Positions 1-64,000 of a DNA stretch of 64,000 nucleotides are shown here, in pieces. The stretch is taken from the NCBI GenBank assembly GCA_038040175.1, contig JBBPIT010000012.1:443-64442 (forward strand). Reading direction: 5' to 3'. The number at the start of each line of letters is the position of its first letter. The stretch's first letter is position 1. The DNA comes from Pseudomonadota bacterium. GTDB taxonomy: Bacteria; Pseudomonadota; Gammaproteobacteria; Burkholderiales; JACQAP01. The position numbers and the translations under genes are program-made. The notes under the pieces are model-generated. The model worked only from the letters and a program-made list of their open reading frames with translations, ran no database searches and was not told the DNA's origin.

Positions 1-684
1 GAAGCGCACGCCTTCCGCCAGCGTGGTTTCGAAAGCGCGGTTCACCGATTCCTTGGCCATCATCACCACCGGCAGCGACAGTTCGCAGATCTTTCCGGCG
101 GCCTTCATCGCTTCATTCATCAGTTCGGCGAGCGGTACCACCCGGCTCACCAGGCCGACGCGCTCCGCTTCGGCGGCGTCCATCATGCGCGCCTGCCCGA
201 GCAGCACCATTTCCATGGCCTTGGATTTGCCGACGAAGCGCGGCAGGCGCTGGGTGCCGCCGGCGCCGGGGATGATGGCGAGGTTGATCTCGGGCTGGCC
301 AAACCTGGCGTTGTCGGCGGCGATGATGAAATCGCACATCATCGCCAGTTCGCAGCCGCCGCCAAGCGCGTAGCCCGCCACCGCGGCGATCACCGGTTTG
401 CGGCAGCGGCTGATGCGCTCCCACTCGGCGGTGATGAAGTCTTCCTTGAAAACGTCCATGTAGGACTTTTCCTTCATCGCCTTGATGTCGGCGCCCGCGG
501 CAAAGGCCTTGTCGCTGCCGGTGACGACCATGCAGCCGATGTTGTCGTCGCCTTCGAATGTATCGAGCGCGGCGGCGAGTTCCCGCATCAGTTCCGGCGA
601 GAGCGCATTAAGCGCCTGCGGCCGGTTGAGGGTGACCACGCCGACCTTGCCGCGGGTTTCAACGATGATGTTCTGGTACGCCAT
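1..684 (-). CDS. paaF: Enoyl-CoA hydratase (PaaF-like), 3' end runs off the window
   Basis: My translation from ATG at 684: MAYQNIIVETRGKVGVVTLNRPQALNAL...GYALGGGCELAMMCD..FGQPEI, crotonase motifs; divergent from paaG. Confidence 0.8.
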   Translation of the reverse strand, partial: MAYQNIIVETRGKVGVVTLNRPQALNALSPELMRELAAALDTFEGDDNIGCMVVTGSDKAFAAGADIKAMKEKSYMDVFKEDFITAEWERISRCRKPVIAAVAGYALGGGCELAMMCDFIIAADNARFGQPEINLAIIPGAGGTQRLPRFVGKSKAMEMVLLGQARMMDAAEAERVGLVSRVVPLAELMNEAMKAAGKICELSLPVVMMAKESVNRAFETTLAEGVRF

Positions 685-763
685 GAGCGATCCTTCTCGG
701 ATAGGGTTTTATAATCCGCTGGAATCCGCGCGTGCGGATACGGACAAGAAGAGGAAAACGCCA

Positions 764-1555
764 GTGAAGCTCAACACCATTTTATTGGATATCGCCGAGG
801 GCGTCGCAACCGTGACGCTCAATCGCCCGGAGAGGCTCAACGCCTTCACCGGCGAAATGCACGGGGAACTGCGTGAGGCGCTGGCCAGGATCAAGGCGGA
901 CGCGAGCGTCCGCGCATTGCTGATCACCGGCGCCGGGCGCGGCTTCTGCGCCGGGCAGGACTTGTCCGAGCGGATGATGTCTCCGGGCACTGCGAGGGTC
1001 GATGTCGGCGATTCACTGGAGAAAAACTACAACCCGCTGCTGAAGACCCTGCGGGCGCTGCCGATGCCGGTGGTGTGCGCGGTCAATGGCGTGGCCGCCG
1101 GCGCCGGCTGCAATCTGGCGCTCGCCTGCGACATCGTGATCGCGGCAAGATCGGCGAGCTTCCTCCAGGCCTTTGCGCGCATTGGCCTGATCCCGGACGC
1201 CGGCGGCACCTACACGCTGCCGCGGCTGGTCGGCACCGCCCGGGCGATGGCCGCGGCGATGCTTGCCGAGCAGATCAGCGCCGAGCGCGCCGAGCAATGG
1301 GGATTGATCTGGAAGTGCGTGGACGATGACAAGTTGTCCGACGAAGCGCGGGCCCTGGCACGGCACCTTGCCACACAGGCCACCAAGGCGCTGGGACTGA
1401 TGAAGCGGGCGATTTACGCTTCGGCAGCGAACACGTTCGAGCAGCAGCTCGATCTTGAGCGCGACCTGCAGCGTGAAGCGGCGAACAGCGAGGACTTCCG
1501 CGAGGGCGTGACGGCGTTCAAGGAAAAGCGCCCGGCGAAATTCACCGGGCGTTAG
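764..1555 (+). CDS. paaG: Ring-1,2-epoxyphenylacetyl-CoA isomerase / crotonase family
   Basis: GTG start after GAGG; TLNRPERLNAF, GRGFCAGQDL, IGLIPDAGGT typical of PaaG. Confidence 0.8.
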   Translation: MKLNTILLDIAEGVATVTLNRPERLNAFTGEMHGELREALARIKADASVRALLITGAGRGFCAGQDLSERMMSPGTARVDVGDSLEKNYNPLLKTLRALPMPVVCAVNGVAAGAGCNLALACDIVIAARSASFLQAFARIGLIPDAGGTYTLPRLVGTARAMAAAMLAEQISAERAEQWGLIWKCVDDDKLSDEARALARHLATQATKALGLMKRAIYASAANTFEQQLDLERDLQREAANSEDFREGVTAFKEKRPAKFTGR

Positions 1556-1561
1556 ATAACT

Positions 1562-1999
1562 TCAGTGCGCGGCATCCGAAGGCCGGACGCGGATGATGAT
1601 GTCCATGCCCTCGGTCACCATGCCCGAGGGCAAGGCCGGCAACCCTGTGACGCGCACGTCTGAGGCATCGATGTCGGTGAGCCTGCCGCTTTGCAGGTCG
1701 TACAGGTGATAGTGCGGCTCGGTGTTGGGGTCGTAGAACACCTTGTTCGGGTCCACGATCACTTCACGGATCAGCTTCTTCTCGAGGAACAGGTTGAGCG
1801 TGTTGTACACGGTCGCCTTCGAGGTTTCGGAATGGCGCTCGTTGACGATCGCCATCACCTGGTCCGCCGAAAGATGCTCGTGGCGTGAAAACAGTGCGAA
1901 CGCGATCTCAATACGCTGGTGGGTCGGATTGATGCCGTGGGCCCGCAGCTTGTCGGCAAGATTGTCGCGGGTGAATTGCGTGGATACCATGCCGGGCAT
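1562..1999 (-). CDS. Fur family regulator, Irr-like
   Basis: ATVYNTLNLF recognition helix, HYHLYD, no CxxC, C-terminal LPALPSGM..DIIIRVR as in Irr proteins. Confidence 0.85.
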   Translation of the reverse strand: MPGMVSTQFTRDNLADKLRAHGINPTHQRIEIAFALFSRHEHLSADQVMAIVNERHSETSKATVYNTLNLFLEKKLIREVIVDPNKVFYDPNTEPHYHLYDLQSGRLTDIDASDVRVTGLPALPSGMVTEGMDIIIRVRPSDAAH

Positions 2000-2009
2000 T
2001 ATAAGTTAC

Positions 2010-2030
2010 GAATTGGACTCTGTCTAATTC
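2010..2030. promoter_or_regulatory. 9-3-9 palindrome, candidate autoregulatory Irr/Fur-type operator
   Basis: GAATTGGAC-TCT-GTCTAATTC about 10 bp upstream of the regulator start. Confidence 0.5.
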
Positions 2031-2410
2031 AAACCATTGATCCATTTTTTCAGTGCGTTAGGTTAAACGGGGCGGCTTATTTCGCCTTTCGCGGCCCGAC
2101 TCCCACCGCAGTTCTGGATCTCCGGGTGCCATGAAAATGGTATACGGCCCGCCCGGTCCTTGTCCTTCGTCTGCCGCTCATTCCGGGAAATCGCCCGTTC
2201 ATCGGCCTCTCTTTCACTACGCTGTCCGGTCGCTAAACTGTTGACGTCGCTATGAATCGGTCTATTTGCCCGACCGGAACACAATTCGATGGAGGGGCGT
2301 CTGTGGCGACTTCAGACCGTTCGACCTGCCAACCGGCCCTTTCGTCGGGCCGCGCTTTCAGTCCCGGTTTCACTTCAATACGATTGCTACATCTTCAGGG
2401 AGAAACAGCA

Positions 2411-2872
2411 ATGCGATTCGAAGCCGCACAACGTCATCATCCGATCTGCGACCACGGATTCACACTTATCGAACTGATGATCACGGTGGCGATCGTCGGG
2501 ATTCTTGCCGCCGTCGCGCTACCCTCCTACAACCAATATCTCGTAAGGGGAAAACTCACCGAAGCCACGGCCACGCTGTCAGGGCATCGCGTAAAGATGG
2601 AACAGTTCTACCAGGATAACCGCGCCTACACCGGCGCTTGCGCCGCCGGCACGATCGCCACCGCGCCCGCGACTACCCAGTACTTCAGTTATAGCTGCAC
2701 CATCGCGGTAGACGGCCAGAGCTATACCGTTACCGCCACAGGCCTTGGCGGTCTGGCCCCCGCAGCCCTCAGCATCGACCAGAGCAATACCCGCCGCACA
2801 GTCGCCCCGCCCCCCGGCTGGGCCGCACCGGCCGGCAACTGCTGGGTACAGAAGAAGAACGGGCAATGCTAA
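2411..2872 (+). CDS. pilE: Type IV minor pilin PilE
   Basis: G|[24 protein letters not shown] prepilin cleavage/methylation motif. Confidence 0.9.
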
Positions 2873-3393
2873 GTAATCGACATAAAAAGGGCGGCTTCTC
2901 CCTGATCGAATTGCTGATCGGCTTCGCGCTCATCGGCATCCTCACGGTCATGGCTGTGCCGGCTTATCAGTTCTGGATTCAGAACGTGCGGATCCGCAAT
3001 GCTGCAGAAGGCGTACTGAACGGATTGCAACTGGCCCGGGCTGAAGCGATTCGGCGTAACGCGCTGGTTCACCTGATTTTCGAAACCGGATCCGGCTGGA
3101 CAATTTCCACCATTGTCACCGGCACTGAAATCCAGGCGCGCTCCGAGAGTGAAGGGTCCGAATCTGCCGCGGTGACGATCACGCCCGCAGGCGCCGACCG
3201 GATCACATTCAACGGGATGGGCTGGCTGGCCACAAACGACGACGGCAGCCCATCGATAACGCAGATTGACGTGACCTCGGCGACCGTGGTCGGCACGGAA
3301 ATCCGCCCGCTGCGTGTGACCGTAGGTGCAGGCGGCGTCATGAAGATGTGCGATCCGGCGGTCGCGGCCGGAGACCCGCGCGCTTGTTCGTAA
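2866..3393 (+). CDS. fimT: FimT/FimU (GspH-like) minor pilin
   Basis: G|[26 protein letters not shown]. Confidence 0.85.
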
Positions 3394-3418
3394 GGCGCGA
3401 ACTTTGGATGAAAAGAAC

Positions 3419-3853
3419 ATGAGACCACGTGACCTAGCCAAGTCGAAGCAAAAGGGCATCATGCTGTTGGAGGCGCTGCTGGGGCTCCTGATTTTCTCTC
3501 TCGGGATCCTGGCGGTGGTCGGGATGCAGGCAATGGCGATCAAGACCGTCGCCGAGTCGAAATACCGGATGGACGCGAGCTTCCTGGCCAACGAAGTGAT
3601 GGGCGACATGTGGGCCAACCGCTCCAATCTGGGGTTGTATGCCTACACCGGCGGCACGCCGTCGTCCGTTCTTGACCGCTGGATAACCAAGGTCAACAAC
3701 ACGCTTCCGGGTACGCCGGCGAATCCTCCGGAAATAGCCATCGGCGCGGGCAACGAGGTTACGGTGACGATCTACTGGCAGCACGCGGAAGAGGCGAAGC
3801 TTTCGCCGGCTCCGCCGCCGCACCAGTACAGCGCCATCGCCTCGATAAATTAA
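3419..3853 (+). CDS. pilV: Minor pilin PilV
   Basis: QKG|IMLLEALLGLLIFSLGILAVVGMQ; operon position. Confidence 0.85.
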   Translation: MRPRDLAKSKQKGIMLLEALLGLLIFSLGILAVVGMQAMAIKTVAESKYRMDASFLANEVMGDMWANRSNLGLYAYTGGTPSSVLDRWITKVNNTLPGTPANPPEIAIGAGNEVTVTIYWQHAEEAKLSPAPPPHQYSAIASIN

Positions 3854-3873
3854 TCTCAGGAACGGACACCAGT

Positions 3874-4992
3874 ATGCATACTTCTCATACAAATTCGCGC
3901 GGATTCAGCCTCGTGGAAATCCTGGTAGCGATGGTCATTGCCCTGCTCGGCACCATCATCATCTTCCAGGTGTTCTCGGTGTCGGAAGGTATCAAGCGCA
4001 CATCGACCAGCGGCGGCGACGCGCAGCAATTCGGCGCACTTGCGCTGTTCACGATCGAGCGCGATGTGCGCGTGGCCGGATACGGCATCAACACTGCCGC
4101 GCTGCTGGGCTGCGCCGTGCGCGGTTACGACGAGCTCGCAACCCCTCCTGATCTGCCGACCTTTACGCTGGCGCCGGTGCTGATCACCGCTGGCGCGGAC
4201 GACAAGACGGCGGACCAGATCACCCTCATGTACAGCGACTCTGATCTGATTTCGAATCCGGCAAAGATCACCCAGAACATGCCGTCTTCTGCCGCAACAT
4301 TCAAGGTCAACAACCGGTACGGTTTCATCGAGGGCGATCTGATCATTGCCACGGAACCCGGCCAAGATTGCGCCCTGGCGCAGGCGACGGGGCTGCCCGG
4401 CGGCGGCAACTCCGACAACATCGTTCACAACAGCGGCAACTACACCAACGCCAATGGCGTGACCGTGACGGCGCGATACAACAAGCCGAGCGGATTGGGC
4501 GTGAGTTACACCACCAATGGCTCGATCTACAACCTGGGCGCGGGCCCAATCAGAAACACTTATCGCATTGCGAACAATCAACTGTTGATGGACTCGTCGT
4601 TCACGACCACCACCACGTTGACGCTCGCCGACAACATCGTGCTTCTCAAGGCGCAGTACGGCAAGGACGACGGCGTAAACAACGGCACGATAACCAACAC
4701 CACCTACGCCGCCGGCGACGGCGCGGTGGACGGCTACTCCAACACCATGCCCGTCACGCCGACCGCCACCGACTGGGCGCGTATCCTGACCGTCCGCCTG
4801 GCAGTGGTGGCGCGCAGCGCGCAACCGGAGAAGCCCAGCGTCGAGGGCGGCGCCTGCGACACCACGACGGCCGCGCCCACCTGGTCGGGCGGAACGCTGG
4901 ACCTGTCGACGGACGTCAACTGGCAGTGCTACCGCTACCGTGTCTTCGAGACAACCGTACCGATTCGTAACCTGTTATGGCAGCAATCATGA
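3874..4992 (+). CDS. pilW: Minor pilin PilW
   Basis: RG|FSLVEILVAM, DVRVAGYG, C-terminal YRYRVFETTVPIRN. Confidence 0.9.
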   Translation: MHTSHTNSRGFSLVEILVAMVIALLGTIIIFQVFSVSEGIKRTSTSGGDAQQFGALALFTIERDVRVAGYGINTAALLGCAVRGYDELATPPDLPTFTLAPVLITAGADDKTADQITLMYSDSDLISNPAKITQNMPSSAATFKVNNRYGFIEGDLIIATEPGQDCALAQATGLPGGGNSDNIVHNSGNYTNANGVTVTARYNKPSGLGVSYTTNGSIYNLGAGPIRNTYRIANNQLLMDSSFTTTTTLTLADNIVLLKAQYGKDDGVNNGTITNTTYAAGDGAVDGYSNTMPVTPTATDWARILTVRLAVVARSAQPEKPSVEGGACDTTTAAPTWSGGTLDLSTDVNWQCYRYRVFETTVPIRNLLWQQS

Positions 4993-5618
4993 GAAGCCAA
5001 TACCCGATTCATTTATCCAGACCGTCAGCCTGCCGCCGGCAACAAGGCGTCGTCCTGGTCATCGCTCTCATCGTCCTGGTGGCGATGACACTGGCCGCAA
5101 TCGGCATGACCCGTTCGATCGACACGGCGAACCTGGTGGCCGGCAACCTCAGTTTCAAGCAATCCTCGCTGAGTGCCGCCGACAAAGGCATCGAAGCCGG
5201 ATTTCAGTGGGGGTTGGGGAACGCCGGGACAACCGCACTGCACAATACGGACCTTACCGCCGGCTTTTATTCATCCCGACCCGGCTCCGAACCCGACTGG
5301 ACGGACCCGGACACCTGGGTGGATGCGGTGTACCTGAACGGCGGCGCCGCCGATGCGGCGGGCAACGTGATTTCCTACGTCATTCACCGCATGTGCACCG
5401 AACCGGACACGCCGTACAACGGCATCGGCGCCGGCGGCAACGCCAACCAATGCGCCTTGTCCACACCGACCGGCGGCTCCACCACCGGCGGCAGCATGGC
5501 GGTCGGCTCCGTCCAGTTCCAGGGTAACCCTCAGGTTTATTACCGGATCACGGCACGCTCTCAGGGTCCGAAAAACACCGAGAGCTATGTGCAGTCGATG
5601 GTCGCCGTTACCAACTGA
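4989..5618 (+). CDS. pilX: Minor pilin PilX
   Basis: QQG|VVLVIALIVLVAMTL (no Glu5), YYRITARSQG; ATGA overlap with pilW. Confidence 0.9.
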   Translation: MRSQYPIHLSRPSACRRQQGVVLVIALIVLVAMTLAAIGMTRSIDTANLVAGNLSFKQSSLSAADKGIEAGFQWGLGNAGTTALHNTDLTAGFYSSRPGSEPDWTDPDTWVDAVYLNGGAADAAGNVISYVIHRMCTEPDTPYNGIGAGGNANQCALSTPTGGSTTGGSMAVGSVQFQGNPQVYYRITARSQGPKNTESYVQSMVAVTN

Positions 5619-5651
5619 TTATTCGCCACGTCCCAGCACCAGGAGATTTCC

Positions 5652-8600
5652 ATGAAAAAGTCCGCATACGACCTGTCTGTGTATTTCGTCCGCGCACTGC
5701 CTGCCGCCGCGCTGATCGCGGCCTGCGCGGCGCAAGCCGGCACGACAGACATTTCCAATACGCCGCTTTCGAGTTCCGCCAGCGCCACGGTGCTGCCGAA
5801 CCTGATGTTCGTGCTCGACGACTCGGGCTCGATGGGTTTCGACTGGCTGCCGGACTTTGTGAGCGACAGCAACACCTGCAAGCCGCGCAGCGGTGGCAAC
5901 ACCAACTGCAACCAGGGCGATCCGCCTTATTACTCGGCGGAATTCAACAGCTCGTTCTATAACCCGCAGATCACCTATGCGCCGGCGGTGAACTACGACG
6001 GCACCAGTAAAGGCGCCCAGGCTAGCCCCTGGACCAGCGTCAGGGTCAACGCCTTCACCTCGGCTACCACCATCAACCTGACCAACGCCTTCCCGGAAAT
6101 ACGGTACTGCCTGAGCGCCGGCACGGACTGCAAGCGCAACGGCATCGACAGCGCCAATCCTTTCGAATACCGGATCGGCTCCCCCGACAGCGGTACGACC
6201 TACGGCTACCCGGATTCCGCGTCCTCTTCGAATCTTCTCGCCGGCGGGGCATTCGTCGCGGTTCTCAAACCGTCCGGCAACGTTGCCACCGTTACCATCA
6301 GCGGCCACGGGCTGACATCGAGTTCTCTGGTTTCGGTAACCGCCTGCACCAACGCCAGGCTGAACGCGAACAGCAGCCCGACCACGGTCACCGTCATCAA
6401 CGCCAACAGCTTCAGCTATATCACCAGCAGCAACCTGCCGACCAACCTCAACACCTGCAAATTCAGCTTGGTCACGGCTGCCCATATTCTCGCCAGCACG
6501 GTCAACATCAATCCGCATTTCTACACCATCACCCCGAAGGAGTACTGCTCGGACACGAACCTGACTACCTGCGTGGCGGCAACCGCGCCGTCCGGGGTCA
6601 ATACCGTGCCGGCCTACGTCCGCTACTGCAAGAGCAGCAATCTTGCCAACGCGCCCGCGCCGGTGACCGGCAGTTCGGGCGGCAGCCTGAACTGCCAGGC
6701 GAAGTACACGACCACTTACCTGTATCCGCGTTACGGCAAATTCACCCGCACCGACATCGTGCCGACAACGGCGACGTATGGCAGCAGGCCGGCCCGCGTG
6801 GATTGCGTGTCAGCGCCGGTCTGTACCTACGCCGAGGAAATGACCAACTTCGCCAACTGGTACGCCTACTACCGCACCCGTATGCAGATGATGAAATCCG
6901 CTGCCGGCCGGGCTTTCCTGCCGCTCGACAACCGTTACCGCGTCGGTTTCCTCACCATCAACCCGACCTGCATCAACGGCACCGGCTCCTGCGGCAGCAG
7001 CTCGGTGCTCTCGTCGAAGTATCTGAAGATCGGCGCCTTCGACGCCACCCATAAGCAGACCTGGTACAACAAGTTCTACTCACAGATCCCTGCAAATGGC
7101 ACGCCGTTGCGGCAGGCGCTGGCGAGGACGGGCCGCCACTTCGCCGACGTACAGTCCGGCATCAACAGCGGCATGCCGGACGATCCGGTCCAATACTCCT
7201 GCCAGCAGAACTTCACTATTCTGACGACCGACGGTTACTGGAACGGCAATGCCGGCCAGACCACCACCGGCGGGGCGATCGGCAACCAGGACAACACCAA
7301 CTCCGGCTACTCCACCCGCGCGGCCGGCGCGTTCGACGGCAATCTCGCGGGCGCCTCGGACACGCTGGCCGACGTCGCGATGTACTACTACAAGACCGAC
7401 CTGCGCGGCACCGGCTCCATCGGATCGCTCGGCGCCGACGTCTCCAAGAACAACGTCCCGACTTCGTCCAAGGACACGGCGGCGTACCAGCACATGACCA
7501 CGTTCGCGCTGGGGATCGTCGACGGCCTGATGAGTTACCGTACCGATTACGAAACTGCCTCCGGCGATTTCTCCAATATCAAGACTGCGGCGAGCGGCTG
7601 CTCCTGGGCGAGCGGCACCTGCAATTGGCCGATACCGGCCGCAGACTCCCTCAGCGCGCTGGACGACCTCTGGCACGCCTCCGTGAACGGACGCGGCACT
7701 TTCTATCAGGCCAAGGATCCCAATTCGGTCGCGGACGGATTGAGCAGCGCGCTGGCCGGCCTGAACGCAAGGACCGCCGCGGCGGCAGCTTCTGCCACCA
7801 GCAGCCCGAACATCACGCCGACCGACCGCTCGATCTTCAGCTCCACCTATACCACTGTGGAATGGTCGGGCCAGGTGGTGGCTCAAGACATCGACCCGGC
7901 CACTGGCAACGTCGATCCTGCCATCAAGTGGTCGGCGCAATCGCTGCTCGACGACAAGGTCACCGCCATCACGGACACCCGTACGATCTACATTTTCGAC
8001 TCGACGGTGGCCGTCACCAAACTGAAGTCTTTTGCCTGGGCGGGTATGAGTGCTGCCGAGCAGGCCTACTTCAGCAACAAGTGCGTCCCGTCCAGCAATT
8101 TGTCGCAGTGCATCTTGCTCACCGCCCCGCAACTGGTCTTGGCCAACGACGGCCAGAACATGGTCAACTTCCTGCGCGGCCAAACCCAGCATGAAGGCGG
8201 CGTCTATCGGGACCGTCTGCACGTGCTCGGCGACACGGTGAACGCTACGCCGGCCTATATGCGCGAGCCGCGCTTCGCCTTCGCCGATGCCGTGACACCG
8301 GATTACGGGTCCTTCAAAACGGCGAACACTTCACGCCAGGCAACGCTGTTCATCGCCGCCAACGACGGCATGCTGCACGCGTTCAACGCCGACACCGGTG
8401 CCGAAATGTGGGCTTACGTTCCGAAGATGGTGATGCCGAACCTGTACAAACTGGCCGAGGACAACTACGCCACCAAGCACCAGTATTTCGTGGATGGATC
8501 ACCGGAACTTATGGACGTGTTCATCGGCGGCGCCTGGAAGACGATCCTGGTGGCCGGACTGAACAGCGGCGGCCGCGGGTACTACGCGCTTGACGTAACC

Positions 8601-9686
8601 AATCCCGCCAGCCCGAAGAGTCTGTGGGAGATCTGCTCCGACAGCACATTGTGCGCAGTCTCCGACACGGACATGGGTCTGTCCTACGGCAACCCGGTTA
8701 TCACCAAACGCCCCGGCGACGGCAAGTGGGTGGTGCACGTGAGCTCAGGCTACAACAACGTCAGCCCCGGGACCGGCAAGGGCTTCCTGTTCGTGCTGGA
8801 CGCTGCCACCGGCGCGATCCTGGAAAAGGTGGACTCGGGTGCCGGCGATACCGCAACACCCGCAGGCCTTGGCAAGATCGCCGTCTGGGCGGACAGCGGC
8901 AACACCGACAACACTGGAAAATACGTCTACGCTGGAGACCTGCTCGGCAACGTGTGGCGTTTCGACATGACCGCGAGCCCGACCAGCGTGTTGAAACTGG
9001 GAACGCTGACCGACGTCAGCGGCCGGCCGCAATCCGTCACCACCCGGCCTGAACTTGGTCTGGTACAAGGTAACCGGGTGGTGTCCGTCGGCACCGGACG
9101 GTACCTCGGCGTGAGCGACCTTCAGGACCCCGCTACCTGGGTTCCGGCATCCACCGATGCCTTCCAGCAAAGCTTCTACGCAATCAAGGATAAGGGGATC
9201 AACTACGGCGACATTCGAACCAGCGGCAATCTTGTCGAGCAAACCATCACCGTAGTCAGCTCCACGCTGCGCAGTTCTTCCACCAATTCGGTGGACTGGA
9301 GCAGCGCCAACGGCTGGTACCTTGATTTCAATCCGGGCAACGACTCGCCGGGCGAGCGGGTCAATATCGACCCGACGTTGGTCCTGGGCACTCTGGTGGT
9401 AATCACCAACGTGCCGGCCAGCGATGCCTGCACAATCGGCGGCGAAAGCTGGGTGTACCAGCTCAACTACGAAAGCGGGCGGTATCTGCAGACGTCCCCG
9501 GGTAATGCGATCGCCACCAAGCTCGGTAACGCGGTCACGGTGGGTGTCGTGGTGGTCCGGCTGCCGTCCGGTCAGCTCAAAGCCATCGCCACCGACGCCG
9601 CCGGCGCCAAGACCCCCTTCGGCGTGAATATCGGCGGCTCTTCGGCCAGCGGCAGACGCACCTCTTGGCGCGAGCTGATTAATTAA
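5652..9686 (+). CDS. pilY1: Type IV pilus tip adhesin PilY1 (vWA + beta-propeller)
   Basis: NLMFVLDDSGSM MIDAS, NFANWYAYYRTR, AANDGMLHAF, YAGDLLGNVWRFD, C-terminal RTSWREL. Confidence 0.95.
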   Translation: MKKSAYDLSVYFVRALPAAALIAACAAQAGTTDISNTPLSSSASATVLPNLMFVLDDSGSMGFDWLPDFVSDSNTCKPRSGGNTNCNQGDPPYYSAEFNSSFYNPQITYAPAVNYDGTSKGAQASPWTSVRVNAFTSATTINLTNAFPEIRYCLSAGTDCKRNGIDSANPFEYRIGSPDSGTTYGYPDSASSSNLLAGGAFVAVLKPSGNVATVTISGHGLTSSSLVSVTACTNARLNANSSPTTVTVINANSFSYITSSNLPTNLNTCKFSLVTAAHILASTVNINPHFYTITPKEYCSDTNLTTCVAATAPSGVNTVPAYVRYCKSSNLANAPAPVTGSSGGSLNCQAKYTTTYLYPRYGKFTRTDIVPTTATYGSRPARVDCVSAPVCTYAEEMTNFANWYAYYRTRMQMMKSAAGRAFLPLDNRYRVGFLTINPTCINGTGSCGSSSVLSSKYLKIGAFDATHKQTWYNKFYSQIPANGTPLRQALARTGRHFADVQSGINSGMPDDPVQYSCQQNFTILTTDGYWNGNAGQTTTGGAIGNQDNTNSGYSTRAAGAFDGNLAGASDTLADVAMYYYKTDLRGTGSIGSLGADVSKNNVPTSSKDTAAYQHMTTFALGIVDGLMSYRTDYETASGDFSNIKTAASGCSWASGTCNWPIPAADSLSALDDLWHASVNGRGTFYQAKDPNSVADGLSSALAGLNARTAAAAASATSSPNITPTDRSIFSSTYTTVEWSGQVVAQDIDPATGNVDPAIKWSAQSLLDDKVTAITDTRTIYIFDSTVAVTKLKSFAWAGMSAAEQAYFSNKCVPSSNLSQCILLTAPQLVLANDGQNMVNFLRGQTQHEGGVYRDRLHVLGDTVNATPAYMREPRFAFADAVTPDYGSFKTANTSRQATLFIAANDGMLHAFNADTGAEMWAYVPKMVMPNLYKLAEDNYATKHQYFVDGSPELMDVFIGGAWKTILVAGLNSGGRGYYALDVTNPASPKSLWEICSDSTLCAVSDTDMGLSYGNPVITKRPGDGKWVVHVSSGYNNVSPGTGKGFLFVLDAATGAILEKVDSGAGDTATPAGLGKIAVWADSGNTDNTGKYVYAGDLLGNVWRFDMTASPTSVLKLGTLTDVSGRPQSVTTRPELGLVQGNRVVSVGTGRYLGVSDLQDPATWVPASTDAFQQSFYAIKDKGINYGDIRTSGNLVEQTITVVSSTLRSSSTNSVDWSSANGWYLDFNPGNDSPGERVNIDPTLVLGTLVVITNVPASDACTIGGESWVYQLNYESGRYLQTSPGNAIATKLGNAVTVGVVVVRLPSGQLKAIATDAAGAKTPFGVNIGGSSASGRRTSWRELIN

Positions 9687-9704
9687 GGCAGCCGAAATTG
9701 AAAC

Positions 9705-9737
9705 CGGCCCGGCGGGCAACCGCCGGGCCGTTTTTTT
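9705..9737 (+). terminator. Rho-independent terminator after pilY1
   Basis: Stem CGGCCCGGCGG-gcaa-CCGCCGGGCCG followed by T7. Confidence 0.85.
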
Positions 9738-9746
9738 GCGCGCTTC

Positions 9747-10673
9747 CTAAACGCCGGCCAGCGTCCTGGGAAGCGGGAAGGTGACCTTCTCGGAAATGCC
9801 GTCCAGTTCGCTGACCGAATCGGCGCCGAGCGCGGTCAACCTCGCAATCACCGCCTGCACCAGCACTTCCGGCGCCGATGCACCCGCAGTCACGCCGATC
9901 ACCTGCTTGCCCTCGATCCACTCGGGCTTCAGGTCTGCCGCATCGTCCAGCATGTAGGCAGGCACGCCGAGATTGGCCGCCACTTCGCGCAGCCGGTTGG
10001 AGTTGGAGCTGTTCGGCGAGCCCACCACGATGACCACATCGCAGCGCGCCGCCATCGCCTTGACCGCGTCCTGCCGGTTCTGCGTGGCATAGCAGATGTC
10101 GTCCTTCTTGGGCCCGACGATGCTGGGGAAGCGCCGCCGCAACGCCTCGGTAATGGCGCGGGCATCGTCGACCGACAGCGTGGTCTGAGTGACGAAGGCG
10201 AGATTATCCGGGTCCTTGACCTGGAGCCGCTCGACTTCTTCGACCGATTCGACCAGGTACATGTCGCCGGCAATCTGCCCCATCGTGCCTTCGACCTCCG
10301 GGTGTCCGGCATGGCCGATCATGATGATTTCGCGCCAGCCGTCGTGCATCTTGGCCACCTCGACGTGCACCTTGGTCACCAGCGGACACGTGGCGTCGAA
10401 TACCCGCAGCTTGCGCGCCTGCGCCTCGCGACGGACCGCCTGCGACACGCCGTGGGCGCTGAATACCACCGTGGCCCCCTCCGGGACTTCTGCCAGTTCT
10501 TCGACGAATACGGCGCCCTTGGTGCGCAGATCGTCCACTACATATTTGTTGTGCACGACTTCGTGACGGACATAGATCGGCGCGCCGTGAAGCTGCAACG
10601 CGCGCTCGACGATGTCGATGGCGCGGTCTACGCCGGCGCAGAAGCCGCGGGGATTGGCGAGGATGACTTGCAT
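9747..10673 (-). CDS. ispH: 4-hydroxy-3-methylbut-2-enyl diphosphate reductase
   Basis: [36 protein letters not shown]. Confidence 0.97.
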
Positions 10674-10735
10674 GACACGGGAAGGATTTCGGAAAGGACG
10701 AAATTATACGCCCCGGTAAGGGTTGCGGCGCCCGC

Positions 10736-11380
10736 TCACAATTCGGCTCCGGAGAAACGCTGTTCCTTCCAGGGATCGGCATCGTTGTGGTATCCGCGCA
10801 CTTCCCAGAACCCCGGGCGGTCTTCCTGATGGAACTCGATGCCCGTCAGCCACTTCGCGCTCTTCCAGGCGTAGCGCTTCGGCACGACCAGCCGCACCGG
10901 GCCGCCATGATCCGGCGCGAGCGGCTTGCCGAATACGCTATGGGCGAGAATGACGTCCTCGTCGAGCAACGCTTCCAGCGGCAGATTGGTGGTGTATTCG
11001 TCGGCGCTGTGAAGCGTCACGAACCTGGCATTCTCCAGCGGCCGCGTCCGCATGATGACCTCGCGCGCCAGCACGCCCGTCCAGTTCATGTCGAGCTGCG
11101 ACCAGCGCGTGACGCAATGGAAATCGGTGTTCAGTCCGACTTGCGGAAATTCGTTGAACGACTTCCAGTTCAGCTCAAGCCCTGCTTCGACCATGCCGAA
11201 AAGCCTGAGTGTCCAGTTCGAGGGCGAGACTTCGGGCTCCAGTCCGAGGTCGAGAATCGGAAAGTCGTGGACCTGCTTCTGCCCCGGAGGAATGCGCGGG
11301 TTGTCACCGGCCCGGGAAGGTTTGGCGCCGCGCTTCGCCAGCGCGGTCTTGGCTTCGATCATTTTGATCCAGTTCGGCAT
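10736..11380 (-). CDS. Sulfite-oxidase-like molybdopterin oxidoreductase (YuiH-like)
   Basis: IPPGQ, DFHCVTRWS, HGGPVRLVVPKRYAWKSAKWL, GFWEVRGYH. Confidence 0.9.
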   Translation of the reverse strand: MPNWIKMIEAKTALAKRGAKPSRAGDNPRIPPGQKQVHDFPILDLGLEPEVSPSNWTLRLFGMVEAGLELNWKSFNEFPQVGLNTDFHCVTRWSQLDMNWTGVLAREVIMRTRPLENARFVTLHSADEYTTNLPLEALLDEDVILAHSVFGKPLAPDHGGPVRLVVPKRYAWKSAKWLTGIEFHQEDRPGFWEVRGYHNDADPWKEQRFSGAEL

Positions 11381-11399
11381 GTACTCACCTCAAAACCTG

Positions 11400-11576
11400 T
11401 CACCGCAAAGACGCAAAGAACGCAAAGAGAGGCAAGACAATATATGGCAGATCACGATGAATAAAAGGGGCACGATATGTTGCAGGCTACGTGAGCTTTC
11501 CCTCGTATGACTGGCTCTGGATTCTGATTCTCCTGTTTTTACTTTGCGGCCTTTGCGTCTTTGCGTCTTTGCGGTG
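11400..11576. repeat. Gene-less inverted-repeat element (CGCAAAGA-unit arms)
   Basis: Left arm TCACCGCAAAGACGCAAAGAACGCAAAG 11400-11427, inverted arm 11542-11576, ~114-bp AT-rich interior. Confidence 0.9.
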
Positions 11577-11596
11577 GGACTTACGCATTGGTCTTT

Positions 11597-12091
11597 CTAC
11601 ACTGTTTTGACACGGGAACGACGGAAACTATCCCAGATCAGCAGCGCCGCGCCGATGGTGATGCACGAATCGGCCAGGTTGAAAGCCGGCCACGGATCCA
11701 GCAGCCGCGGGCCTCCCGGCCAGCGCAACAGCAGGTAGTCCACCACCGCCCCATAAATGGCGCGGTCGATCAGATTGCCCACCGCCCCGCCGAGCACCAG
11801 CGCCAGCGCAAAGCACAGAAAGCGATCCCGCACATGCTTTTTCATCATGTAGACAATCAGAATCGACGCCGCCAGCGCGATCACCATGAAGAAGTAACGC
11901 TGCCAACCCGATGCCCACGCCAGGAAGCTGAACGCCGCGCCGGGGTTGTAGGTCAGGACCAGACTGAAAACCGGCGGCAACACGTCCACCGCCTGGCCGA
12001 ACGCGATCGTGTGCAGGATGACCTGTTTGGTGATCTGATCAAGTACGACGATCAGCCCACTCAGGCCCAGCCACACCGCGATGCTACGCAT
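11597..12091 (-). CDS. lspA: Lipoprotein signal peptidase II
   Basis: [33 protein letters not shown]; overlaps the ileS stop. Confidence 0.95.
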
Positions 12092-14858
12092 GGACTCGGG
12101 GCTCGCCTGCGCCGAAAAGGTTGGACGTGCAGCGACTGCAGATGTCCGGATGCGCCGGGTCATGTCCCACGTCGGCACGGTAGTGCCAGCAGCGCTCGCA
12201 CTTGCGGTGGGAACTTGGGCGGACGATTACTGATCGTTTAACTTGGGAATCGATCTCGCGAACCGACGCGCTTGAAGTAATAAATACAAACCGCAAATCA
12301 TTGCCAAGAGACTTGAGTGCTTTGAAATACTCTCCTGCCCCTGTCAATTCGACCTCTGCGGCAAGCGAAGAGCCAATTTTCCCCTCAACGCGCGCAATTT
12401 CGATCTGTTTTTGCACTTCAGAACGAGCTGCTCGAATTCTGAGCCACTTGTCCACCAGGTGCATCTCACCCGAACAGTCTGGTAGATTTTTCCACTGCGC
12501 CAAGAAGACGCTTTCAGACTTTGCGCCGGGAATGAACAGCCAAGCTTCCTCTGCCGTGAAGCTAAGAACTGGCGCAATCATCCGTGTCAGTGAGCCCACA
12601 ATGTGCCAGAACGCGTTCTGGGCCGAACGACGCGCCTTCGAGTCGGCTCCCGCCGTGTAGAGTCGGTCCTTGAGAATATCGAGATAAAAGCCTCCCAAAT
12701 CCTCCGAACAAAAGTTCTGGATCTTTTGAGCCACCGTGTGGAATTCATACTTCTCGTAATAATCCCGTGAATCCGCTTCCCACATGGCCGTCATACACAG
12801 CGCATACCTGTCTATTTCCAGCCACTCTGTCACCGGCAGTGCGTTCAACTGTGGGTCAAAATCGGAAACATTGGCAAGCAAGAAGCGCAGCGTATTGCGA
12901 ATGCGGCGGTAACTCTCCACCACGCGCTTGAGGATTTCGTCGGAGATCGATAGCTCGCCGGAGTAATCGGTCGTCGCCACCCACAACCGCAGGATGTCCG
13001 CGCCCAGCGTATCCATCACCTTTTGCGGCGCGATCACGTTGCCGAGCGACTTCGACATCTTGCGGCCCTGGCCGTCCACCGCGAAGCCGTGGGTAAGCAG
13101 GCCCTTGAAGGGGGCGCGGCCGTCGATCGCACAGCCGGTGAGCAGCGAAGCCTGGAACCAGCCCCGGTGCTGGTCGTGGCCTTCGAGATAAAGGTCTGCC
13201 GGCTTGGTCAATTCCGCGCGCCGCTCGAGTACGCCGACGTGGGTAGTGCCGGAATCGAACCAGACATCGAGCGTGTCCGGCACCTTCCGGTAGGTTGCGG
13301 CGTCGCCGCCGAGCAATTCGGCCGGTTCCAGCGAGAACCAGGCTTCGATGCCCTCCTTCTCGACGCGCTGCGCAACTTGCTCCAGCAACTCGCCGGTGCG
13401 CGGATGCAGTTCGCCGGTTTCCTTGTGCACGAAAAACCCCATCGGCGTGCCCCAGTTGCGTTGGCGTGACACGCACCAGTCCGGACGGGTGGCGATCATC
13501 GCCTCGAGCCGCGCCCGGCCCCCGGCCGGATAGAACGCAGTGGCGTCCACCGCGGCCTTGGCGATTTCGCGCAGCGTCCGTTCACTGCCCGCTTCCATGC
13601 CGATGAACCACTGGCGGGTGGCGCGGAAGATAAGCGGTGATTTGTGCCGCCAGCAGTGCGGGTAGCTGTGTTTGACGGATTCGATGCGGATCAGGCGTTG
13701 CTTGTCCTCCAGCGCCTTGATGACGACATCGTTCGCCTTCCGCACCGACAGTCCGCCGACCAGAGGCACCTTGGCAAAGAAGACGCCGTCGTCGTCCACC
13801 GGGTTGTCCACCGGCAGCCCGTACCGCGAGCCGACCACATAGTCGTCGAGGCCGTGCGCAGGCGCGGTGTGCACCAGTCCGGTACCGGCATCCAGCGTCA
13901 CGTGCTCGCCGAGCACCACCGGAACCTGCCTCTCGTAGAACGGGTGCTGGAGCAGCACGCCTTCGATGTCCGCACCCTTGAACTCGGCGACGATCTGGCG
14001 ATCGTCTATCCGGTAGGCATCCATGCACTTGTCTGCGAGTTCCTTGGCAAGGATGAATATCCCTGCAGCGAAACGAACCAGCACGTATTCGAACTCGGGA
14101 TGAACGGCTACTGCCTGATTGGCCGGCAGCGTCCACGGCGTGGTGGTCCAGATCACGGCAAACACCGGCTCGTAGATATGCGAGAAGCGTAACGCCCGGG
14201 CCAGCGCCTTGTTGTCCGCGACCTTGAACGCCACGTCGATCGCCGGGGAGGTGCGGTCCTCGTACTCCACCTCGGCCTCCGCCAGCGCGGAGCGGCAGTC
14301 CATGCACCAGTGCACCGGCTTTGCGCCCTGGTATAAGAAGCCGCGTTCGCGGATGCGGCCGAGCGCACGGATGATGTCCGCTTCGGTTTTGAAATCCATC
14401 GTGCGGTATGGGTTCTGCCAGTCGCCGAGCACGCCGAGACGGATGAACCCCGCCTTCTGGCGCTCGATCTGCTCGGCCGCATACTCGCGGCAAAGCTTGC
14501 GGAACTGCGCGGCCGGGATGTTCTTGCCGTGCACCTTTTCGACCTGGTGCTCGATCGGCAGGCCGTGGCAGTCCCAGCCGGGAACGTAGGGCGCATCGAA
14601 ACCGGCAAGCGTTTTCGATTTCACCACGATGTCCTTGAGAATCTTGTTCACCGCATGGCCGATGTGTATATCGCCGTTGGCGTACGGCGGGCCGTCGTGA
14701 AGAATGAATTTCGGCCGCCCCCTGGCGGCCTCGCGGATGCGCTGGTAAAGCCTGGCCTCCTGCCATTGCTTCACCCAGCCGGGTTCGCGCCTGGCCAGAT
14801 CACCGCGCATCGGGAATGCCGTATCGGGAAGATTCAGTGTGTGCTTGTAATCAGCCAT
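12084..14858 (-). CDS. ileS: Isoleucine-tRNA ligase
   Basis: [21 protein letters not shown]-terminal CERCWH..CSRC zinc site. Confidence 0.98.
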
Positions 14859-14870
14859 TCGAAATAACTT

Positions 14871-15343
14871 TCACCGCAAAGACGCAAAGAGCGCAAAGAA
14901 AGAATGACTAGAGTTGGTTGACAATTCTCTTAATCCCGGATCGCATCAACAGTACGTTGAAATTGAGTATCAGTGCCATTTTGAGTCCCGTCATTTTCAG
15001 ATAGGTCAAGACTTGGGCCGTATGTATGGGCTGTACCTTGTCTATCGATTTCAGTTCGAGGAGGAGCTTTCCCTCTACCAGCAAATCGATTCGATAACCC
15101 TCATCGAGAGTGAGTCCCTTGTAGCGTATGGGGACCGGTACCTGGTTCTCAACATCAAACCCACGCTGACGCAGCTCCCACGACAGACACCTCTCGTATG
15201 CCGACTCCAGCAATCCCGGGCCAAGGTTGCGATGCACCTCGATCGCTGCCCCTATTGTTTCGCTGCTCAAGCGATTGAGTTCATCTACATCGTTCTTGGT
15301 CGAAATCATGTACTTCTTTGCGCTCTTTGCGTCTTTGCGGTGA
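14871..15343. mobile_element. Candidate GxxExxY element: gene bracketed by perfect 30-bp inverted repeats
   Basis: TCACCGCAAAGACGCAAAGAGCGCAAAGAA at 14871-14900 and its exact reverse complement at 15314-15343; mobility is inferred. Confidence 0.6.
14908..15309 (-). CDS. GxxExxY protein (PD-(D/E)xK nuclease-like fold)
   Basis: AIEVHRNLGPGLLESAYERCL, YRIDLLVEGKLLLELKS, AQVLTYLK, ILNFN; lower GC than neighbours. Confidence 0.95.
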   Translation of the reverse strand: MISTKNDVDELNRLSSETIGAAIEVHRNLGPGLLESAYERCLSWELRQRGFDVENQVPVPIRYKGLTLDEGYRIDLLVEGKLLLELKSIDKVQPIHTAQVLTYLKMTGLKMALILNFNVLLMRSGIKRIVNQL

Positions 15344-16259
15344 GAAAGTAGTCCCGCGCAGCGGCAGCATCGCGACGCATCTGAGCGACCAGCGAATCCA
15401 GATCGGTGAACTTCTGCTCTTCCCTCAGCTTCTCGAGGAAGTGCACCGTGATGCGCTTGCCGTAAATGCGTTCGTCGAAGTCGAACAAATGCACTTCCAG
15501 CGTTGGCCGGCCGCCTTCCTTGACGGTCGGCCGCACGCCCAGGCTGGCGACACCGGGATGCGGCGCCGGGCCCAGGCCCTCAACTTCGACGACAAAAATT
15601 CCGGACAGCGGCGCCTTGAGCCGTTTCAACTGCACGTTCGCGGTCGGGTAGCCGATCTTCGCCCCGAGTTTGTCCCCGTCCACTACTTTTCCGGAAATCG
15701 CATAACGCCTGCCGAGCAGGCGCTGGGCGCCGTCCAGGTCGCCCTTTTCCAGGCAGGCTCGGATCGCGGTGCTGGAAACCCGCGCACCTTCCACCACCAC
15801 ACTGGCCATCGCCTCGACATCGAATCCCGCTTGCGGCGCCATCGACTTCAGATGGGCCAGGTCGCCGGCGCGCCGCGCGCCGAATCGGAAATCGTCGCCG
15901 ACCAGGAGCCATTTCACCGCCAGCCCATCGCGAAGAACATGCGTAACGAAGTCGTCGGCCGTCAACTGCGCGAACGCGTAGCCGAAGCGGCACACGTATA
16001 CGCGCGCCACTCCACATTGACGCAACAGTTCGAGTTTCTCGCGCAGCGAGGTCAGGCGTGCCGGTGCCTGGTCCGGGGCAAAAAATTCCTGCGGCTGCGG
16101 CTCGAAGGTCATCACGGCCGCCGGCAGGCCGCGCGACCGCGCCGCCTCGGAGAGCCGCGCGATCATGGCGCGATGCCCGAGATGGACGCCGTCGAAATTG
16201 CCGATGGTGAGCGCGATGGGCGTGTCCGCCCGCGCCGGGATACCCCGAAAGACCCGCAT
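15306..16259 (-). CDS. ribF: Bifunctional riboflavin kinase/FAD synthetase
   Basis: TIGNFDGVHLGH, GDDFRFG, VSSTAIR, GYPTAN, LEVHLFDF. Confidence 0.97.
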   Translation of the reverse strand: MRVFRGIPARADTPIALTIGNFDGVHLGHRAMIARLSEAARSRGLPAAVMTFEPQPQEFFAPDQAPARLTSLREKLELLRQCGVARVYVCRFGYAFAQLTADDFVTHVLRDGLAVKWLLVGDDFRFGARRAGDLAHLKSMAPQAGFDVEAMASVVVEGARVSSTAIRACLEKGDLDGAQRLLGRRYAISGKVVDGDKLGAKIGYPTANVQLKRLKAPLSGIFVVEVEGLGPAPHPGVASLGVRPTVKEGGRPTLEVHLFDFDERIYGKRITVHFLEKLREEQKFTDLDSLVAQMRRDAAAARDYFLTAKTQRAQRST

Positions 16260-16342
16260 ACCCGATCAGTCAAAAGCCTGAATTTTAGCGGCTTTTTCGA
16301 TCCGGGCGCGTGGCTTTCTTGGCGCTTGAAGGTGCTACGGCT

Positions 16343-16735
16343 TCAAGTGGTGAAGGACAGATGCTGGGCCAGAGCCCAGTCGGCGATGGCAGCGGTCAGC
16401 ACTTCCGAATCGCCGATCGCCTGGGTAACGTCGATCGTGACGCCGGGGTGCCTGCGGCGGATATCGTCCAGGAGGCGCGGCAGATCCTCCTTGAGATGGC
16501 CGCCCTGCGCCAGGAACAGCGGCACCAGAGTGATGCGTGTGATGCCGTCGGCCGCCATGCCCGCCACCGCATCGGCAAGCGCCGGCTGCATCAGTTCCAG
16601 GAAAGCCAGCTGCACCGGCAGGCCCGGGCGAGCGGCACGCAGCCGCGCGGCGATCCGGCGGAACGGCGCCGCCCACTCGGGATCGCGGGCGCCGTGCGCG
16701 AACAGAATGATTGCGGAATGCGGGGCGGTGTTCAC
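16343..16735 (-). CDS. Sirohydrochlorin chelatase CbiX/SirB, short form
   Basis: ILFAHGARDP, AFLELMQP, PLFLAQGGHLKEDLP. Confidence 0.9.
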   Translation of the reverse strand: MNTAPHSAIILFAHGARDPEWAAPFRRIAARLRAARPGLPVQLAFLELMQPALADAVAGMAADGITRITLVPLFLAQGGHLKEDLPRLLDDIRRRHPGVTIDVTQAIGDSEVLTAAIADWALAQHLSFTT

Positions 16736-16884
16736 AGTGATGATCGCAAGGTTGAATGTGGTGAGTGTAATTTAAGAAACCAATTCTAATCTTCCAATTT
16801 TTCTTCAATATGCCGCGGCACCTGCGCCGGACAAATGAAAACGCCGGCATCAAGCCGGCGTCCCTGTACGCAATGAACTGCTGT

Positions 16885-17673
16885 TCAGCGCGGTAATGCC
16901 CGCCTTTGCGGCAGTTCATCAGCCGTCCCGTCTTCCAGCAACGCCGCCGCGATCAGAGCGTGCGCCCGCTCCCGATAGACCTCGCCGAAGAACAGCAGCG
17001 CCGGGCCGTGAATCTGCAGGTCGGCGCTTTCCCTCAGGCCGCGCAACGTGGTGCCGATCTGGCGCGCATCGGGAAGCGAGGCATTCTCGACAATCATGAC
17101 CGGGGTCGCGGGGGACATGCCCTGTCCTTCCAGCACCCGCGCGATTTCCGCCGCTTCGCCGGCCGCCATGTAAAGCACCGCGGTATCCGCGCTTGCCACG
17201 CTGGGTGCCCAGTCGCTTGTGTCCTCGCCCTCGCCGACGCGCGGCGTGGCGAAAGTCACGCTGCGGCTCACGCCCCGCCGCGTCAGCGAAACGCCGATTT
17301 CCGCGCTGGCGGCCAGCGCCGAAGTCACGCCAGGGACCACTTCGCAAGGTACGCCCGCGGCCACCAGCGCCTCGATTTCTTCCTGCGCGCGTCCGAACAG
17401 CATCGGATCGCCGCCCTTGAGCCGGACTACGACCACGTACTTCGCCGCAGCCTCGACCAGGTTGCGGTTGATGAAGCGCTGGTCGGTGGAGATGCGGCTG
17501 CAGCGCTTGCCCACCGCGACCAGTTTGGCTTGTGGGGCGAGTGCCAGCGAATCCGGATGTACCAGCGCATCGTAAAACACGATGTCGGCGCGTTTGAGGA
17601 TTTCCGCGCCGCGCAGCGTGATCAGATCCGCGGCTCCCGGCCCTGCACCAATCAAATAAACCTTGCCCATCAT
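16885..17673 (-). CDS. cobA: Uroporphyrinogen-III C-methyltransferase
   Basis: GKVYLIGAGPGAADLITLRG, RLKGGDPMLFGR, VPGVTSA. Confidence 0.95.
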   Translation of the reverse strand: MMGKVYLIGAGPGAADLITLRGAEILKRADIVFYDALVHPDSLALAPQAKLVAVGKRCSRISTDQRFINRNLVEAAAKYVVVVRLKGGDPMLFGRAQEEIEALVAAGVPCEVVPGVTSALAASAEIGVSLTRRGVSRSVTFATPRVGEGEDTSDWAPSVASADTAVLYMAAGEAAEIARVLEGQGMSPATPVMIVENASLPDARQIGTTLRGLRESADLQIHGPALLFFGEVYRERAHALIAAALLEDGTADELPQRRALPR

Positions 17674-17706
17674 GCGAACTCCAGTACCGCGCGTTTGTCC
17701 TTGACC

Positions 17707-17739
17707 TTTGATGCACGCTTCAGTGACAACGTAGGCCAT
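17707..17739 (-). pseudogene. First 11 codons of an FdxA-type 7Fe ferredoxin, in frame with cobA
   Basis: MAYVVTEACIK matches the FdxA N-terminus (M-x-YVVTE-x-CIKCK); the rest is absent. Confidence 0.6.
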
Positions 17740-17771
17740 TTCTATTCCGTTTTCCCGATCAATTGCGGCCG

Positions 17772-19043
17772 TCACCCGATGAGGCCGGCGGCCACGGTGT
17801 TGTTGGTCGCCTCGTCGATGACGATGAAACTGCCCGCCGTACGGTTGCTGCGGTAGGGTTCGAACGCGAGCGGCTGCGCGGTCTTGATGGACACGCGCCC
17901 AATGTCGTTGAGCGCAAGCGTATCGGCCGGCTCCTGCGCCAGCGAGTCGACATTGACGCGGTAGCGGAGCGCGTTGATCAGAGCCTTCACCGTGCGCGTG
18001 CCGTGCTTGATCACGTAACGGCGGCTGCGGTTAAACGGCTCCTCGGCCAGCCAGCACAGCGTGGCCTCCAGTTCGCGGGATACGGCGGACTCGGCGCCGG
18101 CAGCCACCAGCACGTCGCCGCGCGAGATGTCGAGCTGATCCTCGAGCGCGATGGTCACCGACTGCGGCGCGTGCGCCTCACTCAGCGGCCCGTCGAAGGT
18201 GCGGATCTCGCGGACCCGCGAGCGTTGCCCCGACGGCAGCACGGTCACCGCATCGCCGGCGCCGATGCTGCCGGACTCGATGCGCCCGGCGTAACCGCGC
18301 GCATCCGCCACACCGCTGTCTCCAGGCCTTGCCACAAGCTGCACGGGAAAGTAGAACCTTCCGTGCGATGCGGATCGCGCAACCTCGGCAGTCTCGAGGA
18401 TTTCCAACAGCGTCGGTCCGCGATACCAGGACAGGTTCTCGCCGCGCTCGACCACCATATCGCCGCGCAATGCAGAGATCGGCAGGAAATCGATGCGATG
18501 AAAGTCCAGATCGCGGGCAAATGATTCGAACGCCTGACGGATGCCGCTGAACGCTTCTTCGGAGTATTCGACCAGGTCCATCTTGTTGACCGCCAGCACC
18601 AGGTGCGGAATGCGCAGCAGGCTGGCGATATAGGCGTGCCTGCGCGACTGGGTAAGGAGTCCCTTGCGCGCATCCACCAGAACGATCGCCAGATCGGCGG
18701 TAGATGCGCCGGTCACCATGTTGCGCGTGTACTGTTCGTGGCCGGGCGTGTCGGCGATGATGAACTTGCGCGAGGGCGTGGCGAAGTAGCGGTAGGCCAC
18801 GTCGATGGTGATGCCCTGCTCGCGTTCGGCCAGCAGGCCGTCGGTCAGCAGGGACAGATCGATGCCCTCCTGCCCGCGGCGGCGCGTGGACGTCTCGATC
18901 GAAGAAAGCTGATCCTCGAAAATCGCCTTGGTATCGAACAGCAGGCGGCCGATCAGCGTGCTCTTGCCGTCATCCACGCTGCCCGCGCTGGTGAAGCGCA
19001 GCATGCCGGTATCGATCGGTTGAAGGTTTTCGATTGCAGACAT
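17772..19043 (-). CDS. cysN: Sulfate adenylyltransferase subunit 1
   Basis: GSVDDGKSTLIGRLL, EREQGITIDVAYRYF, DTPGHEQY, NKMD. Confidence 0.95.
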   Translation of the reverse strand: MSAIENLQPIDTGMLRFTSAGSVDDGKSTLIGRLLFDTKAIFEDQLSSIETSTRRRGQEGIDLSLLTDGLLAEREQGITIDVAYRYFATPSRKFIIADTPGHEQYTRNMVTGASTADLAIVLVDARKGLLTQSRRHAYIASLLRIPHLVLAVNKMDLVEYSEEAFSGIRQAFESFARDLDFHRIDFLPISALRGDMVVERGENLSWYRGPTLLEILETAEVARSASHGRFYFPVQLVARPGDSGVADARGYAGRIESGSIGAGDAVTVLPSGQRSRVREIRTFDGPLSEAHAPQSVTIALEDQLDISRGDVLVAAGAESAVSRELEATLCWLAEEPFNRSRRYVIKHGTRTVKALINALRYRVNVDSLAQEPADTLALNDIGRVSIKTAQPLAFEPYRSNRTAGSFIVIDEATNNTVAAGLIG

Positions 19044-19051
19044 GACGGTTC

Positions 19052-19981
19052 CTAGAAATAGCCTTCCTTCTTGCGCAATTCCATCGACGCTTCCGAGGTC
19101 TGGTCGTCCATTCGCGTTGCGCCGCGTTCGGTGATCCGGGTGATCGCCGTCTCGGCGATGATGTCTTCGGCGTTTGCGGCGGTGGACTCGACCGGGCAGG
19201 TGCAGGTCATGTCGCCGACGGTGCGGAAACGCACCGAAAGCGTTTCCACCGCCTCGCCGGATTTGGGTTGCACCAGTTCGGACAACGGCAACAGGCCGCC
19301 GGGTTTGCGGATTACTTCGCGCCGGTGAGCGTAGTAGATCGACGGCACGGCAAGCTTTTCGCGCTTGATGTATTGCCACACGTCCAGTTCGGTCCAGTTG
19401 CTGATCGGGAACACGCGGATGTTCTCGCCCGGGTGAACGCGGGTGTTGAACAGGCTCCACAGTTCCGGCCGCTGATTCTTCGGGTCCCACTGACCGAATT
19501 CATCGCGGAACGAAAAGATGCGCTCTTTCGCGCGCGCCTTCTCCTCGTCGCGGCGCGCTCCGCCGATGCAGGCATCGAAACCGTGCGCGGCAATGGTGTC
19601 GAGCAACGTCACCGACTGATGCTTGTTGCGGCTCTCGTCTTCGGAGCGCAGCCGCACCCTGCCCTTGCGCATGGAATCCTCGACGTGGCCGACGACCAGC
19701 CTCTCGCCCAGTTCCGCTGCGCGCGCATCGCGGAAGGCGATCACCTCGGCGAAGTTGTGCCCGGTATCGATGTGCAGCAACGGAAACGGGAACTTTCCGG
19801 GACGGAACGCCTTTTCCGCCAGCCGCAGCAGGCAGATCGAATCCTTGCCGCCGGAAAACAGCAATGCCGGGTTGCGACACTCGGCCGCCACCTCGCGCAG
19901 GATGTGGATGGCCTCGGATTCCAGCCAGTCCAGATGGTCGATGCGCGACGACGATTCTATTCTTTCCAGCACGGCACTCAC
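19052..19981 (-). CDS. cysD: Sulfate adenylyltransferase subunit 2
   Basis: LESEAIHILRE, FSGGKDS, GGARRDEEKARAKER, MELRKKEGYF; GTG start overlaps the cysH stop. Confidence 0.95.
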   Translation of the reverse strand: MSAVLERIESSSRIDHLDWLESEAIHILREVAAECRNPALLFSGGKDSICLLRLAEKAFRPGKFPFPLLHIDTGHNFAEVIAFRDARAAELGERLVVGHVEDSMRKGRVRLRSEDESRNKHQSVTLLDTIAAHGFDACIGGARRDEEKARAKERIFSFRDEFGQWDPKNQRPELWSLFNTRVHPGENIRVFPISNWTELDVWQYIKREKLAVPSIYYAHRREVIRKPGGLLPLSELVQPKSGEAVETLSVRFRTVGDMTCTCPVESTAANAEDIIAETAITRITERGATRMDDQTSEASMELRKKEGYF

Positions 19982-20715
19982 GATGTCTTTCCTTCGCTCG
20001 GTTTGACCAGGGGCGAAACGTGCAGCCCACACTCTTTCGCGTCCGACCTTTCCCACCACCAGCGTCCGGCGCGGATGTCCTCGCCGGGCCGGATCGCGCG
20101 CGTGCAGGGCTCGCAGCCGATCGAGGGGTAGCCGCGATCATGCAGCGCGTTGTACGGCACACCGCGGTCCCTGATGCAGGCCCAGACCTCGGCCTCGCTC
20201 CAGTCGGCAAGCGGATTGAACTTCGGGATGCCGTGCACCGCATCGTGCTCGCGCAGCGGCAGGTCGGTCCTGGTTACGGACTGCGCACGGCGCAGTCCCG
20301 TGATCCAGGCGTCCCTGCCCGCCAGCGCCCGCGCCAGCGGCTCAACTTTACGGATATGGCAGCAACGCTTGCGCAGATCGACGCTCTCGTAAAATGCGTT
20401 CAAGCCGTGTTCCTTCACGTAACGTGCCACCGCATCGGGGTCCGGCCGGAATGCTTCGATCTCATGGCCGTAGTGGCTGCGCACGCGTTCGATCAGATCC
20501 AGCGTTTCGCGATGCAGGCGACCGGTTTCAAGGGTGAAGATCGCGATCGGCAGACCGGCACTCAGGATCGCATCGGTCACGACCATGTCTTCCGCGCCCA
20601 GGCTGCTGGCAAAAGCGGCATGGGGAAATTCGTCGACGATGGCCTCGAGCCGCGCGGTCAGAGTCTCGTACGGGTAGACGGCAGCCGCTGCGATGGCGGG
20701 AGATGGTGCGTTCAT
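19978..20715 (-). CDS. cysH: APS/PAPS reductase (Fe-S type)
   Basis: CCHIRKVEPL, WITGLRR, GYPSIGCEPCTR, ECGLH. Confidence 0.95.
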   Translation of the reverse strand: MNAPSPAIAAAAVYPYETLTARLEAIVDEFPHAAFASSLGAEDMVVTDAILSAGLPIAIFTLETGRLHRETLDLIERVRSHYGHEIEAFRPDPDAVARYVKEHGLNAFYESVDLRKRCCHIRKVEPLARALAGRDAWITGLRRAQSVTRTDLPLREHDAVHGIPKFNPLADWSEAEVWACIRDRGVPYNALHDRGYPSIGCEPCTRAIRPGEDIRAGRWWWERSDAKECGLHVSPLVKPSEGKTS

Positions 20716-20730
20716 GTCCGCGGTCTTTTT

Positions 20731-21264
20731 TCAGTTGCCGTGTGGCGGCGCCGGCCAGGCGCGCACGTGGCGGCGGAATGCGGGTACCGCATTGTCCCAC
20801 GAGCCCTGGTAGGCGTCCGAGAACGGCTGCAGGGAACGCAGCGCCTGCCGAATGTCCTTGTCCGGGCGCAAGGCGAATGCATCGAAGCCCACTCGGCGCA
20901 TGAAGAAAAGCTGGTCGGGCAGTACATCGCCGATTGCGCGCAATTCGCCCCGATAGCCGAACCGCGAACGCAGCAGGTAAGCCACGGAATAGCCGCGCCC
21001 GTCGGTAAACTTCGGGAAGTCCACCGCCACCAGAGGCAATTGTGGCAGCCACGGCGCGATCGGTGACGGATCATCGGCGCCGGCGAGCCACACGCCGACG
21101 TCGCCGCGCGCGATCAGCTCGGTGTGCCGCTCCAGCCACAGGGCGAGCGGAACTACGACACGGCCTGCGGGGATTTCGGCCTCGGCCAGGGGCGTTTCCG
21201 GCGAGGGGCGCAGGACCTGCCAGCCGTCCGCAACGACGGCGCCGCCGCGAATGATTTCAGGCAT
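20731..21264 (-). CDS. DUF934 family protein
   Basis: FPKFTDGRGYS, GELRAIGDVLPDQL..GFDAF; usual partner of cysI. Confidence 0.9.
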   Translation of the reverse strand: MPEIIRGGAVVADGWQVLRPSPETPLAEAEIPAGRVVVPLALWLERHTELIARGDVGVWLAGADDPSPIAPWLPQLPLVAVDFPKFTDGRGYSVAYLLRSRFGYRGELRAIGDVLPDQLFFMRRVGFDAFALRPDKDIRQALRSLQPFSDAYQGSWDNAVPAFRRHVRAWPAPPHGN

Positions 21265-22972
21265 CGGTGACCACTCCTTCACTCGGTTCTTTTTTCGTGC
21301 GCACCGGCGTTCCGTACACGCCGGCCTTGAAGGGGGCAATGCCCAGCCGCTCCACGGTGTCCACGAAGCGTTCGTCGGCTTCGCGCTTTTCCAGGTAGAT
21401 CTCCACCAGCCGCGACACCACGTCGGGCATGTCTTCGGCCTTGAACGACGGCCCGATTACCTTGCCGATCGCGCTGCGGCCGTGCCCGGCGTCGGAACCG
21501 TCGGCGCCGCCGATCGACACCTGGTACCACTCCTCCCCGTCCTTGTCGACGCCGAGGATGCCGATGTGGCCGGCGTGATGGTGGCCGCACGAGTTCATGC
21601 AGCCCGAAATGTTGAGGTTCAACTCGCCGATGTCGTGGAGATAGTCCAGGTCGTCGAAGCGGCGCTGGATCGCCTCGGCAATCGGGATCGACTTGGCGTT
21701 GGCAAGCGAGCAGAAGTCGCCGCCGGGGCAGGCGATGATATCGGTGAGCAGCCCGAGGTTCGGGGTGCCCAGCCCGGCCTGCCGCGCCTCTTCCCAAAGC
21801 GTATACAAGTCGCCAGCGCGCACGTCGGGCAGAATCAGGTTCTGTTCGTGCGCGACGCGGATCTCGCCGAAACCGAAGCGTTCGGACCAGTCGGCCACGC
21901 GCTCCATCTGCTCGGCGGTCGCGTCGCCCGGCGCCACTCCGGTCTTTTTCAGTGACAGGACCACTGCCCGGTAGCCCGGAACGCGGTGCGGACGCACCGC
22001 CCGTCCCGCCCAGCGGGCGAAGCCGCGGCTCTCAGCGATACGGCGTGCCAGTTCGCCTTCATCCTCCGGCCGCGACTGGTAGTCCGGCGCGGTGAAATAT
22101 GCAGAGACGCGTTTGAGTTCTTCTTCGGTGAGCGTACTCGGGCCGTCCTTCACCAGAGCCCACTGCTCTTCCACCTGGCGCGCGAACTCCTCGGCGCCGA
22201 GGGCCTTCACCAGGATCTTGATGCGCGCCTTGTAGATGTTGTCGCGGCGCCCGTAGCGGTTGTAGACGCGCAGGATGCACTCGACGTAGGTCATCATGTG
22301 CTGCCAGGGCAGGAACTCGCGGATCACCGTTCCCACGACCGGCGTGCGGCCCATCCCGCCGCCCACCAGCACGCGCAGCCCGAGTTCGCCGTCCGGCGCG
22401 CGCCGCAGATACAGGCCGATATCGTGGAAGGCGGTGGCGGAACGATCCTCCACGGAACCGTTGACCGCGATCTTGAACTTGCGCGGCAGGTAACTGAATT
22501 CCGGGTGGAAGGTGGACCACTGGCGCAGGATCTCGCACAGCGGCCGCGGATCGATGATCTCGTCGGGCGCAATGCCGGCGAACTCGTCCGAGGTGATATT
22601 GCGCACGCAATTGCCGCTGGTCTGGATGGCGTGCATCTCCACCGACGCGAGGTCGGCGAGGATGTCGGGGGAATCCTCGAGGCGCGGCCAGTTGTACTGG
22701 ATGTTCTGGCGCGTGGAGAAATGCCCGTAGCCGCGGTCGTAACGGCGCGCGATATACGCCAGCATGCGCAATTGGGTAGCCGACAGAAGGCCGTAGGGAA
22801 TCGCCACGCGCAGCATCGGCGCGTATTTCTGTATGTACAGCCCGTTCTGCAGGCGCAGCGGCCGGAACTCGTCTTCCGTCAGATCCCCGGCGAGGAAGCG
22901 CCGCACCTGATCGCGGTACTGCGCCACGCGCTCGGCGACGAGGTTGCGGTCAACTTGATCGTATACGTACAT
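21257..22972 (-). CDS. cysI: Sulfite reductase hemoprotein
   Basis: RPLRLQNGLY, LPRKFKIA, ACPGGDFCSLA, ISGCMNSCGHH. Confidence 0.95.
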   Translation of the reverse strand: MYVYDQVDRNLVAERVAQYRDQVRRFLAGDLTEDEFRPLRLQNGLYIQKYAPMLRVAIPYGLLSATQLRMLAYIARRYDRGYGHFSTRQNIQYNWPRLEDSPDILADLASVEMHAIQTSGNCVRNITSDEFAGIAPDEIIDPRPLCEILRQWSTFHPEFSYLPRKFKIAVNGSVEDRSATAFHDIGLYLRRAPDGELGLRVLVGGGMGRTPVVGTVIREFLPWQHMMTYVECILRVYNRYGRRDNIYKARIKILVKALGAEEFARQVEEQWALVKDGPSTLTEEELKRVSAYFTAPDYQSRPEDEGELARRIAESRGFARWAGRAVRPHRVPGYRAVVLSLKKTGVAPGDATAEQMERVADWSERFGFGEIRVAHEQNLILPDVRAGDLYTLWEEARQAGLGTPNLGLLTDIIACPGGDFCSLANAKSIPIAEAIQRRFDDLDYLHDIGELNLNISGCMNSCGHHHAGHIGILGVDKDGEEWYQVSIGGADGSDAGHGRSAIGKVIGPSFKAEDMPDVVSRLVEIYLEKREADERFVDTVERLGIAPFKAGVYGTPVRTKKEPSEGVVTDA

Positions 22973-23005
22973 CGAGATCCTTCGTTTCGTGAAAGAACTG
23001 CCGCG

Positions 23006-23785
23006 TCACCACATCAGCTTGCCGCCGATAATTACCAGCAGCGACGCCAGCGCCGGCCGCAGGAACCGCTCCGGAACCCTCGAACCCGCGTGACTGCCGA
23101 GGTAGATTCCGGGCAGCGAACCGACCAGCAGGCTGCCGAGCAGGCTGAGGTCCACCGTGCCCATCGACAGATGACCCAGACCCGCCACCGCGGTAAGCGG
23201 AACGGCGTGGGCGATATCGCTGCCGACGATGCGTGCCGCCGGCAGCAACGGGAACAGGAACAACAATGCGGTGACACCCAGCGCGCCCGCCCCCACCGAA
23301 CTCAGCGTGACCAGAGCGCCCAACACCGCACCGGTGGCGACCGTCACCGCGACCACATGACGCTGGCGCCAGCTCTCGCCCTCGATCGCCTTGCGCGAGG
23401 CCAGCCGCTGTAAACGCTCCTTGAACAGCAATGCAAGCGCGGTCAGGATCAGCGCCCCGCCAAGCGAGCCGGTGATGATTCCGGAAACGCGCGAGGTCTC
23501 GACACCCAACACTCGCAACAACACTATGCAAAGCAATGCGGCGGGCAGACTCCCCGCGGCAAGCATTCCAACGAGTTTCCAGTCGACGTTGCCGCGCTTC
23601 GAATGCACCCAGACGCCGGCGCTCTTGGTAATCGAGGCATACAGCAGATCGGTGCCTACCGCGGTCGCCGGATTGACGCCGAATACCAGGACCAGCAGAG
23701 GGGTCATCAACGAACCGCCGCCGACGCCGGTCATGCCGACGATGAACCCGACCACGAAGCCGGAAACCGCGTACGCAAACTCCAT
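23006..23785 (-). CDS. TauE/SafE family sulfite exporter
   Basis: GMTGVGGGSLMTP, AVGTDL, SSVGAGALG, VGSDIAHAVP. Confidence 0.9.
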   Translation of the reverse strand: MEFAYAVSGFVVGFIVGMTGVGGGSLMTPLLVLVFGVNPATAVGTDLLYASITKSAGVWVHSKRGNVDWKLVGMLAAGSLPAALLCIVLLRVLGVETSRVSGIITGSLGGALILTALALLFKERLQRLASRKAIEGESWRQRHVVAVTVATGAVLGALVTLSSVGAGALGVTALLFLFPLLPAARIVGSDIAHAVPLTAVAGLGHLSMGTVDLSLLGSLLVGSLPGIYLGSHAGSRVPERFLRPALASLLVIIGGKLMW

Positions 23786-23936
23786 GTCCTGTTGCCGCCT
23801 CTGCTCCGGTTGGGGTTGCGCGCACAGCCGCGCCCGTCACTGCCCAAAACATCGCGCAATCCTAGCAATGCGCGTTATATTCCTTACGACTATTCTGTTA
23901 GTATTAAATACGTTTTACTTATTTGCATAAGCCGCG

Positions 23937-24863
23937 ATGAAACTCCAGCAATTGCGTTATATCTGCGAAGTGGCGCGCCACAACCTCAATATTTCCAATG
24001 CCGCGGAGGCCTTGTTCACCTCCCAGCCCGGCATCAGCAAGCAGATCCGCAGCCTCGAGGAGGAACTGGGTGTGGACATCTTCGTGCGCCACGGCAAGCG
24101 CGTGGTGGCGGTCACCGAACCGGGCAAGGCGATCCTCGAGATTGCCCAGCGGATGCTGAAGGACGTCGAGAACTTGAAGCAAGTTGGCGAGGAATTCACC
24201 GAGGAGGACAACGGCCACCTGACCATCGCGACCACGCACACCCAGGCGCGCTACGCGCTGCCGCACGTGATCCAGCAGTTCACCAGGCGCTATCCCGGCG
24301 TGCGCCTGAGCCTGCGCCAGGGCAGCCCGACCCAGATTTCGGAGCTGGTGACTTCGGGGGAGGCCGACATCGCCATCGCCACCGAAGCAATCGAACTGTA
24401 CGAGGACCTGGTGATGCTGCCCTGCTATGAGTGGAACCGCTGCGTGCTGGTGCCGCCGGGGCATCCGCTGCTGAAGGCGAAAAAGCTCACGCTGGAAGCG
24501 ATGGCGAGCTTCCCGATCATTACCTACGACTTCGCCTTCACCGGCCGGTCGAAAATGAACCAGGCATTTGCCGACAAGGGCCTGACACCGAACGTGGTGC
24601 TTACCGCCATCGACGCCGATGTGATCAAGACTTACGTTGAATTGGGACTGGGGATCGGGATCGTGGCCATGATGGCCTACGACCCGAAGCGCGATACGCA
24701 CCTGCGCGCGATGGACGCCAGCCACATGTTCGAACCCAGCACCACCCGCATCGGCATCCGCAAGAACAGCTACCTGCGCGGCTATACCTACGAATTCATC
24801 GAGATGTTCGCGCCCCACCTCACCCGCAAAGTGGTGGACGACGCCATGCACACCAAGGGCTAG
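23937..24863 (+). CDS. cysB: CysB/Cbl LysR-type regulator
   Basis: MKLQQLRY, LFTSQPGISKQI, ATTHTQARYALP; divergent from the cys operon. Confidence 0.95.
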   Translation: MKLQQLRYICEVARHNLNISNAAEALFTSQPGISKQIRSLEEELGVDIFVRHGKRVVAVTEPGKAILEIAQRMLKDVENLKQVGEEFTEEDNGHLTIATTHTQARYALPHVIQQFTRRYPGVRLSLRQGSPTQISELVTSGEADIAIATEAIELYEDLVMLPCYEWNRCVLVPPGHPLLKAKKLTLEAMASFPIITYDFAFTGRSKMNQAFADKGLTPNVVLTAIDADVIKTYVELGLGIGIVAMMAYDPKRDTHLRAMDASHMFEPSTTRIGIRKNSYLRGYTYEFIEMFAPHLTRKVVDDAMHTKG

Positions 24864-24867
24864 ACCT

Positions 24868-25039
24868 TTTCACCGCAAAGACGCAAAGAACGCAAAGGAA
24901 AACAAGAGGCAGGAACGGGAGCCATACGCAATTCTTCTGTCGTTTCGACTACGTGGCCGGTCGGTATGCCTTATTCTCAATCCGGATTTCCGTACCCGTT
25001 ACAGTATTTCTTTGCGTTCTTTGCGTCTTTGCGGTGAAA
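24868..25039. repeat. Second gene-less inverted-repeat element (CGCAAAGA-unit arms)
   Basis: TTTCACCGCAAAGACGCAAAGAACGCAAAG 24868-24897 and exact reverse complement 25010-25039; 112-bp interior. Confidence 0.92.
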
Positions 25040-25044
25040 GTGTA

Positions 25045-26580
25045 TTAAGAACCCTTCTTGGCGAAGTCGCGCAGCCGGAACCCGAGCAACCACAGGCTGC
25101 CGAGATAGACGCCGGCACCCAGCACGACCAGTATCGCCAGCCGCGCAACGCGTACCCACGCCGGATCGAGGAGCCAGGAGCTTTCCGCGCCCATCGCCAG
25201 CCACAGCGCCGCGCTCATCAGCAACAGCGCTGCGACAATCCTGGAAAGAAACCCGAGCCATCCGGGCTGGGGCTGGAAGATGCCGTGCTGGCGCAACTTG
25301 TAGAACAGCAGGCTGGCGTTGATGCAGGCGCCCAGCGAGATGGCGAGCGCCAGCCCGGCGTGCCGGAGCTGCCAGATGAACGCGAGGTTCATGAGCTGGG
25401 TCGCCACCAGCGTGATCACCGCGATCTTTACCGGCGTCCTGATGTTCTGGCGCGCATAGAAAGCCGGGGCCAGGACTTTTACCAGTATCAGGCCCAGCAA
25501 GCCGATGCTGTAGGCCGCGAGTGCCTGCCGGGTCATCATTGCGTCCTGCCAGGTGAAAGCGCCGTGATGAAACAGCGTCGAGATCAGCGGCACCGCCAGC
25601 AGCGCCAGCGCCGCCGCGCACGGAAGGGCGAGAACAAACGTCAGCCGCAATCCCCAGTCGAGCAGCCGTGAATACTCTTCGGTGGTCTTTTCGGCAAAGC
25701 TCTTGGTCAGGCTCGGCAGCAGAATGGTGCCCAACGCCACACCCAGCAGTCCGGTCGGGAATTCCATCAGCCGGTCGGCGTAGTAGAGCCATGACACGCT
25801 GCCGGTCACCAGGAATGAAGCGAAGATGGTGTTGATCAGCAGGCTGATTTGCCCGATGGACACGCCGAACACGGCCGGACCCATGAGTTTCAGGACCCGC
25901 CACACGCCGGGATCCCTCAGCTCCAGCCTGAAGCGCGGCAGCATGCCGATCCTGGCCAGGAAGGGAAGCTGGAACGCGAGTTGAAGAACACCGCCGGCGA
26001 AAACCGCCCAGGCCAGCGCTTTAACCGGCGGATCGAAGTACGGCGCGAGCCAGAGCGCGAAGACGATGAAGGCGACGTTGAGCAGCGTCGGCGTAAACGC
26101 CGGAACCGAGAACCTGCTCCAGGTATTCAGGATTCCGCCGGCGAGCGACGTGAGCGAAATGAAAAGGATGTAGGGAAAGGTGATGCGCAGCAGCTCGACG
26201 GTGACCTGAAACTTGTCCGGCGAAGCCGTGAAGCCGGGCGCAGTGGCGTAGATGATCCATGGTGCCGCAACCACACCGAGCGCCGAAACAACAATGAGCG
26301 CCAGGGCCAGCAGCGTGGCAACGTGGTCCACCAGTGCGCGGGTCTCGTCCGGCGTGCGGGTGTTGCGGTACTCGCCCAGGATGGGCACGAAGGCCTGCGA
26401 AAACGCCCCCTCGGCGAACAACCGCCGCAACAGGTTGGGAAGGCGAAACGCGACGAAGAAGGCGTCGGTATAGAGTCCTGCGCCAAAAGCGCGGGCTATG
26501 ACGGCATCGCGGACGAACCCGAGTATGCGCGACAGCAGCGTCATGCTGCTGACGGTGGCTAGCGCCTTTAGCAGGTTCAT
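25045..26580 (-). CDS. murJ: Lipid II flippase
   Basis: [45 protein letters not shown]. Confidence 0.97.
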
Positions 26581-26818
26581 TGTCTATTTGTATCGGTTGG
26601 AAACTGCCGCCTGCGCCGGCATTGTAACCGAGAGGACGTATCGCGCCCGCCGCCGGGAACACCTCGACAGTCCGGAGGGCGCCCTTCGCGGGCGGGGGCC
26701 TTGCCCGGCGCGCGGCCCGGCTGGGTCCACTGGGGCCGGGATTGCGGGTTGCCAACAGCCTGTCGAGCCAGTAACATAGCGCACTTTTTCGCATGCCCCC
26801 TCGGTTAAGGAAGATCTA

Positions 26819-27082
26819 ATGGCCAACATCGCTTCAGCCAAGAAACGTGCGCGCCAGGCGCAAAAACGCCGCACCCATAATGTCGGTCAGCGCACCGAAT
26901 TGCGTTCCGCCATCAAGAACGTGAGGAAAGCGATCGCGGCAGGCGACAAGAAGGCCGCCCAGGCGCAGTTTCAGCAAGCGCAGAGCCGGATCGATTCGAT
27001 CGCCGACAAGAGGATCGTGCACAAGAACACGGTTTCGCGTCAGAAGAACCGGCTTGCCGCAGCCATCAAGGCGATGGCCTGA
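26819..27082 (+). CDS. rpsT: 30S ribosomal protein S20
   Basis: [27 protein letters not shown]. Confidence 0.97.
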
Positions 27083-27204
27083 TCCGCAAGAAAGGCATGT
27101 GTTCAGCAGCGGTCGCGCGGGGCCGAATGCGGGTGAAAACGCTTGCATCCACATACCGAATCGGATACATATAGCGGCTGAAAACCCCAACATTTTCAAC
27201 AACA

Positions 27205-27238
27205 CACACGGCGGCTTTTTGCCGCCGTGTGCTTTTTC
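27205..27238 (+). terminator. Terminator-like hairpin between rpsT and argD
   Basis: CACACGGCGGC-ttttt-GCCGCCGTGTG followed by CTTTTTC. Confidence 0.6.
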
Positions 27239-27271
27239 TGAGCGGGCAAAAACACCCGGGCGGGTAAGACC

Positions 27272-28471
27272 ATGCAACACCTGATGAACACCTACGGCAG
27301 GCAGGCCATTGCGTTCTCGCGCGGCGAGGGTTCCTGGCTCTGGGATCTGGAAGGCAAGCGCTATCTCGACTGCCTGTGCAGCATCGCGGTCTCGGGCATC
27401 GGACATGCGCATCCCCGCCTGACCGCGGCCATCCGGGAACAGGCCGGGCGCCTCATTCATATCTCCAATCTCTACCGGATTCCCGAGCAGGAGCTGCTCG
27501 CCTCCCGGCTGTGCGCGCTCGCGGGGATGGACAAGGTGTTCTTCTGCAATTCCGGAGGTGAGGCCAACGAAGCGGCGATCAAGGTTGCGCGCCTTCACGG
27601 TCATCACAAGGGCATAGAGTCGCCCGCGATCATCGTCATGGAAAAGGCCTTCCATGGCCGCACCATCGCCACGCTTTCCGCTACCGGCAGCCGCAAGGTA
27701 CAGGCCGGCTTCGAACCGCTGCTCAGCGGCTTCGTGCGCGTGCCGTACAACGACCTGCCGGCGCTCGACCAGGTGGCGGCGCTCAATCCCAATGTCGTCG
27801 CCGTGCTGGTGGAGCCGGTGCAAGGCGAAGGCGGGATCAACGTTCCCGACGACGGTTATCTTGCGCACCTTCGTAAGGTCTGCGACGCGAAAGGCTGGCT
27901 GTTGATGCTCGACGAAGTGCAGAGCGGCATGGCGCGCACCGGCAAATGGTTCGCCTATCAGCACACCGGCATCAAGCCCGACGTCGTCACGCTCGCCAAG
28001 GGACTGGCAAACGGCTTTCCGATCGGCGCATGCCTGGCGAGCGGCGCGGCGGCGGATGTCTTCACGCCGGGCAAGCACGGCTCGACCTTCGGCGGCAATC
28101 CTCTGGCGTGCGTTGCGGCGCTGGCCACGCTCGCCGTCATCGAAGACGAGGGCCTCGCGGCGCGTGCCGCCAAGCTCGGCGACATCATCCGCGAAGGCAT
28201 CGCCGCAAAGCTCGCGGGCGTGGCCGGCGTCAAGGATATCCGCGGCAAGGGCCTGATGGTCGGGATCGAGCTCGATCGTCCCTGCGGCGATCTGGTCGAG
28301 CGCGGTCTCGATGCCGGCCTGCTGATCAACGTCACCGCCGACACCGTGGTGCGGTTGCTGCCGCCGCTGAACATGAAGGACGCGGAAGTGCAATTGCTGA
28401 TCGACGGCGTGAGCAGCGTCATCAGGACGTTTCTGACCGCCAGCAAGGCCGACGCCGCCGTCACCCATTGA
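27272..28471 (+). CDS. argD: Acetylornithine aminotransferase
   Basis: FFCNSGGEANEAA, FHGRT, DEVQSG, TLAKG, HGSTFGGNP. Confidence 0.95.
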   Translation: MQHLMNTYGRQAIAFSRGEGSWLWDLEGKRYLDCLCSIAVSGIGHAHPRLTAAIREQAGRLIHISNLYRIPEQELLASRLCALAGMDKVFFCNSGGEANEAAIKVARLHGHHKGIESPAIIVMEKAFHGRTIATLSATGSRKVQAGFEPLLSGFVRVPYNDLPALDQVAALNPNVVAVLVEPVQGEGGINVPDDGYLAHLRKVCDAKGWLLMLDEVQSGMARTGKWFAYQHTGIKPDVVTLAKGLANGFPIGACLASGAAADVFTPGKHGSTFGGNPLACVAALATLAVIEDEGLAARAAKLGDIIREGIAAKLAGVAGVKDIRGKGLMVGIELDRPCGDLVERGLDAGLLINVTADTVVRLLPPLNMKDAEVQLLIDGVSSVIRTFLTASKADAAVTH

Positions 28472-28482
28472 CGGTCCAATTC

Positions 28483-29421
28483 ATGCCGTCTCCGAAGCAC
28501 TTTCTGCAGTTCAAGAATCTCGGGCGGGACGAGCTCGAATATGTGTTCGGGCGCACGCGCTGGATCAAGCAGCAGTTCAAGGCCTACCAGCCCCACCACC
28601 CGCTGTTCGATCGCACGCTGGTAATGATTTTCGAGAAGCAGAGCACGCGCACCCGGCTGTCGTTCGAGGCCGGCATGCACCAGCTCGGCGGCTCGGCGAT
28701 CTTCCTCAGCACCCGCGATTCGCAGCTCGGCCGCGGCGAGCCGGTGGAAGACGCGGCCCAGGTGATTTCGCGCATGTGCGACATCGTGATGATCCGCACC
28801 TTCGAGCAGGAGATCATCGAGCGTTTCGCCGCGCACTCGCGCGTGCCGGTGATCAACGGGCTGACCAACGAATACCACCCCTGCCAGATCCTTGCGGATA
28901 TCTACACCTTCATCGAGCGGCGCGGGCCGATCCGCGGCAAGACGGTGGCGTGGATCGGGGACTCGAACAACGTCTGCAACACCTGGCTTCAGGCCGCCGA
29001 GGTATTGGGGTTCAACGTACATGTTTCCACCCCGCCCGGCTACGAAGTCGAGCCGGAACGCGCCGGGCTCTACGGCACCGATCACTACGAGGAGTTCGCC
29101 GACCCCATGGAAGCGGCACGCGGCGCCGACCTGGTGACCACCGACGTGTGGACCAGCATGGGCTTCGAGGCGGAGAACGAAGAGCGCAAGCGCGATTTCG
29201 GGGATTGGCAGGTGGATGCGGAAATGATGCGGCTTGCCAACCCCGAGGCCCTGTTCATGCACTGCCTGCCCGCCCATCGCGGAGAGGAAGTCGCCGCCGG
29301 GGTGATCGACGGCCTGCAAAGCGTGGTCTGGGAGGAAGCGGAGAATAGGCTGCATACCCAGAAAGCGCTGATGGAGTACTTGCTTCTGGGTCGCATGGAA
29401 GAAAATCAGAAATCAAAATAG
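28483..29421 (+). CDS. argF: Ornithine carbamoyltransferase
   Basis: STRTRLSFE, HPCQILAD, FMHCLPAHRGEE. Confidence 0.97.
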   Translation: MPSPKHFLQFKNLGRDELEYVFGRTRWIKQQFKAYQPHHPLFDRTLVMIFEKQSTRTRLSFEAGMHQLGGSAIFLSTRDSQLGRGEPVEDAAQVISRMCDIVMIRTFEQEIIERFAAHSRVPVINGLTNEYHPCQILADIYTFIERRGPIRGKTVAWIGDSNNVCNTWLQAAEVLGFNVHVSTPPGYEVEPERAGLYGTDHYEEFADPMEAARGADLVTTDVWTSMGFEAENEERKRDFGDWQVDAEMMRLANPEALFMHCLPAHRGEEVAAGVIDGLQSVVWEEAENRLHTQKALMEYLLLGRMEENQKSK

Positions 29422-29540
29422 ACAAAATGGTTGTTGGCAGTAGCTAGGGAAGCTCTGCATAAGTCCCGGGGGGGACAGGCAGTCGCGGCGCGTAGAGGCG
29501 TCGCGATCCGGAATATCGCAATTACGCTTAGGAGCCGCAC

Positions 29541-30053
29541 ATGATCGACAGAATCGTCATACCCCGCATTTTTCTGCTGCTTGCACTGCTGCTTCCCGCC
29601 TTCGGTGCGTTCGCCGCCGGCGACGAGGACGTCACCTGGATCGCCGATAGCCGCGGCTGCAAGGTCGCCAACCCGTTCCCGCAGCCGGGCGAAACCATCA
29701 AATGGAGCGGTTCCTGCAAGAACGGCCTGGCTGACGGCAACGGCGTACTGGAGTGGTTCGTCAACGGCAAACCCGTCGACCGCTACGAAGGCACGCTCCA
29801 GCAAGGCTGGGCCGAGGGTAAGGGAGCGCTGCTGCGCGAAGGCGGCCGATACGTCGGCGACTGGAAGCGCAGCCTCCAGGACGGCAACGGCCGCTACGAC
29901 GCAGCCGACGGCAGCTGGTACGAGGGCGAGTGGAAGGAGGGACAGCCGCACGGGCACGGACAGTACCGGACGCCGGACGGACGCCTGTTCAGCGGCACCT
30001 GGGAGAACGGTGTGTACGAAGGCGATATGGAAGACGATCCCAACAGGACTTGA
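29541..30053 (+). CDS. Exported MORN-repeat protein
   Basis: Signal peptide, [14 protein letters not shown] and repeated [12 protein letters not shown] units. Confidence 0.85.
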
Positions 30054-30070
30054 GAAAGACCACAGACATC

Positions 30071-31312
<1,242 letters not shown>

Positions 31313-31384
31313 CGACTGGCCGGGCCACCGCGGGACGCCGTTCAGCGGGAGACCGAAGAAACACCAAGCCGGGAGGGAAACATC

Positions 31385-31870
31385 ATGCCCAGTTTCGACA
31401 TCATTTCCGAGGTCAACCAGGTCGAGCTCAAGAACGCCATCGACCAGACCAACAAGGAAGTTTCCAATCGTTTTGACTTCAAGGGGTCGGACGCGCGCGT
31501 CGACCTCGCGGACAAGACGCTGACCGTGTTTGCCGACGATGACTTCAAGATCGCGCAGGTCTATGACGTGCTGATCGGCAAGATGGCCAAGCGCAACGTA
31601 GACGTACGCGCGCTGCAACGCGCCAAGTCCGAGAAAATCGGCGGCGACAAGATGAAGGAGGTGATCACCGTCAGGGTCGGCGTGGACCAGGAACTCGGCA
31701 AGAAGATCCAGAAGATGGTCAAGGACCGCAAGCTCAAGGTTCAGGCCAGCATCCAGGGAGACGTGGTGCGCATCTCCGGCGCCAAGCGTGACGATCTTCA
31801 GCAGGTGATCACGATGATGAAGAAGAACGTGACGGACTATCCGCTGCAGTTCGCCAATTTCCGCGATTGA
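31385..31870 (+). CDS. yajQ: YajQ family nucleotide-binding protein
   Basis: [38 protein letters not shown]. Confidence 0.95.
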
Positions 31871-31879
31871 AACGATTCG

Positions 31880-31928
31880 GTGACGGGTGACGGGTGACGG
31901 GTGGCGAGTGACAAGTGACAAGTGACAA
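31880..31928. repeat. Heptamer tandem repeat (GTGACGG x3, GTGGCGA, GTGACAA x3)
   Basis: Seven 7-bp units directly after the yajQ stop. Confidence 0.9.
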
Positions 31929-32139
31929 GTAAAGTGTACTACCTCAGTCTTGAGCTGGCACACATTGCCTGACCAAGCCGACCCCAAATCACATGCGTGG
32001 CGCTGGAAACGGCCAGGAGGAGACGGTCAAGCATTTCCTCCATAGCGGTCACTCGATCGGCACATTACCTATGCGGACAGATGTCCTCAGTGCCTGGGCA
32101 ATGAATCAAGCTGATTTCGTGCGTGACGCGCCACTCCGC

Positions 32140-33147
32140 CTATTTCGGCGAATGCTTGTCCTTGCCCTTGCCCTCGCCGAAGACAGATCCGCCGAGAATG
32201 GTATCGCCCAATTGGCTGCCCACATCTGCGAAGGGGAAAGCAGTAGACGTATTGTCAGACTGCGTTTGCGGGAACGTCGCATCATTGCGTTGCTGCGAAT
32301 TGTCATGATTTTTCGACAACGATTTGTGCCCGCTCCGACCGCTGTCGTCATCCCCAGTAAAAGATAAGGCGTCGTAATCGCGGCCGCCTTTAGGAGCATC
32401 CTCTTTCCCGCGTTGGGAATCGCCCTTCCAACTGGACGAATCGTTGCCTCCGCTGGACGTTGTCTCTGCTTTTTCCGACGTCTTTGCGCCGGTATTGTCG
32501 CCCTCGGCCACCTTGTCCCGATTGCGCTCGCCGGCAATGACCGGTTGCCGCGGAGACAGCAAGGCGGGCGTGCTGATGAAGACTGGCTTGGTATTTTCAT
32601 CCTTGACGTAGTACGACTGTCCATGGGTCACGTCCAGACAGCCGCCGGCATTGCACACGGCGACGGCGCCTGCAGATACGGTACCGGAGACGCTTTCGCC
32701 ATAGACCACCGTGTATTCCGTGCCGCGAATGCCTATCGTCGCCACACTCGTCTTCATTTTGTATGCGGATTGATTCGCCTTGCCGATCAGGCCGCTGATC
32801 GTGCGCAATCCCCCCTTGATCAGTTCCATGGCGACACGCTCGAAGCCGTCCGGCTGACCGCTGTACGAGTAGGCATTCACCCGAAATTCGGAATGCGGCG
32901 CCAGCGATACGAATCCGCCGTCCGTGAACCGCAATTGCACACGAGCGGTCTCACTGACTACCGTATCGCCGACATCAATGCCCGATCCCTTTTCGAGTTC
33001 CCGTTTCTCGCCAGAGATCGAAACGGCATAGGCCATTCCCTGGACAAATTCCACCGTTGCTGCCGCGGCGGCTAGCAACGGCGACGTTGTGATCAGCATG
33101 CCGATGAACAGAAGATACCCGACGCACCTGCGTTTGACGTGATGCAT
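32140..33147 (-). CDS. Exported FecR-domain protein with low-complexity tail
   Basis: Signal peptide, VQLRFTDGG, GGLRTISGLIG, ATIGIRGTEY; SD GGGAGG. Confidence 0.8.
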   Translation of the reverse strand: MHHVKRRCVGYLLFIGMLITTSPLLAAAAATVEFVQGMAYAVSISGEKRELEKGSGIDVGDTVVSETARVQLRFTDGGFVSLAPHSEFRVNAYSYSGQPDGFERVAMELIKGGLRTISGLIGKANQSAYKMKTSVATIGIRGTEYTVVYGESVSGTVSAGAVAVCNAGGCLDVTHGQSYYVKDENTKPVFISTPALLSPRQPVIAGERNRDKVAEGDNTGAKTSEKAETTSSGGNDSSSWKGDSQRGKEDAPKGGRDYDALSFTGDDDSGRSGHKSLSKNHDNSQQRNDATFPQTQSDNTSTAFPFADVGSQLGDTILGGSVFGEGKGKDKHSPK

Positions 33148-33545
33148 GAACCCCTCCCTAATTGAGCGTAAGAATCGTTCCGGTGCTCCAATACTGAATC
33201 CGCCATCTAGTAATTGTGGTGGAGGCGGATGCTCTGTATGGCGCAAGGGCTATGCCACTTGCAATACATTGACTTGGATTTGGAGACTGGCGTAACTCAA
33301 TGACTGCGCGGGATGTTTCCTGGGACAGGAAACCATGAATGACACAACCAAGCTGCAATTTATTGTTTGTGACTTGATTTGGTCAGGGGATGACGCGAGT
33401 ACGACACCCCAAAAAGGGGGGGCGGGTGGTGCTCGTTTGGCGGGAGATTCCATTGATTAGTGTGCAGTCGGGGCAAGTGTGGTTTGCCTCGGAACATCCC
33501 TAGGCAAGCTATTTCCGGCGCACTTCAACGTAGTTTTCATCGCCT

Positions 33546-33670
33546 TTAATGCCTCCATTCCCAGGGTGGCACCGGAATTCTTGTCCTGCCATAACCCGCC
33601 ACGCTTGGCCCGAGCCTGCTGTTCAGCTATCGCGTACCTCTCCCGATCCTCCGGGCTCTGCTCGTTCGCA
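33546..33670 (-). pseudogene. Thermonuclease (SNase-like) C-terminal remnant with frameshift
   Basis: EQSPEDRERYAIAEQQARAKRGGLWQDKN then, after a one-base shift, PVPPWEWRH*. Confidence 0.7.
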
Positions 33671-33843
33671 CGGCAAATGCAACGCCACAACACAGCAAGA
33701 CGGCTAAGCACCAGTAAAACCCGGTCGCCCCTTTGGCCCCAGTCAGATCTCAGCGGTCGCCGATCAATCTGATTCGTCGAACGACTGCGTCGTAGAACAC
33801 CGACCGGCGGCTTCAGGTCGGAAGTTGCCGTTTGGACACTGTC

Positions 33844-33869
33844 TGTCTGGTCGTGTCTAAACTACTACA
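33844..33869 (-). mobile_element. Isolated IS481-type terminal repeat
   Basis: Reverse strand TGTAGTAGTTTAGACACGACCAGACA resembles the IS end at 57318-57343. Confidence 0.4.
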
Positions 33870-34099
33870 CGTGAATGAAGACCGCAGCAGGGACCGAAGT
33901 CAGGTCTGCCGGATCCCTCGGTTATCATTCAGTCCGCTTACAACTGTTTACGCGCGTGCCATCCCATCGATGGGTTCGGCTTCGTTTTTTTTCTTTGCGC
34001 CCTTTCTTGCTCTTCTTCGCGCTCTTTGCGTCAACGCCTTTATCGCCGGCCATCGGCCGGCTGAATCCAATTCAACACACTGTACGCAACACCCGCCTC

Positions 34100-34807
34100 C
34101 TACGCCTTTAGTCCCTTGACCCATTGGTCGTAGAGCCGGCTCGCCACGCCGCGCAGCGCCGCCAGCTTCTCCTGCATCCCCTGCTGCATCCGTTGCGGCG
34201 ACTGCACCGCCTGACCACCGCTTTCCGCGATCTCGTCCGCCCCGGTCTCGCACCAGCTTTTTACCAGTTCCTCGGTCATTTCGACGTGGCACTGCATGCC
34301 CAGGCTGTTGCCGATCACGAAGCCCTGGTTTTCGCAGTAGCGGTTGCCCATGATGCGCACCGCGCCTTGCGGAATGGTGAATGTTTCGCCGTGCCAGTGA
34401 AACGATTCGAAGCGCTCGATGCCGAGTCCGAACCACTGCCTCGCGACCGGATTGTCGGCGATCAGGACTTCGCCCCAGCCGATCTCCTTGACCGGATTGC
34501 GTCCGACCGTGCCACCCAATGCCTTCGACATCAACTGTCCGCCGAGGCAATGACCGAGGACAGGAACATCGAGAGCAATCCCCTGGCGGATGAGCTGCAA
34601 CACCGGCGCGATCCACGGCAAATCGTCGTTCACGCTCATCGGCCCGCCCATGAACACCAGACCGCCGAATTGCTGCGGATCGGCCGGAACCGCATCGCCC
34701 TGGTCCACGGCTATCAGGCGCCAGGGGATGTCCCGCGAGTCCAGATACGTGGCAAAATAACCCGGTCCTTCCGTGGGCGAGTGGCGGAATATCGCAATAG
34801 GTTTCAT
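34100..34807 (-). CDS. Type 1 glutamine amidotransferase
   Basis: FMGGPMSVND, LGHCLGGQL, FHWHGETF, QCHVE. Confidence 0.9.
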   Translation of the reverse strand: MKPIAIFRHSPTEGPGYFATYLDSRDIPWRLIAVDQGDAVPADPQQFGGLVFMGGPMSVNDDLPWIAPVLQLIRQGIALDVPVLGHCLGGQLMSKALGGTVGRNPVKEIGWGEVLIADNPVARQWFGLGIERFESFHWHGETFTIPQGAVRIMGNRYCENQGFVIGNSLGMQCHVEMTEELVKSWCETGADEIAESGGQAVQSPQRMQQGMQEKLAALRGVASRLYDQWVKGLKA

Positions 34808-34823
34808 CGCCAAAGGGGTCCCC

Positions 34824-35471
34824 ATGCGGTCCAAGGCCGCGAATGTTACTGCAATTATTGTTGCCCTCCTAACCTGCCCGGCAGCCGCGCAGGAAGTGAG
34901 CGTGCTGGCGCTGTTCGAAGGCAAGGCATTGCTCGCGGTCGACAACGGCAAGCCGCGCACCGTGCGCGCCGGGGAAACCTACGCCGGCGTCACGTTGATC
35001 AGCGCCAACAGCGAGGAAGCCGTCGTCTCCGTCAACGGCAAGCGCCAGCGGCTTAGGATCGGCGAAGGTGTTTACAGCGCGATATCCGCGCAGAGCGAAC
35101 GTACAACGGTCACGCTGACTTCGGACGGGAGCGGACATTTCGTCACCACCGGCAGCATTAACGGCGCAACAATGAAGTTCCTGGTCGACACCGGCGCCAC
35201 GGCCGTCTCGATGAACCTGAATGATGCCCGACGGGCGGGCGTCAACTACCTGGCCGGAACGAAAGGTTACTCGCAGACTGCAAATGGCATCGTGCCGATC
35301 TACATGGTAAAACTCGGCAACGTAAAACTGGGGGATATCACCCTGACCGACGTCGACGGTCTGGTGCATCAAAGCAACGCGCTGCCCGTCGTGCTGCTCG
35401 GAATGAGTTTCCTCAGGCGCCTGGAAATGCGCCGGGAGGGCGAGAGTCTCACGCTCACCAAGCGATACTGA
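34824..35471 (+). CDS. Clan AA retropepsin-like aspartic protease (TIGR02281-like)
   Basis: GHF, FLVDTGAT, TANG, LLGMSFL. Confidence 0.9.
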   Translation: MRSKAANVTAIIVALLTCPAAAQEVSVLALFEGKALLAVDNGKPRTVRAGETYAGVTLISANSEEAVVSVNGKRQRLRIGEGVYSAISAQSERTTVTLTSDGSGHFVTTGSINGATMKFLVDTGATAVSMNLNDARRAGVNYLAGTKGYSQTANGIVPIYMVKLGNVKLGDITLTDVDGLVHQSNALPVVLLGMSFLRRLEMRREGESLTLTKRY

Positions 35472-35574
35472 CACCTTTGCACATTGCTCCGGCGCCGGAT
35501 ACCGGTGGCGCGCCGGGCACCAGTCAATCCCGGCAATTCCGCAACAGAAAATTTGAAGCAATCCCGGAGGAGCA

Positions 35575-35901
35575 ATGATCTACGAACTGCGCATTTACCA
35601 CGCCTGCCCCGGCAAACTGCCGGCCCTGAATGCACGCTTTTCCAACCACACCCTGAAAATATGGGAGCGCTTCGGCATCCGCCAGGTCGGTTTCTGGACC
35701 ACTGCCATCGGCGAAAGCAACAACGACCTGTACTACATCCTGGAGTGGGAGAACCTGGCCGAGCGCGAGCAGAAGTGGAACGCCTTCGTCACCCATCCCG
35801 ACTGGCTGGCGATCCGTGCCGAAACCGAAAAGGACGGCCAGCTGGTGAACCACATCACCAACATGATCCTGACGCCGACTGCATACTCGAAAATGCGTTA
35901 A
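35575..35901 (+). CDS. NIPSNAP family protein
   Basis: MIYELRIYH..PGKL, REQKWNAF..PDW. Confidence 0.9.
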   Translation: MIYELRIYHACPGKLPALNARFSNHTLKIWERFGIRQVGFWTTAIGESNNDLYYILEWENLAEREQKWNAFVTHPDWLAIRAETEKDGQLVNHITNMILTPTAYSKMR

Positions 35902-36022
35902 CGCTGCGCGCCGGCCGTCGTCCCGGTGAAACGGGGCTTTGACGGCCTTCCGGCTTTAAGTAGAATGCTCCGACAGGGCCGCACATCGCGGCCCGTTTTT
36001 TCCGGCAACGCAGGCGCTCATC

Positions 36023-37126
36023 ATGGACGAGAAACTCGTATACAACGTCAACGTCACGGCCCAGGACGTCCTCCCCACCCCGGAGGAAATCAAGCGCCGC
36101 GTACCCTTGACCGACCAGGCGGAAACGACCGTCCTGGAAGGCCGGCACGCGCTGGAACGCATCCTCGACCGCAAGGATCACCGGTTGATGGTGGTGGTCG
36201 GCCCGTGCTCGATCCACGACCCGGTGGCGGCGATGGATTACGCGCAGCGGCTGAAGGGGATCGCCGATGAAGTCGGCGATACGCTGTTCATCGTGATGCG
36301 CGTCTATTTCGAAAAGCCGCGCACCACCACGGGCTGGAAGGGTCTGATCAACGACCCGCGCATGAACGACTCTTTCCATATCGAGGAAGGCCTGCAGCTC
36401 GCCCGCAAGGTGCTGCGCGACATCAACGAGCTGGGACTTCCTGCGGGCACCGAGGCGCTCGATCCGATCAGCCCGCAATATCTCGGCGATCTGGTGACCT
36501 GGAGCGCGATCGGCGCGCGCACCGCCGAGTCGCAGACGCACCGCGAGATGGCGAGCGGCCTGTCAACGCCGGTCGGCTTCAAGAACGGCACCGATGGCGG
36601 GCTGCAGGTGGCGATCAACGCGCTGTTGTCGGTGTCGCGGCCGCACAGTTTCCTCGGCATCAACCAGGGCGGCCAGGTCTCGGTGATCCGCACCAGGGGC
36701 AACGGCTACGGCCACATCGTCCTGCGCGGCGGCGCCAAGGGTCCGAACTACGACTCGGTGACGATCGCGGTGGTGGAAATGGAGCTGGCGAAAAACAAGG
36801 TGCCCGCCAACATCGTGGTCGACTGCAGCCACGCCAACTCCAACAAGGACCACAACCTGCAGCCGCTGGTGGCCAGCGACTGCGCCCACCAGATCATCGA
36901 AGGCAACCGGTCCATCGTCGGCTTGATGCTGGAGAGCAATATCAACGACGGCAACCAGTCGATTCCGGCCGACCTGAAACAGCTCAAGTACGGCGTCTCC
37001 GTCACCGATGCCTGCATCGACTGGCCCACCACCGAGAAGCTGCTGCGCGAGATCCGGCAGAAACTGAAGGACGCGCTGCCAAAACGGGTCCCGAGAACTG
37101 CAGAAATCAGAAAGATCAGCGGCTGA
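36023..37126 (+). CDS. DAHP synthase, class I-alpha (AroF/G/H type)
   Basis: VGPCSIHD, RVYFEKPRTT, IGARTAESQTHRE, DCSHANS, SVTDACI. Confidence 0.95.
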   Translation: MDEKLVYNVNVTAQDVLPTPEEIKRRVPLTDQAETTVLEGRHALERILDRKDHRLMVVVGPCSIHDPVAAMDYAQRLKGIADEVGDTLFIVMRVYFEKPRTTTGWKGLINDPRMNDSFHIEEGLQLARKVLRDINELGLPAGTEALDPISPQYLGDLVTWSAIGARTAESQTHREMASGLSTPVGFKNGTDGGLQVAINALLSVSRPHSFLGINQGGQVSVIRTRGNGYGHIVLRGGAKGPNYDSVTIAVVEMELAKNKVPANIVVDCSHANSNKDHNLQPLVASDCAHQIIEGNRSIVGLMLESNINDGNQSIPADLKQLKYGVSVTDACIDWPTTEKLLREIRQKLKDALPKRVPRTAEIRKISG

Positions 37127-37268
37127 CTATCTTCGGTCGCCACCGCCGGCTTGCAGGCCTCACCTCGATCTGATCGCGGTCGAGCACGATGTCGCGCTCG
37201 ACCGCACTTACCACCTGCGCTTCGCAGTTCTTCAAGTACGCATTTGCGTAGAAAATCAATTCCGTCAT
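37116..37268 (-). pseudogene. Truncated alanyl-tRNA editing protein (AlaX) N-terminus
   Basis: MTELIFYANAYLKNCEAQVVSAVERDIVLDR, then similarity is lost before the expected T.FY..GGGQ motif. Confidence 0.6.
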
Positions 37269-37285
37269 GGCTCTGCGCCCTGCAG

Positions 37286-37597
37286 TTACGCTCCCGTTTC
37301 GCCCTGAGGGGAAGAGGGCGGCGAGGTGGTGGTCGGCCAGTCCGAGAACGGGAAGGGCTTCTTCTCGGTGTTGTATGTCAGGTAGGCCCACAGGCCATAG
37401 ACATAAACCGAAAGCTGCTTGCCGAACTTGAGCGCGCGTTCGTTGGGACTTCCCGTTACCAGGGTAACGATGACCTGGAACAGGACCACGACCCACATGA
37501 TGAATTCGGCCACTTTGTACAGAACCGCGAACAGGATCATGTACAACAACCGCCCCCATCGTGAAGAGTCGTTCATCTGCTGTACCGGATTTTCCAT
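37286..37597 (-). CDS. DUF4389 family membrane protein
   Basis: RLLYMILF..FQ....TG.PN....FG..L..Y...YLT...E.KPFPFSDWP. Confidence 0.85.
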   Translation of the reverse strand: MENPVQQMNDSSRWGRLLYMILFAVLYKVAEFIMWVVVLFQVIVTLVTGSPNERALKFGKQLSVYVYGLWAYLTYNTEKKPFPFSDWPTTTSPPSSPQGETGA

Positions 37598-38113
37598 TTC
37601 TTCTCCTTTTCCATGCGCGGCTGTTGAAACCGGACCCCTGTCGTAGATGGGATCATCACCGTGGAATTCAATCTACTTCTTCCCGCCACGGGGCTTGCGC
37701 CTAGGGAAGCTCTGCAGGAGTGCGATGTGAAAGACGCCGTCATTGCGGCCGGCGAATCGTTCACCGTACGCAATCCCGGGTTGACGCTGCTAACCGCGCT
37801 GAGCGCTTCCGAACTCACCATCATCGAGCCGCGCGCTGCCGCGCAACCGCAACCATGGCATCCCGCACCGAGTCGCGAACAGCAACGCGACCCCGCCGTC
37901 TTCGCGTAACGCCGACGGCGTTGCCGGCCGTCGTGCGCTTGCGGATCGGAAACGAGAAACCAAACCGCAGCGCGGGCGGTGAAGAGCTTGCCCTTGTGCG
38001 CTTTGATCACCCTCTCCGCCTGACCACCAAAGGGACTTGCGGAACTCTCGCCATGCGCCGAATGCACGGTCCTTTTGGTGGTCAGGGAGAGAGGGAAGGG
38101 GTGAGGTGGGCCT

Positions 38114-39592
38114 CTAGCGCATGACGAATGGGTTACCGGTCTTCACCCCGGTGTTGATCCACACGCTCTTCATTTGCAGGTATTCGTAAATCGCGCTGGC
38201 GCCGTTCTCCCTGCCCATGCCGCTGTCCTTGTAACCGCCGAACGGCGACATGAAACTTACCGCACGGTAGGTATTCACCCAAATCGTGCCGGCCTTGATG
38301 CGCTCCGACATGCGGATTGCGCGGCCCATGTCCTGGGTCCAGACGCCGGCGCCGAGCCCGAAGCGCACGTCGTTGGCGATGCGCACCGCATCGTCCTCGT
38401 CCCTGAACGGGATGATCGAAAGCACCGGACCGAACACTTCTTCCTGGGCGATGCGCATCCGGTTGTCCACGCCGGTAAAAATGGTGGGCTCGACGAACCA
38501 GCCCTTGCCGCACTCCGGCCGGGTCGCCGGTCCGCCACCCATGCGCAGTTTCGCGCCTTCGTTCTTGGCAATGTCGATGTAGGACAGCACCTTGTCGTAC
38601 TGCGGCCGGGTAGTGACCGGGCCGACCTGGGTTTCCAGGCTCATCGGGTTGCCCATCCTCGCCGTTTTCGCCAGCGCCAGCAGCTTGTCGACGAAGGCAT
38701 CGTGGATGGATTCCTGCAGCAGCAGGCGCGAGCCGGCGATGCAGGTCTGCCCCGTCGCGGCAAAGATGCCGGACACCGCACCGTTCACCGCATCCTCCAT
38801 CGCGGCGTCCTCGAAGACGATGTTCGGCGACTTGCCGCCCAGTTCCAGGCCGACCTTCTTGAAGCCGCGCGCAGCGGTTTCCGCGATGGCTCTGCCGGTC
38901 GTGTCCGACCCGGTGAAAGCGATTTTCGCGGTGAGCGGGTGCTCGACCAGCGGCATGCCCACCTCCTTGCCGTAGCCGGTCACGACGTTGACCACGCCGG
39001 CGGGAAAGCCGGCCTGCTCCACCAGCTTGACGAATTCCAGTGCGGAAGCCGAAGTGAACTCCGAAGGCTTGATCACCACCGTGTTGCCCGCGGCCAGCGC
39101 CGGTGCCAGCTTCCAGGCGGTGAGCATCAGCGGCGAGTTCCACGGCGTGATCGCCACAACCACGCCGAGCGGCTCGTAGCGGGTGAAATTGAAATAGCCT
39201 TTCTTGTCGAGAGGGATGACCGCGCCCTGCACCTTGTCGGCCAGTCCGCCGAAGTAGTAATACCACTGCGGCACGTAGTTGAGCTGGGCCGACATCTCGG
39301 CGATCAGCTTGCCGTTGTCGCGCACCTCGATCTCGGCCAGATGCTGCGCGTTCTGCGCCACCAGGTCGCCCAGCTTCCTCAACAGCGCGCCGCGCTGGGT
39401 CGGCGTCATCTGCGGCCACGGGCCGTCAGTGAATGCAGCATGCGCGGTGCGCACCGCATGATCCGCGTCGGCGGCGTTGCCGCGCGCGATCATCGCCCAG
39501 GGCTCGCCGGTGAACGGGTTGTAGCTCTCGAACCATTCGCCCGACGACGGCGCCACCCACTCGCCGCCTATGTACATTTGATATTTCTGCAT
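38114..39592 (-). CDS. Aldehyde dehydrogenase
   Basis: ITPWNSP, FTGS, LELGGKSP, GQTCIAG, EEVFGP, PFGGYK. Confidence 0.95.
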   Translation of the reverse strand: MQKYQMYIGGEWVAPSSGEWFESYNPFTGEPWAMIARGNAADADHAVRTAHAAFTDGPWPQMTPTQRGALLRKLGDLVAQNAQHLAEIEVRDNGKLIAEMSAQLNYVPQWYYYFGGLADKVQGAVIPLDKKGYFNFTRYEPLGVVVAITPWNSPLMLTAWKLAPALAAGNTVVIKPSEFTSASALEFVKLVEQAGFPAGVVNVVTGYGKEVGMPLVEHPLTAKIAFTGSDTTGRAIAETAARGFKKVGLELGGKSPNIVFEDAAMEDAVNGAVSGIFAATGQTCIAGSRLLLQESIHDAFVDKLLALAKTARMGNPMSLETQVGPVTTRPQYDKVLSYIDIAKNEGAKLRMGGGPATRPECGKGWFVEPTIFTGVDNRMRIAQEEVFGPVLSIIPFRDEDDAVRIANDVRFGLGAGVWTQDMGRAIRMSERIKAGTIWVNTYRAVSFMSPFGGYKDSGMGRENGASAIYEYLQMKSVWINTGVKTGNPFVMR

Positions 39593-39646
39593 TCAGATCT
39601 CCTCGCGTATCGATCCGGCAAACAAAATGTCCGTAGGGGACGTTCG

Positions 39647-39688
39647 CCTCTCGCGTCTCGCCTCTCGCCTCTCGCCTCTCGCCTCTCG
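39647..39688. repeat. Heptamer tandem repeat (CCTCTCG x6, one variant)
   Basis: Directly downstream of the cyclase gene stop. Confidence 0.9.
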
Positions 39689-39689
39689 C

Positions 39690-40646
39690 CTACCTTATTG
39701 CAATCGGCGCCACCGTCGAACCGGTTCCGCCCTTGATCTTGAGCGGCTGCACCACGAAGGCAAACTCGTAGGCCTTCTTCGCCGCCAGTTCGTCGAGCTT
39801 CATGTTCTCGAGCAAGAAGATGCCGTAGACGGCAAGCGCGAGCTGGTGGATCGGCAGGTTGATATTCTTGTCGGGATTCGGGAAAACCTCGACCGGGAAG
39901 GTATCCGCGCCGAACAGGATCGGATCCTGTTTCGCCAGCCACTCCGCCGCCGGCACGCCGATGCCCGGGCAACCGCTGTTGTACTTGGCGTTGTCCACGC
40001 CCCACAGCTTGCCCCAGCCGGTGTGGATCAGCACCGCGTCGCCTTTCTGCAGCGTCACGCCCTGCTTCTTCAGCGCCGCCTGCAGGTCATCGACCGTGAT
40101 CTCGTAGCTCAGCGGCAGCATGTCCACGCCTTTGGATGCCGCCACGTCGATCAGGACGCCGCGCGTATAGATCGCGCCGATCTTGTCGACGCCGAGCTTG
40201 GTGAAACCGTTGCGGGAAGTAATCTCGTCGGTCTTGAAGCAGTTGTAGTGGCTGTTGTCGATGCTCTGGTGAGAGAACATGTCGAACTGGGTGCCGACCT
40301 GGCCGAGTTCGGTGATGACGAATTCCTCGTTGCTGTAGCGTTTGTTGGTCCCCATCGGACCACCGGTGCGTTTGGTATGGATGTCGAAACGGCGCGTGCC
40401 GAAGAAGGGCATGTCCATCGCCAGGACGCGGCCGAGTTCGACGACTTCACCCGACTTGATGAGCCGCGAAGCACGCAGCACCAGTTCCGGGCTCATGAGG
40501 TTCGCCGCCCCGCGCTCGTCGCCCGCGCCCCACTTCGACGGACAGCGCGCCTCAGGCGCCGGCGGGCTCCAGGTCTGCGCGGTTGCGGTAGCCGAACAAA
40601 GCACCAGCAGCGCTGCCGTTGCAGCAAGAAGTTTGGTTGTTTTCAT
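39690..40646 (-). CDS. Exported cyclase family (kynurenine formamidase-like) metallohydrolase
   Basis: Signal peptide, WGAGDERGAAN, QVGTQFDMFSH, TRGVLID, GDAVLIHTGW, PLKIKGGTGS. Confidence 0.88.
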   Translation of the reverse strand: MKTTKLLAATAALLVLCSATATAQTWSPPAPEARCPSKWGAGDERGAANLMSPELVLRASRLIKSGEVVELGRVLAMDMPFFGTRRFDIHTKRTGGPMGTNKRYSNEEFVITELGQVGTQFDMFSHQSIDNSHYNCFKTDEITSRNGFTKLGVDKIGAIYTRGVLIDVAASKGVDMLPLSYEITVDDLQAALKKQGVTLQKGDAVLIHTGWGKLWGVDNAKYNSGCPGIGVPAAEWLAKQDPILFGADTFPVEVFPNPDKNINLPIHQLALAVYGIFLLENMKLDELAAKKAYEFAFVVQPLKIKGGTGSTVAPIAIR

Positions 40647-40680
40647 TGCTCCTCCTTCTTTAATGATTTTTTGACCCGGC

Positions 40681-41958
40681 CTAGCTTACCGTACCCGGGA
40701 CCTTTCCGTGAGCGTGGGGTTCACGCGCGCCGATCAGGAGCCAGGCAAACGCCAGCAACTGCAGTACCAACAGCGTTGCGAACGCGGCGCTATAGCCGTC
40801 GGGATGATAGTGGCCGGGCGCGGCGGGCCACAGATTGACAATCGCGCCGAACGCCCACTGGCAGGCAAACGCGGCGAGAAAGACCAGCAGATTGAGTGCG
40901 GTATTGGCCCTCCCGGTCATCGAGATTGGAAACGTCTGCGACAGGGTCGAAAACGTGAGGCTGCCTGAGGTGCCGAACAGGCCGAAGGCGACCCACAACG
41001 CCGGCGCGCCCGAGGTTATGCCGAAGGTAAGCAGCAACTGCACGCCGAGAAACACGGCGGTGCCGAACTTGAACAGCGCGAGCGGTGTCACCCCGCGGCG
41101 TGCGAGCCACGATGCGGCGACGCCCCAGAACAGAAAACCCGCCGTGGTCGCCGCGGCCAGTGCAAGCAGACTGACCGCCACCTCAGCCCGGTCGAGTCCT
41201 GCCACATCGGCAAGCCACGGGCCGGCCCAAAGCCCCTGCAGTGCCATATTGGTTGCCTGGAACAATGGCGATGCCGCAGCCACGCGCCAGAACACGGTAC
41301 TGCCGAACACCCGTGCCACTCCCTGAAGCTGTTCGCGCAGGCTTTCGTTGCCGCCCGCGGAGGCACGCTCCGGGACCACCCAGAAGATCGCGGCCGCTGC
41401 GGCGAAGGTCAGCACCGACAGCGCCACGAATACGCCGCGCCAGTCGGCCAGTTGCAGCGCCGCTTCCACCGGTGCCGTGGCCGCCATTGCCCCGAGCCCG
41501 CCGCAAAACAGCGCCCAGCCCGTCATCGCCGGCAAGCGCTGCAGCGGATACCACAACGTAAACGCCTTGATGCTGGACATGAGGCAGGCCGACACCCCCA
41601 GGCCGATCAGCGCGCGTCCCGCGAGCAGCGCAGGTACGCCCTGGCTCAATGCGAAAACAAGCGCGCCCGAAGCCGCGGCCAGCAGCAGCGACGCGTTGGT
41701 GCGGCGCGGACCGAAGCGGTCGAGCAGAATTCCCACCGGAATCTGGAACGCCGCGAAAGCAAGAAAGTAAACGCTGGTCAGCAGCCCGAGTTGCGCGGCG
41801 GAAAGCGTGAAGTCGGCGGTCAGATCCGGCGCGATCACCGCGTTGATGCTGCGATAGACGTAGGAGAGAAAATAGGCCGCCGCAAAAGGCAGGAATACCG
41901 ACAATGCGACGCGCGCAGCGAGAGGCGGGGGCGAAAAATGCGCACCCCCAGAACTCAT
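40681..41958 (-). CDS. MFS transporter
   Basis: GILLDRFGPRR motif A; about 12 hydrophobic segments. Confidence 0.9.
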   Translation of the reverse strand: MSSGGAHFSPPPLAARVALSVFLPFAAAYFLSYVYRSINAVIAPDLTADFTLSAAQLGLLTSVYFLAFAAFQIPVGILLDRFGPRRTNASLLLAAASGALVFALSQGVPALLAGRALIGLGVSACLMSSIKAFTLWYPLQRLPAMTGWALFCGGLGAMAATAPVEAALQLADWRGVFVALSVLTFAAAAAIFWVVPERASAGGNESLREQLQGVARVFGSTVFWRVAAASPLFQATNMALQGLWAGPWLADVAGLDRAEVAVSLLALAAATTAGFLFWGVAASWLARRGVTPLALFKFGTAVFLGVQLLLTFGITSGAPALWVAFGLFGTSGSLTFSTLSQTFPISMTGRANTALNLLVFLAAFACQWAFGAIVNLWPAAPGHYHPDGYSAAFATLLVLQLLAFAWLLIGAREPHAHGKVPGTVS

Positions 41959-42341
41959 TCAACCCGCCGGATCGTGACCTTGTTGTACCCGATGAGCGAA
42001 TTCAGGATAAAGCTGAACACCGAAACGAACAGTGCAACGAAAAACCCGGACCAGAACCCCGCGATGTAAAACCCGGGAACCAGCCAGGCCACGAACAGCA
42101 GCATCAGCGCATTGATCACCAGCACGAACAGGCCCAGCGTCACCACCGACAGCGGCAACGTCAGGATCACCAGCAGCGGTTTCAGGAAGGTATTGACGAT
42201 GCCGAGCAGCAGGCCGGCAATGAACAGCGACTGTGCAGTCTGCAACGACATGCCGTCGAACAGATCGTCGGCCACCCAAAGAGACAGCGTGTTCACGCAC
42301 CAGAAAATCAGAAAGCGGACCACGGGATTGGTAAGTTTCAT
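41955..42341 (-). CDS. 4-TMS membrane protein, YvlD/DUF360 family
   Basis: LGIVNTFLKPLL.ILTLP..V.TLGLF.LVINA. Confidence 0.85.
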   Translation of the reverse strand: MKLTNPVVRFLIFWCVNTLSLWVADDLFDGMSLQTAQSLFIAGLLLGIVNTFLKPLLVILTLPLSVVTLGLFVLVINALMLLFVAWLVPGFYIAGFWSGFFVALFVSVFSFILNSLIGYNKVTIRRVE

Positions 42342-42451
42342 GGCGGCGATGGTACCACCACCTCACCCCGTTAGAAGTCCACATGACGACCCTCGACACA
42401 TGAACTTTTTGCGTGTACTTCTAACGGGGCTTCATCCTTCATCCTTGACCT

Positions 42452-43339
42452 ATGACCACCCTCCCCCGCTCGATGTGGGTCCTGACCGTGCTGCTCACGC
42501 TCGGCTGGGGGCTGAATTGGCCGATGATGAAGTTGGCACTGGCCGATATCCAGGTCTGGACTTTTCGCGGCCTGTGCGTCGCCTCGGGCGCCATTGGACT
42601 TTTCATCATTGCGCGCGCGGGCCGTCAGCCAACCCGCGTACCGGCGGGGCAGTGGCCGCGCCTTGCGGTTACGGCAATCGCCAACGTGACGATGTGGAAC
42701 GTGCTGATCGGCTACGCCCTGACGCTGTTGCCGTCGGGGCGTACCGCGATCCTCGCCTACACCATGCCGCTGTGGACCGTGCTGCTGTCGAGGTTCGTGC
42801 TTCACGAGAAACTGACTCCGCGCCGCGTGCTCGGTGTTTCATTGGGCATGGCGGGCATGGCGCTGCTGATCGGCGACGAACTCGCCGCCATGGAGGCCGC
42901 GCCGATCGGCGCGGTACTGGCCCTCGGCGCGGCTTTTTCCTGGGCGGTCGGCACGGTGCTGATGCGGCGCTATCCGACCGACCTGCCGACGACCTCCTTC
43001 ACCGCCTGGCAGTTGCTGATCGGCGGCGTGCCGATCATGGCCGGGGCGCTCATTCTCGATTGGGGCGAGTGGCGGCCGATCGGCGTCGGGGCCGCGATCG
43101 GGCTCGGCTACAACATGCTGTTCGTCTTCATTTTCTGCTACTGGGCCTGGTACAAGATCGCCACCACCGTGCCCCCCACCATTGCCGCGCTCTCCACGCT
43201 GATGATCCCGATCGTCGGCCTGTTCAGCGGCATGCTGATTCTGGGCGAACGGCCGCAGTGGCAGGAATACGCGGCACTGGTGCTGGTGATTGCCGCGCTC
43301 GCGACCGTGTTGGTACCGCCGAAACACGTTGGTAAATAG
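42452..43339 (+). CDS. DMT/EamA transporter
   Basis: WGLNWP, AYTMPLW, LGERP; duplicated EamA halves. Confidence 0.9.
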   Translation: MTTLPRSMWVLTVLLTLGWGLNWPMMKLALADIQVWTFRGLCVASGAIGLFIIARAGRQPTRVPAGQWPRLAVTAIANVTMWNVLIGYALTLLPSGRTAILAYTMPLWTVLLSRFVLHEKLTPRRVLGVSLGMAGMALLIGDELAAMEAAPIGAVLALGAAFSWAVGTVLMRRYPTDLPTTSFTAWQLLIGGVPIMAGALILDWGEWRPIGVGAAIGLGYNMLFVFIFCYWAWYKIATTVPPTIAALSTLMIPIVGLFSGMLILGERPQWQEYAALVLVIAALATVLVPPKHVGK

Positions 43340-43418
43340 GACCTCTTGCAGGAGCGGCGGCCAGTAGCCCACGGGGCTGGCGCCGAGACTGCGCTAACCC
43401 ATGGTTTCCTCAGGACAA

Positions 43419-43435
43419 TTGGCCCGGAAGTTGCT
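43419..43435 (+). promoter_or_regulatory. Candidate sigma-54 promoter
   Basis: TTGGCCCGGAAGTTGCT = GG-N10-GC with TGGC/TTGC context upstream of the transglycosylase gene. Confidence 0.45.
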
Positions 43436-43450
43436 GTATGCTGATTCATC

Positions 43451-44062
43451 ATGAGAACCCGGCACTTCCTCTTACTGGTTTCGGCGGTTTCTGCCGGAAT
43501 TGCGCAGGCCGACATCTACCGCTACGTGGATGCCGACGGCGCGGTGCAATTCACCAATGTGCCGCACGACAGCCGCTACAAGATCTATCTGAAGGAAAAG
43601 AGGAAAAAGCCGGATCCGGTCGCACAAACGCTGGCGAGCGAACTGCGTTACTACGACGATGAGGCGCGTTCGCGCTACGCCCGGCACATCTACGAAGCGG
43701 CAAGGCTCACCAAGCTCGAGCCGGCACTGATCCACGCGGTGATCTCCGCGGAGTCCGGCTACAACCCGCTGGCGCGGTCGCGCAAGGGTGCCGCCGGACT
43801 GATGCAACTGATGCCCGACACCGCAAAGCGCTACGGCGTGAAGAATCGGCTCGACCCGGCACAGAGCATTCACGGCGGCGCGCGCTACCTGCGCGATCTG
43901 GTGCGCCTGTTCAACAACGATCTCCAGCTTGCCGTCGCCGCCTACAATGCGGGAGAGAATGCGGTGGTAAGGCACGGCAACCGCATCCCGCCGTACAGCG
44001 AGACCATGACCTACGTGCCGCGGGTGATGAGTTACTACAAGAAGTACCGCACCATCTCCTAG
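43451..44062 (+). CDS. Lytic transglycosylase (DUF4124 + SLT)
   Basis: DIYRYVDADG..FTN.P, AVISAESGYNP, GAAGLMQLMP, AAYNAGE. Confidence 0.92.
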   Translation: MRTRHFLLLVSAVSAGIAQADIYRYVDADGAVQFTNVPHDSRYKIYLKEKRKKPDPVAQTLASELRYYDDEARSRYARHIYEAARLTKLEPALIHAVISAESGYNPLARSRKGAAGLMQLMPDTAKRYGVKNRLDPAQSIHGGARYLRDLVRLFNNDLQLAVAAYNAGENAVVRHGNRIPPYSETMTYVPRVMSYYKKYRTIS

Positions 44063-44127
44063 TCCTTCCCCGGCACCGCCGCCGGCTGCGACCCCGCCTG
44101 ATTCGCCGGCGCGACGGCGTGCGCGTA

Positions 44128-44180
44128 CACAGAACGCTGGGGAAAGGCCATCGAAAGCTATAAAGTATAGGCCTGACTCC
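44128..44180 (+). mobile_element. Right end only of a RAYT-derived element; left border of the island
   Basis: GAACGCTGGGGAAAGGCCATCGAAAGCTATAAAGTATAGGCCTGACTCC matches the right ends at 57061 and 62558. Confidence 0.85.
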
Positions 44181-44326
44181 TCAATCCCCACAGCAAGCTC
44201 AGCATCCTGTTCAGTGACGGGTCGCGATGGTCTCTTTTCCGGTTTCTTGGAGGTCAGGCTTGGCTAATTGCAGTTGGATGTTGAATCCACCAGTCTTTTC
44301 TCAATCTGGGAACCTGCGACAAAGCT

Positions 44327-44626
44327 TTACATCTCCCGCCCGGCCTCGTGCGTGACCTTTTGCACAGGAGAGAGCAGGTATTCCATCACCGTACGGCTGC
44401 CGAGATTCACTTCGGAGGAGACGAGCATGCCGGCTGAGACCCGGAATTGTTTACCGTCGCGTTCGAGGTAAGGCGAATCCAGCGCCACCAGCGTGCGGAA
44501 CCCCGAAGGCGGCATGACGTGTTCGCGGGTATCTTTGCGGTCGCGCTCGCGCGTGTCGGGCAGTTCCGCCGCATCGGGGCTGATGGTTTCGACGTGGCCG
44601 TTGACCATGCCGTACTTGTTGAACGG
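44327..44626 (-). pseudogene. HlyD type I secretion adaptor, 3' fragment
   Basis: PFNKYGMVNGHVETISPDA...AGM...EVNLGSRTVMEYLLSPV; 5' part absent. Confidence 0.8.
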
Positions 44627-44718
44627 CCATCTGGTTGCCGACCTGAAGAAGCTTTCGCACCAAAGTATCTTTATGCACACTGCAGGCCTGACGCACTTCC
44701 CCTCAGTCTGTTGTTCCT

Positions 44719-45267
44719 TCACGCCTTAATTTTTCGGATAAGCCGAAATAGCTCAGCTTGGTATTGTGCATCCTGAAGCGCGTCGTGACTTCCTTTGCGC
44801 GTAGGGTGAAGAGCCAAGGCGATTTGACTTGATCGCGTCTGATCCCAGTCGGTGTGCGCGGTGCCCATGTAGAGCGATTTGACGTCAAGAGCGGAAAAGC
44901 CGAATGGGTTCTCGCCTAGATAGCGATGAAAGTAGTAGTTCACGAAAGACCAATCGAATCCAGCATTGAACCCGACGAATATCGGCATTCCGCCCACTCC
45001 ACTAATACGCTGGACCCAGTCGCGGAACTGATGCAAGGCCTCTGCAGGTGCAAGACCATCGCGCTCGAGTCTGTCGAGTGACAGTCCAGTGACCTCCAGT
45101 GCTTTGGGATCCGCGTGGCGAGTCGTAGGCTTGAGTTCACATGAAAAAGTCTGCGTCTCATTGTCGACATTGCACGCCCCAATCGTGAGAAGGCTGTACT
45201 CACCAGGGATAGGTCCGGCAGTTTCGACATCTACCGATATGAAGACTTCCCGCCGTTTTGACATCAT
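44719..45267 (-). CDS. cap18: DEDDh 3'-5' exonuclease, CBASS Cap18-like
   Basis: SVDVET, FNAGFDW, HDALQDA; last gene of the CBASS operon. Confidence 0.8.
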   Translation of the reverse strand: MMSKRREVFISVDVETAGPIPGEYSLLTIGACNVDNETQTFSCELKPTTRHADPKALEVTGLSLDRLERDGLAPAEALHQFRDWVQRISGVGGMPIFVGFNAGFDWSFVNYYFHRYLGENPFGFSALDVKSLYMGTAHTDWDQTRSSQIALALHPTRKGSHDALQDAQYQAELFRLIRKIKA

Positions 45268-46430
45268 GGGATGAGCGGCTCCGTCGGTACCAGAGGGGGA
45301 CGGTTTTTGATGGCTCCCCAGTGCTCCCGAAAAGCCCTACGCCGTTCTTCGACCGTCCCGATTGTTTTCCACCGATGTCCCGAGAGAGAATGGATATCGA
45401 ACGGGAGATCGGTCCCTTCCTTCGCGAGAAGCATGGTTGGCAGGCCCCGACCTAGCGCATAGCCCAATTCCAAGAAGCAATTGGGGCGGACACCCGTAAT
45501 GTCGGCGAGAACCACCCTGCTGCGATGCAGTTTGGCGAATATCTCTTGATCTATACGGGAGTATTCGTACGCTTGTTTTCCATCCACGACCGTTAATTTG
45601 TACCCCAACTCCCCTTCGATAATGGGTTGAATCACCGTGTCGAAAAAATTCTGCACGTCGGCATAGTCCGCGTGGGTCGGATTAAGCAGACGAATCACGA
45701 AAGCCCTCGGAGGCGATAGACCTTCAAGCAGTTCGATAAGATCCCTCGCTCCGTCTGGAGCCGACTTGTGGGCAGTAAATTCGATCCGATTGAGCCAACC
45801 ATGAGAAGGGACATTACCCTCTGTTTGAAAAAGACGCTGCGCATAGTTGGAGGACAAACCGAAATCGAAGAGCCGTTGCGCACCGGTGATGGGCGGACCA
45901 AGCTTGAGATTTAAGGGAATGACTGGCTTGCCTGCGTCGTGATAAAGGTTAGCTAAGAAAAGTACCCCTTCCCCTCCGCCAAGGGCGATTAGAAGATCGC
46001 CGCTGCGGGCCTGCACTTCCATCCGCTTGCTGTTCATGTTCCAGTGAGCCGCGTTCTCAATTTGCACCAAATCAGACCCACGAAGGGCATCCCATACTTG
46101 AGCGTACTGCTCAGGAATCTGCTCCTCATTCTTATGATGCTTGACCGCGATGACCAATGGACCCGGCGCATCGGCAGGCCGGATCGGAAGATTCTTGTGA
46201 ATAGTGTCCCAAACCAACCAGTCGAAGCAGATAGGTTGATTGTCGGGAGAGCGAAATTTCTCCGCATCGACCGGAATCACAAACGTTGCTCCCTTCCGGA
46301 GCAATTCTTTGACGAGAACTTCTATCAGGGTCCGAGCGCGGCTAACCTCTTCAGCGGTTGCAGTTGCCACATCAGTTGAGATGCTGCCCGCGATGTGAAT
46401 CCGGCGTCCGAAGAGTGGCGATCTGGCCAT
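45264..46430 (-). CDS. Putative CBASS effector: SLOG domain + nucleoside 2-deoxyribosyltransferase/TIR-like domain
   Basis: N-half IHIAGS..KRMEVQARSGDLLIALGGGEG..GKPVIPL; C-half VVLADITGVRPNCFLELGYALG..LPFD. Confidence 0.7.
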   Translation of the reverse strand: MARSPLFGRRIHIAGSISTDVATATAEEVSRARTLIEVLVKELLRKGATFVIPVDAEKFRSPDNQPICFDWLVWDTIHKNLPIRPADAPGPLVIAVKHHKNEEQIPEQYAQVWDALRGSDLVQIENAAHWNMNSKRMEVQARSGDLLIALGGGEGVLFLANLYHDAGKPVIPLNLKLGPPITGAQRLFDFGLSSNYAQRLFQTEGNVPSHGWLNRIEFTAHKSAPDGARDLIELLEGLSPPRAFVIRLLNPTHADYADVQNFFDTVIQPIIEGELGYKLTVVDGKQAYEYSRIDQEIFAKLHRSRVVLADITGVRPNCFLELGYALGRGLPTMLLAKEGTDLPFDIHSLSGHRWKTIGTVEERRRAFREHWGAIKNRPPLVPTEPLIP

Positions 46431-47326
46431 TACTTATCCTCCATCACCGGGGACGGCTGCAACGATTTGGCGGCTTCGTGGAGATGCTTGAAACTGAGCG
46501 GATGTTTGGGAAAAGCCTTCGCAAGCGCCGCGGGATAAAGGCGCGTGCGGATGTCAGAGAACGTCCAGCCAGGCCTGTTGCTATGCGGTCCCGTGGCAGC
46601 GACCAAGTCAGAAATCTGCTGCGATGTGAGGGACAGTCCCGCCAAATCCATGCTGAACAATGCACGCCGTTCGTCATCGTTCGGCCGACGAAATTCCTCG
46701 ATAATTGCTGCGCGCCGCTGAAGTGCAGCATCCAATACCGAGCGGCGGTTGGTGCACAGGAAAACCACGATCCTTCCGCCGAAGCGCCGCAGGTCATCGA
46801 TACCCTGAATCAAAGTGTTGACCGCTACTTTGTCCTCATGGTGGCTGTGCTCCTGCGAGCGGGTCGCGGCGAGTGAGTCGCCCTCATCGATCACCAAGAA
46901 GGCGCGGCGAGTTTTCCCAGCTGATTGGGCAACCTCATGAAATGCTTGCGCAAGCAGCGTTCCCATTTCGCCCACCTTGCCACTACCCCGTACGCGGTTG
47001 CTGAGCTTGAAGAGCATGGAATCCTCTGCACCAGATTCCTTTGCTAAGCGGTTGGCTATGCATTCGGCAGTCGCGGTCTTCCCGGTGCCCACATCGCCGT
47101 AAAAAATGGCCAGCGGATACTGTTCTGCTACGAGGTCGCAGAGCAGTATTTTTTCTCCATGGTGCTTTTTACTCCAGCCTGCCAAGTCATTGAGATTGAG
47201 GAGCAGATGGAGTTGATCACGGATCTTCTCGAAGCGTGAGTCGAACCCGAGCAAAGTCTTTTGCCGTGTCGCAAGGCTGCTATCGGGCAGAGGAGTCTTT
47301 GCGTCGAATATATTGGGTTGGCTCAC
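46430..47326 (-). CDS. cap6: TRIP13/Pch2-like AAA+ ATPase
   Basis: Walker A GDVGTGKT, Walker B FLVIDEGD, VNTLIQGID, LDAALQRR; follows HORMA gene. Confidence 0.88.
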   Translation of the reverse strand: MSQPNIFDAKTPLPDSSLATRQKTLLGFDSRFEKIRDQLHLLLNLNDLAGWSKKHHGEKILLCDLVAEQYPLAIFYGDVGTGKTATAECIANRLAKESGAEDSMLFKLSNRVRGSGKVGEMGTLLAQAFHEVAQSAGKTRRAFLVIDEGDSLAATRSQEHSHHEDKVAVNTLIQGIDDLRRFGGRIVVFLCTNRRSVLDAALQRRAAIIEEFRRPNDDERRALFSMDLAGLSLTSQQISDLVAATGPHSNRPGWTFSDIRTRLYPAALAKAFPKHPLSFKHLHEAAKSLQPSPVMEDK

Positions 47327-47817
47327 TTGGTGAAGTCCTTGCGCTGCATTCCGTATCCATTGCTTACGTAGTCTCGACCGGCTTGTACTTTCAGGGACGA
47401 ATGGTTCGTATCAGCGGTCGTGGGAACCCAACTGAGGCACAGTTTGTCGGCCATCTTGGCCTTGGCAGCCGCGTCATATGCGCCCGTATGAAACAAGACA
47501 ATGCGCAGGTCGGGTTGCGCGACACGGGGCCAGAGCACACCACCAGGGCGGCCCATGACCAACTCTCCAGAATCCGTTTTGACCTCGAAGCGAGTCGCCT
47601 TCTGCTCGACACCCGCACTAAACAATGTCACGTCTACTGCCCTCAGGTAGCCGTTTATGGCGAGTAGCTCTACGTCGTGTCCCCATTCACGCGCCTTATC
47701 TTCAGTTATAGCGCCTGTACTACTGGCAATCATCACCAAGTCTGTAGTGACCCTTCGCATTACGATCTCAACATCGGCGATCGAGTAGGTTTCAGTTTCG
47801 GTGACCGAGTAACTCAT
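47323..47817 (-). CDS. cap7: Bacterial HORMA-domain protein
   Basis: MSYSVTETETYS..VMRRVTTDL, LAINGYL, C-terminal RDYVSNGYGMQRK; between CD-NTase and ATPase. Confidence 0.82.
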   Translation of the reverse strand: MSYSVTETETYSIADVEIVMRRVTTDLVMIASSTGAITEDKAREWGHDVELLAINGYLRAVDVTLFSAGVEQKATRFEVKTDSGELVMGRPGGVLWPRVAQPDLRIVLFHTGAYDAAAKAKMADKLCLSWVPTTADTNHSSLKVQAGRDYVSNGYGMQRKDFTK

Positions 47818-47820
47818 CCT

Positions 47821-48765
47821 TCAATCCTCCACCTTAAAGCGCGGACCAAATAGTTCTTTCCAGATTTCAATATCGCCTTCCGCCGATGCATGATGTGCCG
47901 TTTCCCAGGCTTCCTGCGCTGCCTTGATGATTTCCTGTCGTTCATTCTCGGAAATTCGGCTTGCCACGTTGTTGCTGCTACAAACCGGATCCAGGATAAC
48001 CACAGGATCGGTAAACTTCGACAGCACGATGCCATTCTCGGGAAACGAAATCACCTCCTTCAAACCTGACTGGGCTATATAGAGCAGGAAACCACGAAAG
48101 CGCTTCTCAAGCGAATCCTCCTTGCCGTTCTTGGCAAGAACGTGAGCCATGATTAACTCAATGGTGAAGGACTTGAGCGACTTAAGCTCAACACGGTTAC
48201 GCCACTTTTTTGCAAGGCGGACCAACGTGCGGAAGTCAGCATCCACTGCTTTTCGATCGCGCACGAATTTGATCTGGCAAGGCGCACAAGTCTGCATCCT
48301 GGTACCGTCTTGGATGTCGTATTGCCAGCCATAGCCAGGCTTGGAGGGATCTTCGATTACAGGAACAATATCGACGCTCAAGCCAGAACCCACGAACGTA
48401 ACCGTCGCGGCTTTTCGTTGGATCTCGAAGTCTTCCACCGCCTTTGTGGGATAAAGCTTGATAAGCAGGCTATAAATCGTCTCGCTCAGTCCGCTCAAGG
48501 TCTCCTTGTCAACATTGCGCCCCGAAATATAGAAAACGACATCCACGTCGACCGGGTCCTCGGAGGTCTTGCGGAGAATTGTGTATTTCGCAAATGACCC
48601 GGCCTTCACCACTTTCGTGATCTTGATCTCATTCTGCTCACGCAATGTCTTGCTCAATTCACTGACTAGTCGATCTACCTGTTCGTGATATTCCTTGCGC
48701 TTGTCATCTGGCAACCGCAGAACATTGCTGTCGTAGTACCGAACTTCAGTATTGTTCAACGGCAT
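47821..48765 (-). CDS. cGAS/DncV-like nucleotidyltransferase (CdnC-like CD-NTase)
   Basis: AGSFAKYTIL..DVDVVFY, SVDIVPV, LVRLAKKW, KSFTIEL, VILDPV..NNV, WKELFGPRF. Confidence 0.92.
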   Translation of the reverse strand: MPLNNTEVRYYDSNVLRLPDDKRKEYHEQVDRLVSELSKTLREQNEIKITKVVKAGSFAKYTILRKTSEDPVDVDVVFYISGRNVDKETLSGLSETIYSLLIKLYPTKAVEDFEIQRKAATVTFVGSGLSVDIVPVIEDPSKPGYGWQYDIQDGTRMQTCAPCQIKFVRDRKAVDADFRTLVRLAKKWRNRVELKSLKSFTIELIMAHVLAKNGKEDSLEKRFRGFLLYIAQSGLKEVISFPENGIVLSKFTDPVVILDPVCSSNNVASRISENERQEIIKAAQEAWETAHHASAEGDIEIWKELFGPRFKVED

Positions 48766-48827
48766 TTCGTTACCCTCTAATCTCGTTTCGGATGCGGGAA
48801 TCCGGCATTACCCTCCGAACGTTCGAA

Positions 48828-49067
48828 TCAGCCTTTCGGCGGGTAGGGATCCCCGCCGTGGCTGTCGCTGCTGCTGATCTTGCCGTCTCTGTTGTGTATG
48901 CGAAGCTCGGTACCTTGTGATCTGCTGACCGACCGACCTTCATCGATCGCTTCACGCTTAGTGTCATAGTGACCACTGGCACGCTCGGCTCCCCCGCGTT
49001 TAACGTTCCACCCCCCGTTCGTATCGGGTACTACATGATGGGTGTCTGGTCCCTTTTTATCCGCCAT
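48828..49067 (-). CDS. DUF2188 family small protein
   Basis: HHVVP...GWNVK.GGAERAS..YDTKREAI, ELRIHNRDGKI...DSHG.DP.PPKG. Confidence 0.88.
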   Translation of the reverse strand: MADKKGPDTHHVVPDTNGGWNVKRGGAERASGHYDTKREAIDEGRSVSRSQGTELRIHNRDGKISSSDSHGGDPYPPKG

Positions 49068-49109
49068 ATTGTGCCTCACTCTCTAAAAGGTCGCATTAAA
49101 AGTGCGTCT

Positions 49110-49179
49110 ATACCGAACTTAGGCTAGCACGAGCATCTTCCGCCAGTCAAGTATTTGTTGTATGGTGATACCGAACTTA
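49110..49179. promoter_or_regulatory. Divergent CBASS/capH promoter region with two identical 12-bp boxes
   Basis: ATACCGAACTTA at 49110-49121 and 49168-49179; minus-strand TTGACT (49150-49145) and TGcTAGCCT (49129-49121). Confidence 0.65.
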
Positions 49180-49200
49180 ATCAACTAGGAGGATGTACGG

Positions 49201-49524
49201 ATGCCTACAGCGCTGGGCGATAAGATTCGACAGATACGGAAAGGGAAGGAATTGACGCTGGAAAAGCTGGCGGAGCTTTCCGACTCAAGCAAAAGCTATA
49301 TCTGGGAGCTCGAAAACAAGAATATGCCTAGGCCATCGGCCGAAAAGATTGGAAAGATTGCTGCCGTCCTAGGTGTCACGCCCGAATTCCTTTTAGATAC
49401 ATCCGAAGACTCCCCAACCCCCAATGTTGTCGATGAGGCGTTCTATCGCAAGTACCGGAAGATGGATCCAGAGGTAAAAGCGAAAATCCGATCAATCGTC
49501 GAGGTCTGGGATAAAGAAAAATGA
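49201..49524 (+). CDS. capH: XRE helix-turn-helix repressor, CapH-like
   Basis: LTLEKLAELSDSSKSYIWELEN..RPSAEKI; divergent from CBASS and paired with a metallopeptidase. Confidence 0.8.
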   Translation: MPTALGDKIRQIRKGKELTLEKLAELSDSSKSYIWELENKNMPRPSAEKIGKIAAVLGVTPEFLLDTSEDSPTPNVVDEAFYRKYRKMDPEVKAKIRSIVEVWDKEK

Positions 49525-50438
49525 CGGAGGGGCTGTCGCCGAAGCGATGGGCGATCGACATTTCCCAGGTCCTCAACAAGGTACTGGGGGCTGAGCACTT
49601 CCCGATTAATGTTGAGCAGGTAGCAAAAGAGTTTTCGCGCCAACGTTTTCCCGACGACCCAATTACACTGGTCGCGGGGGAAGTGCTGCCCCGGTTTGAC
49701 GGCGCACTCGTGCGGGCACCGTCCGGCAAGAAGGGCTGGGGAATTATCTACAACAAGGCAATACAGTCACCCGGCCGCGTTAATTTCACCTTGGCGCATG
49801 AGTTTGGACACTACCTACTCCACCGCCTGATTTACCCGAACGGTCCCCAGTGTGGTGAGCAGGACGTTGTGAGATGGGACTCAGAATACGGTCAAATTGA
49901 GTATCAGGCGAACGTCTTTGCATCTTATCTTCTGATGCCTCTTGACGACGTCAGGCGTCAAATTGATCCTCGGATCGAGGCCGATTTGGAAAAACTTGGG
50001 GCTTGCGCGAAACGCTATAACGTGTCGCTGATCGCAGCAACTCTCAAGTGGCTGGAGTACACGGAGCGTCGGGCAGTTATCGTAGTTTCGCGTGATGGAT
50101 TTATCCTCTGGGCGCGTTCCAGTACCACAGCGTTAAAGACCGGGGCATTCTTCCGCACGTCCGGGGACCCTATCCCTATTCCGACAGGATCGCTTGCTGC
50201 GCAAGGAACTGGCCTTGACTCGATCAAAGCTGGTCTGGAGTTCCAGCCAGGAACATGGTTCAAGGAGGAACCATGTCGAGAAATGGCGGTGTTCTCGGAG
50301 CAATATGAATTTACGATTTCGCTGCTTCTACTTCCAAAAGACGCCGCCACATCACGATTCAACCAAAATCGTGAAGAAGATGAGGAAGAGCAGGACGATC
50401 TGCTTGATCGAATCAAAAAAAACCATGGATTGAGCTAA
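49521..50438 (+). CDS. capP: ImmA/IrrE family zinc metallopeptidase, CapP-like
   Basis: RVNFTLAHEFGHY (HExxH), EYQANVFASYLLMP, RYNVSLIA; ATGA overlap with capH. Confidence 0.82.
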   Translation: MTEGLSPKRWAIDISQVLNKVLGAEHFPINVEQVAKEFSRQRFPDDPITLVAGEVLPRFDGALVRAPSGKKGWGIIYNKAIQSPGRVNFTLAHEFGHYLLHRLIYPNGPQCGEQDVVRWDSEYGQIEYQANVFASYLLMPLDDVRRQIDPRIEADLEKLGACAKRYNVSLIAATLKWLEYTERRAVIVVSRDGFILWARSSTTALKTGAFFRTSGDPIPIPTGSLAAQGTGLDSIKAGLEFQPGTWFKEEPCREMAVFSEQYEFTISLLLLPKDAATSRFNQNREEDEEEQDDLLDRIKKNHGLS

Positions 50439-50560
50439 GCGGCTGGCGCGTTAGCGGCAATCGAGTCATGCATGCGGAGCCGAGTGAACGCTGGAAGAAC
50501 TCGGTAGGTTCTTCGCACCCGAATAACATGGCCAAATTAGACGTGTCTGGTGGTGCGATT

Positions 50561-50859
50561 TGGGTCAGCCCTGCATAATTGCGTAATGTTCATGTATTCT
50601 CTTCTTCATGGCTCGCAAACCTCGTCTGCACGTTTCTGGTGGTCCAAAAGCCGGCAAACGGCGCAGGCGCGCGCACTCGTCCCCTGGCTTGCGGTCCGGT
50701 TTCGTTCGTGCACGCTTGCGAAAGTCGCCGAACATTTCTCGCGCTCCCCTTCCACTCTAAGCCATCTGGTTGCCAACCTTGAGAAGCTTTCGCATAGTTC
50801 CGGCGAACCCGCCGATGCTCTGCGAAAACATCTTTATGCAATTCTGCAGGCCTGACCCC
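50561..50859 (+). mobile_element. Non-autonomous RAYT-type element, second repeat subtype
   Basis: TGGGTCAGCCCTGCATAATTGCGTAA and inverted TTATGCAATTCTGCAGGCCTGACCCC; interior encodes an HTH-like tail (ARALVPWLA..TLAKVAEHFSRSPSTLSH). Confidence 0.7.
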
Positions 50860-51338
50860 ATTTTTCCGAGTAGACCGGCGCGACCGCTGTAATGTCTTGC
50901 GACCTTCGCGCGGCAGCGGGCGCGAATCCATCCAGGAACACGCGCACCCTGCTTTATCAAGCGATCAAAGGGCACGGATTTGGTAGGTGACTTGCCCGCT
51001 GCGCGGCGAGTCTCCATGCGTCGCATTTCCCGTCCCCGGTGCCTCCTTGGGTCGTCAGCCTCAGTGAACTCCCACGGTTCAACCTTGTGCCCTCGCGTTC
51101 GGATTTCAAAGTCGGGCCACTGATTGCGGGCCTCAACAAGACGCACAGCGAGGGCGCGCCGCCCTTTTGCGAACTGCGCCGCAGCCTATGCCTCAGTGAT
51201 GAAATCGACGCCGGCCTGATTGAACAGGTCGGCGTTGCCTAGTAAGTGCATGAGCGCACGAGCGCGTCGCAGCATCTCGCTCGGTTTCTGCCACTGCTCC
51301 AGCGCAGCACGCTGCTGCCTGATATCCTTTTTCGCCAA
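50860..51338 (-). pseudogene. Hypothetical protein (possible PD-(D/E)xK fold) with in-frame TAG and 3' truncation
   Basis: ORFs 51186-51509 and 50757-51146 are in the same frame: FITEA*AAAQFA..WPDFEI..EFTEAD; TTG start with GGGAG SD. Confidence 0.55.
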
Positions 51339-51401
51339 GCGCACGTTGCTCCCTTTTCGTACCCTATCCAGTCCGTAAGAATTCGGGCAACATTGCAACC
51401 C

Positions 51402-52172
51402 GTGAAGGAAACATTTGAGCGGAAACCCGACCTCCCTCCTTTTCGGATAGACCTCGCCGATCTCGAAGTGCTGTGCGAGAAGATTCGGAAGCAATTTCCC
51501 GAGAAGCATGATCTCGACATCTACCTAAAGATCGGCACTCGGTCCCTTCACGCCTATAGCCTAAAAGAATTACGCACCGCGCCGGAGTTACCAAAAACCG
51601 TGTATCACTTCTATATACGGTTGCACTCGTGGGAACCGCCACGCAACTGCACGATATACGCATACCAGCAGCAATTCGGACATCCATGGGTCCTCGTAGA
51701 GGGGGACGATGAAACGTGGTGCGCAGGGATGGTTGATTTGGTCCAAACGTTCACACGAAACCACCGACGCTGGTACAGCACGTTGCGCGGATGGCCCCTG
51801 TTGACTGTGGCGTTCTTTTCCCCGGCCGTGCTTGGCATTCTCGAATGGACGGGAACAATCTCTAAATCCGCGTACCTCGCGAGCATGGCGCCGTGGGGCA
51901 TGTTTCTGTTCCTGTGGTTCGCCCGCCCGTATCTTTTACCGGCGGGTACGCTCGTGATAAGGCGGGAAGACAGCTTTTGGAAGCGCCACGTCCTTGAATT
52001 AACCCTTTGGGTCACGATCATTTCCCTTGTCGTAATGAGCGCCCAATTTGTCATTACACTCAAGAGCGAACCAATATCTCTGCAAAACCCTCAAGCACAG
52101 CCGATAACCCCTGTTCCTGCAGATGCAGTGCGTCCACCTTCGAAAGCGCCGGCCTCAGAGTCAGCGAGTTGA
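51402..52172 (+). CDS. Hypothetical membrane protein (soluble N-domain, about 3 C-terminal TM segments)
   Basis: Open frame with hydrophobic segments; start uncertain. Confidence 0.6.
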   Translation: MKETFERKPDLPPFRIDLADLEVLCEKIRKQFPEKHDLDIYLKIGTRSLHAYSLKELRTAPELPKTVYHFYIRLHSWEPPRNCTIYAYQQQFGHPWVLVEGDDETWCAGMVDLVQTFTRNHRRWYSTLRGWPLLTVAFFSPAVLGILEWTGTISKSAYLASMAPWGMFLFLWFARPYLLPAGTLVIRREDSFWKRHVLELTLWVTIISLVVMSAQFVITLKSEPISLQNPQAQPITPVPADAVRPPSKAPASESAS

Positions 52173-52208
52173 AATTCGCGCCGCCCGCTCAGGATCAACG
52201 CCGGCTAG

Positions 52209-52259
52209 GGTTGCGTGCCCGGCCAGTCGCCGGCACCGGGCCAGATGCCCGGGGCGCCG
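52209..52259 (+). repeat. 51-bp direct repeat, copy A (double hairpin)
   Basis: About 90% identical to 53382-53433. Confidence 0.85.
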
Positions 52260-52262
52260 CGC

Positions 52263-52586
52263 TCATGGTTGCCCTTTCTGCGCGTCGCGCTCTTCCGTAA
52301 CGAGCCATTCTTGCAAGACATACACCCAGCCGCGCGCAGTCTCAAGCTCTTCGAGTCCACGAAGTAGAAACCCGGCATGCCCTATCGCGAGCATGCGGGG
52401 CTCGATTATGGGCTTCAACAGATCGCCCTTCGGAACGTGTAACGATGCCATGCGCCGCATAGGGCCGCCCGTCTCCCGTGGGCATTCGTAGGTAGTTAGC
52501 TCGCCCACCAAGGCCGCTTTTGCCTCTATCTCATTGTCCGATAAAAGCCTTCCACGGTCGTACTTGGATACCACGGCGAAGTGCAT
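52263..52586 (-). CDS. Small hypothetical protein with upstream LexA box
   Basis: 107-aa ORF (PIIEPRML..GFLLRGLE..QEWLV); SOS box 6 bp upstream. Confidence 0.7.
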   Translation of the reverse strand: MHFAVVSKYDRGRLLSDNEIEAKAALVGELTTYECPRETGGPMRRMASLHVPKGDLLKPIIEPRMLAIGHAGFLLRGLEELETARGWVYVLQEWLVTEERDAQKGQP

Positions 52587-52590
52587 GGGG

Positions 52591-52610
52591 TACTGGATAT
52601 AAAGACAGTC
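52591..52610. promoter_or_regulatory. LexA (SOS) box
   Basis: TACTGGATATAAAGACAGTC = CTG-N10-CAG with AT-rich core, the beta/gammaproteobacterial consensus. Confidence 0.75.
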
Positions 52611-52680
52611 GTACGCTCATACTAGCCGCAATCCCGAAACACTGACAAGATGCCCAAGTAGGCTTGACTTTCAAAACCGA

Positions 52681-53382
52681 GTGCGCAACTCTGCGGACGT
52701 GAGTACCCGCAAGAAAATCCGTGATGCGGCGACACTAGCGATATTCTTTCCGGTCCTCGTTGGTATGGTGCTGGCGCCGTTGTCCGCACAGGGGCACGGG
52801 GGCGGGTTGGACAAGTACGGCTGTCATCACAACCGAAAGATCGGGGAGTATCACTGCCACCGCGCCGGGGCCGCGCTACCGCCACACGGCAGAGAGCGCG
52901 AAGCACCCGCGCCGCAAACACTGCTGCAAGACTCCACCGTGCGGGCGGACACGCTTACCGATCGCGGCACACTCAATCCCAACGTGACACAAGCGACCAT
53001 CACGCAGACTATTTGTGTCCCCGGCTACACCAAGAGCGTGCGCCCGGCCACCAGCTACACAAACGGCGTCAAGCGAATCCTCATGCAGCGCGCAGGAATT
53101 AACCCCGCGGTCGCCTCGTACTACGAGCTAGACCATATCATCCCGCTTGCGCTCGGCGGACACCCGCGCAAGCTCGATAACCTTGAGCTTCAAATTTGGG
53201 AAGGCGAGAACGGCGCGAAGAGAAAAGACAGAATAGAAGTGAAGCTACAGTGCCTCGTGTGCTCGGGGCAAGTGAAACTAGCGACGGCGCAGCGGGAAAT
53301 TCTCGACAACTGGCAAGCTGCCTATCACAAGTACGCGCGGGTGAAGTGTCACCGTCAGAAGGCCGCGCCGAATCGTCGATAG
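52681..53382 (+). CDS. Exported YHYH-type + HNH-like domain protein
   Basis: Signal-like segment, HGGGLDKYGCHHNRKIGEYHCH, YELDHIIPLALGG..DNL, KDRIE...VCSG; start uncertain. Confidence 0.75.
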   Translation: MRNSADVSTRKKIRDAATLAIFFPVLVGMVLAPLSAQGHGGGLDKYGCHHNRKIGEYHCHRAGAALPPHGREREAPAPQTLLQDSTVRADTLTDRGTLNPNVTQATITQTICVPGYTKSVRPATSYTNGVKRILMQRAGINPAVASYYELDHIIPLALGGHPRKLDNLELQIWEGENGAKRKDRIEVKLQCLVCSGQVKLATAQREILDNWQAAYHKYARVKCHRQKAAPNRR

Positions 53383-53433
53383 GTTGCGTACTCGGCCAGT
53401 CGCCGGCATGCGGGCCAGATGCCCGGGGCGCCG
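53382..53433 (+). repeat. 52-bp direct repeat, copy B (double hairpin)
   Basis: GGTTGCGTACTCGGCCAGTCGCCGGCATGCGGGCCAGATGCCCGGGGCGCCG. Confidence 0.85.
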
Positions 53434-53708
53434 GGTCGTCCACCTTTTCCCGCAACAAATTTTTTTGCCGCTGCCAAGAATCGTCGCGTCAGTAATCGCG
53501 TCGCCGCACTGCTGGTTTGCTGCCGCATTTCGTCACTTCGCGCGCACGGAAGCGCCGGGGAACCATTCGATTCGACAGGCTAGGCTTTCAAAACCACTTG
53601 AAGCGGCATCCCGGTGTCACTAGAATTAGTCCTACCCGCATAACCGAGTCACCAAATATGGTGGTTCTGGTCGTCGGGGCGTTGGTGGCTCGATTTGGGG
53701 ACGGCTGA

Positions 53709-56708
53709 ATGGCGAATTCTGAAATCTCGATCAATGACAAAATTGCGGACGTGTTCCGCGCGATTAACACCGATTGGCGCTTATACGATCAGGTTTCAAG
53801 TGAAAACACACACGGCCTCTTGAAGAAGAAGGCGTTGCGCCCGGACATCCTCATCATCGAACCGGGCGTTCCCCCGATCTGCCTAGAAACTGAATACGAG
53901 CCCGGCATGACGGTCGAGGCCGATGCTGCCAGTCGCCTCGGGGAAGTAGCAGTGAAGTCCGGGGGCACGATCCAGGCTGCTTTCGCGATAAAAATTCCCG
54001 ATAGGTTCAAGTTACTTCCGGCGCCGAAGCTGCTGACAGAACTACGAAAGGCGCAAGACTTCCAGTATTGCGTTCTCTCCGGCACCTCTCCCACGGACTA
54101 CGTGCGCTGGCCGGCAAGCGGGTATGTGCAAGGCTCTTTGGAACATCTGTTTGTTGCTTTGCAGGGGGCCGCCACTCCGCAAAGCGCAATTCAGAAAGGC
54201 GCCGATGCCTTGGAAGAGGGGGCTTCAGAAATCGCCGCCATCATCGATTCCATGGCGCACTCGCACCCGGGTCTGATTACTAAGATTTCCGCTGCCCTTA
54301 AGCAGGAGGGCAATCTACAAACTTTTCGAATGGCGGCCACAATTTTGATAAACGCGTTTTTATTTCAGGAGAACCTCGCCGGGCGCTCCGGGGGCCTTGA
54401 AGACGTAAGAAGTCTGGAAGAACTGGCAAACGATAGCGGAATGACGAAGATGGATGTCATTGCCGAATGGACAACAATTCTCAAAATAAACTACTGGCCA
54501 ATTTTCGGAATCGCGAGAAGTCTTCTGCAAGCCGTTCCTACTAACGTAGCAGCGGAAATACTCCAGAAGATGCATAACACAGCATCAGTGTTGCTCACCC
54601 TCGATCTCGGCAAAAGCTCCGATTTGTCAGGCGTCATTTTTCAGCGCTTGATTACGGATCGGCGTTTTTTAGCGACCTTCTACACCATGCCCGCGTCAGC
54701 GGCGCTTCTCAATGGCCTCGTGTTCAACAAGGTGGCATTAAACGGTAAACCTTGGTCCGACCCTTCTGTTACTAAACTGCGCATTGCAGATTTTGCCTGT
54801 GGGACAGGCTCTCTCCTCTGTGGTGCGTACAACGAAATCCGTAGACATCTTGAAATCAGCGGTATTTCTGCTCGCAACTTTCACGCTGCTTTCATTGAGT
54901 CTAGCCTGGTTGGTTGCGACGTAATGCCGTCTGCAACGCACATTACCGCATCTATGCTTTCCTCAGCGTTTCCAGAACAGCGCTACAAGCACACGAATAT
55001 CTTAACCCTGCCATTCGGAAGACAAACGGACGGGTCGGTTAGCCTCGGGGCGATTGAATTCCTTTCGACTCAAGGTGCGTTGTCAATCATTGAGACCGGC
55101 GCTTTGGGAATTGGAGCCAGTGGAGAAGCTAGCGCCGACCCTTGGGCGGTTATTGGGGGAACGGAGATAGCAGACGGAAGCTTTGATCTAGTCATTATGA
55201 ATCCGCCATTCACGCGCCTCACCGGAGGTGGCGGGAAAACGAATGAAATTCCTCTGCCGATGTTCGCCGCTTTCGGGAATCAAAAGGATGAGCAAGAGTT
55301 AATGTCGGCGCGGACGAAAAAGCTGACGGTCGGTTCGTGCGCACATGGGAACGCAGGCGAGGCGAGCATTTTTGTCCAGGTAGCTCATAACAAGGTACGG
55401 CACGGCGGTTCTCTCGCATTGGTACTACCGCTCACGTTTTTATCCGGCGCCGCTTGGGAAGACTGCAGGGAGCTGATCCGTAAAAATTACAGGGACATCG
55501 TCGTCGTAACCCTCGCAACCTCAAATAAGGGGGACTTTGCGTTTTCTGCTGACACAGGTGTCGGAGAATGCCTGTTGGTTGCGCGGCGAACTGAGAAGCC
55601 CGCGAAACATAAGCTCCCGCCGCCGGCAGAGCGGCTGACGAGCGTAAGTCTTAGAAGTAGGCCTTCGACGCCATTTGAAGGGACAGAAGTTGCACGACTT
55701 ATCCGCGACGCCGTCCAGACTGGGAACGTTGCCGGGCTTGAAGGCGGTCCGCTTGGTGGCACTCCGCTTGCCTTGGGTACTGTGCATATCGGCGAGATAC
55801 TGTCGGGCCCCTTAAGCGAAAAGGATCAATGGCCTCTTTTCCGAATTGCAGACCATTCTGTGGCACAAGTTGCCTATCAGCTTGTATCGCAGCAAAAGCT
55901 CTGGCTACCTGGGATGGCTACAAAGGCCGTGCAACAAATCAAGCTTAGTAGACTGGAAGAACTCGGCGAAGTTGGTCCGTATCACCTAGATATTACTGGC
56001 TCTACTATTTCGGGAGGCGCGCCGCGAGGACCGTTTGAAATCAAGCCTGTTCCTCCCGGCCACGCGCCTACGTATCCAGTTCTCTCTAGTCACGATGCTA
56101 CGCAGGAACGAACACTGGAAATTGTCCATGACGGCGAGGCGGTCCCGCGAGTGGGAAAAACTAGCACAGTGATTGAGGTGCTAAAAACGCGCAGAGAGAA
56201 AATCTGGGAAACGAGATCGCGGTTGCACGTCAACACGGATTTTCAATTCAACTCCCAAAGTCTGACATTCAGTCTGACGCCGGACCCTTCCTTGGGAGGT
56301 CGAGCATGGCCGACGTTCAAGATGAAGGACGCCGCTTACGACATTATCGCTTCGCTTTGGGCCAATTCAACACTCGGACTGCTGACCTATTGGTGGAGTG
56401 CTAACAAGGCGCAGGATGGGCGTGGGTCAATCACCACTACACAGATTTCGAAGTTCTACATTCTCGACCCTCGCAAACTCACTTCCGGGACACGGAAAAG
56501 CGCGGACAAGTTCTATACCTTCATCAAGGCCAAGCCGCTCCTGCCTGCGCATCAGCTAGCTAGCGACCCGGTGCGCGCGCAAATTGACGAATTTGTTCTA
56601 AAAGAGCTGCTGAAAGTTGACGCCGTAAATCTGGCACCGTTCACTATGATGATGGCGACGCTTCGTAAAAAACTCGGATCTGAGCCATCATTCAACGGCG
56701 GGAGGTGA
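53709..56708 (+). CDS. Single-chain restriction-modification enzyme (Type IIG-like: nuclease + N6-adenine MTase + TRD)
   Basis: N-terminal RPDILI..LETE, FYT.P, motif I ADFACGTGSLL, motif IV VIMNPPF; lower GC. Confidence 0.82.
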   Translation: MANSEISINDKIADVFRAINTDWRLYDQVSSENTHGLLKKKALRPDILIIEPGVPPICLETEYEPGMTVEADAASRLGEVAVKSGGTIQAAFAIKIPDRFKLLPAPKLLTELRKAQDFQYCVLSGTSPTDYVRWPASGYVQGSLEHLFVALQGAATPQSAIQKGADALEEGASEIAAIIDSMAHSHPGLITKISAALKQEGNLQTFRMAATILINAFLFQENLAGRSGGLEDVRSLEELANDSGMTKMDVIAEWTTILKINYWPIFGIARSLLQAVPTNVAAEILQKMHNTASVLLTLDLGKSSDLSGVIFQRLITDRRFLATFYTMPASAALLNGLVFNKVALNGKPWSDPSVTKLRIADFACGTGSLLCGAYNEIRRHLEISGISARNFHAAFIESSLVGCDVMPSATHITASMLSSAFPEQRYKHTNILTLPFGRQTDGSVSLGAIEFLSTQGALSIIETGALGIGASGEASADPWAVIGGTEIADGSFDLVIMNPPFTRLTGGGGKTNEIPLPMFAAFGNQKDEQELMSARTKKLTVGSCAHGNAGEASIFVQVAHNKVRHGGSLALVLPLTFLSGAAWEDCRELIRKNYRDIVVVTLATSNKGDFAFSADTGVGECLLVARRTEKPAKHKLPPPAERLTSVSLRSRPSTPFEGTEVARLIRDAVQTGNVAGLEGGPLGGTPLALGTVHIGEILSGPLSEKDQWPLFRIADHSVAQVAYQLVSQQKLWLPGMATKAVQQIKLSRLEELGEVGPYHLDITGSTISGGAPRGPFEIKPVPPGHAPTYPVLSSHDATQERTLEIVHDGEAVPRVGKTSTVIEVLKTRREKIWETRSRLHVNTDFQFNSQSLTFSLTPDPSLGGRAWPTFKMKDAAYDIIASLWANSTLGLLTYWWSANKAQDGRGSITTTQISKFYILDPRKLTSGTRKSADKFYTFIKAKPLLPAHQLASDPVRAQIDEFVLKELLKVDAVNLAPFTMMMATLRKKLGSEPSFNGGR

Positions 56709-56786
56709 AAGCGGTCTGCTCAGCTATTATTGGGAGAATCGCGCGTCCCGCGTTTGTACGCAACAAAGGGGGCAGGAGAAAAGCAA

Positions 56787-57061
56787 AGGGTCAGCCCTAT
56801 ACTTTATAGCTGATCGGGCGTAGCCTCACGCAATGACCCGACCGCTACGTTTGGAGTTTGCCGGGGCGCGTTACCACCTCACCGCCCATGGCGACCGCCA
56901 AGAGCCGCTCTTCAAGACGAGCGAGCGGTCATACAGTTGCTATGACTTGGCTTATCGCAATTGCCCGCCCACCGGGCAGATTTGTGTTGAGATCGAGTCC
57001 GCTTCTCTCCGCGGAACGCTGGGGAAGGTCGTCGAAAGCTATAAAGTATAGGCCAGACCCC
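56787..57061 (+). mobile_element. Internally deleted RAYT element (MITE-like)
   Basis: IRs 56787-56809 and 57039-57061; begins MTRPLRLEFAGARYHLTAHGDRQEPLF like the full gene at 58609. Confidence 0.9.
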
Positions 57062-57070
57062 TTGAGTCAC

Positions 57071-57343
57071 TTCGACACCACCGGCTTCGATCGCCGTCTG
57101 ATACCGGTAGAAGGTGTCGCGTGACAGACCCATGATCTTGCAGCCCCTCGACACGTTGCCCAGTTCCTGCGCCAGGTTCAACAACCCCAGTTTGTTCTTG
57201 ATGATGCGTGCGCTACCATGTTCCACGGCAGGGTTCCCTTTCCAATTCGTTGGGTTTCGATAGTTGGCTTCGCAACCTCTATCAAAACGGGAAATCCTGC
57301 CCTTTGCAACTCGGCAGTGTCAGATCAGATCGGAACTACTACA
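57071..57343 (-). mobile_element. IS481 family remnant (left end + transposase N-terminus)
   Basis: Terminal TGTAGTAGTT..., IIKNKLGLLNLAQELGNVSRGCKIMGLSRDTFYRY. Confidence 0.85.
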
Positions 57344-57608
57344 GATTAAGGCAGGCGCTAAGGGCGTCCAAGTCCCTAGCCCAGCTCTTCAGATCCTGTA
57401 ACGTGACGGGTTCAGGAACAGGCTTGAGCTTATCGTTGTCTCTCAAGTATTAGAGAAGCATGTCGTTTCGCTTTGGTGGTCGGTAGCCCCAAGTTCGCCT
57501 CCGTCGCCAGAAGCGAAAGCCCCTCCCACATGATGTCAGAGGGGCTCTTGTGGCTAGGCGTGTCGAGTCAAACTCCCGTAAAGGCCAATCGACTCGAGCA
57601 CGACACCC

Positions 57609-58094
57609 CTACTGTTTCTCCAACACTGCAACGTTGTTGATCGGCCGCCCCTGGGCATCGGTCCCCTTGTAGGTGACCGTCACTGTCTTGCCATCGCTCG
57701 AGACCTTCCTCGTCAGGGTCTGCACGACCTTTCCGCCCTTCTTGTCGGTCCGCTCGGTCGTGTTGGCATCGAGGCGCTTCAGCGACACGGTGTCAGCCAT
57801 CCGTGAACCGGTAATCGGATGGTCCTTGCCGTCGTACTGCGCCGTGTACTCGACGCGGATAGGCGTGTCGTCACCGCGTACCCCGTCGGCCGTGAGTTTT
57901 TCTCTCTCTCCCGCTGCCTCGATTTTTACGGTGAGACTCTTTGGCGCCGGACCGGGGCTGTACGTCGATTTCGCCACATTGAGTTTCCACGTGCCGGCCA
58001 TCGGGTCGGCGGCCTGTGCCGGCCCCTGGTTACCCAAGAGAATCAACCCTACCATCACGGTTGCGAGAGTTAGTCGTCGTGCGAATGCCTGCAT
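57609..58094 (-). CDS. Secreted beta-rich (lipocalin-like) hypothetical protein
   Basis: SD AAGGAG, signal peptide, AGTWKLNVAKS, YDGKDHP, VSSDGKTVTV. Confidence 0.75.
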   Translation of the reverse strand: MQAFARRLTLATVMVGLILLGNQGPAQAADPMAGTWKLNVAKSTYSPGPAPKSLTVKIEAAGEREKLTADGVRGDDTPIRVEYTAQYDGKDHPITGSRMADTVSLKRLDANTTERTDKKGGKVVQTLTRKVSSDGKTVTVTYKGTDAQGRPINNVAVLEKQ

Positions 58095-58439
58095 TGGGTT
58101 CTCCTTTGTTGATCGCTGTTGGTTATGGTGGCCTGCAAAGTCTACTCTCCGGCCTTGAACGACCCGACCCAGCGGGCTATTCACAACTAGCTGCTGAGTC
58201 CGCTACGGTGCCATTCCGAAGAAGGCGTTTCAAGTGAGTTGCAGCTTTCAGTAGAACAAGCCTAAAGACAATCCCCGTCGCAAAAGTAAGCGACAAACGG
58301 TTCGAGAGTCTCATCATTATATTAATTATTAGATCTCCTTGGGCGCCGTAGTAAATAAATAGGGATCTAAAACGCCCCTTTTCGCCGACGATCAATCTAT
58401 CGCTGAGCCGGCGAAAAGTCAATTGCCATCAATCGCACA

Positions 58440-58550
58440 CATGGGTTGACCTTCACCGACGACCATGAGATTGAATCAGCCGTGCGCCACTACGTTCCGT
58501 TCTACAACGGCACTCGGCTACACTCATCGCTTAACTACGTACCGCCAGCG
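58440..58550 (+). pseudogene. IS3 family integrase C-terminal fragment
   Basis: F.....ESAVRHYVPFYNGTRLHSSLNYVPP. Confidence 0.7.
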
Positions 58551-58562
58551 AAGAGCAGCAAA

Positions 58563-59552
58563 AGGGTCAGGCCTATACTTTATAGCCGATCGGGCGTAGC
58601 CTTAAGGAATGACCCGACCGCTACGTCTGGAGTTTGCCGGGGCACTCTACCACCTCACCGCCCGGGGTGATCGCCAGCAGCCGCTCTTCGAGGACGACGA
58701 CGATCGGCTCGTCTTCCTCGATTTGCTCGCCAAGGAAGTCCTCCAGCAAGGCTGGGTGCTCTACGCCTTCTGCCTGATGGGCAATCACTATCATCTGTTG
58801 CTCGAAACCCCCGAGCCCAATCTGGTCCAGGGCATGCGCCGTCTCAACGGGGTCTATACCCAGGCCTTCAACCGCCGCCACAATCGGGTGGGCCCCGTGC
58901 TGCAGGGCCGCTACCAGTCGATCCTGGTCGACAAGGACACCTATCTCCGGGAGCTGTGCCGCCATGTGGTCTTGAACCCGGTGCGCGCCCGGATGGTGGC
59001 CGCGGTGGAGCACTGGCATTGGAGCAGCTACCTTCCCACCGCAGGCAGGATGCCCTGCCCGCCCTGGTTAGACGCCCCTGCCGTGCTCGGCTGGTTCGGT
59101 GAAGGCGCGGCCGCGCGCAGGGCCTACGAGCGCTTCGTGGCCCAGGGGCTCAAACAGCCCTCTCCCTGGGAGACGCTCAAGGGCCAGGTCTATCTTGGGT
59201 CGGAGGCGTTCCACGCCCAGATGAAGAAGCGTCTATCGGGGAAAACCCCAAAGGGCGTCTCGCGAGGCCAGCTCAACCCGGTACGGCGTAGCGCGCAGGC
59301 GGTGCTGCGCACCGTGGCGGACGCCTACGGCATCAAGCCGGCCGCGGCGCTAGCGCGTCACAGTGGACCCGCGTTCAAGCAGACGGTCTATCTGTTGCGC
59401 CGGCGGGCCAATCTGAGTCTGCGGGAAGTCGCCGCGATGGCGGGGGTGACGATCGGACGGGTGGCGCAGATCCAGAGTGAGATCGAATCGCTCCCGACCG
59501 ATAAGAAACTGGAACGGATCGTCGCCAGACTATAAAGTATAGGCCTGACCCC
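58563..59552 (+). mobile_element. Complete RAYT-like element with 23-bp terminal inverted repeats
   Basis: AGGGTCAGGCCTATACTTTATAG (58563-58585) and CTATAAAGTATAGGCCTGACCCC (59530-59552). Confidence 0.88.
58609..59535 (+). CDS. HUH/Y1 tyrosine transposase (IS200/RAYT superfamily) with C-terminal HTH
   Basis: GALYHLTARG, AFCLMGNHYHLL (HUH), GRYQS, NPVRA, WSSY; usual Tyr before NPVRA reads His here (RHVVLNP). Confidence 0.9.
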   Translation: MTRPLRLEFAGALYHLTARGDRQQPLFEDDDDRLVFLDLLAKEVLQQGWVLYAFCLMGNHYHLLLETPEPNLVQGMRRLNGVYTQAFNRRHNRVGPVLQGRYQSILVDKDTYLRELCRHVVLNPVRARMVAAVEHWHWSSYLPTAGRMPCPPWLDAPAVLGWFGEGAAARRAYERFVAQGLKQPSPWETLKGQVYLGSEAFHAQMKKRLSGKTPKGVSRGQLNPVRRSAQAVLRTVADAYGIKPAAALARHSGPAFKQTVYLLRRRANLSLREVAAMAGVTIGRVAQIQSEIESLPTDKKLERIVARL

Positions 59553-59669
59553 ATGCATGTATGACCCCATGCATGCATGATGGGAACGAGATTGCACAGC
59601 TCGCCGTCCGTAATGGCTTTAGATAAATCTGTCCCTCTTTTCGGTATTGCAATTACAGAGGACTCTCGC

Positions 59670-60041
59670 CTACTGAATGTTCCCGCGTCCGTTGCCCCGG
59701 TATACAAAGTTTGGCTGAACGGCCTTGATCTGCGCGTTCAGCCCGCGCAGCTCCTCCATCTTGGCTGGTCCCGGATCCTCAGTGAGTGTTACGAGGAAGA
59801 GGTTGCGCCCCAGACCCTGAGTGCCCTTGATCCCGAAACGCCCGTAGAGGTCGGCGATGGCCTTAACATCGGCTCCCGCGGCGAGCGTAACGAGATACTC
59901 CCCAGGCACCCGGGTCTGACGCGACGAAAAGTCCATAGGCGTCGGCGCAGGGTCGCGCGGCGTCTGGCTGCAGGCAGACCCCGCGGCCAGACCCGTCATG
60001 GCCAGCACAAGTCCGATGCACCGCCGCCCCCCGCATTGCAT
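59670..60041 (-). CDS. Lipoprotein consisting of a subtilase-propeptide-like domain
   Basis: SD GGAGG, lipobox-like GSAC, VPGEYLVTL...AVQPNFVY parallels VPGEVLVKF...YVQPNYIY of the adjacent protease. Confidence 0.7.
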   Translation of the reverse strand: MQCGGRRCIGLVLAMTGLAAGSACSQTPRDPAPTPMDFSSRQTRVPGEYLVTLAAGADVKAIADLYGRFGIKGTQGLGRNLFLVTLTEDPGPAKMEELRGLNAQIKAVQPNFVYRGNGRGNIQ

Positions 60042-60049
60042 GCCGCCTC

Positions 60050-61852
60050 CTATTGCACGGTGGCCGTCAGGCCCGTGGGCGGGTTGATGAACGCCAGAGA
60101 CGACATGACATCGACCGCCTTGCCGGTCGTGGTTTTGCCGGCGAGGGCGGGGACGGATCTGCCGCCATTCTTGATGGCGTTGGCGGTATCGGCGAAGGTG
60201 TACTGCGGGTTGAAGGCGCGCAGCATCGCGGCGAGCCCCGCGACCTCGGGCGTGGCCATGGAGGTACCGTTTTCGATTTGATAGGTGTTGGTCGTGAGCG
60301 TCAAGGTATTGATCGAGAAGCGGGTAATTCCAATACCGAAATCGCCGGGCGTTGTCGCTCCGGTCGCGAGCTTGAAGCCGACCAGGCAACTAATTATCCC
60401 CGCGCAGCCGCTGATATCCAGGGAAACGGGGAATACCGAGCCGCTGGTATGGACAGGACCGACAATACCGTCCTGTAGGGCGCCTGCGCCGAAGGGGTTA
60501 ACACCGCTCGGATCCACCCCCACGACAAAACTGTCCCCGCTATTGGCAAGATTGACCGCGGCACTAAAGTTCAAGGTCACGGCGTTGACTGCGGAGGTAT
60601 TGAACCCTTTGGCCGCCGTGTCGTTCAGGTTGGGCCCATACTTGGTAATAAGAAAATTTGCGGGATCGACTAGAAAATCGTTGCCGCCGTTGAGCACATG
60701 AGTCCAGCCGTTGCTGATCGTCCAGGCAGTCAGAGGGTCGGTCGTCGTCGCAACCGTCCCCGCAAAGGTGCTTAAGATGTTTGTCCCCGGTGCGCCGACG
60801 TCGACGCTTGTCGCCCCCCAGTTCGATAAACTCGCGAGCGCGTAGTTCTGATCGAGCGCGGCGACGCAAACCAGGTTCGGCTGGGTGAAGTTGCAGGGAT
60901 AACTGGCGCCGCCTGCGGCGTCATTGTTGTTGGTCTCGTTGCCTGCCGCCACCACCACCACGAGGTCGCTATTTTGCGCGTTGCTGATGGCGTCGCTGAA
61001 GGCCTGGTCGAAGGGCACGCTGCCGGCGAGGCTCATGTTGATCACCTTGGCGCCGTTGGTCACTGCGAAGCTGATGCCTTGGGTAATGGTCGCCGTCGTC
61101 CCGCTACCCGTGGCATTCAGCACGCGCACCGCCATGATGCTGGCCTTCTGGCACACGCCAGTGGTGCCCGTGCCGTTGTTACCCACGGCGCCGATGATGC
61201 CGGCGACATGCGTGCCGTGGCCGTTAAGATCCATCGGGTCGGTGTCGTTGTCGACAAAGTCATGGCCGTGGTTCGGGCTGCCGTTCCACATGTTGGCGGC
61301 GAGGTCTTCCTGGGTGTAGTTGACGCCGGTATCCAAAACCGCCACCACGACGCTGCTGCAGTCGGTGATGTGGTCCCAGGCCTTCTCGATGCCCATGTCA
61401 TCGCCCGCCGTGCCGGCCTTGGGCGTATAAGTGCCGGTGGTGATGGTCTGGCCGGTGTTCTTGAACGCCCAGAGCTGGCCGTATTGCGTGTCGTTTGGCA
61501 CCGCTGTGGCGTGATAGATGTAGTTGGGCTGGACGTATTCGACGTTCGGGTCGTTCCGGTAGGCCGTGAGCGCCGTCTCCACCGTCTGGCCGGCGCCGAT
61601 CTTGACCTGCGCCCAGCCGGGCTGATTCAGGTTGGCGAGGACGGAGTGTCCCCGGGCCGCCATGGTCGCCATGCGCTCCTGCATGCTGGCCGTGGGTTTG
61701 AACTTCACGAGCACCTCGCCCGGCACGTACTGCGACGCGGCCGCGCCGGCGAGATTGGGCAACGCGAAGGGAGCAGCGGCAACCTGAGCGTACAGCGTCA
61801 AGGCAGCACCGACGAGCGCGGCCAGGGCCATCGAGCGCAACGGTGTTTTCAT
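60050..61852 (-). CDS. Secreted S8 subtilase
   Basis: VAVLDTG (Asp), GHGTHVAG (His), AAGN, GTSMATP (Ser). Confidence 0.95.
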   Translation of the reverse strand: MKTPLRSMALAALVGAALTLYAQVAAAPFALPNLAGAAASQYVPGEVLVKFKPTASMQERMATMAARGHSVLANLNQPGWAQVKIGAGQTVETALTAYRNDPNVEYVQPNYIYHATAVPNDTQYGQLWAFKNTGQTITTGTYTPKAGTAGDDMGIEKAWDHITDCSSVVVAVLDTGVNYTQEDLAANMWNGSPNHGHDFVDNDTDPMDLNGHGTHVAGIIGAVGNNGTGTTGVCQKASIMAVRVLNATGSGTTATITQGISFAVTNGAKVINMSLAGSVPFDQAFSDAISNAQNSDLVVVVAAGNETNNNDAAGGASYPCNFTQPNLVCVAALDQNYALASLSNWGATSVDVGAPGTNILSTFAGTVATTTDPLTAWTISNGWTHVLNGGNDFLVDPANFLITKYGPNLNDTAAKGFNTSAVNAVTLNFSAAVNLANSGDSFVVGVDPSGVNPFGAGALQDGIVGPVHTSGSVFPVSLDISGCAGIISCLVGFKLATGATTPGDFGIGITRFSINTLTLTTNTYQIENGTSMATPEVAGLAAMLRAFNPQYTFADTANAIKNGGRSVPALAGKTTTGKAVDVMSSLAFINPPTGLTATVQ

Positions 61853-61870
61853 GGGAGTCTCCTGCCTGTG

Positions 61871-62245
61871 TCAGGGCACGATCACGGTGAACGGCTGCGA
61901 GGGCGCGCTGAGGCTGCCGGTGCTGCCGCCTTGCGCATCGAGCGCCGCGAAGGCGCTCACGGTCACGGTGTAAGTCCCCGTCTGCAATGTAGTAACGGTG
62001 GATGTCGGTGCCGTGAGTCCGGAGGTGAACGGCGCGTTGATCGTCGGCTGGCCGCTGATCGCGACCTCGTAGCCGCCGCCCGCGCTGTTGACCCCCTTTT
62101 CGTGGTTGGGCGCCCAAGCCAGGGTGACGGTGTGGTTCGTCCCTGGTGGGGGGCTTGACCCGTCACCTCCGCTGCCACAACCGGAAAGAACAACCACGAA
62201 CAGGCTTGCGACAACAAGCCGGTAAGGTAGAAGTCGAGATCCCAT
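61871..62245 (-). CDS. Lipoprotein with fibronectin type III-like domain
   Basis: Lipobox LSGC, VTLAW..GYEV..GTYTVTVSAF..SAPS. Confidence 0.72.
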   Translation of the reverse strand: MGSRLLPYRLVVASLFVVVLSGCGSGGDGSSPPPGTNHTVTLAWAPNHEKGVNSAGGGYEVAISGQPTINAPFTSGLTAPTSTVTTLQTGTYTVTVSAFAALDAQGGSTGSLSAPSQPFTVIVP

Positions 62246-62339
62246 GAACCCTCCCAAGTTCAGCGAACTGGGCAGGGTACGCTCGTAGCCATTTCTTCGT
62301 CAAATCCCACCGTCGAAACAAAGTACCCCTAGCGAGTAA

Positions 62340-62558
62340 GGGGTCAGGCCTATACTTTATAGCCGATCGGGCGTAGCCTCACGCAATGACCCGACCGCTA
62401 CGTCTGGAGTTCGCCGGGGCGCTCTACCACCTCACCGCCCGCGGGGACCGCTAGGAGCCGCTCTTCAAGACGAGCGAGTGGTCATGAGATTGAGTCCGCT
62501 TCTCTTCACAGAACGCTAGCGAAGGCGGTCGAAAGCTATGCAGTATAGGCCTGACCCC
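62340..62558 (+). mobile_element. Internally deleted RAYT element (MITE-like)
   Basis: IRs 62340-62362 and 62536-62558; same 5' transposase fragment, here with a TAG. Confidence 0.9.
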
Positions 62559-62575
62559 ATGCACGAGAAGTTGTC

Positions 62576-63370
62576 TTAGAACCTGTATTTCACTTCCAAC
62601 CCGTATTCCCGCGTCTCGTTTTCCGGTTCAAACAGGCCGAAACCGAAACCGATAGGCACGATATCCGAATCCTCGATACTCCAGTAATGCATCCAAGGGC
62701 CGAATGCCCATGAACCATTCTCTGCTATCACCGAAAGGCGATAACCGTATCCTTTGTCTTGCTTATTGGTCGCATCGCTAAACCCGATACCGGTATCGGT
62801 GAGCTGCGATATCTGTCTTCCTCTAATGAAGTAATCATACTCAATGGTGGGGGCAATCACCCACTGACCGTTGACATTGATGCGTGAGGTCAACCCTAGA
62901 GGGGCGTACAAATAGTTGGAATAGCGCTGATAACCAACCGCGCCGGTGGAAGTCGTGCCTCTCATATCATTGTAGAGATAGCGGTAGCCGAGCCCCGCAA
63001 AAGGCGAAAGGGAAACCCCACTGTGCGGCAAAAAATCTTTGCCGAAGACCCCTCGCGTTTCGAGAATCCAATCCGGAACCGAATTCTTCGTACCGGAGCC
63101 CTCGTATTTGAGCGAGCCGTTCGCGTATCGCCCGTCAACCTTGAAAAACCACTGACCGGCGCCGGTGTAGGTATAGGCGCCGGTGACGCCCACTCTGGCC
63201 CCCCAGATCTTTACCCCTGCACTCGGCTCCTCATAGCGATAGTCCGACAGCTGCCCCCCGACCTCCCAGCCGGGCCGGGTAACCAGGGGATCGGCCGCTA
63301 CGCTTGTTTGTGCCGATGCGACTGGGGAAATGGCAACGAGAATTGCTGCAGTGATGAGTGCTTTACTCAT
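62576..63370 (-). CDS. Outer-membrane beta-barrel protein
   Basis: Signal peptide, aromatic amphipathic strands, C-terminal EVKYRF. Confidence 0.85.
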   Translation of the reverse strand: MSKALITAAILVAISPVASAQTSVAADPLVTRPGWEVGGQLSDYRYEEPSAGVKIWGARVGVTGAYTYTGAGQWFFKVDGRYANGSLKYEGSGTKNSVPDWILETRGVFGKDFLPHSGVSLSPFAGLGYRYLYNDMRGTTSTGAVGYQRYSNYLYAPLGLTSRINVNGQWVIAPTIEYDYFIRGRQISQLTDTGIGFSDATNKQDKGYGYRLSVIAENGSWAFGPWMHYWSIEDSDIVPIGFGFGLFEPENETREYGLEVKYRF

Positions 63371-63412
63371 GTGGGCTCCCTTACCTAAGGACCGGCGCAG
63401 AAATGAATCAAT

Positions 63413-63424
63413 GGGGTCAGGCCT
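63413..63424 (+). repeat. Short copy of the island terminal repeat; right border
   Basis: GGGGTCAGGCCT. Confidence 0.7.
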
Positions 63425-63637
63425 TCATGGCACTACCTTAAGCATTTTGTTAGGGTCGTGCGCAGAAATGCGGATGGCTGAGAGCCTCGCGTTGTTCTGA
63501 TCGTGGTGTCTGAAATCACGTTTGATAACAAGGAGGATCAGCCATGGTGGATGCTACCAAAAAAACGCTTGAGAAAAAACTAAGAAACTAAGCATGGCAG
63601 GCCGAATTCCACCGGCCTTGTTTTTTGCGTCGTGCCA

Positions 63638-63678
63638 CTGTCACGTTTCCTGACTCAATTCCTTAATACTGCTGTCAA
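63638..63678 (+). promoter_or_regulatory. Possible Pho boxes
   Basis: CTGTCAC at 63638; CCTTAAT-N4-CTGTCAA at 63661-63678 (11-bp spacing). Confidence 0.35.
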
Positions 63679-63784
63679 AAACGGTCTCTAGGATTCGTCC
63701 CGGCTGAGTTCGCTCACTTCCGGTGTGCGGCTCATCACACTCGAAGTCGGGAAATTTGGTTCAATACTCAATCCTGTAGGCCTT

Positions 63785-64000
63785 ATGGAAGATTCAAACG
63801 TCAAGATGGACCGCCGCAGTTTTCTCAAGCGCTCGACGCTGTTTGCCGGGGGCATCGTCACCGCCACCACGCTGCAAACGCTGGCCGCACATACGGCCTA
63901 TGCAAAGGAATTGCCACCGGAGGGTCGCGGGAGGGGCAAGGGCCCGATGGGCAAAGGCTACGGTGCTCTCAAGCCGGTGGCCGACCAGAACGGCGATCTG
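63785..64000 (+). CDS. Tat-exported protein, PhoX/DUF839-like, 5' part only
   Basis: MEDSNVKMDRRSFLK twin-arginine signal, GYGALKPVADQNG. Confidence 0.6.
   Translation, partial: MEDSNVKMDRRSFLKRSTLFAGGIVTATTLQTLAAHTAYAKELPPEGRGRGKGPMGKGYGALKPVADQNGDL

Follow-up and report, generated by a model that had tools for sequence, protein, structure and literature searches.

A GxxExxY nuclease gene between mirrored tandem-repeat arms at the ribF-ileS locus, a candidate selfish cassette

We analyzed a 64,000-nucleotide stretch (the window) of contig JBBPIT010000012.1 from a Burkholderiales genome (GCA_038040175.1), in which a 133-amino-acid GxxExxY gene lies between ribF and ileS, on the same strand as both (Table 1). 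The gene is enclosed by two 30-nt arms that are 100% complementary over an interior of 413 nt, and each arm carries three 8- to 9-nt units (period 8 to 9 and 2.9 copies by repeat analysis). The window has 7 occurrences of the two-unit pattern where 0.07 would be expected, and a count of 7 was reached in 0 of 100 shuffles. Beyond the arms, the inverted repeat continues outward imperfectly, and this continuation recurs in CTTT/AAAG-like form at many gene-less copies. Packing is tight on both sides: the arm at 15314 to 15343 is separated from the cassette ATG by 4 nt and also codes for the C-terminal residues of the ribF product, which is 14 residues longer owing to the cassette, and the ileS start codon lies 12 nt from the opposite arm. 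The gene has a G+C content of 0.50, below that of ileS (0.609), ribF (0.653), and the window as a whole (0.603). A sequence-only reading of the window had described perfect 30-bp inverted arms of 8- to 9-bp units, a gene of lower G+C content, and an insertion between ribF and ileS, all of which we confirmed.

Table 1. Positions of the cassette, its neighbors, and related gene-less elements in the window
Feature	Position	Strand	Description or source
Gene-less copy A	11400..11577	.	Arms 11400-11429 and 11541-11577; interior of ~111 nt
ileS	12084-14858	-	ORF list
Outward continuation of the inverted repeat, imperfect	14867..14870	.	ACTT, with AAGT at 15346-15349; read from sequence
Arm downstream of the GxxExxY gene	14871..14900	.	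Plus strand: TCACC and three CGCAAAGA-type units
GxxExxY / PDDEXK_3 nuclease gene, 133 aa	14908..15309	-	ORF list and profile matches
ribF	15306-16259	-	ORF list; frame runs through the arm
ATGA overlap	15306..15309	-	ribF stop TGA 15306-15308 and cassette ATG 15307-15309; ORF coordinates and sequence
Arm upstream of the GxxExxY gene	15314..15343	.	Sense strand: TCACC and CGCAAAGA units
Gene-less copy C	24870..25037	.	Arms 24870-24899 and 25008-25037; interior of ~108 nt; two convergent genes around it
Solo decayed arm	33985..34037	-	CTTTGCG-type units ending GTCAAC; partner arm absent nearby

The encoded protein matches PF13366 (E = 5.7e-42; 143.2 bits, cutoff of 22), its sole Pfam match, and TIGR04256 GxxExxY (E = 8.1e-43; 145.5 bits, cutoff of 35). 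The family motif corresponds to G32-x-x-E35-x-x-Y38, with E35 and Y38 kept in at least 90% of 50 genus sequences. G30, D75, E85, K87, and Q99 are invariant in that set, and based on the invariance of the last four the enzyme looks active. An AF2 model (pLDDT of 94.1) has a restriction-endonuclease-like fold in which no subfamily is prominent, with matches to Cas4 4r5q (Foldseek E = 4e-3), 3ijm (Z = 8.0), R.SwaI (7.7), Cas4 SSO0001 (7.5), and Hjc (6.6); these matches are generic to PD-(D/E)xK proteins (Z ≤ 8.0) and thus do not decide between a junction resolvase and an enzyme of the Cas4-like or restriction-like type. A sequence search of solved structures returned a chance-level match alone (E = 0.63), and the protein matches no defense family in PADLOC and no family in PHROGs. 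Across the Pfam, TIGR, PADLOC, and PHROG profiles, the gene-bearing copy contains no known transposase, PF13366/TIGR04256 being the only match. The suggestion that a restriction-like nuclease resides in the element stands, as this is the sole protein encoded and its catalytic residues are intact. A 2012 survey of PD-(D/E)xK proteins enters the family as “Unknown” (PMC3424549), and in the publications consulted, passages naming the family give no function for it.

Elements of the same arm class are dispersed through this genome as 120 paired copies, all of one polarity and 0 in reverse, and 27 sites differ from the 30-nt arm at no more than 2 positions, counting the cassette’s own two. Within the window, two gene-less copies had been placed near 11400 and 24868 and a degenerate arm near 33990 to 34033; we recovered both copies, with interiors of ∼110 nt, and found the third to be a single decayed arm. 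Copy A precedes a minus-strand start codon by 19 nt, and its arms pair as single-stranded DNA (z = −6.0). Only 3 of the 120 paired elements hold a GxxExxY gene, and these account for all such genes in the genome; their unit variants differ (CGCAAAG, CACGAAG, and CGCAGAG/CACAGAG). PF13366 is the sole gene type ever enclosed by this arm class. Among gene-less families, the two with the most members and the most perfect arms, CGCAAAG with period 8 (34 pairs; arm identity, 95.4%) and CACGAAG with period 8 (26 pairs; 95.7%), match the arms of resident genes, and arm identity is 88 to 92% in families without a resident gene. At least three families are orphans with no cognate gene (CACGAAG with period 9, CACGAAG with period 10, and CTCACCGC(A/G)GAGGA); conversely, the C8 gene has no dispersed family, the single site within 4 mismatches being its own.

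None of the 117 gene-less interiors in this genome contains a recognizable protein-level piece of a GxxExxY gene, which rules out these copies as recognizable deleted genes. Near-identical gene-less copies indicative of a recent burst were not seen, the top pair being 95% identical over 139 nt. The lack of an evident target duplication, already remarked on in the sequence-only reading, extends to all 120 paired elements, at whose flanks direct repeats are at the level of re-paired controls (7 versus 7.4 for k = 2; 0 versus 0.8 for k = 4).

Because a nuclease gene lies within mirrored arms and more than 100 gene-less copies are dispersed through the genome, we suspect an undescribed kind of selfish cassette; our literature searches found no published description of this gene-in-repeat-arm layout, although subscription journals and supplements may hold one. 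Judging from sequence and modeled structure, we give an even chance to the ribF-ileS locus being such a cassette, that is, a minimal PD-(D/E)xK nuclease gene within terminal inverted arms. In our preferred reading, held at the same even odds, the nuclease acts on its own arms and host recombination does the moving. It counts against this reading that PD-(D/E)xK enzymes hydrolyze DNA without rejoining it. Each arm has a constant outer end (TCACC or TTAACC) and, inward of it, three to four tandem 8- to 10-nt C-R-C-R-R-A-G units. Based on the layout, the cassette probably rides the ribF-ileS operon for its expression, as its ATG overlaps the stop codon of ribF and the final arm unit occupies the expected position of a ribosome-binding site. 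The nuclease, probably a dimer, would recognize the repeated units of both arms, in duplex DNA or in an extruded hairpin or cruciform, and cut there. Host recombination and repair may then copy or exchange interiors between the arms of different copies, flip an interior, or occasionally copy arms plus interior into a new intergenic site without target duplication. Internal deletion would convert gene-bearing into gene-less hairpin copies, which could persist as nonautonomous relics. We infer that the protein is a dimer, that it binds the arms and cuts them, and that its breaks drive the cassette events.

We compared 62 GxxExxY loci from the genus, of which 45 have a clear inverted repeat and 17 have no clear arms, and 30 loci from a phylum-wide sample, in which clear arms were sought within 130 nt and found at 7. 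All 45 clear arms in the genus are built of C-R-C-x-R-A-G-type units, and none are built of the G-rich heptamers that accompany PF05635 genes. The sequence-only reading had counted on arms at other GxxExxY loci, an expectation that holds for most of the genus set (45 of 62) and fails at the 17 remaining genus loci and at 23 of the 30 phylum-wide loci. It had also counted against vertical conservation of the gene at this locus. Here the outcome is mixed: ribF-ileS flanks are common to 15 of the loci, showing that the cassette is mostly inherited at its site, but losses occur. Genus GxxExxY genes as a whole occupy ∼8 syntenic housekeeping slots, suggesting that they rarely move, a point against the selfish-cassette reading.

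Two of the checks proposed with that reading gave positive results. Across the genus loci, the arm variant tracks the protein clade. Empty ribF-ileS sites also exist, with a precise empty allele in G023 and another in a metagenome contig, where position 14864 is joined to 15346 with 10 letters between them. The site is filled in G000 (the present genome) and G002, which form one clade with G023 (support of 100/99), and the tree of ileS flanks shows occupied and empty sites intermixed. Metagenome contigs from two studies carry an internal 249-nt deletion of the cassette (15024 to 15272), and G022 and G009 have decayed remnants at ribF-ileS. We did not accept G022 as a proven internal deletion, as its similarity to the sister genome G008 is confined to the right arm and flank (77% over 75 nt); its interior does not align to G008, so we call it a decayed gene-less remnant. 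A 1.6-kbp insert at slot C of G023 was also rejected as a cassette and is an ordinary gene without arms.

Comparison of slots between genomes revealed duplication, inversion, and replacement of cassettes. G050 has a second cassette copy, at a new locus, that is 88.8% identical over 498 nt, with homology that stops at the arm ends, from which we conclude, at the sequence level, that gene and arms form one unit. In the slot between an MFS gene and valS, the cassette of G050 is inverted relative to that of G000. Slot A of G000 and G002 has the same arms and boundaries around unrelated interiors, and the slot-A interior of G013 is 83% identical to the copy C interior of G000. At one slot, flanks are 86 to 93% identical at the protein level and the cassettes only 38 to 40% identical; sequence comparison thus indicates that distant paralogues replace cassettes at some slots. 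The G020 cassette groups with those of G000 and G002 (support of 92/97), and the ileS flank of G020 groups elsewhere; with the inversion and the exchanged interiors, this favors recombination through the arms. The earlier proposal of a selfish element is accordingly upheld in part: the G050 copy ties gene and arms together, gene-less copies are dispersed, and internal deletion is seen, but the absence of any gene remnant from the 117 interiors counts against it.

The strongest alternative, possible but in our judgment rather doubtful, is that the gene is a passenger in a hairpin. Inverted tandem-repeat elements would then be an independent class that owes its origin or movement to the host or to an enzyme encoded elsewhere, their loops would be tolerated places in which small genes lodge, and the nuclease would have some other job, such as repair or defense. 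The occupation of one slot by different cassettes across genomes, the armless majority of the phylum-wide sample, and the orphan families of this genome all fit such an account. So do the four PF05635 four-helix-bundle genes of this genome, every one of which lies between inverted arrays of G-rich heptamers; these genes encode no nuclease, so the layout is possible without one. The absence of a PADLOC match argues against a defense role, and a passenger would not be expected to pair with one arm class only (45 of 45 clear arms), to have its protein clade tracked by the arm variant, to have moved together with its arms in G050, or to be matched, as a resident gene, by the largest and most perfect gene-less families.

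Evidence on both sides also comes from a comparison, uncontrolled for kinship, of 29 genomes in which the gene was matched (G049, an unpublished genome, contributing 2 of the matches) and 8 gene-free genomes. Fewer than 50 arrays are present in 5 of the 8 gene-free genomes versus 3 of the 29 others, which disfavors a passenger, and sister genomes differ in the same direction (4 gene matches and 186 arrays in G023; 0 and 12 in G001). In the remaining three gene-free genomes, arrays are nevertheless abundant, as a passenger would allow: the PF13366 profile matched nothing in G043 (100% complete), G012, or G047, yet their draft assemblies contain 177, 248, and 453 three-unit arrays. Similarly, 76 to 161 CACGGAG arrays occur in at least seven genomes in which no full-length gene of the CACGGAG arm type was found, whereas G007 has a gene of that type and only 7 arrays. 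The array-rich gene-free genomes and the CACGGAG arrays contradict a strict dependence of one repeat family on one gene, although gene absences are uncertain because every genome used is a draft assembly, interrupted at repeats of this kind. The selfish-cassette reading is at its weakest in tying the protein to the arms.

Paired arrays without a gene are known from Xanthomonas, where (GGGAATC)n repeats form intergenic convergent pairs on opposite strands, with 70 to 75 per genome, an array type conserved between species, and no known function (Rehm et al. 2015; PMC4692102). That report describes its repeats as generally not associated with mobile elements, and the words “nuclease” and “four helix” have 0 occurrences in its main text; to the extent of that text, the Xanthomonas pairs have no associated gene and suit the passenger account. 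The elements studied here resemble them as convergent pairs of intergenic short tandem repeats but differ in having units of 8 to 10 nt that do not form G-quadruplexes and in enclosing a gene family.

A second alternative, which we consider unlikely, places the element at the RNA level, as for intervening sequences of 23S rRNA. RNase III would cut the 30-bp stem of the transcript and thereby free the cassette RNA or silence it, complementarity of the arms would be maintained for the sake of the stem, and the DNA changes would reflect ordinary recombination and slippage at a palindrome. RNA folding of the cassette does predict pairing between its arms (z = −5.6), and the cassette runs in the same direction as ribF and ileS and is, from its layout, translationally coupled. 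The two arms also covary position by position: 93.6% of cells in the arm alignment are paired, both sides change at 8 of 21 pairs, and the covariation score was reached by 0 of 500 shuffles. Mismatches on the sense strand, however, show no RNA-wobble bias, with 47 G.U versus 41 A.C (P = 0.59) and transversions just as common (49), and the lack of a G.U excess points to DNA rather than RNA. Gene-less copy C lies between convergent genes, a flipped, antisense cassette persists in G050, and an RNA-level role would explain tolerance and expression but not dispersal in 120 copies of one polarity. Such a role and the selfish-cassette reading are compatible, and both can hold together.

The resemblance to these intervening sequences is nonetheless close. 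Those of Coxiella burnetii and Leptospira that carry an open reading frame are labeled selfish, occur sporadically, and have no known mobility enzyme in the text consulted (PMC4990558). The source gives the Coxiella example a 28-bp terminal stem, a loop open reading frame, and excision by RNase III, so that the two kinds of element share a size of ∼430 to 490 nt, a terminal stem of ∼28 to 30 bp, and one small gene in the loop (PMC4990558). The four PF05635 (S23p-type) genes between heptamer arrays in this genome bring the two closer still. In contrast to intervening sequences, the cassette lies in a protein-coding operon (ribF-ileS) rather than in rRNA, encodes a nuclease rather than a four-helix bundle, and has arms of tandem units and more than 100 gene-less copies, and its pattern of arm mismatches lends RNase III excision no support.

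We regard it as highly improbable that a familiar type of transposase or site-specific recombinase, encoded outside the cassette, moves these elements. Under this heading fall a DDE transposon with the element as its MITE, a single-strand transposase of the IS200/IS605 or RAYT type, and an integron integrase that uses attC-like hairpins. The terminal inverted repeats, the many short copies, and the likeness of the TTAACC...GGTTAA ends of some alleles to consensus attC core sites are set against an absence of target duplication, solitary rather than arrayed elements in housekeeping operons, arms of tandem units instead of single palindromes, and the enclosure of PF13366 genes alone.

Known systems nevertheless offer partial parallels. 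As in transposon/MITE pairs, inverted repeats are terminal, short gene-less copies share their ends with a gene-bearing copy, and an internal deletion (that of 249 nt) yields a gene-less form; unlike in such pairs, there is no target-site duplication and no DDE or other known transposase, and the gene-less interiors of this genome are unrelated to the gene. Integron cassettes have one attC each and are arrayed beside intI, whereas these cassettes have two arms each and are solitary in ∼8 separate housekeeping slots. In REPIN/RAYT systems (REPtrons), a single-copy RAYT gene is flanked by inverted copies of a genome-dispersed repeat that also forms gene-less hairpin doublets; RAYT genes are mostly inherited vertically at a fixed place, several gene/repeat pairs can coexist in a genome, and a REPIN population depends on its cognate gene. 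The RAYT protein is an IS200/IS605-like Y1 (HUH) transposase, and REPIN repeats are short palindromes. The cassette shares with these systems a gene flanked by inverted copies of a dispersed gene-less repeat, mostly vertical inheritance at a fixed site, and several gene/repeat variants per genome. It differs in its protein, a PF13366 PD-(D/E)xK hydrolase rather than a Y1 HUH transposase, in arms that are arrays of 8- to 10-nt tandem units rather than short palindromes, in gene-less interiors that are heterogeneous and swapped between slots, and in repeats whose dependence on the gene appears to be loose. Free-standing homing endonuclease genes, which spread via host repair and decay by deletion, provide a further parallel, in that close relatives differ in whether a small nuclease gene of lower G+C content occupies one exact site, with decay by deletion and a proposed spread by host repair. 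The homology used would differ, being that of the cassette’s 30-nt arms, common to many sites, rather than that of one allele’s flanks.

We also put forward, tentatively and as the less probable outcome, a broader interpretation in which GxxExxY proteins are dedicated enzymes of an unrecognized superfamily of transposase-less mobile cassettes. These enzymes would cut arms made of tandem recognition units, and host recombination would copy, flip, swap, or excise the interiors; with other small genes and other units, the superfamily would also include paired arrays and rRNA intervening sequences. It would account for the paired arrays of short tandem repeats in Xanthomonas, cyanobacteria, and this genus and for the rRNA intervening sequences that bear open reading frames, and it would bring genes for S23p/Avd-like four-helix bundles, DUF559 genes, and other unit families under the same logic. 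If the nuclease does drive copying, flipping, and swapping, the cassettes would represent a class of mobile DNA without a transposase, a cause for the hundreds of intergenic tandem-repeat hairpins per genome, and a natural toolkit of small nucleases, each with its own 8- to 10-nt recognition unit. For the large PF13366/TIGR04256 family, the flanking repeat units offer a concrete candidate substrate. The cassettes also have practical consequences, as they alter gene ends, break draft assemblies, and mislead annotation.

The window carries a GxxExxY (PF13366) nuclease gene set between two inverted arms of tandem units and placed between ribF and ileS. The sequence-only reading had described a low-G+C gene of 133 aa in perfect 30-nt inverted arms, plus two gene-less copies and a degenerate arm near 33990-34033, and it proved right on every point checked. 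The features were recovered at the coordinates tabulated below, the ORF matched PF13366 (E, 5.7e-42) and TIGR04256 "GxxExxY" (E, 8.1e-43), and its G+C content is 0.50 versus 0.61 to 0.65 in neighboring genes. Both arms consist of TCACC and then three CGCAAAGA-type units, and the two-unit arm motif occurs 7 times in the window (0.07 expected). The ribF frame remains open across the upstream arm and ends in a TGA that overlaps the cassette ATG; the gene is therefore laid out for read-through transcription and coupled translation.

Coordinates of repeat-armed genes, their neighbors, and related elements in the window and its genome (G000)
Feature	Location	Strand	Details
ileS	12084-14858	minus	one neighbor of the cassette
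ribF	15306-16259	minus	other neighbor of the cassette
Insert between ileS and ribF			473 nt
Cassette arms	14871-14900 and 15314-15343		30 nt each, 100% complementary, 413 nt between
GxxExxY ORF	14908-15309	minus	133 aa, enclosed by the arms
Gene-less copies A and C	11400-11577 and 24870-25037
Solo arm	near 33985-34037
GxxExxY gene 1	ribF-ileS cassette of the window		CGCAAAG arms
GxxExxY gene 2	contig 43		CACGAAG arms, 50 nt, 86% complementary
GxxExxY gene 3	contig 8		CGCAGAG/CACAGAG arms, 38 nt, 82% complementary
PF05635 genes (L004-L007)	C3:6428-6718, C18:10695-11009, C102:683-970, C103:6361-6636
DUF559 (Vsr-like nuclease) domain (L132)	C9:66559-66885		within a 905-codon open frame

Across 50 aligned intact proteins from the genus, G30, D75, E85, K87, and Q99 are invariant, with E35, Y38, and Y103 close to invariant; together these make up the full PD-(D/E)xK set plus a RecB/Cas4-like Q...Y. 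The structures closest to the protein model (pLDDT, 94.1) are generic members of the fold, namely, Cas4, restriction enzymes, and Hjc (all Z ≤8). Fourteen of the 64 genus ORFs, including the ribF-ileS ORF of the relative G020, carry truncations, frameshifts, or extensions or run into contig ends. The G+C content of all 64 ORFs (L001-L003, L009-L018, and L038-L089) is 0.43 to 0.55 (median, 0.50) in genomes of ∼0.62, despite mostly conserved slots, and similarly low values (0.45 to 0.50) were measured for gene-less interiors of the window. This composition could reflect turnover or the mutation bias of often single-stranded DNA.

G000, a 3.78-Mb draft genome of 129 contigs with 62% G+C, encodes three GxxExxY genes, each inside inverted tandem-unit arms of a different unit variant and in the same orientation as its flanking genes. 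We counted 398 arrays of the arm class C-R-C-x-R-A-G, which form 120 pairs within 600 nt in the order purine-rich arm and then complement; the opposite order yielded 0 pairs. Interiors are mostly 90 to 150 nt. Three pairs are gene bearing, and no protein-level GxxExxY remnant was detected in the other 117. The 30-nt cassette arm recurs at 11 sites with ≤1 mismatch and 27 sites with ≤2 (its own two counted). Gene-less interiors are varied, such that only 12 element pairs among 42 CGCAAAG elements align over at least 60 nt, the best at 95% over 139 nt and 90% over 203 nt. Target-site duplications, of which the earlier reading saw none in the window, were absent from the G000 elements.

We compared the ribF-ileS junction in 25 relatives, 9 of which, like G000, carry a GxxExxY gene at the same place and in the same orientation; they include G027, a member of a different family. 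A genus-wide search added 5 loci, for a total of 15 with ribF-ileS flanks. The remaining junctions among the 25 relatives are unrelated short spacers, except for a decayed arm pair without a gene (G022), a solo arm (G009), and a clean empty site in which the flanks of TTAACC-ended alleles are fused at a single TTAA (G023). Empty sites, proposed earlier as a check, were found in G023 and in one public metagenome contig, where ten letters separate 14864 from 15346. Besides this empty allele, metagenome contigs from two studies provided a deletion allele lacking 249 nt (15024-15272), which removes residues 13 to 95, including E35, D75, E85, and K87; one 905-nt contig of this allele has 0 mismatches on its left side. 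Filled and empty genomes are interspersed in an ileS tree (1,400 nt), and one clade (support, 100/99) comprises the filled genomes G000 and G002 and the empty genomes G001, G013, and G023. The simplest reading is that the cassette has long resided at this site and has been lost repeatedly. The cassette and ileS trees disagree: the G020 cassette groups with those of G000 and G002 (92/97) and its ileS with those of G004, G018, and G021; lineages have therefore undergone some exchange.

Cassettes also appear to move or recombine as units. Two cassettes in G050 share 88.8% identity over 498 nt, with similarity stopping at the outer arm ends and unrelated flanks, and the G050 cassette in the MFS-valS slot is flipped with respect to its flank when G000 is the reference. 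At slot A, the site of copy A, G000 and G002 share arms and boundaries around unrelated interiors, and the G013 interior is 83% identical to that of copy C. In one intergenic slot, flanking proteins are 86 to 93% identical versus just 38 to 40% for the proteins of the cassettes, whose arms are of different types; another slot holds three protein types, mutually 58 to 61% identical, with CGCGGAG, CACGGAG, and CGCCAAG arms.

Some slots hold other arrangements. L076 (G002) and L079 (G051) have a GxxExxY gene between CTCTGTG-type arrays in direct rather than inverted orientation, and six other genomes have a CACGAAGG-armed cassette in that slot. At slot C, between convergent genes, G013 (L097) has a different ∼290-nt element with its own terminal inverted repeat starting GGGAAGCTCTGA and without tandem units, and G002 (L096) has an orthologous gene-less copy whose right arm is broken by a 28-nt insertion with a small palindrome. 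L030 (G031, from another family of the order) has a CACAGAG-type left arm at the same position beside the ileS start; next to this arm lies another kind of inverted-repeat element (GTCATTCTGAGCGAG...), and a GxxExxY gene is absent.

We interpret the locus as one of a family of selfish cassettes; its nuclease would most likely act on the arms, and host recombination would produce the rearrangements. We give this reading about an even chance. The evidence that the gene serves the repeats is mixed. In favor, the GxxExxY family is paired with the C-R-C-x-R-A-G arm class only, at 45 of 62 genus loci, and the two gene-less families of G000 that are largest and have the most perfect arms match resident genes. 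Fewer than 50 three-unit arrays were counted in 5 of 8 gene-free genus genomes versus 3 of 29 with a gene match (2 of the 29 matches being from the unpublished genome G049), a comparison uncontrolled for relatedness. Of two sister genomes, G023 has 4 gene matches with 186 arrays and G001 has 0 matches with 12 arrays. Against this, three gene-free genomes have 177 to 453 arrays, CACGGAG arrays are common in genomes without a detected gene of that type, some element families of G000 lack a cognate gene and one gene lacks a family, and clear arms flank just 7 of 30 genes in a phylum-wide sample. The evidence on both sides comes from draft genomes, whose assemblies are interrupted at repeats of this kind. 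We consider the main rival, in which an independent class of hairpin repeats carries the gene as a passenger, possible but rather unlikely.

Coordinated change between arms is evident in 14 aligned ribF-ileS cassettes: 93.6% of cells in 21 outer arm pairs are paired (40 to 52% in slid registers), and 8 of the 21 pairs change on both sides (e.g., A-T in 7 and G-C in 7 sequences at one position, and TCACC versus TTAACC ends). The covariation score was reached by 0 of 500 shuffles; as the genomes are related, it does not give the number of independent events. Predicted folds pair the arms in both cassette RNA and gene-less DNA, as expected of any such repeat. An RNA-level role resembling that of rRNA intervening sequences, which may coexist with a selfish cassette or a passenger gene, seems improbable. 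Mismatches in 38 ungapped arm pairs comprise 47 G.U-type in sense RNA, 41 A.C-type, and 49 transversions, and nothing suggests that selection acts on an RNA stem.

The nearest described counterparts are RAYT/REPIN systems, MITEs, homing endonuclease genes, ORF-bearing rRNA intervening sequences (PMC4990558), and the paired heptamer arrays of Xanthomonas (PMC4692102). The cassette lacks defining features of RAYT/REPIN systems (PF13366 is its only Pfam match, in place of a Y1 transposase), rRNA intervening sequences (it lies between ribF and ileS rather than in 23S rRNA), and MITEs (neither a target-site duplication nor a known transposase was found), and the literature searched yielded no account of GxxExxY genes flanked by arms of this kind.

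Other short-tandem-repeat families occur in the window at 31879-31930 (GGTGACG ×4 and then AGTGACA ×3) and 39644-39691 (TCGCCTC ×6.9). A simple scan of G000 found 418 arrays of 7- to 9-nt units, many at contig ends, with unit types including GTGAAGG, GGATGAA, GAGGCGT, CGAGGGG, CGTGAATAT, CGTGACGA, CCACGAA, and AGTGCTC. All four G000 genes for PF05635, the four-helix-bundle 23S rRNA intervening-sequence protein, lie inside inverted G-rich heptamer arrays (GAGGCGT, CCACGAG/GTACGTG, GGATGAA, and GTGAAGG); these loci resemble the GxxExxY cassettes in layout but differ in unit class. The DUF559 domain at L132 is flanked by inverted G-rich/C-rich arms (GGGGTGAGGG/CCCTCACCCC) with small GGGAGAGGGG palindromes and, on its layout, is a putative third nuclease cassette type, translated in frame.

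Follow-up and report, generated by a model that had tools for sequence, protein, structure and literature searches.

TIRYT elements, or TIRtrons, consist of a RAYT-like Y1 gene placed between terminal inverted repeats of the consensus GGGGWSAS (Di Nocera et al. 2013, PMC3733652), and have been assigned to subclass 2.1 of the TnpA-REP proteins, with the catalytic tyrosine in a Y---NP context (Quentin et al. 2018, PMC6006769). Neither source states a mechanism of transposition, a target or a role in biology in the text available, and in the literature searched the word TIRYT occurred only in the Di Nocera 2013 and Quentin 2018 works. The class is a kind of mobile element already described but little studied.

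HUH elements of the ISCR/IS91 type punctuate accessory-gene arrays and are thought to move adjacent DNA; they have larger, two-tyrosine rolling-circle enzymes with ori and ter ends and are devoid of inverted repeats. In core-gene-flanked defence hotspots, a conserved core pair encloses defence or accessory systems that differ among relatives. In this study, we report the analysis of the slt-phoX interval in a window of 64,000 nucleotides (the whole stretch of DNA analysed) from genome G000, and show that the repeats in this interval are real copies and fragments of the TIRYT/TIRtron class. No island ORF was suggestive of an ISCR/IS91-type enzyme, and the ends are inverted repeats. The locus also differs from the hotspots described above in keeping one resident Y1 element through speciation. 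The features of the locus, with the elements assigned to family 1 (F1) or family 2 (F2), were as follows.

43451-44062, plus strand: slt (lytic transglycosylase), the conserved left flank (Pfam SLT, 1.7e-28)
44128-44180, plus strand: 3' end fragment of an F1 element, with the terminus at 44180 and an internal cut at 44128
44327-44626, minus strand: 3' fragment of an hlyD gene (type I secretion adaptor; TIGR01843, 4.8e-17)
44627-44704, plus strand: 3' end fragment of an F2 TIRYT element fused to the hlyD fragment (sequence alignment)
44719-48765, minus strand: type III CBASS operon of exonuclease effector, Cap17-like effector, TRIP13, HORMA and CD-NTase (Pfam, PADLOC)
49201-50438, plus strand: capH and capP, an HTH protein and an M78 peptidase, CBASS regulators (Pfam HTH_3, Peptidase_M78; PADLOC)
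50561-50859, plus strand: F2 MITE-like internal-deletion derivative, ends GGGTCAGCCCTGCATAATTGC...
51246-56708, plus strand: unknown ORFs, a YHYH-domain protein and a 999-aa Eco57I-like methyltransferase/restriction protein
56787-57061, plus strand: F1 MITE-like derivative, 87% identity with the full element over nt 1-135, both ends read
57065-58562, no strand assigned: insertion-sequence debris and a secreted-protein ORF (ORF translations)
58563-59552, plus strand: full F1 TIRYT element of 990 bp with 23-bp terminal inverted repeats GGGGTCAGGCCTATACTTTATAG
58609-59535, inside the full F1 element: Y1 ORF P0001 (308 aa) with HUH motif and C-terminal HTH
59553-59582, plus strand: stutter, a tandem duplication of the flank and the last letters of the element end
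60050-61852, minus strand: S8 subtilase with a fervidolysin-like prodomain (Pfam Peptidase_S8, 1.5e-47)
62340-62558, plus strand: F1 MITE-like derivative, 91% identity with the full element over nt 2-135, ends read
62576-63370, minus strand: outer-membrane beta-barrel protein (OMP) gene (Pfam OMP_b-brl, 2.3e-4, below cut-off)
63413-63424, plus strand: solo 12-nt TIRYT terminus (exact 12-mer match)
63725-64000, plus strand: start of phoX, the conserved right flank (Pfam PhoX, 3.5e-52 on the whole ORF from L013)

The 12-mer GGGGTCAGGCCT had eight matches in the window at up to one mismatch, compared with a shuffle expectation of 0.39, and none of 100 shuffles reached eight. All of the matches lay within 44169-63424, in agreement with the initial annotation, which had seen no copy in the 44 kb of core DNA. 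All six intervals that it had listed were borne out on reading the sequence, although it had overlooked the F2 end at 44627-44704; it had also listed 50561-50859 with the others as sharing one terminus, but this element is a member of a second, related family. The island inventory comprised one full copy, three MITE-like derivatives of the two families and three end fragments. Co-orientation was upheld, with six of six elements of readable polarity pointing one way, and GC skew gave no explanation for it. The inverted ends were 23 bp long, started (G/A)GGGTCAG and matched the published consensus GGGGWSAS; they folded no better than shuffled sequences (z between -1.3 and +0.8), and no significant hairpins were found in them.

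Inspection of the individual copies indicated how some of them were derived. The two parts of 50561-50859 match opposite ends of 1-kb F2 elements in L020, L021 and L022, and the whole 1-kb F2 element is present in three sister genomes. The fragment at 44128-44180 was also found by the 23-mer search, and 44127-44129 is where homology to G011 stops and where a contig of a run from another study ends. The TIGR01843 match on 44327-44626 covers the C-terminal part only, this segment can be aligned to complete hlyD genes in G021, G015 and G045, and the hlyD/F2-end junction of 44627 recurs in G018 (L023) and G052 (L024). The junctions at 44128 and 44627 look like deletion scars rather than joining at termini. 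In a contig of a run from another study, 18 nt made up of flank and GGGGTC are duplicated at the 63413-63424 site. Duplications that take in the flank and part of the terminus were found genome-wide at 20/47 ends as against 8/762 control sites; the part of the terminus most often included is GGGGTCA, which hints at a defined cut-and-join position. A target site for the elements was sought and none could be defined, and the search for a clean empty site found none.

The elements share with TIRYTs a RAYT-like Y1 HUH gene placed between terminal inverted repeats instead of REP hairpins, a C-terminal HTH/DnaA-C-like domain as in subclass 2.1, and ends that also occur as singles, dimers and clusters. 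Internal-deletion MITEs, stutter duplications at the ends, long residence beside one core gene and a position at the edge of variable segments were seen here and are not described for TIRYTs in the available text of PMC3733652 and PMC6006769. The RAYT/REPIN systems, in the parts of the accounts available (Bertels and Rainey 2011; Bertels et al. 2017, PMC5581495), are similar in their Y1 gene with inverted flanking repeats, their short two-ended non-autonomous derivatives and their apparent vertical inheritance at one locus. They differ in that the elements here have no GTAG-tagged palindromes and a low copy number (tens, not hundreds), and in that the whole gene with its ends is duplicated here and occurs at other loci in sister species. 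A classical RAYT/REPIN identity was rejected on the ends, which are not palindromic hairpins, and on the NCBIfam score of 69.2 bits against a cut-off of 80. With IS200/IS605 the elements share the HUH Y1 fold family (Pfam Y1_Tnp) and the lack of obvious target duplications; that identity was rejected on the inverted repeats, the lack of significant hairpins and the tyrosine context class, which is Y---NP and not Y---Q.

The initial annotation had proposed an integron-like platform, and the locus does resemble an integron in having a stable gene beside variable cargo punctuated by a repeated site. However, no IntI-type recombinase was found among the ORFs scanned and there are no attC-like folded sites, the repeats are transposon ends spread over the genome, and the cargo is made up of complete operons, found on either strand and provided with regulators of their own (capH/capP), not of promoterless cassettes in one orientation; an integron identity was rejected and the proposal was not sustained. 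The absence of an integrase or tRNA site, which had also been noted, agrees with the scans made: no integrase family was matched among the island ORFs picked for profile scanning, and no tRNA genes were found in 38000-64000.

P0001 matched Pfam Y1_Tnp (6.6e-7) and NCBIfam REP_Tyr_transpos (3.4e-19), the latter under the equivalog cut-off, and its HUH motif reads NHYHLL. A profile built from 14 relatives matched E. coli TnpArep 4er8 (E 0.0024) and, over positions 217-306, DnaA C-terminal domains (E 8.3e-5), and P0001 itself gave weak HTH_3 and Sigma70_r4 matches. The catalytic tyrosine position is occupied by His119, both F1 copies of this genome reading RHVVLNP, whereas 12/14 aligned relatives read RY..LNP; the metagenome matches had Y in 62 cases and H in none, with 19 outside the search pattern. 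GGGGWSAS ends, a Y1 gene and a DnaA-C-like domain were thus all found, while the tyrosine of the Y---NP context was replaced in the copy here. The Y1 gene had been called intact, and its ORF is indeed unbroken, but it encodes histidine at the catalytic position. From sequence comparison, the F1 lineage belongs to TIRYT/TIRtron, yet the resident copy looks inactive. The copy with His119 was still duplicated onto contig C44 with clean ends.

Mapping of the repeats through this genome yielded 25 matches on 10 contigs for the 23-mer (up to four mismatches) and 47 matches on 19 contigs for a degenerate 11-mer, against 11.5 expected from composition. Overall, about 40 TIRYT ends on about 15 contigs and about nine TIRYT-like genes with several end families were recognised, and the confinement to one locus suggested earlier did not hold. 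The second F1 copy of this genome lies at C44:24444-25431 and is 97.8% identical to 58563-59552. Full F1 copies of 70-92% identity were found in other species, some of them at other loci. An F1 element or fragment stands upstream of phoX in G001, G005, G011, G023, G052 and metagenome contig L132, and the more distant contig L139 has an F1-like element between slt and downstream core genes. Element identity at the phoX locus follows flank identity, being 91.7% in G011 (flanks 85-92%) and 83.6% in G001 (flanks 75-87%). At least six genomes or contigs other than G000 have F1 next to phoX, where it has apparently been inherited vertically; G000 has two F1 copies, and some species carry copies at other loci.

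The cargo between the elements was identified by profile searches. The CBASS operon gave PADLOC matches to Effector, TRIP13, HORMA and Cyclase at 1e-76 to 1e-203, and capH and capP scored 1.5e-29 and 2.3e-68. The pair at 49201-50438, placed with a restriction-modification module in the initial division into modules, belongs to CBASS as CapH/CapP, and the HNH gene named for the second module was not recovered, profile searches finding no HNH domain in 51246-53382. The segment 51246-56708 matched Pfam Eco57I (1e-4, below cut-off), PADLOC MTase_II (1.7e-10) and NCBIfam YHYH_alt, with weak MAD2 and Alw26I methyltransferase matches. In the 57065-58562 region, an HTH_29 N-terminal fragment on the minus strand (Pfam, 4.1e-10) is severed at the MITE end, and an rve C-terminal fragment on the plus strand (rve_3 and rve_2, about 3e-4) continues into the left end of the full element; the matching other half of these insertion-sequence fragments, severed at TIRYT ends, is absent.

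Comparison of the slt-phoX interval revealed different cargo in every species compared, with secretin, TPR, di-haem oxidoreductase and multicopper oxidase genes present in other species. Some breakpoints fall at element ends, as had been anticipated, but the 44128 and 44627 junctions lie inside elements. Homology of the left flank to four sister genomes ends at 44060-44127, and G052 has 11 nt of cargo between the F1 right end and phoX, G011 about 0.1 kb, G005 2 kb and G000 4.2 kb. OMP homology begins a few letters from the MITE end at 62558 and ends about 14 nt before the solo terminus, and the left and right flanks of each MITE are found with different neighbours in relatives. Among the TIRYT-bearing sites compared, other resident loci also lie at the edges of variable segments (C16, C2 and the hlyD-F2 locus); at the last of these, hlyD and F2 are adjacent in G045 and separated by different 6-7 kb inserts in G021, G015 and G000. 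The modules had been taken for units bounded by paired ends, but their homologues elsewhere are without such pairs. No cargo was found with the same end pair in a second context among 37 genus genomes, 401 order genomes and 80 CBASS-homologue loci, and 0/80 CBASS cyclase-homologue loci had a TIRYT gene. An 88%-identical subtilase block in G021 lies between orthologues of G000 C43:3269 and C43:3576, with no TIRYT ends around it. OMP homologues (82-87%) occur in other contexts in five sister genomes, with no TIRYT ends at the gene in G017, G048, G010 and G015; the exception is G013, where a TIRYT end of another family lies about 23 nt past the stop codon.

What remains of the initial interpretation is a variable cargo locus with a resident element and some breakpoints at ends; confinement, an active enzyme, module pairs and likeness to an integron do not. 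The explanation that we favour, and consider probable, is that TIRYT copies accumulated ordinarily in a hypervariable hotspot and that the cargo arrived by other routes; capture of genes at the ends is unproven. The slt-phoX interval would then be a hypervariable accessory or defence island between core genes, in which long-resident TIRYT/TIRtron elements with 23-26-bp inverted repeats starting GGGGTCAG have left debris. F1 has stood beside phoX since before the species split, and in the course of time it and its sister family F2 would have deposited between the operons one complete copy, several short non-autonomous derivatives and some ends that are truncated. Our data show what the elements are, how they are spread over the genome, that they have persisted at this locus and that Tyr has been exchanged for His. 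Short-range transposition is the likely route for the local copies; we infer this local hopping together with mobilisation in trans, an active paralogue being needed in this genome because the resident F1 protein has lost the catalytic tyrosine. The modules (CBASS with CapH/CapP, methyltransferase/restriction, insertion-sequence debris, subtilase and OMP) would be unrelated units, and the elements would mark the gaps between them because only in gaps can they persist.

It is also conceivable, although we think it unlikely, that the TIRYT ends are recombination junctions which build and reshuffle the island, DNA being added beside the ends of the resident element either by Y1-catalysed joining, with active paralogues in trans, or by homologous recombination between dispersed copies with the common GGGGTCAGGCCT terminus; the flank of the resident element would loosely resemble an integron attachment site. 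A resident element with variable cargo at one end at four loci (F1-phoX, F2-hlyD, C16 and C2), the different chromosomal surroundings of the subtilase and OMP genes in sister species, the G013 OMP gene near an end of another family, the excess of duplications at ends over control sites and the co-orientation of the elements are all consistent with such joining. However, no module occurs twice with the same end pair, some junctions lie inside elements, the resident enzyme lacks the tyrosine, and neither a target site nor a clean empty site has emerged; moreover, the association carries no direction of cause, and any mobile elements gather in plastic regions. A tentative proposal, doubtful at present, is that vertically kept TIRYT elements anchor gene turnover, foreign or relocated DNA being repeatedly joined beside GGGGTCAG termini. 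A Y1 element with its ends would then give order to a hypervariable island of defence and envelope genes, roughly as integron platforms do for their cassettes, but by means of single-strand HUH chemistry, and the joining reaction would have left the stutter copies of flank and GGGGTCA as its footprint. We regard it as very unlikely that paired ends form composite transposons, in which a module with its bounding ends is excised as a circle and moved as a cassette. Every module does have a right end before it and a left end after it, in a single orientation, and the junction of the hlyD fragment with the F2 end is shared by at least three genomes, in which its contexts differ, but the CBASS, subtilase and OMP homologues elsewhere are not bounded by such pairs and the G052 insert with the hlyD/F2 junction is bounded by a 9-nt direct repeat instead of TIRYT termini; the sole read-level joint, which connects 44661 with 50797 in one contig at depth 2.5, corresponds to the hlyD/F2 arrangement that is contiguous in other organisms and not to an excision. 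That the module order is partly an assembly artefact, with a contig misjoined across repeats in this metagenome-assembled genome, is extremely improbable. The genome is in 129 contigs, the F1 copy on C44 is nearly identical, and every element is a point of breakage for contigs of the likely source run, because repeats cause such breaks; against this, the MITE copies differ by about 10% and are therefore distinguishable, one 14-kb source-run contig reaches from slt as far as 56841, the element-end/subtilase flank and MITE-end/OMP/12-mer/phoX-upstream junctions are covered independently in contigs of two other studies, and similar arrays are present in sister genomes.

The locus offers several handles on the TIRYT class: the F1 family, which kept its place next to a single core gene while species diverged, a naturally occurring Tyr-to-His variant that was copied nonetheless, non-autonomous derivatives, and end duplications pointing to a cut after GGGGTCA. 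If the ends truly join new DNA, they would represent a new route of defence-island building; if they are not joining sites, the locus documents well how debris of mobile elements marks a hypervariable hotspot. Several breakpoints meet termini more closely than simple insertion predicts, which counts against ordinary accumulation, as do the severed insertion-sequence fragments, the co-orientation, the duplication of the His119 copy to C44, the edge positions of the other loci and the differing neighbours of the MITEs.

Both flanking genes of the island, SLT and PhoX, were confirmed, and the island has a GC content of 0.52-0.58 vs about 0.62 outside. With at most one mismatch, the 12-mer GGGGTCAGGCCT matched eight times in the 64-kb window, in every case within 44169-63424, and shuffled windows gave a mean of 0.39 matches, none of 100 shuffles reaching eight. 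The repeat is thus confined to the island part of the window, as proposed in the initial annotation, whose coordinates for six repeat intervals were also borne out on reading the sequence; its statement that no tRNA site is present agrees with the finding of no tRNA genes in 38000-64000. One of the six, 50561-50859, is a repeat element but belongs to a second, related family (F2), and not to the family of the full copy (F1).

Repeat elements and cargo of the slt-phoX island
58563-59552: full F1 unit, 990 bp, a 308-aa ORF bounded by inverted ends of 23 bp
56787-57061: F1-derived MITE, 87% identity to the first ~135 nt of full F1, plus both ends
62340-62558: F1-derived MITE, 91% identity to the first ~135 nt of full F1, plus both ends
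44128-44180: F1 3' end fragment
63413-63424: bare (solo) terminus
50561-50859: F2 internal-deletion derivative with ends GGGGTCAGGCCTGCATAATTGCATAA; the parent is a 1-kb element
44627-44704: further F2 3' end fragment, joined to a 300-nt 3' fragment of an hlyD gene
Cargo 1: type III CBASS operon and its CapH/CapP regulators
Cargo 2: unknown ORFs and an Eco57I-like methyltransferase/restriction protein
Cargo 3: insertion-sequence debris and a secreted protein
Cargo 4: S8 subtilase
Cargo 5: outer-membrane barrel protein (OMP)

The 1-kb F2 parent was found whole in the related genomes G021, G015 and G045, and the junction between the hlyD fragment and the F2 end is also present in G018 and G052. 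Two other studies provided contigs over 57.1-63.8 kb; these have no depth at 45.1-56.5 kb and are unable to show absence. A single joint among the contigs, 44661 to 50797, was rejected as an excision product, since it corresponds to hlyD and F2 in the contiguous arrangement found in other organisms. The CBASS operon carries two putative effectors (44719-46430), a DEDDh exonuclease and a Cap17-like protein labelled as a TIR effector by PADLOC.

The elements of the island are members of the TIRYT class, which has already been described, since the RAYT-like Y1 ORF, the inverted ends and the HTH/DnaA-C-like tail match published descriptions. In Di Nocera et al. 2013 (PMC3733652), RAYT-like genes with flanking terminal inverted repeats are named TIRYTs and the units TIRtrons, GGGGWSAS is given as the consensus of many ends, and ends are found as dimers or clusters. 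Quentin et al. 2018 (PMC6006769) equate TIRYTs with subclass 2.1, which has a DnaA-C-like or HTH tail. In our literature search the word TIRYT was found only in these two papers. The terminus GGGGTCAG agrees with the GGGGWSAS consensus. Eight end sequences folded as DNA showed no subterminal hairpins with stability above that of shuffles, and such unfolded ends are consistent with the TIRYT definition by terminal inverted repeats. The F1 ORF matched Pfam Y1_Tnp at 6.6e-7 and gave weak C-terminal HTH matches; against the NCBIfam RAYT model it reached 69.2 bits, under the cut-off of 80. A profile of 14 relatives matched E. coli TnpArep 4er8 (E 0.0024) and DnaA C-terminal domains (E 8.3e-5); TAL-effector chains in the same search were taken as spurious low-complexity matches, and the F1 protein alone (P0001) had no match in a single-sequence search of solved structures.

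According to Quentin et al. (PMC6006769), the catalytic tyrosine of class-2 Y1 enzymes sits in the context Y---NP. Both F1 copies of the source genome (G000) read RHVVLNP at this position, and the remaining 12 of the 14 aligned relatives read RY..LNP; a conserved His changed to Pro and a Lys changed to Gln are likewise unique to the two G000 copies in this alignment. Metagenome relatives carried Tyr at the catalytic position in 62 cases and His in none, with 19 outside the pattern used. The Y1 gene, previously called intact, does have a 308-aa ORF, but with His at the catalytic Tyr position, and judged from its residues the resident F1 enzyme looks dead. The second His-bearing copy, on contig C44, is 97.8% identical and has clean ends; this duplicate was either mobilised in trans by paralogues or copied some other way.

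The repeats are spread genome-wide, though in small clusters, as follows from end matches on many contigs and F1 copies at unrelated loci. In the G000 assembly (129 contigs), the 23-nt F1 end with at most four mismatches gave 25 matches on 10 contigs, seven of them inside the island. The degenerate 11-mer common to all end families gave 47 matches on 19 contigs (11.5 expected from composition), about 40 of which, on about 15 contigs, were judged to be real ends by their adjoining letters. Restriction of the repeat to one locus therefore did not hold. About nine TIRYT-like genes with several end families were found in G000, and the genes near other end clusters are a mixture of metabolic and accessory functions. 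Full F1 copies with 70-92% identity occur in many of 37 genus genomes, some at unrelated loci. Solo ends are co-oriented within each of the clusters on C29 (10360-23055), C64 (119-8359) and C5 (105090-110972). In the C2-type family the solo ends are left ends throughout, suggesting that 5' fragments outnumber 3' fragments or persist for longer.

All comparisons, those of the slt-phoX locus included, were between species or with metagenome contigs. Homology to four sister genomes ends just past slt and returns at phoX; the interior differs in each, and most of the relatives' module borders are without repeats. Interior genes of the relatives include those for a secretin, a TPR protein, a di-haem oxidoreductase and a multicopper oxidase. 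A whole or fragmentary F1 is located a short way upstream of phoX in G001, G005, G011, G023, G052 and metagenome contig L132; on the more distant contig L139, slt is separated from the core genes downstream by a stretch that includes an F1-like element. F1 identity tracks flank identity, in agreement with vertical descent of the F1 beside phoX. No junction position next to phoX is common to G000, G001 and G023, and the spacing from the F1 right end to phoX runs from 11 nt (G052) up to 4.2 kb (G000). On L030 (G052:C476, ~4937-4948) and L132 (10944-10945) the F1 right end is at most 11 nt ahead of the phoX start, so that phoX may be transcribed from within the element in these two relatives. The di-haem oxidoreductase gene adjoins F1 in three genomes in differing relative arrangements (G000 C44:25488-26921; L016 15342-17048; L015 16008-17411), and the C44 locus may be derived from the same ancestral island.

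No case of modules moving as cassettes was found among homologues of the subtilase, OMP and CBASS modules. The subtilase block of G021 is 88% identical and lies between orthologues of G000 C43:3269 and C43:3576, without TIRYT ends; at this position G000 has a ~250-bp unit (C43:3295-3545) with ~25-nt inverted ends (CTCACCACGAAGGCACGAAG...), probably another MITE family. In G017, G048, G010 and G015 the OMP gene has different surroundings and no TIRYT ends; in G013 it adjoins the C22:25208 orthologue, and an F2-like end follows its stop codon at ~23 nt. Homologues of the CBASS cyclase (69-85% identity) were found at 80 loci of many bacteria; the fetched flanks held no TIRYT genes at any of the 80, and five end-motif matches in 1.43 Mb. 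Close DNA relatives of the CBASS and restriction-modification blocks were absent from 401 order-level genomes: three matched, G000 included, the other two in short pieces only. With repeats genome-wide, most of the relatives' borders free of them and no module found moving, the integron-like reading of the initial annotation was not upheld. Even scatter of the repeats and module boundaries away from them had been named as counting against it; the borders agree with this in most relatives, and the repeats are spread, but in small clusters.

In our judgement the most likely account, and probably the correct one, is that TIRYT copies have long resided in a hypervariable hotspot and spread locally there. 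That new DNA is joined at TIRYT ends seems unlikely, and would be of real interest if true. Several observations favour some role for the ends: the OMP homology begins a few letters from where the MITE ends (62558) and breaks off ~14 nt short of the solo terminus, insertion-sequence fragments in the island are cut at TIRYT ends, and other resident TIRYT loci (C16, C2 and the hlyD-F2 locus) border on segments that are variable or rearranged. At the last of these, hlyD and F2 are adjacent in G045 and separated by different inserts in G021, G015 and G000. All six elements of readable polarity in the island are co-oriented; replication direction was rejected as the cause, since 14 elements showed no relation between polarity and local GC skew. 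Flank and first letters of the terminus are repeated just outside the element (a stutter) at 20 of 47 ends vs 8 of 762 control GGGTCA sites. The stutter unit is 6-10 nt of flank with 4-21 nt from the start of the terminus, most commonly GGGGTCA, in two to five repeats, and a contig from another study's run has a duplication of flank and partial terminus at the solo terminus. Stutters may mark where the enzyme cuts and joins. Two junctions, 44128 and 44627, count against a role of the ends: they fall within elements and resemble deletion scars. No clean empty site that would define the exact termini and target was found, either for the copy on C44 or for those of the sister genomes.

Stutter sites
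Window: 59553-59582
G000 C44: 24400-24443 and 25432-25470
G000 C16: 15100-15290 and 16265-16345
G000 C2: 34454-34505
G000 C22: 25110-25230

An insert of 1.18 kb in G052 (L024, contig C130, 3007-4182, vs G000 C19:48130-48158) is flanked by the 9-nt direct repeat GCTGCGGCG, and contains the hlyD-fragment/F2-end junction together with a small ORF for a secreted cupin-like product and part of a RAYT-like gene. No known RNA family reached its gathering score in 42000-64000. At 42361-42432 the window has a ~70-nt dispersed repeat that bears no relation to the TIRYT ends, with 86-90% matches on at least six other G000 contigs and also in G002 and G005.
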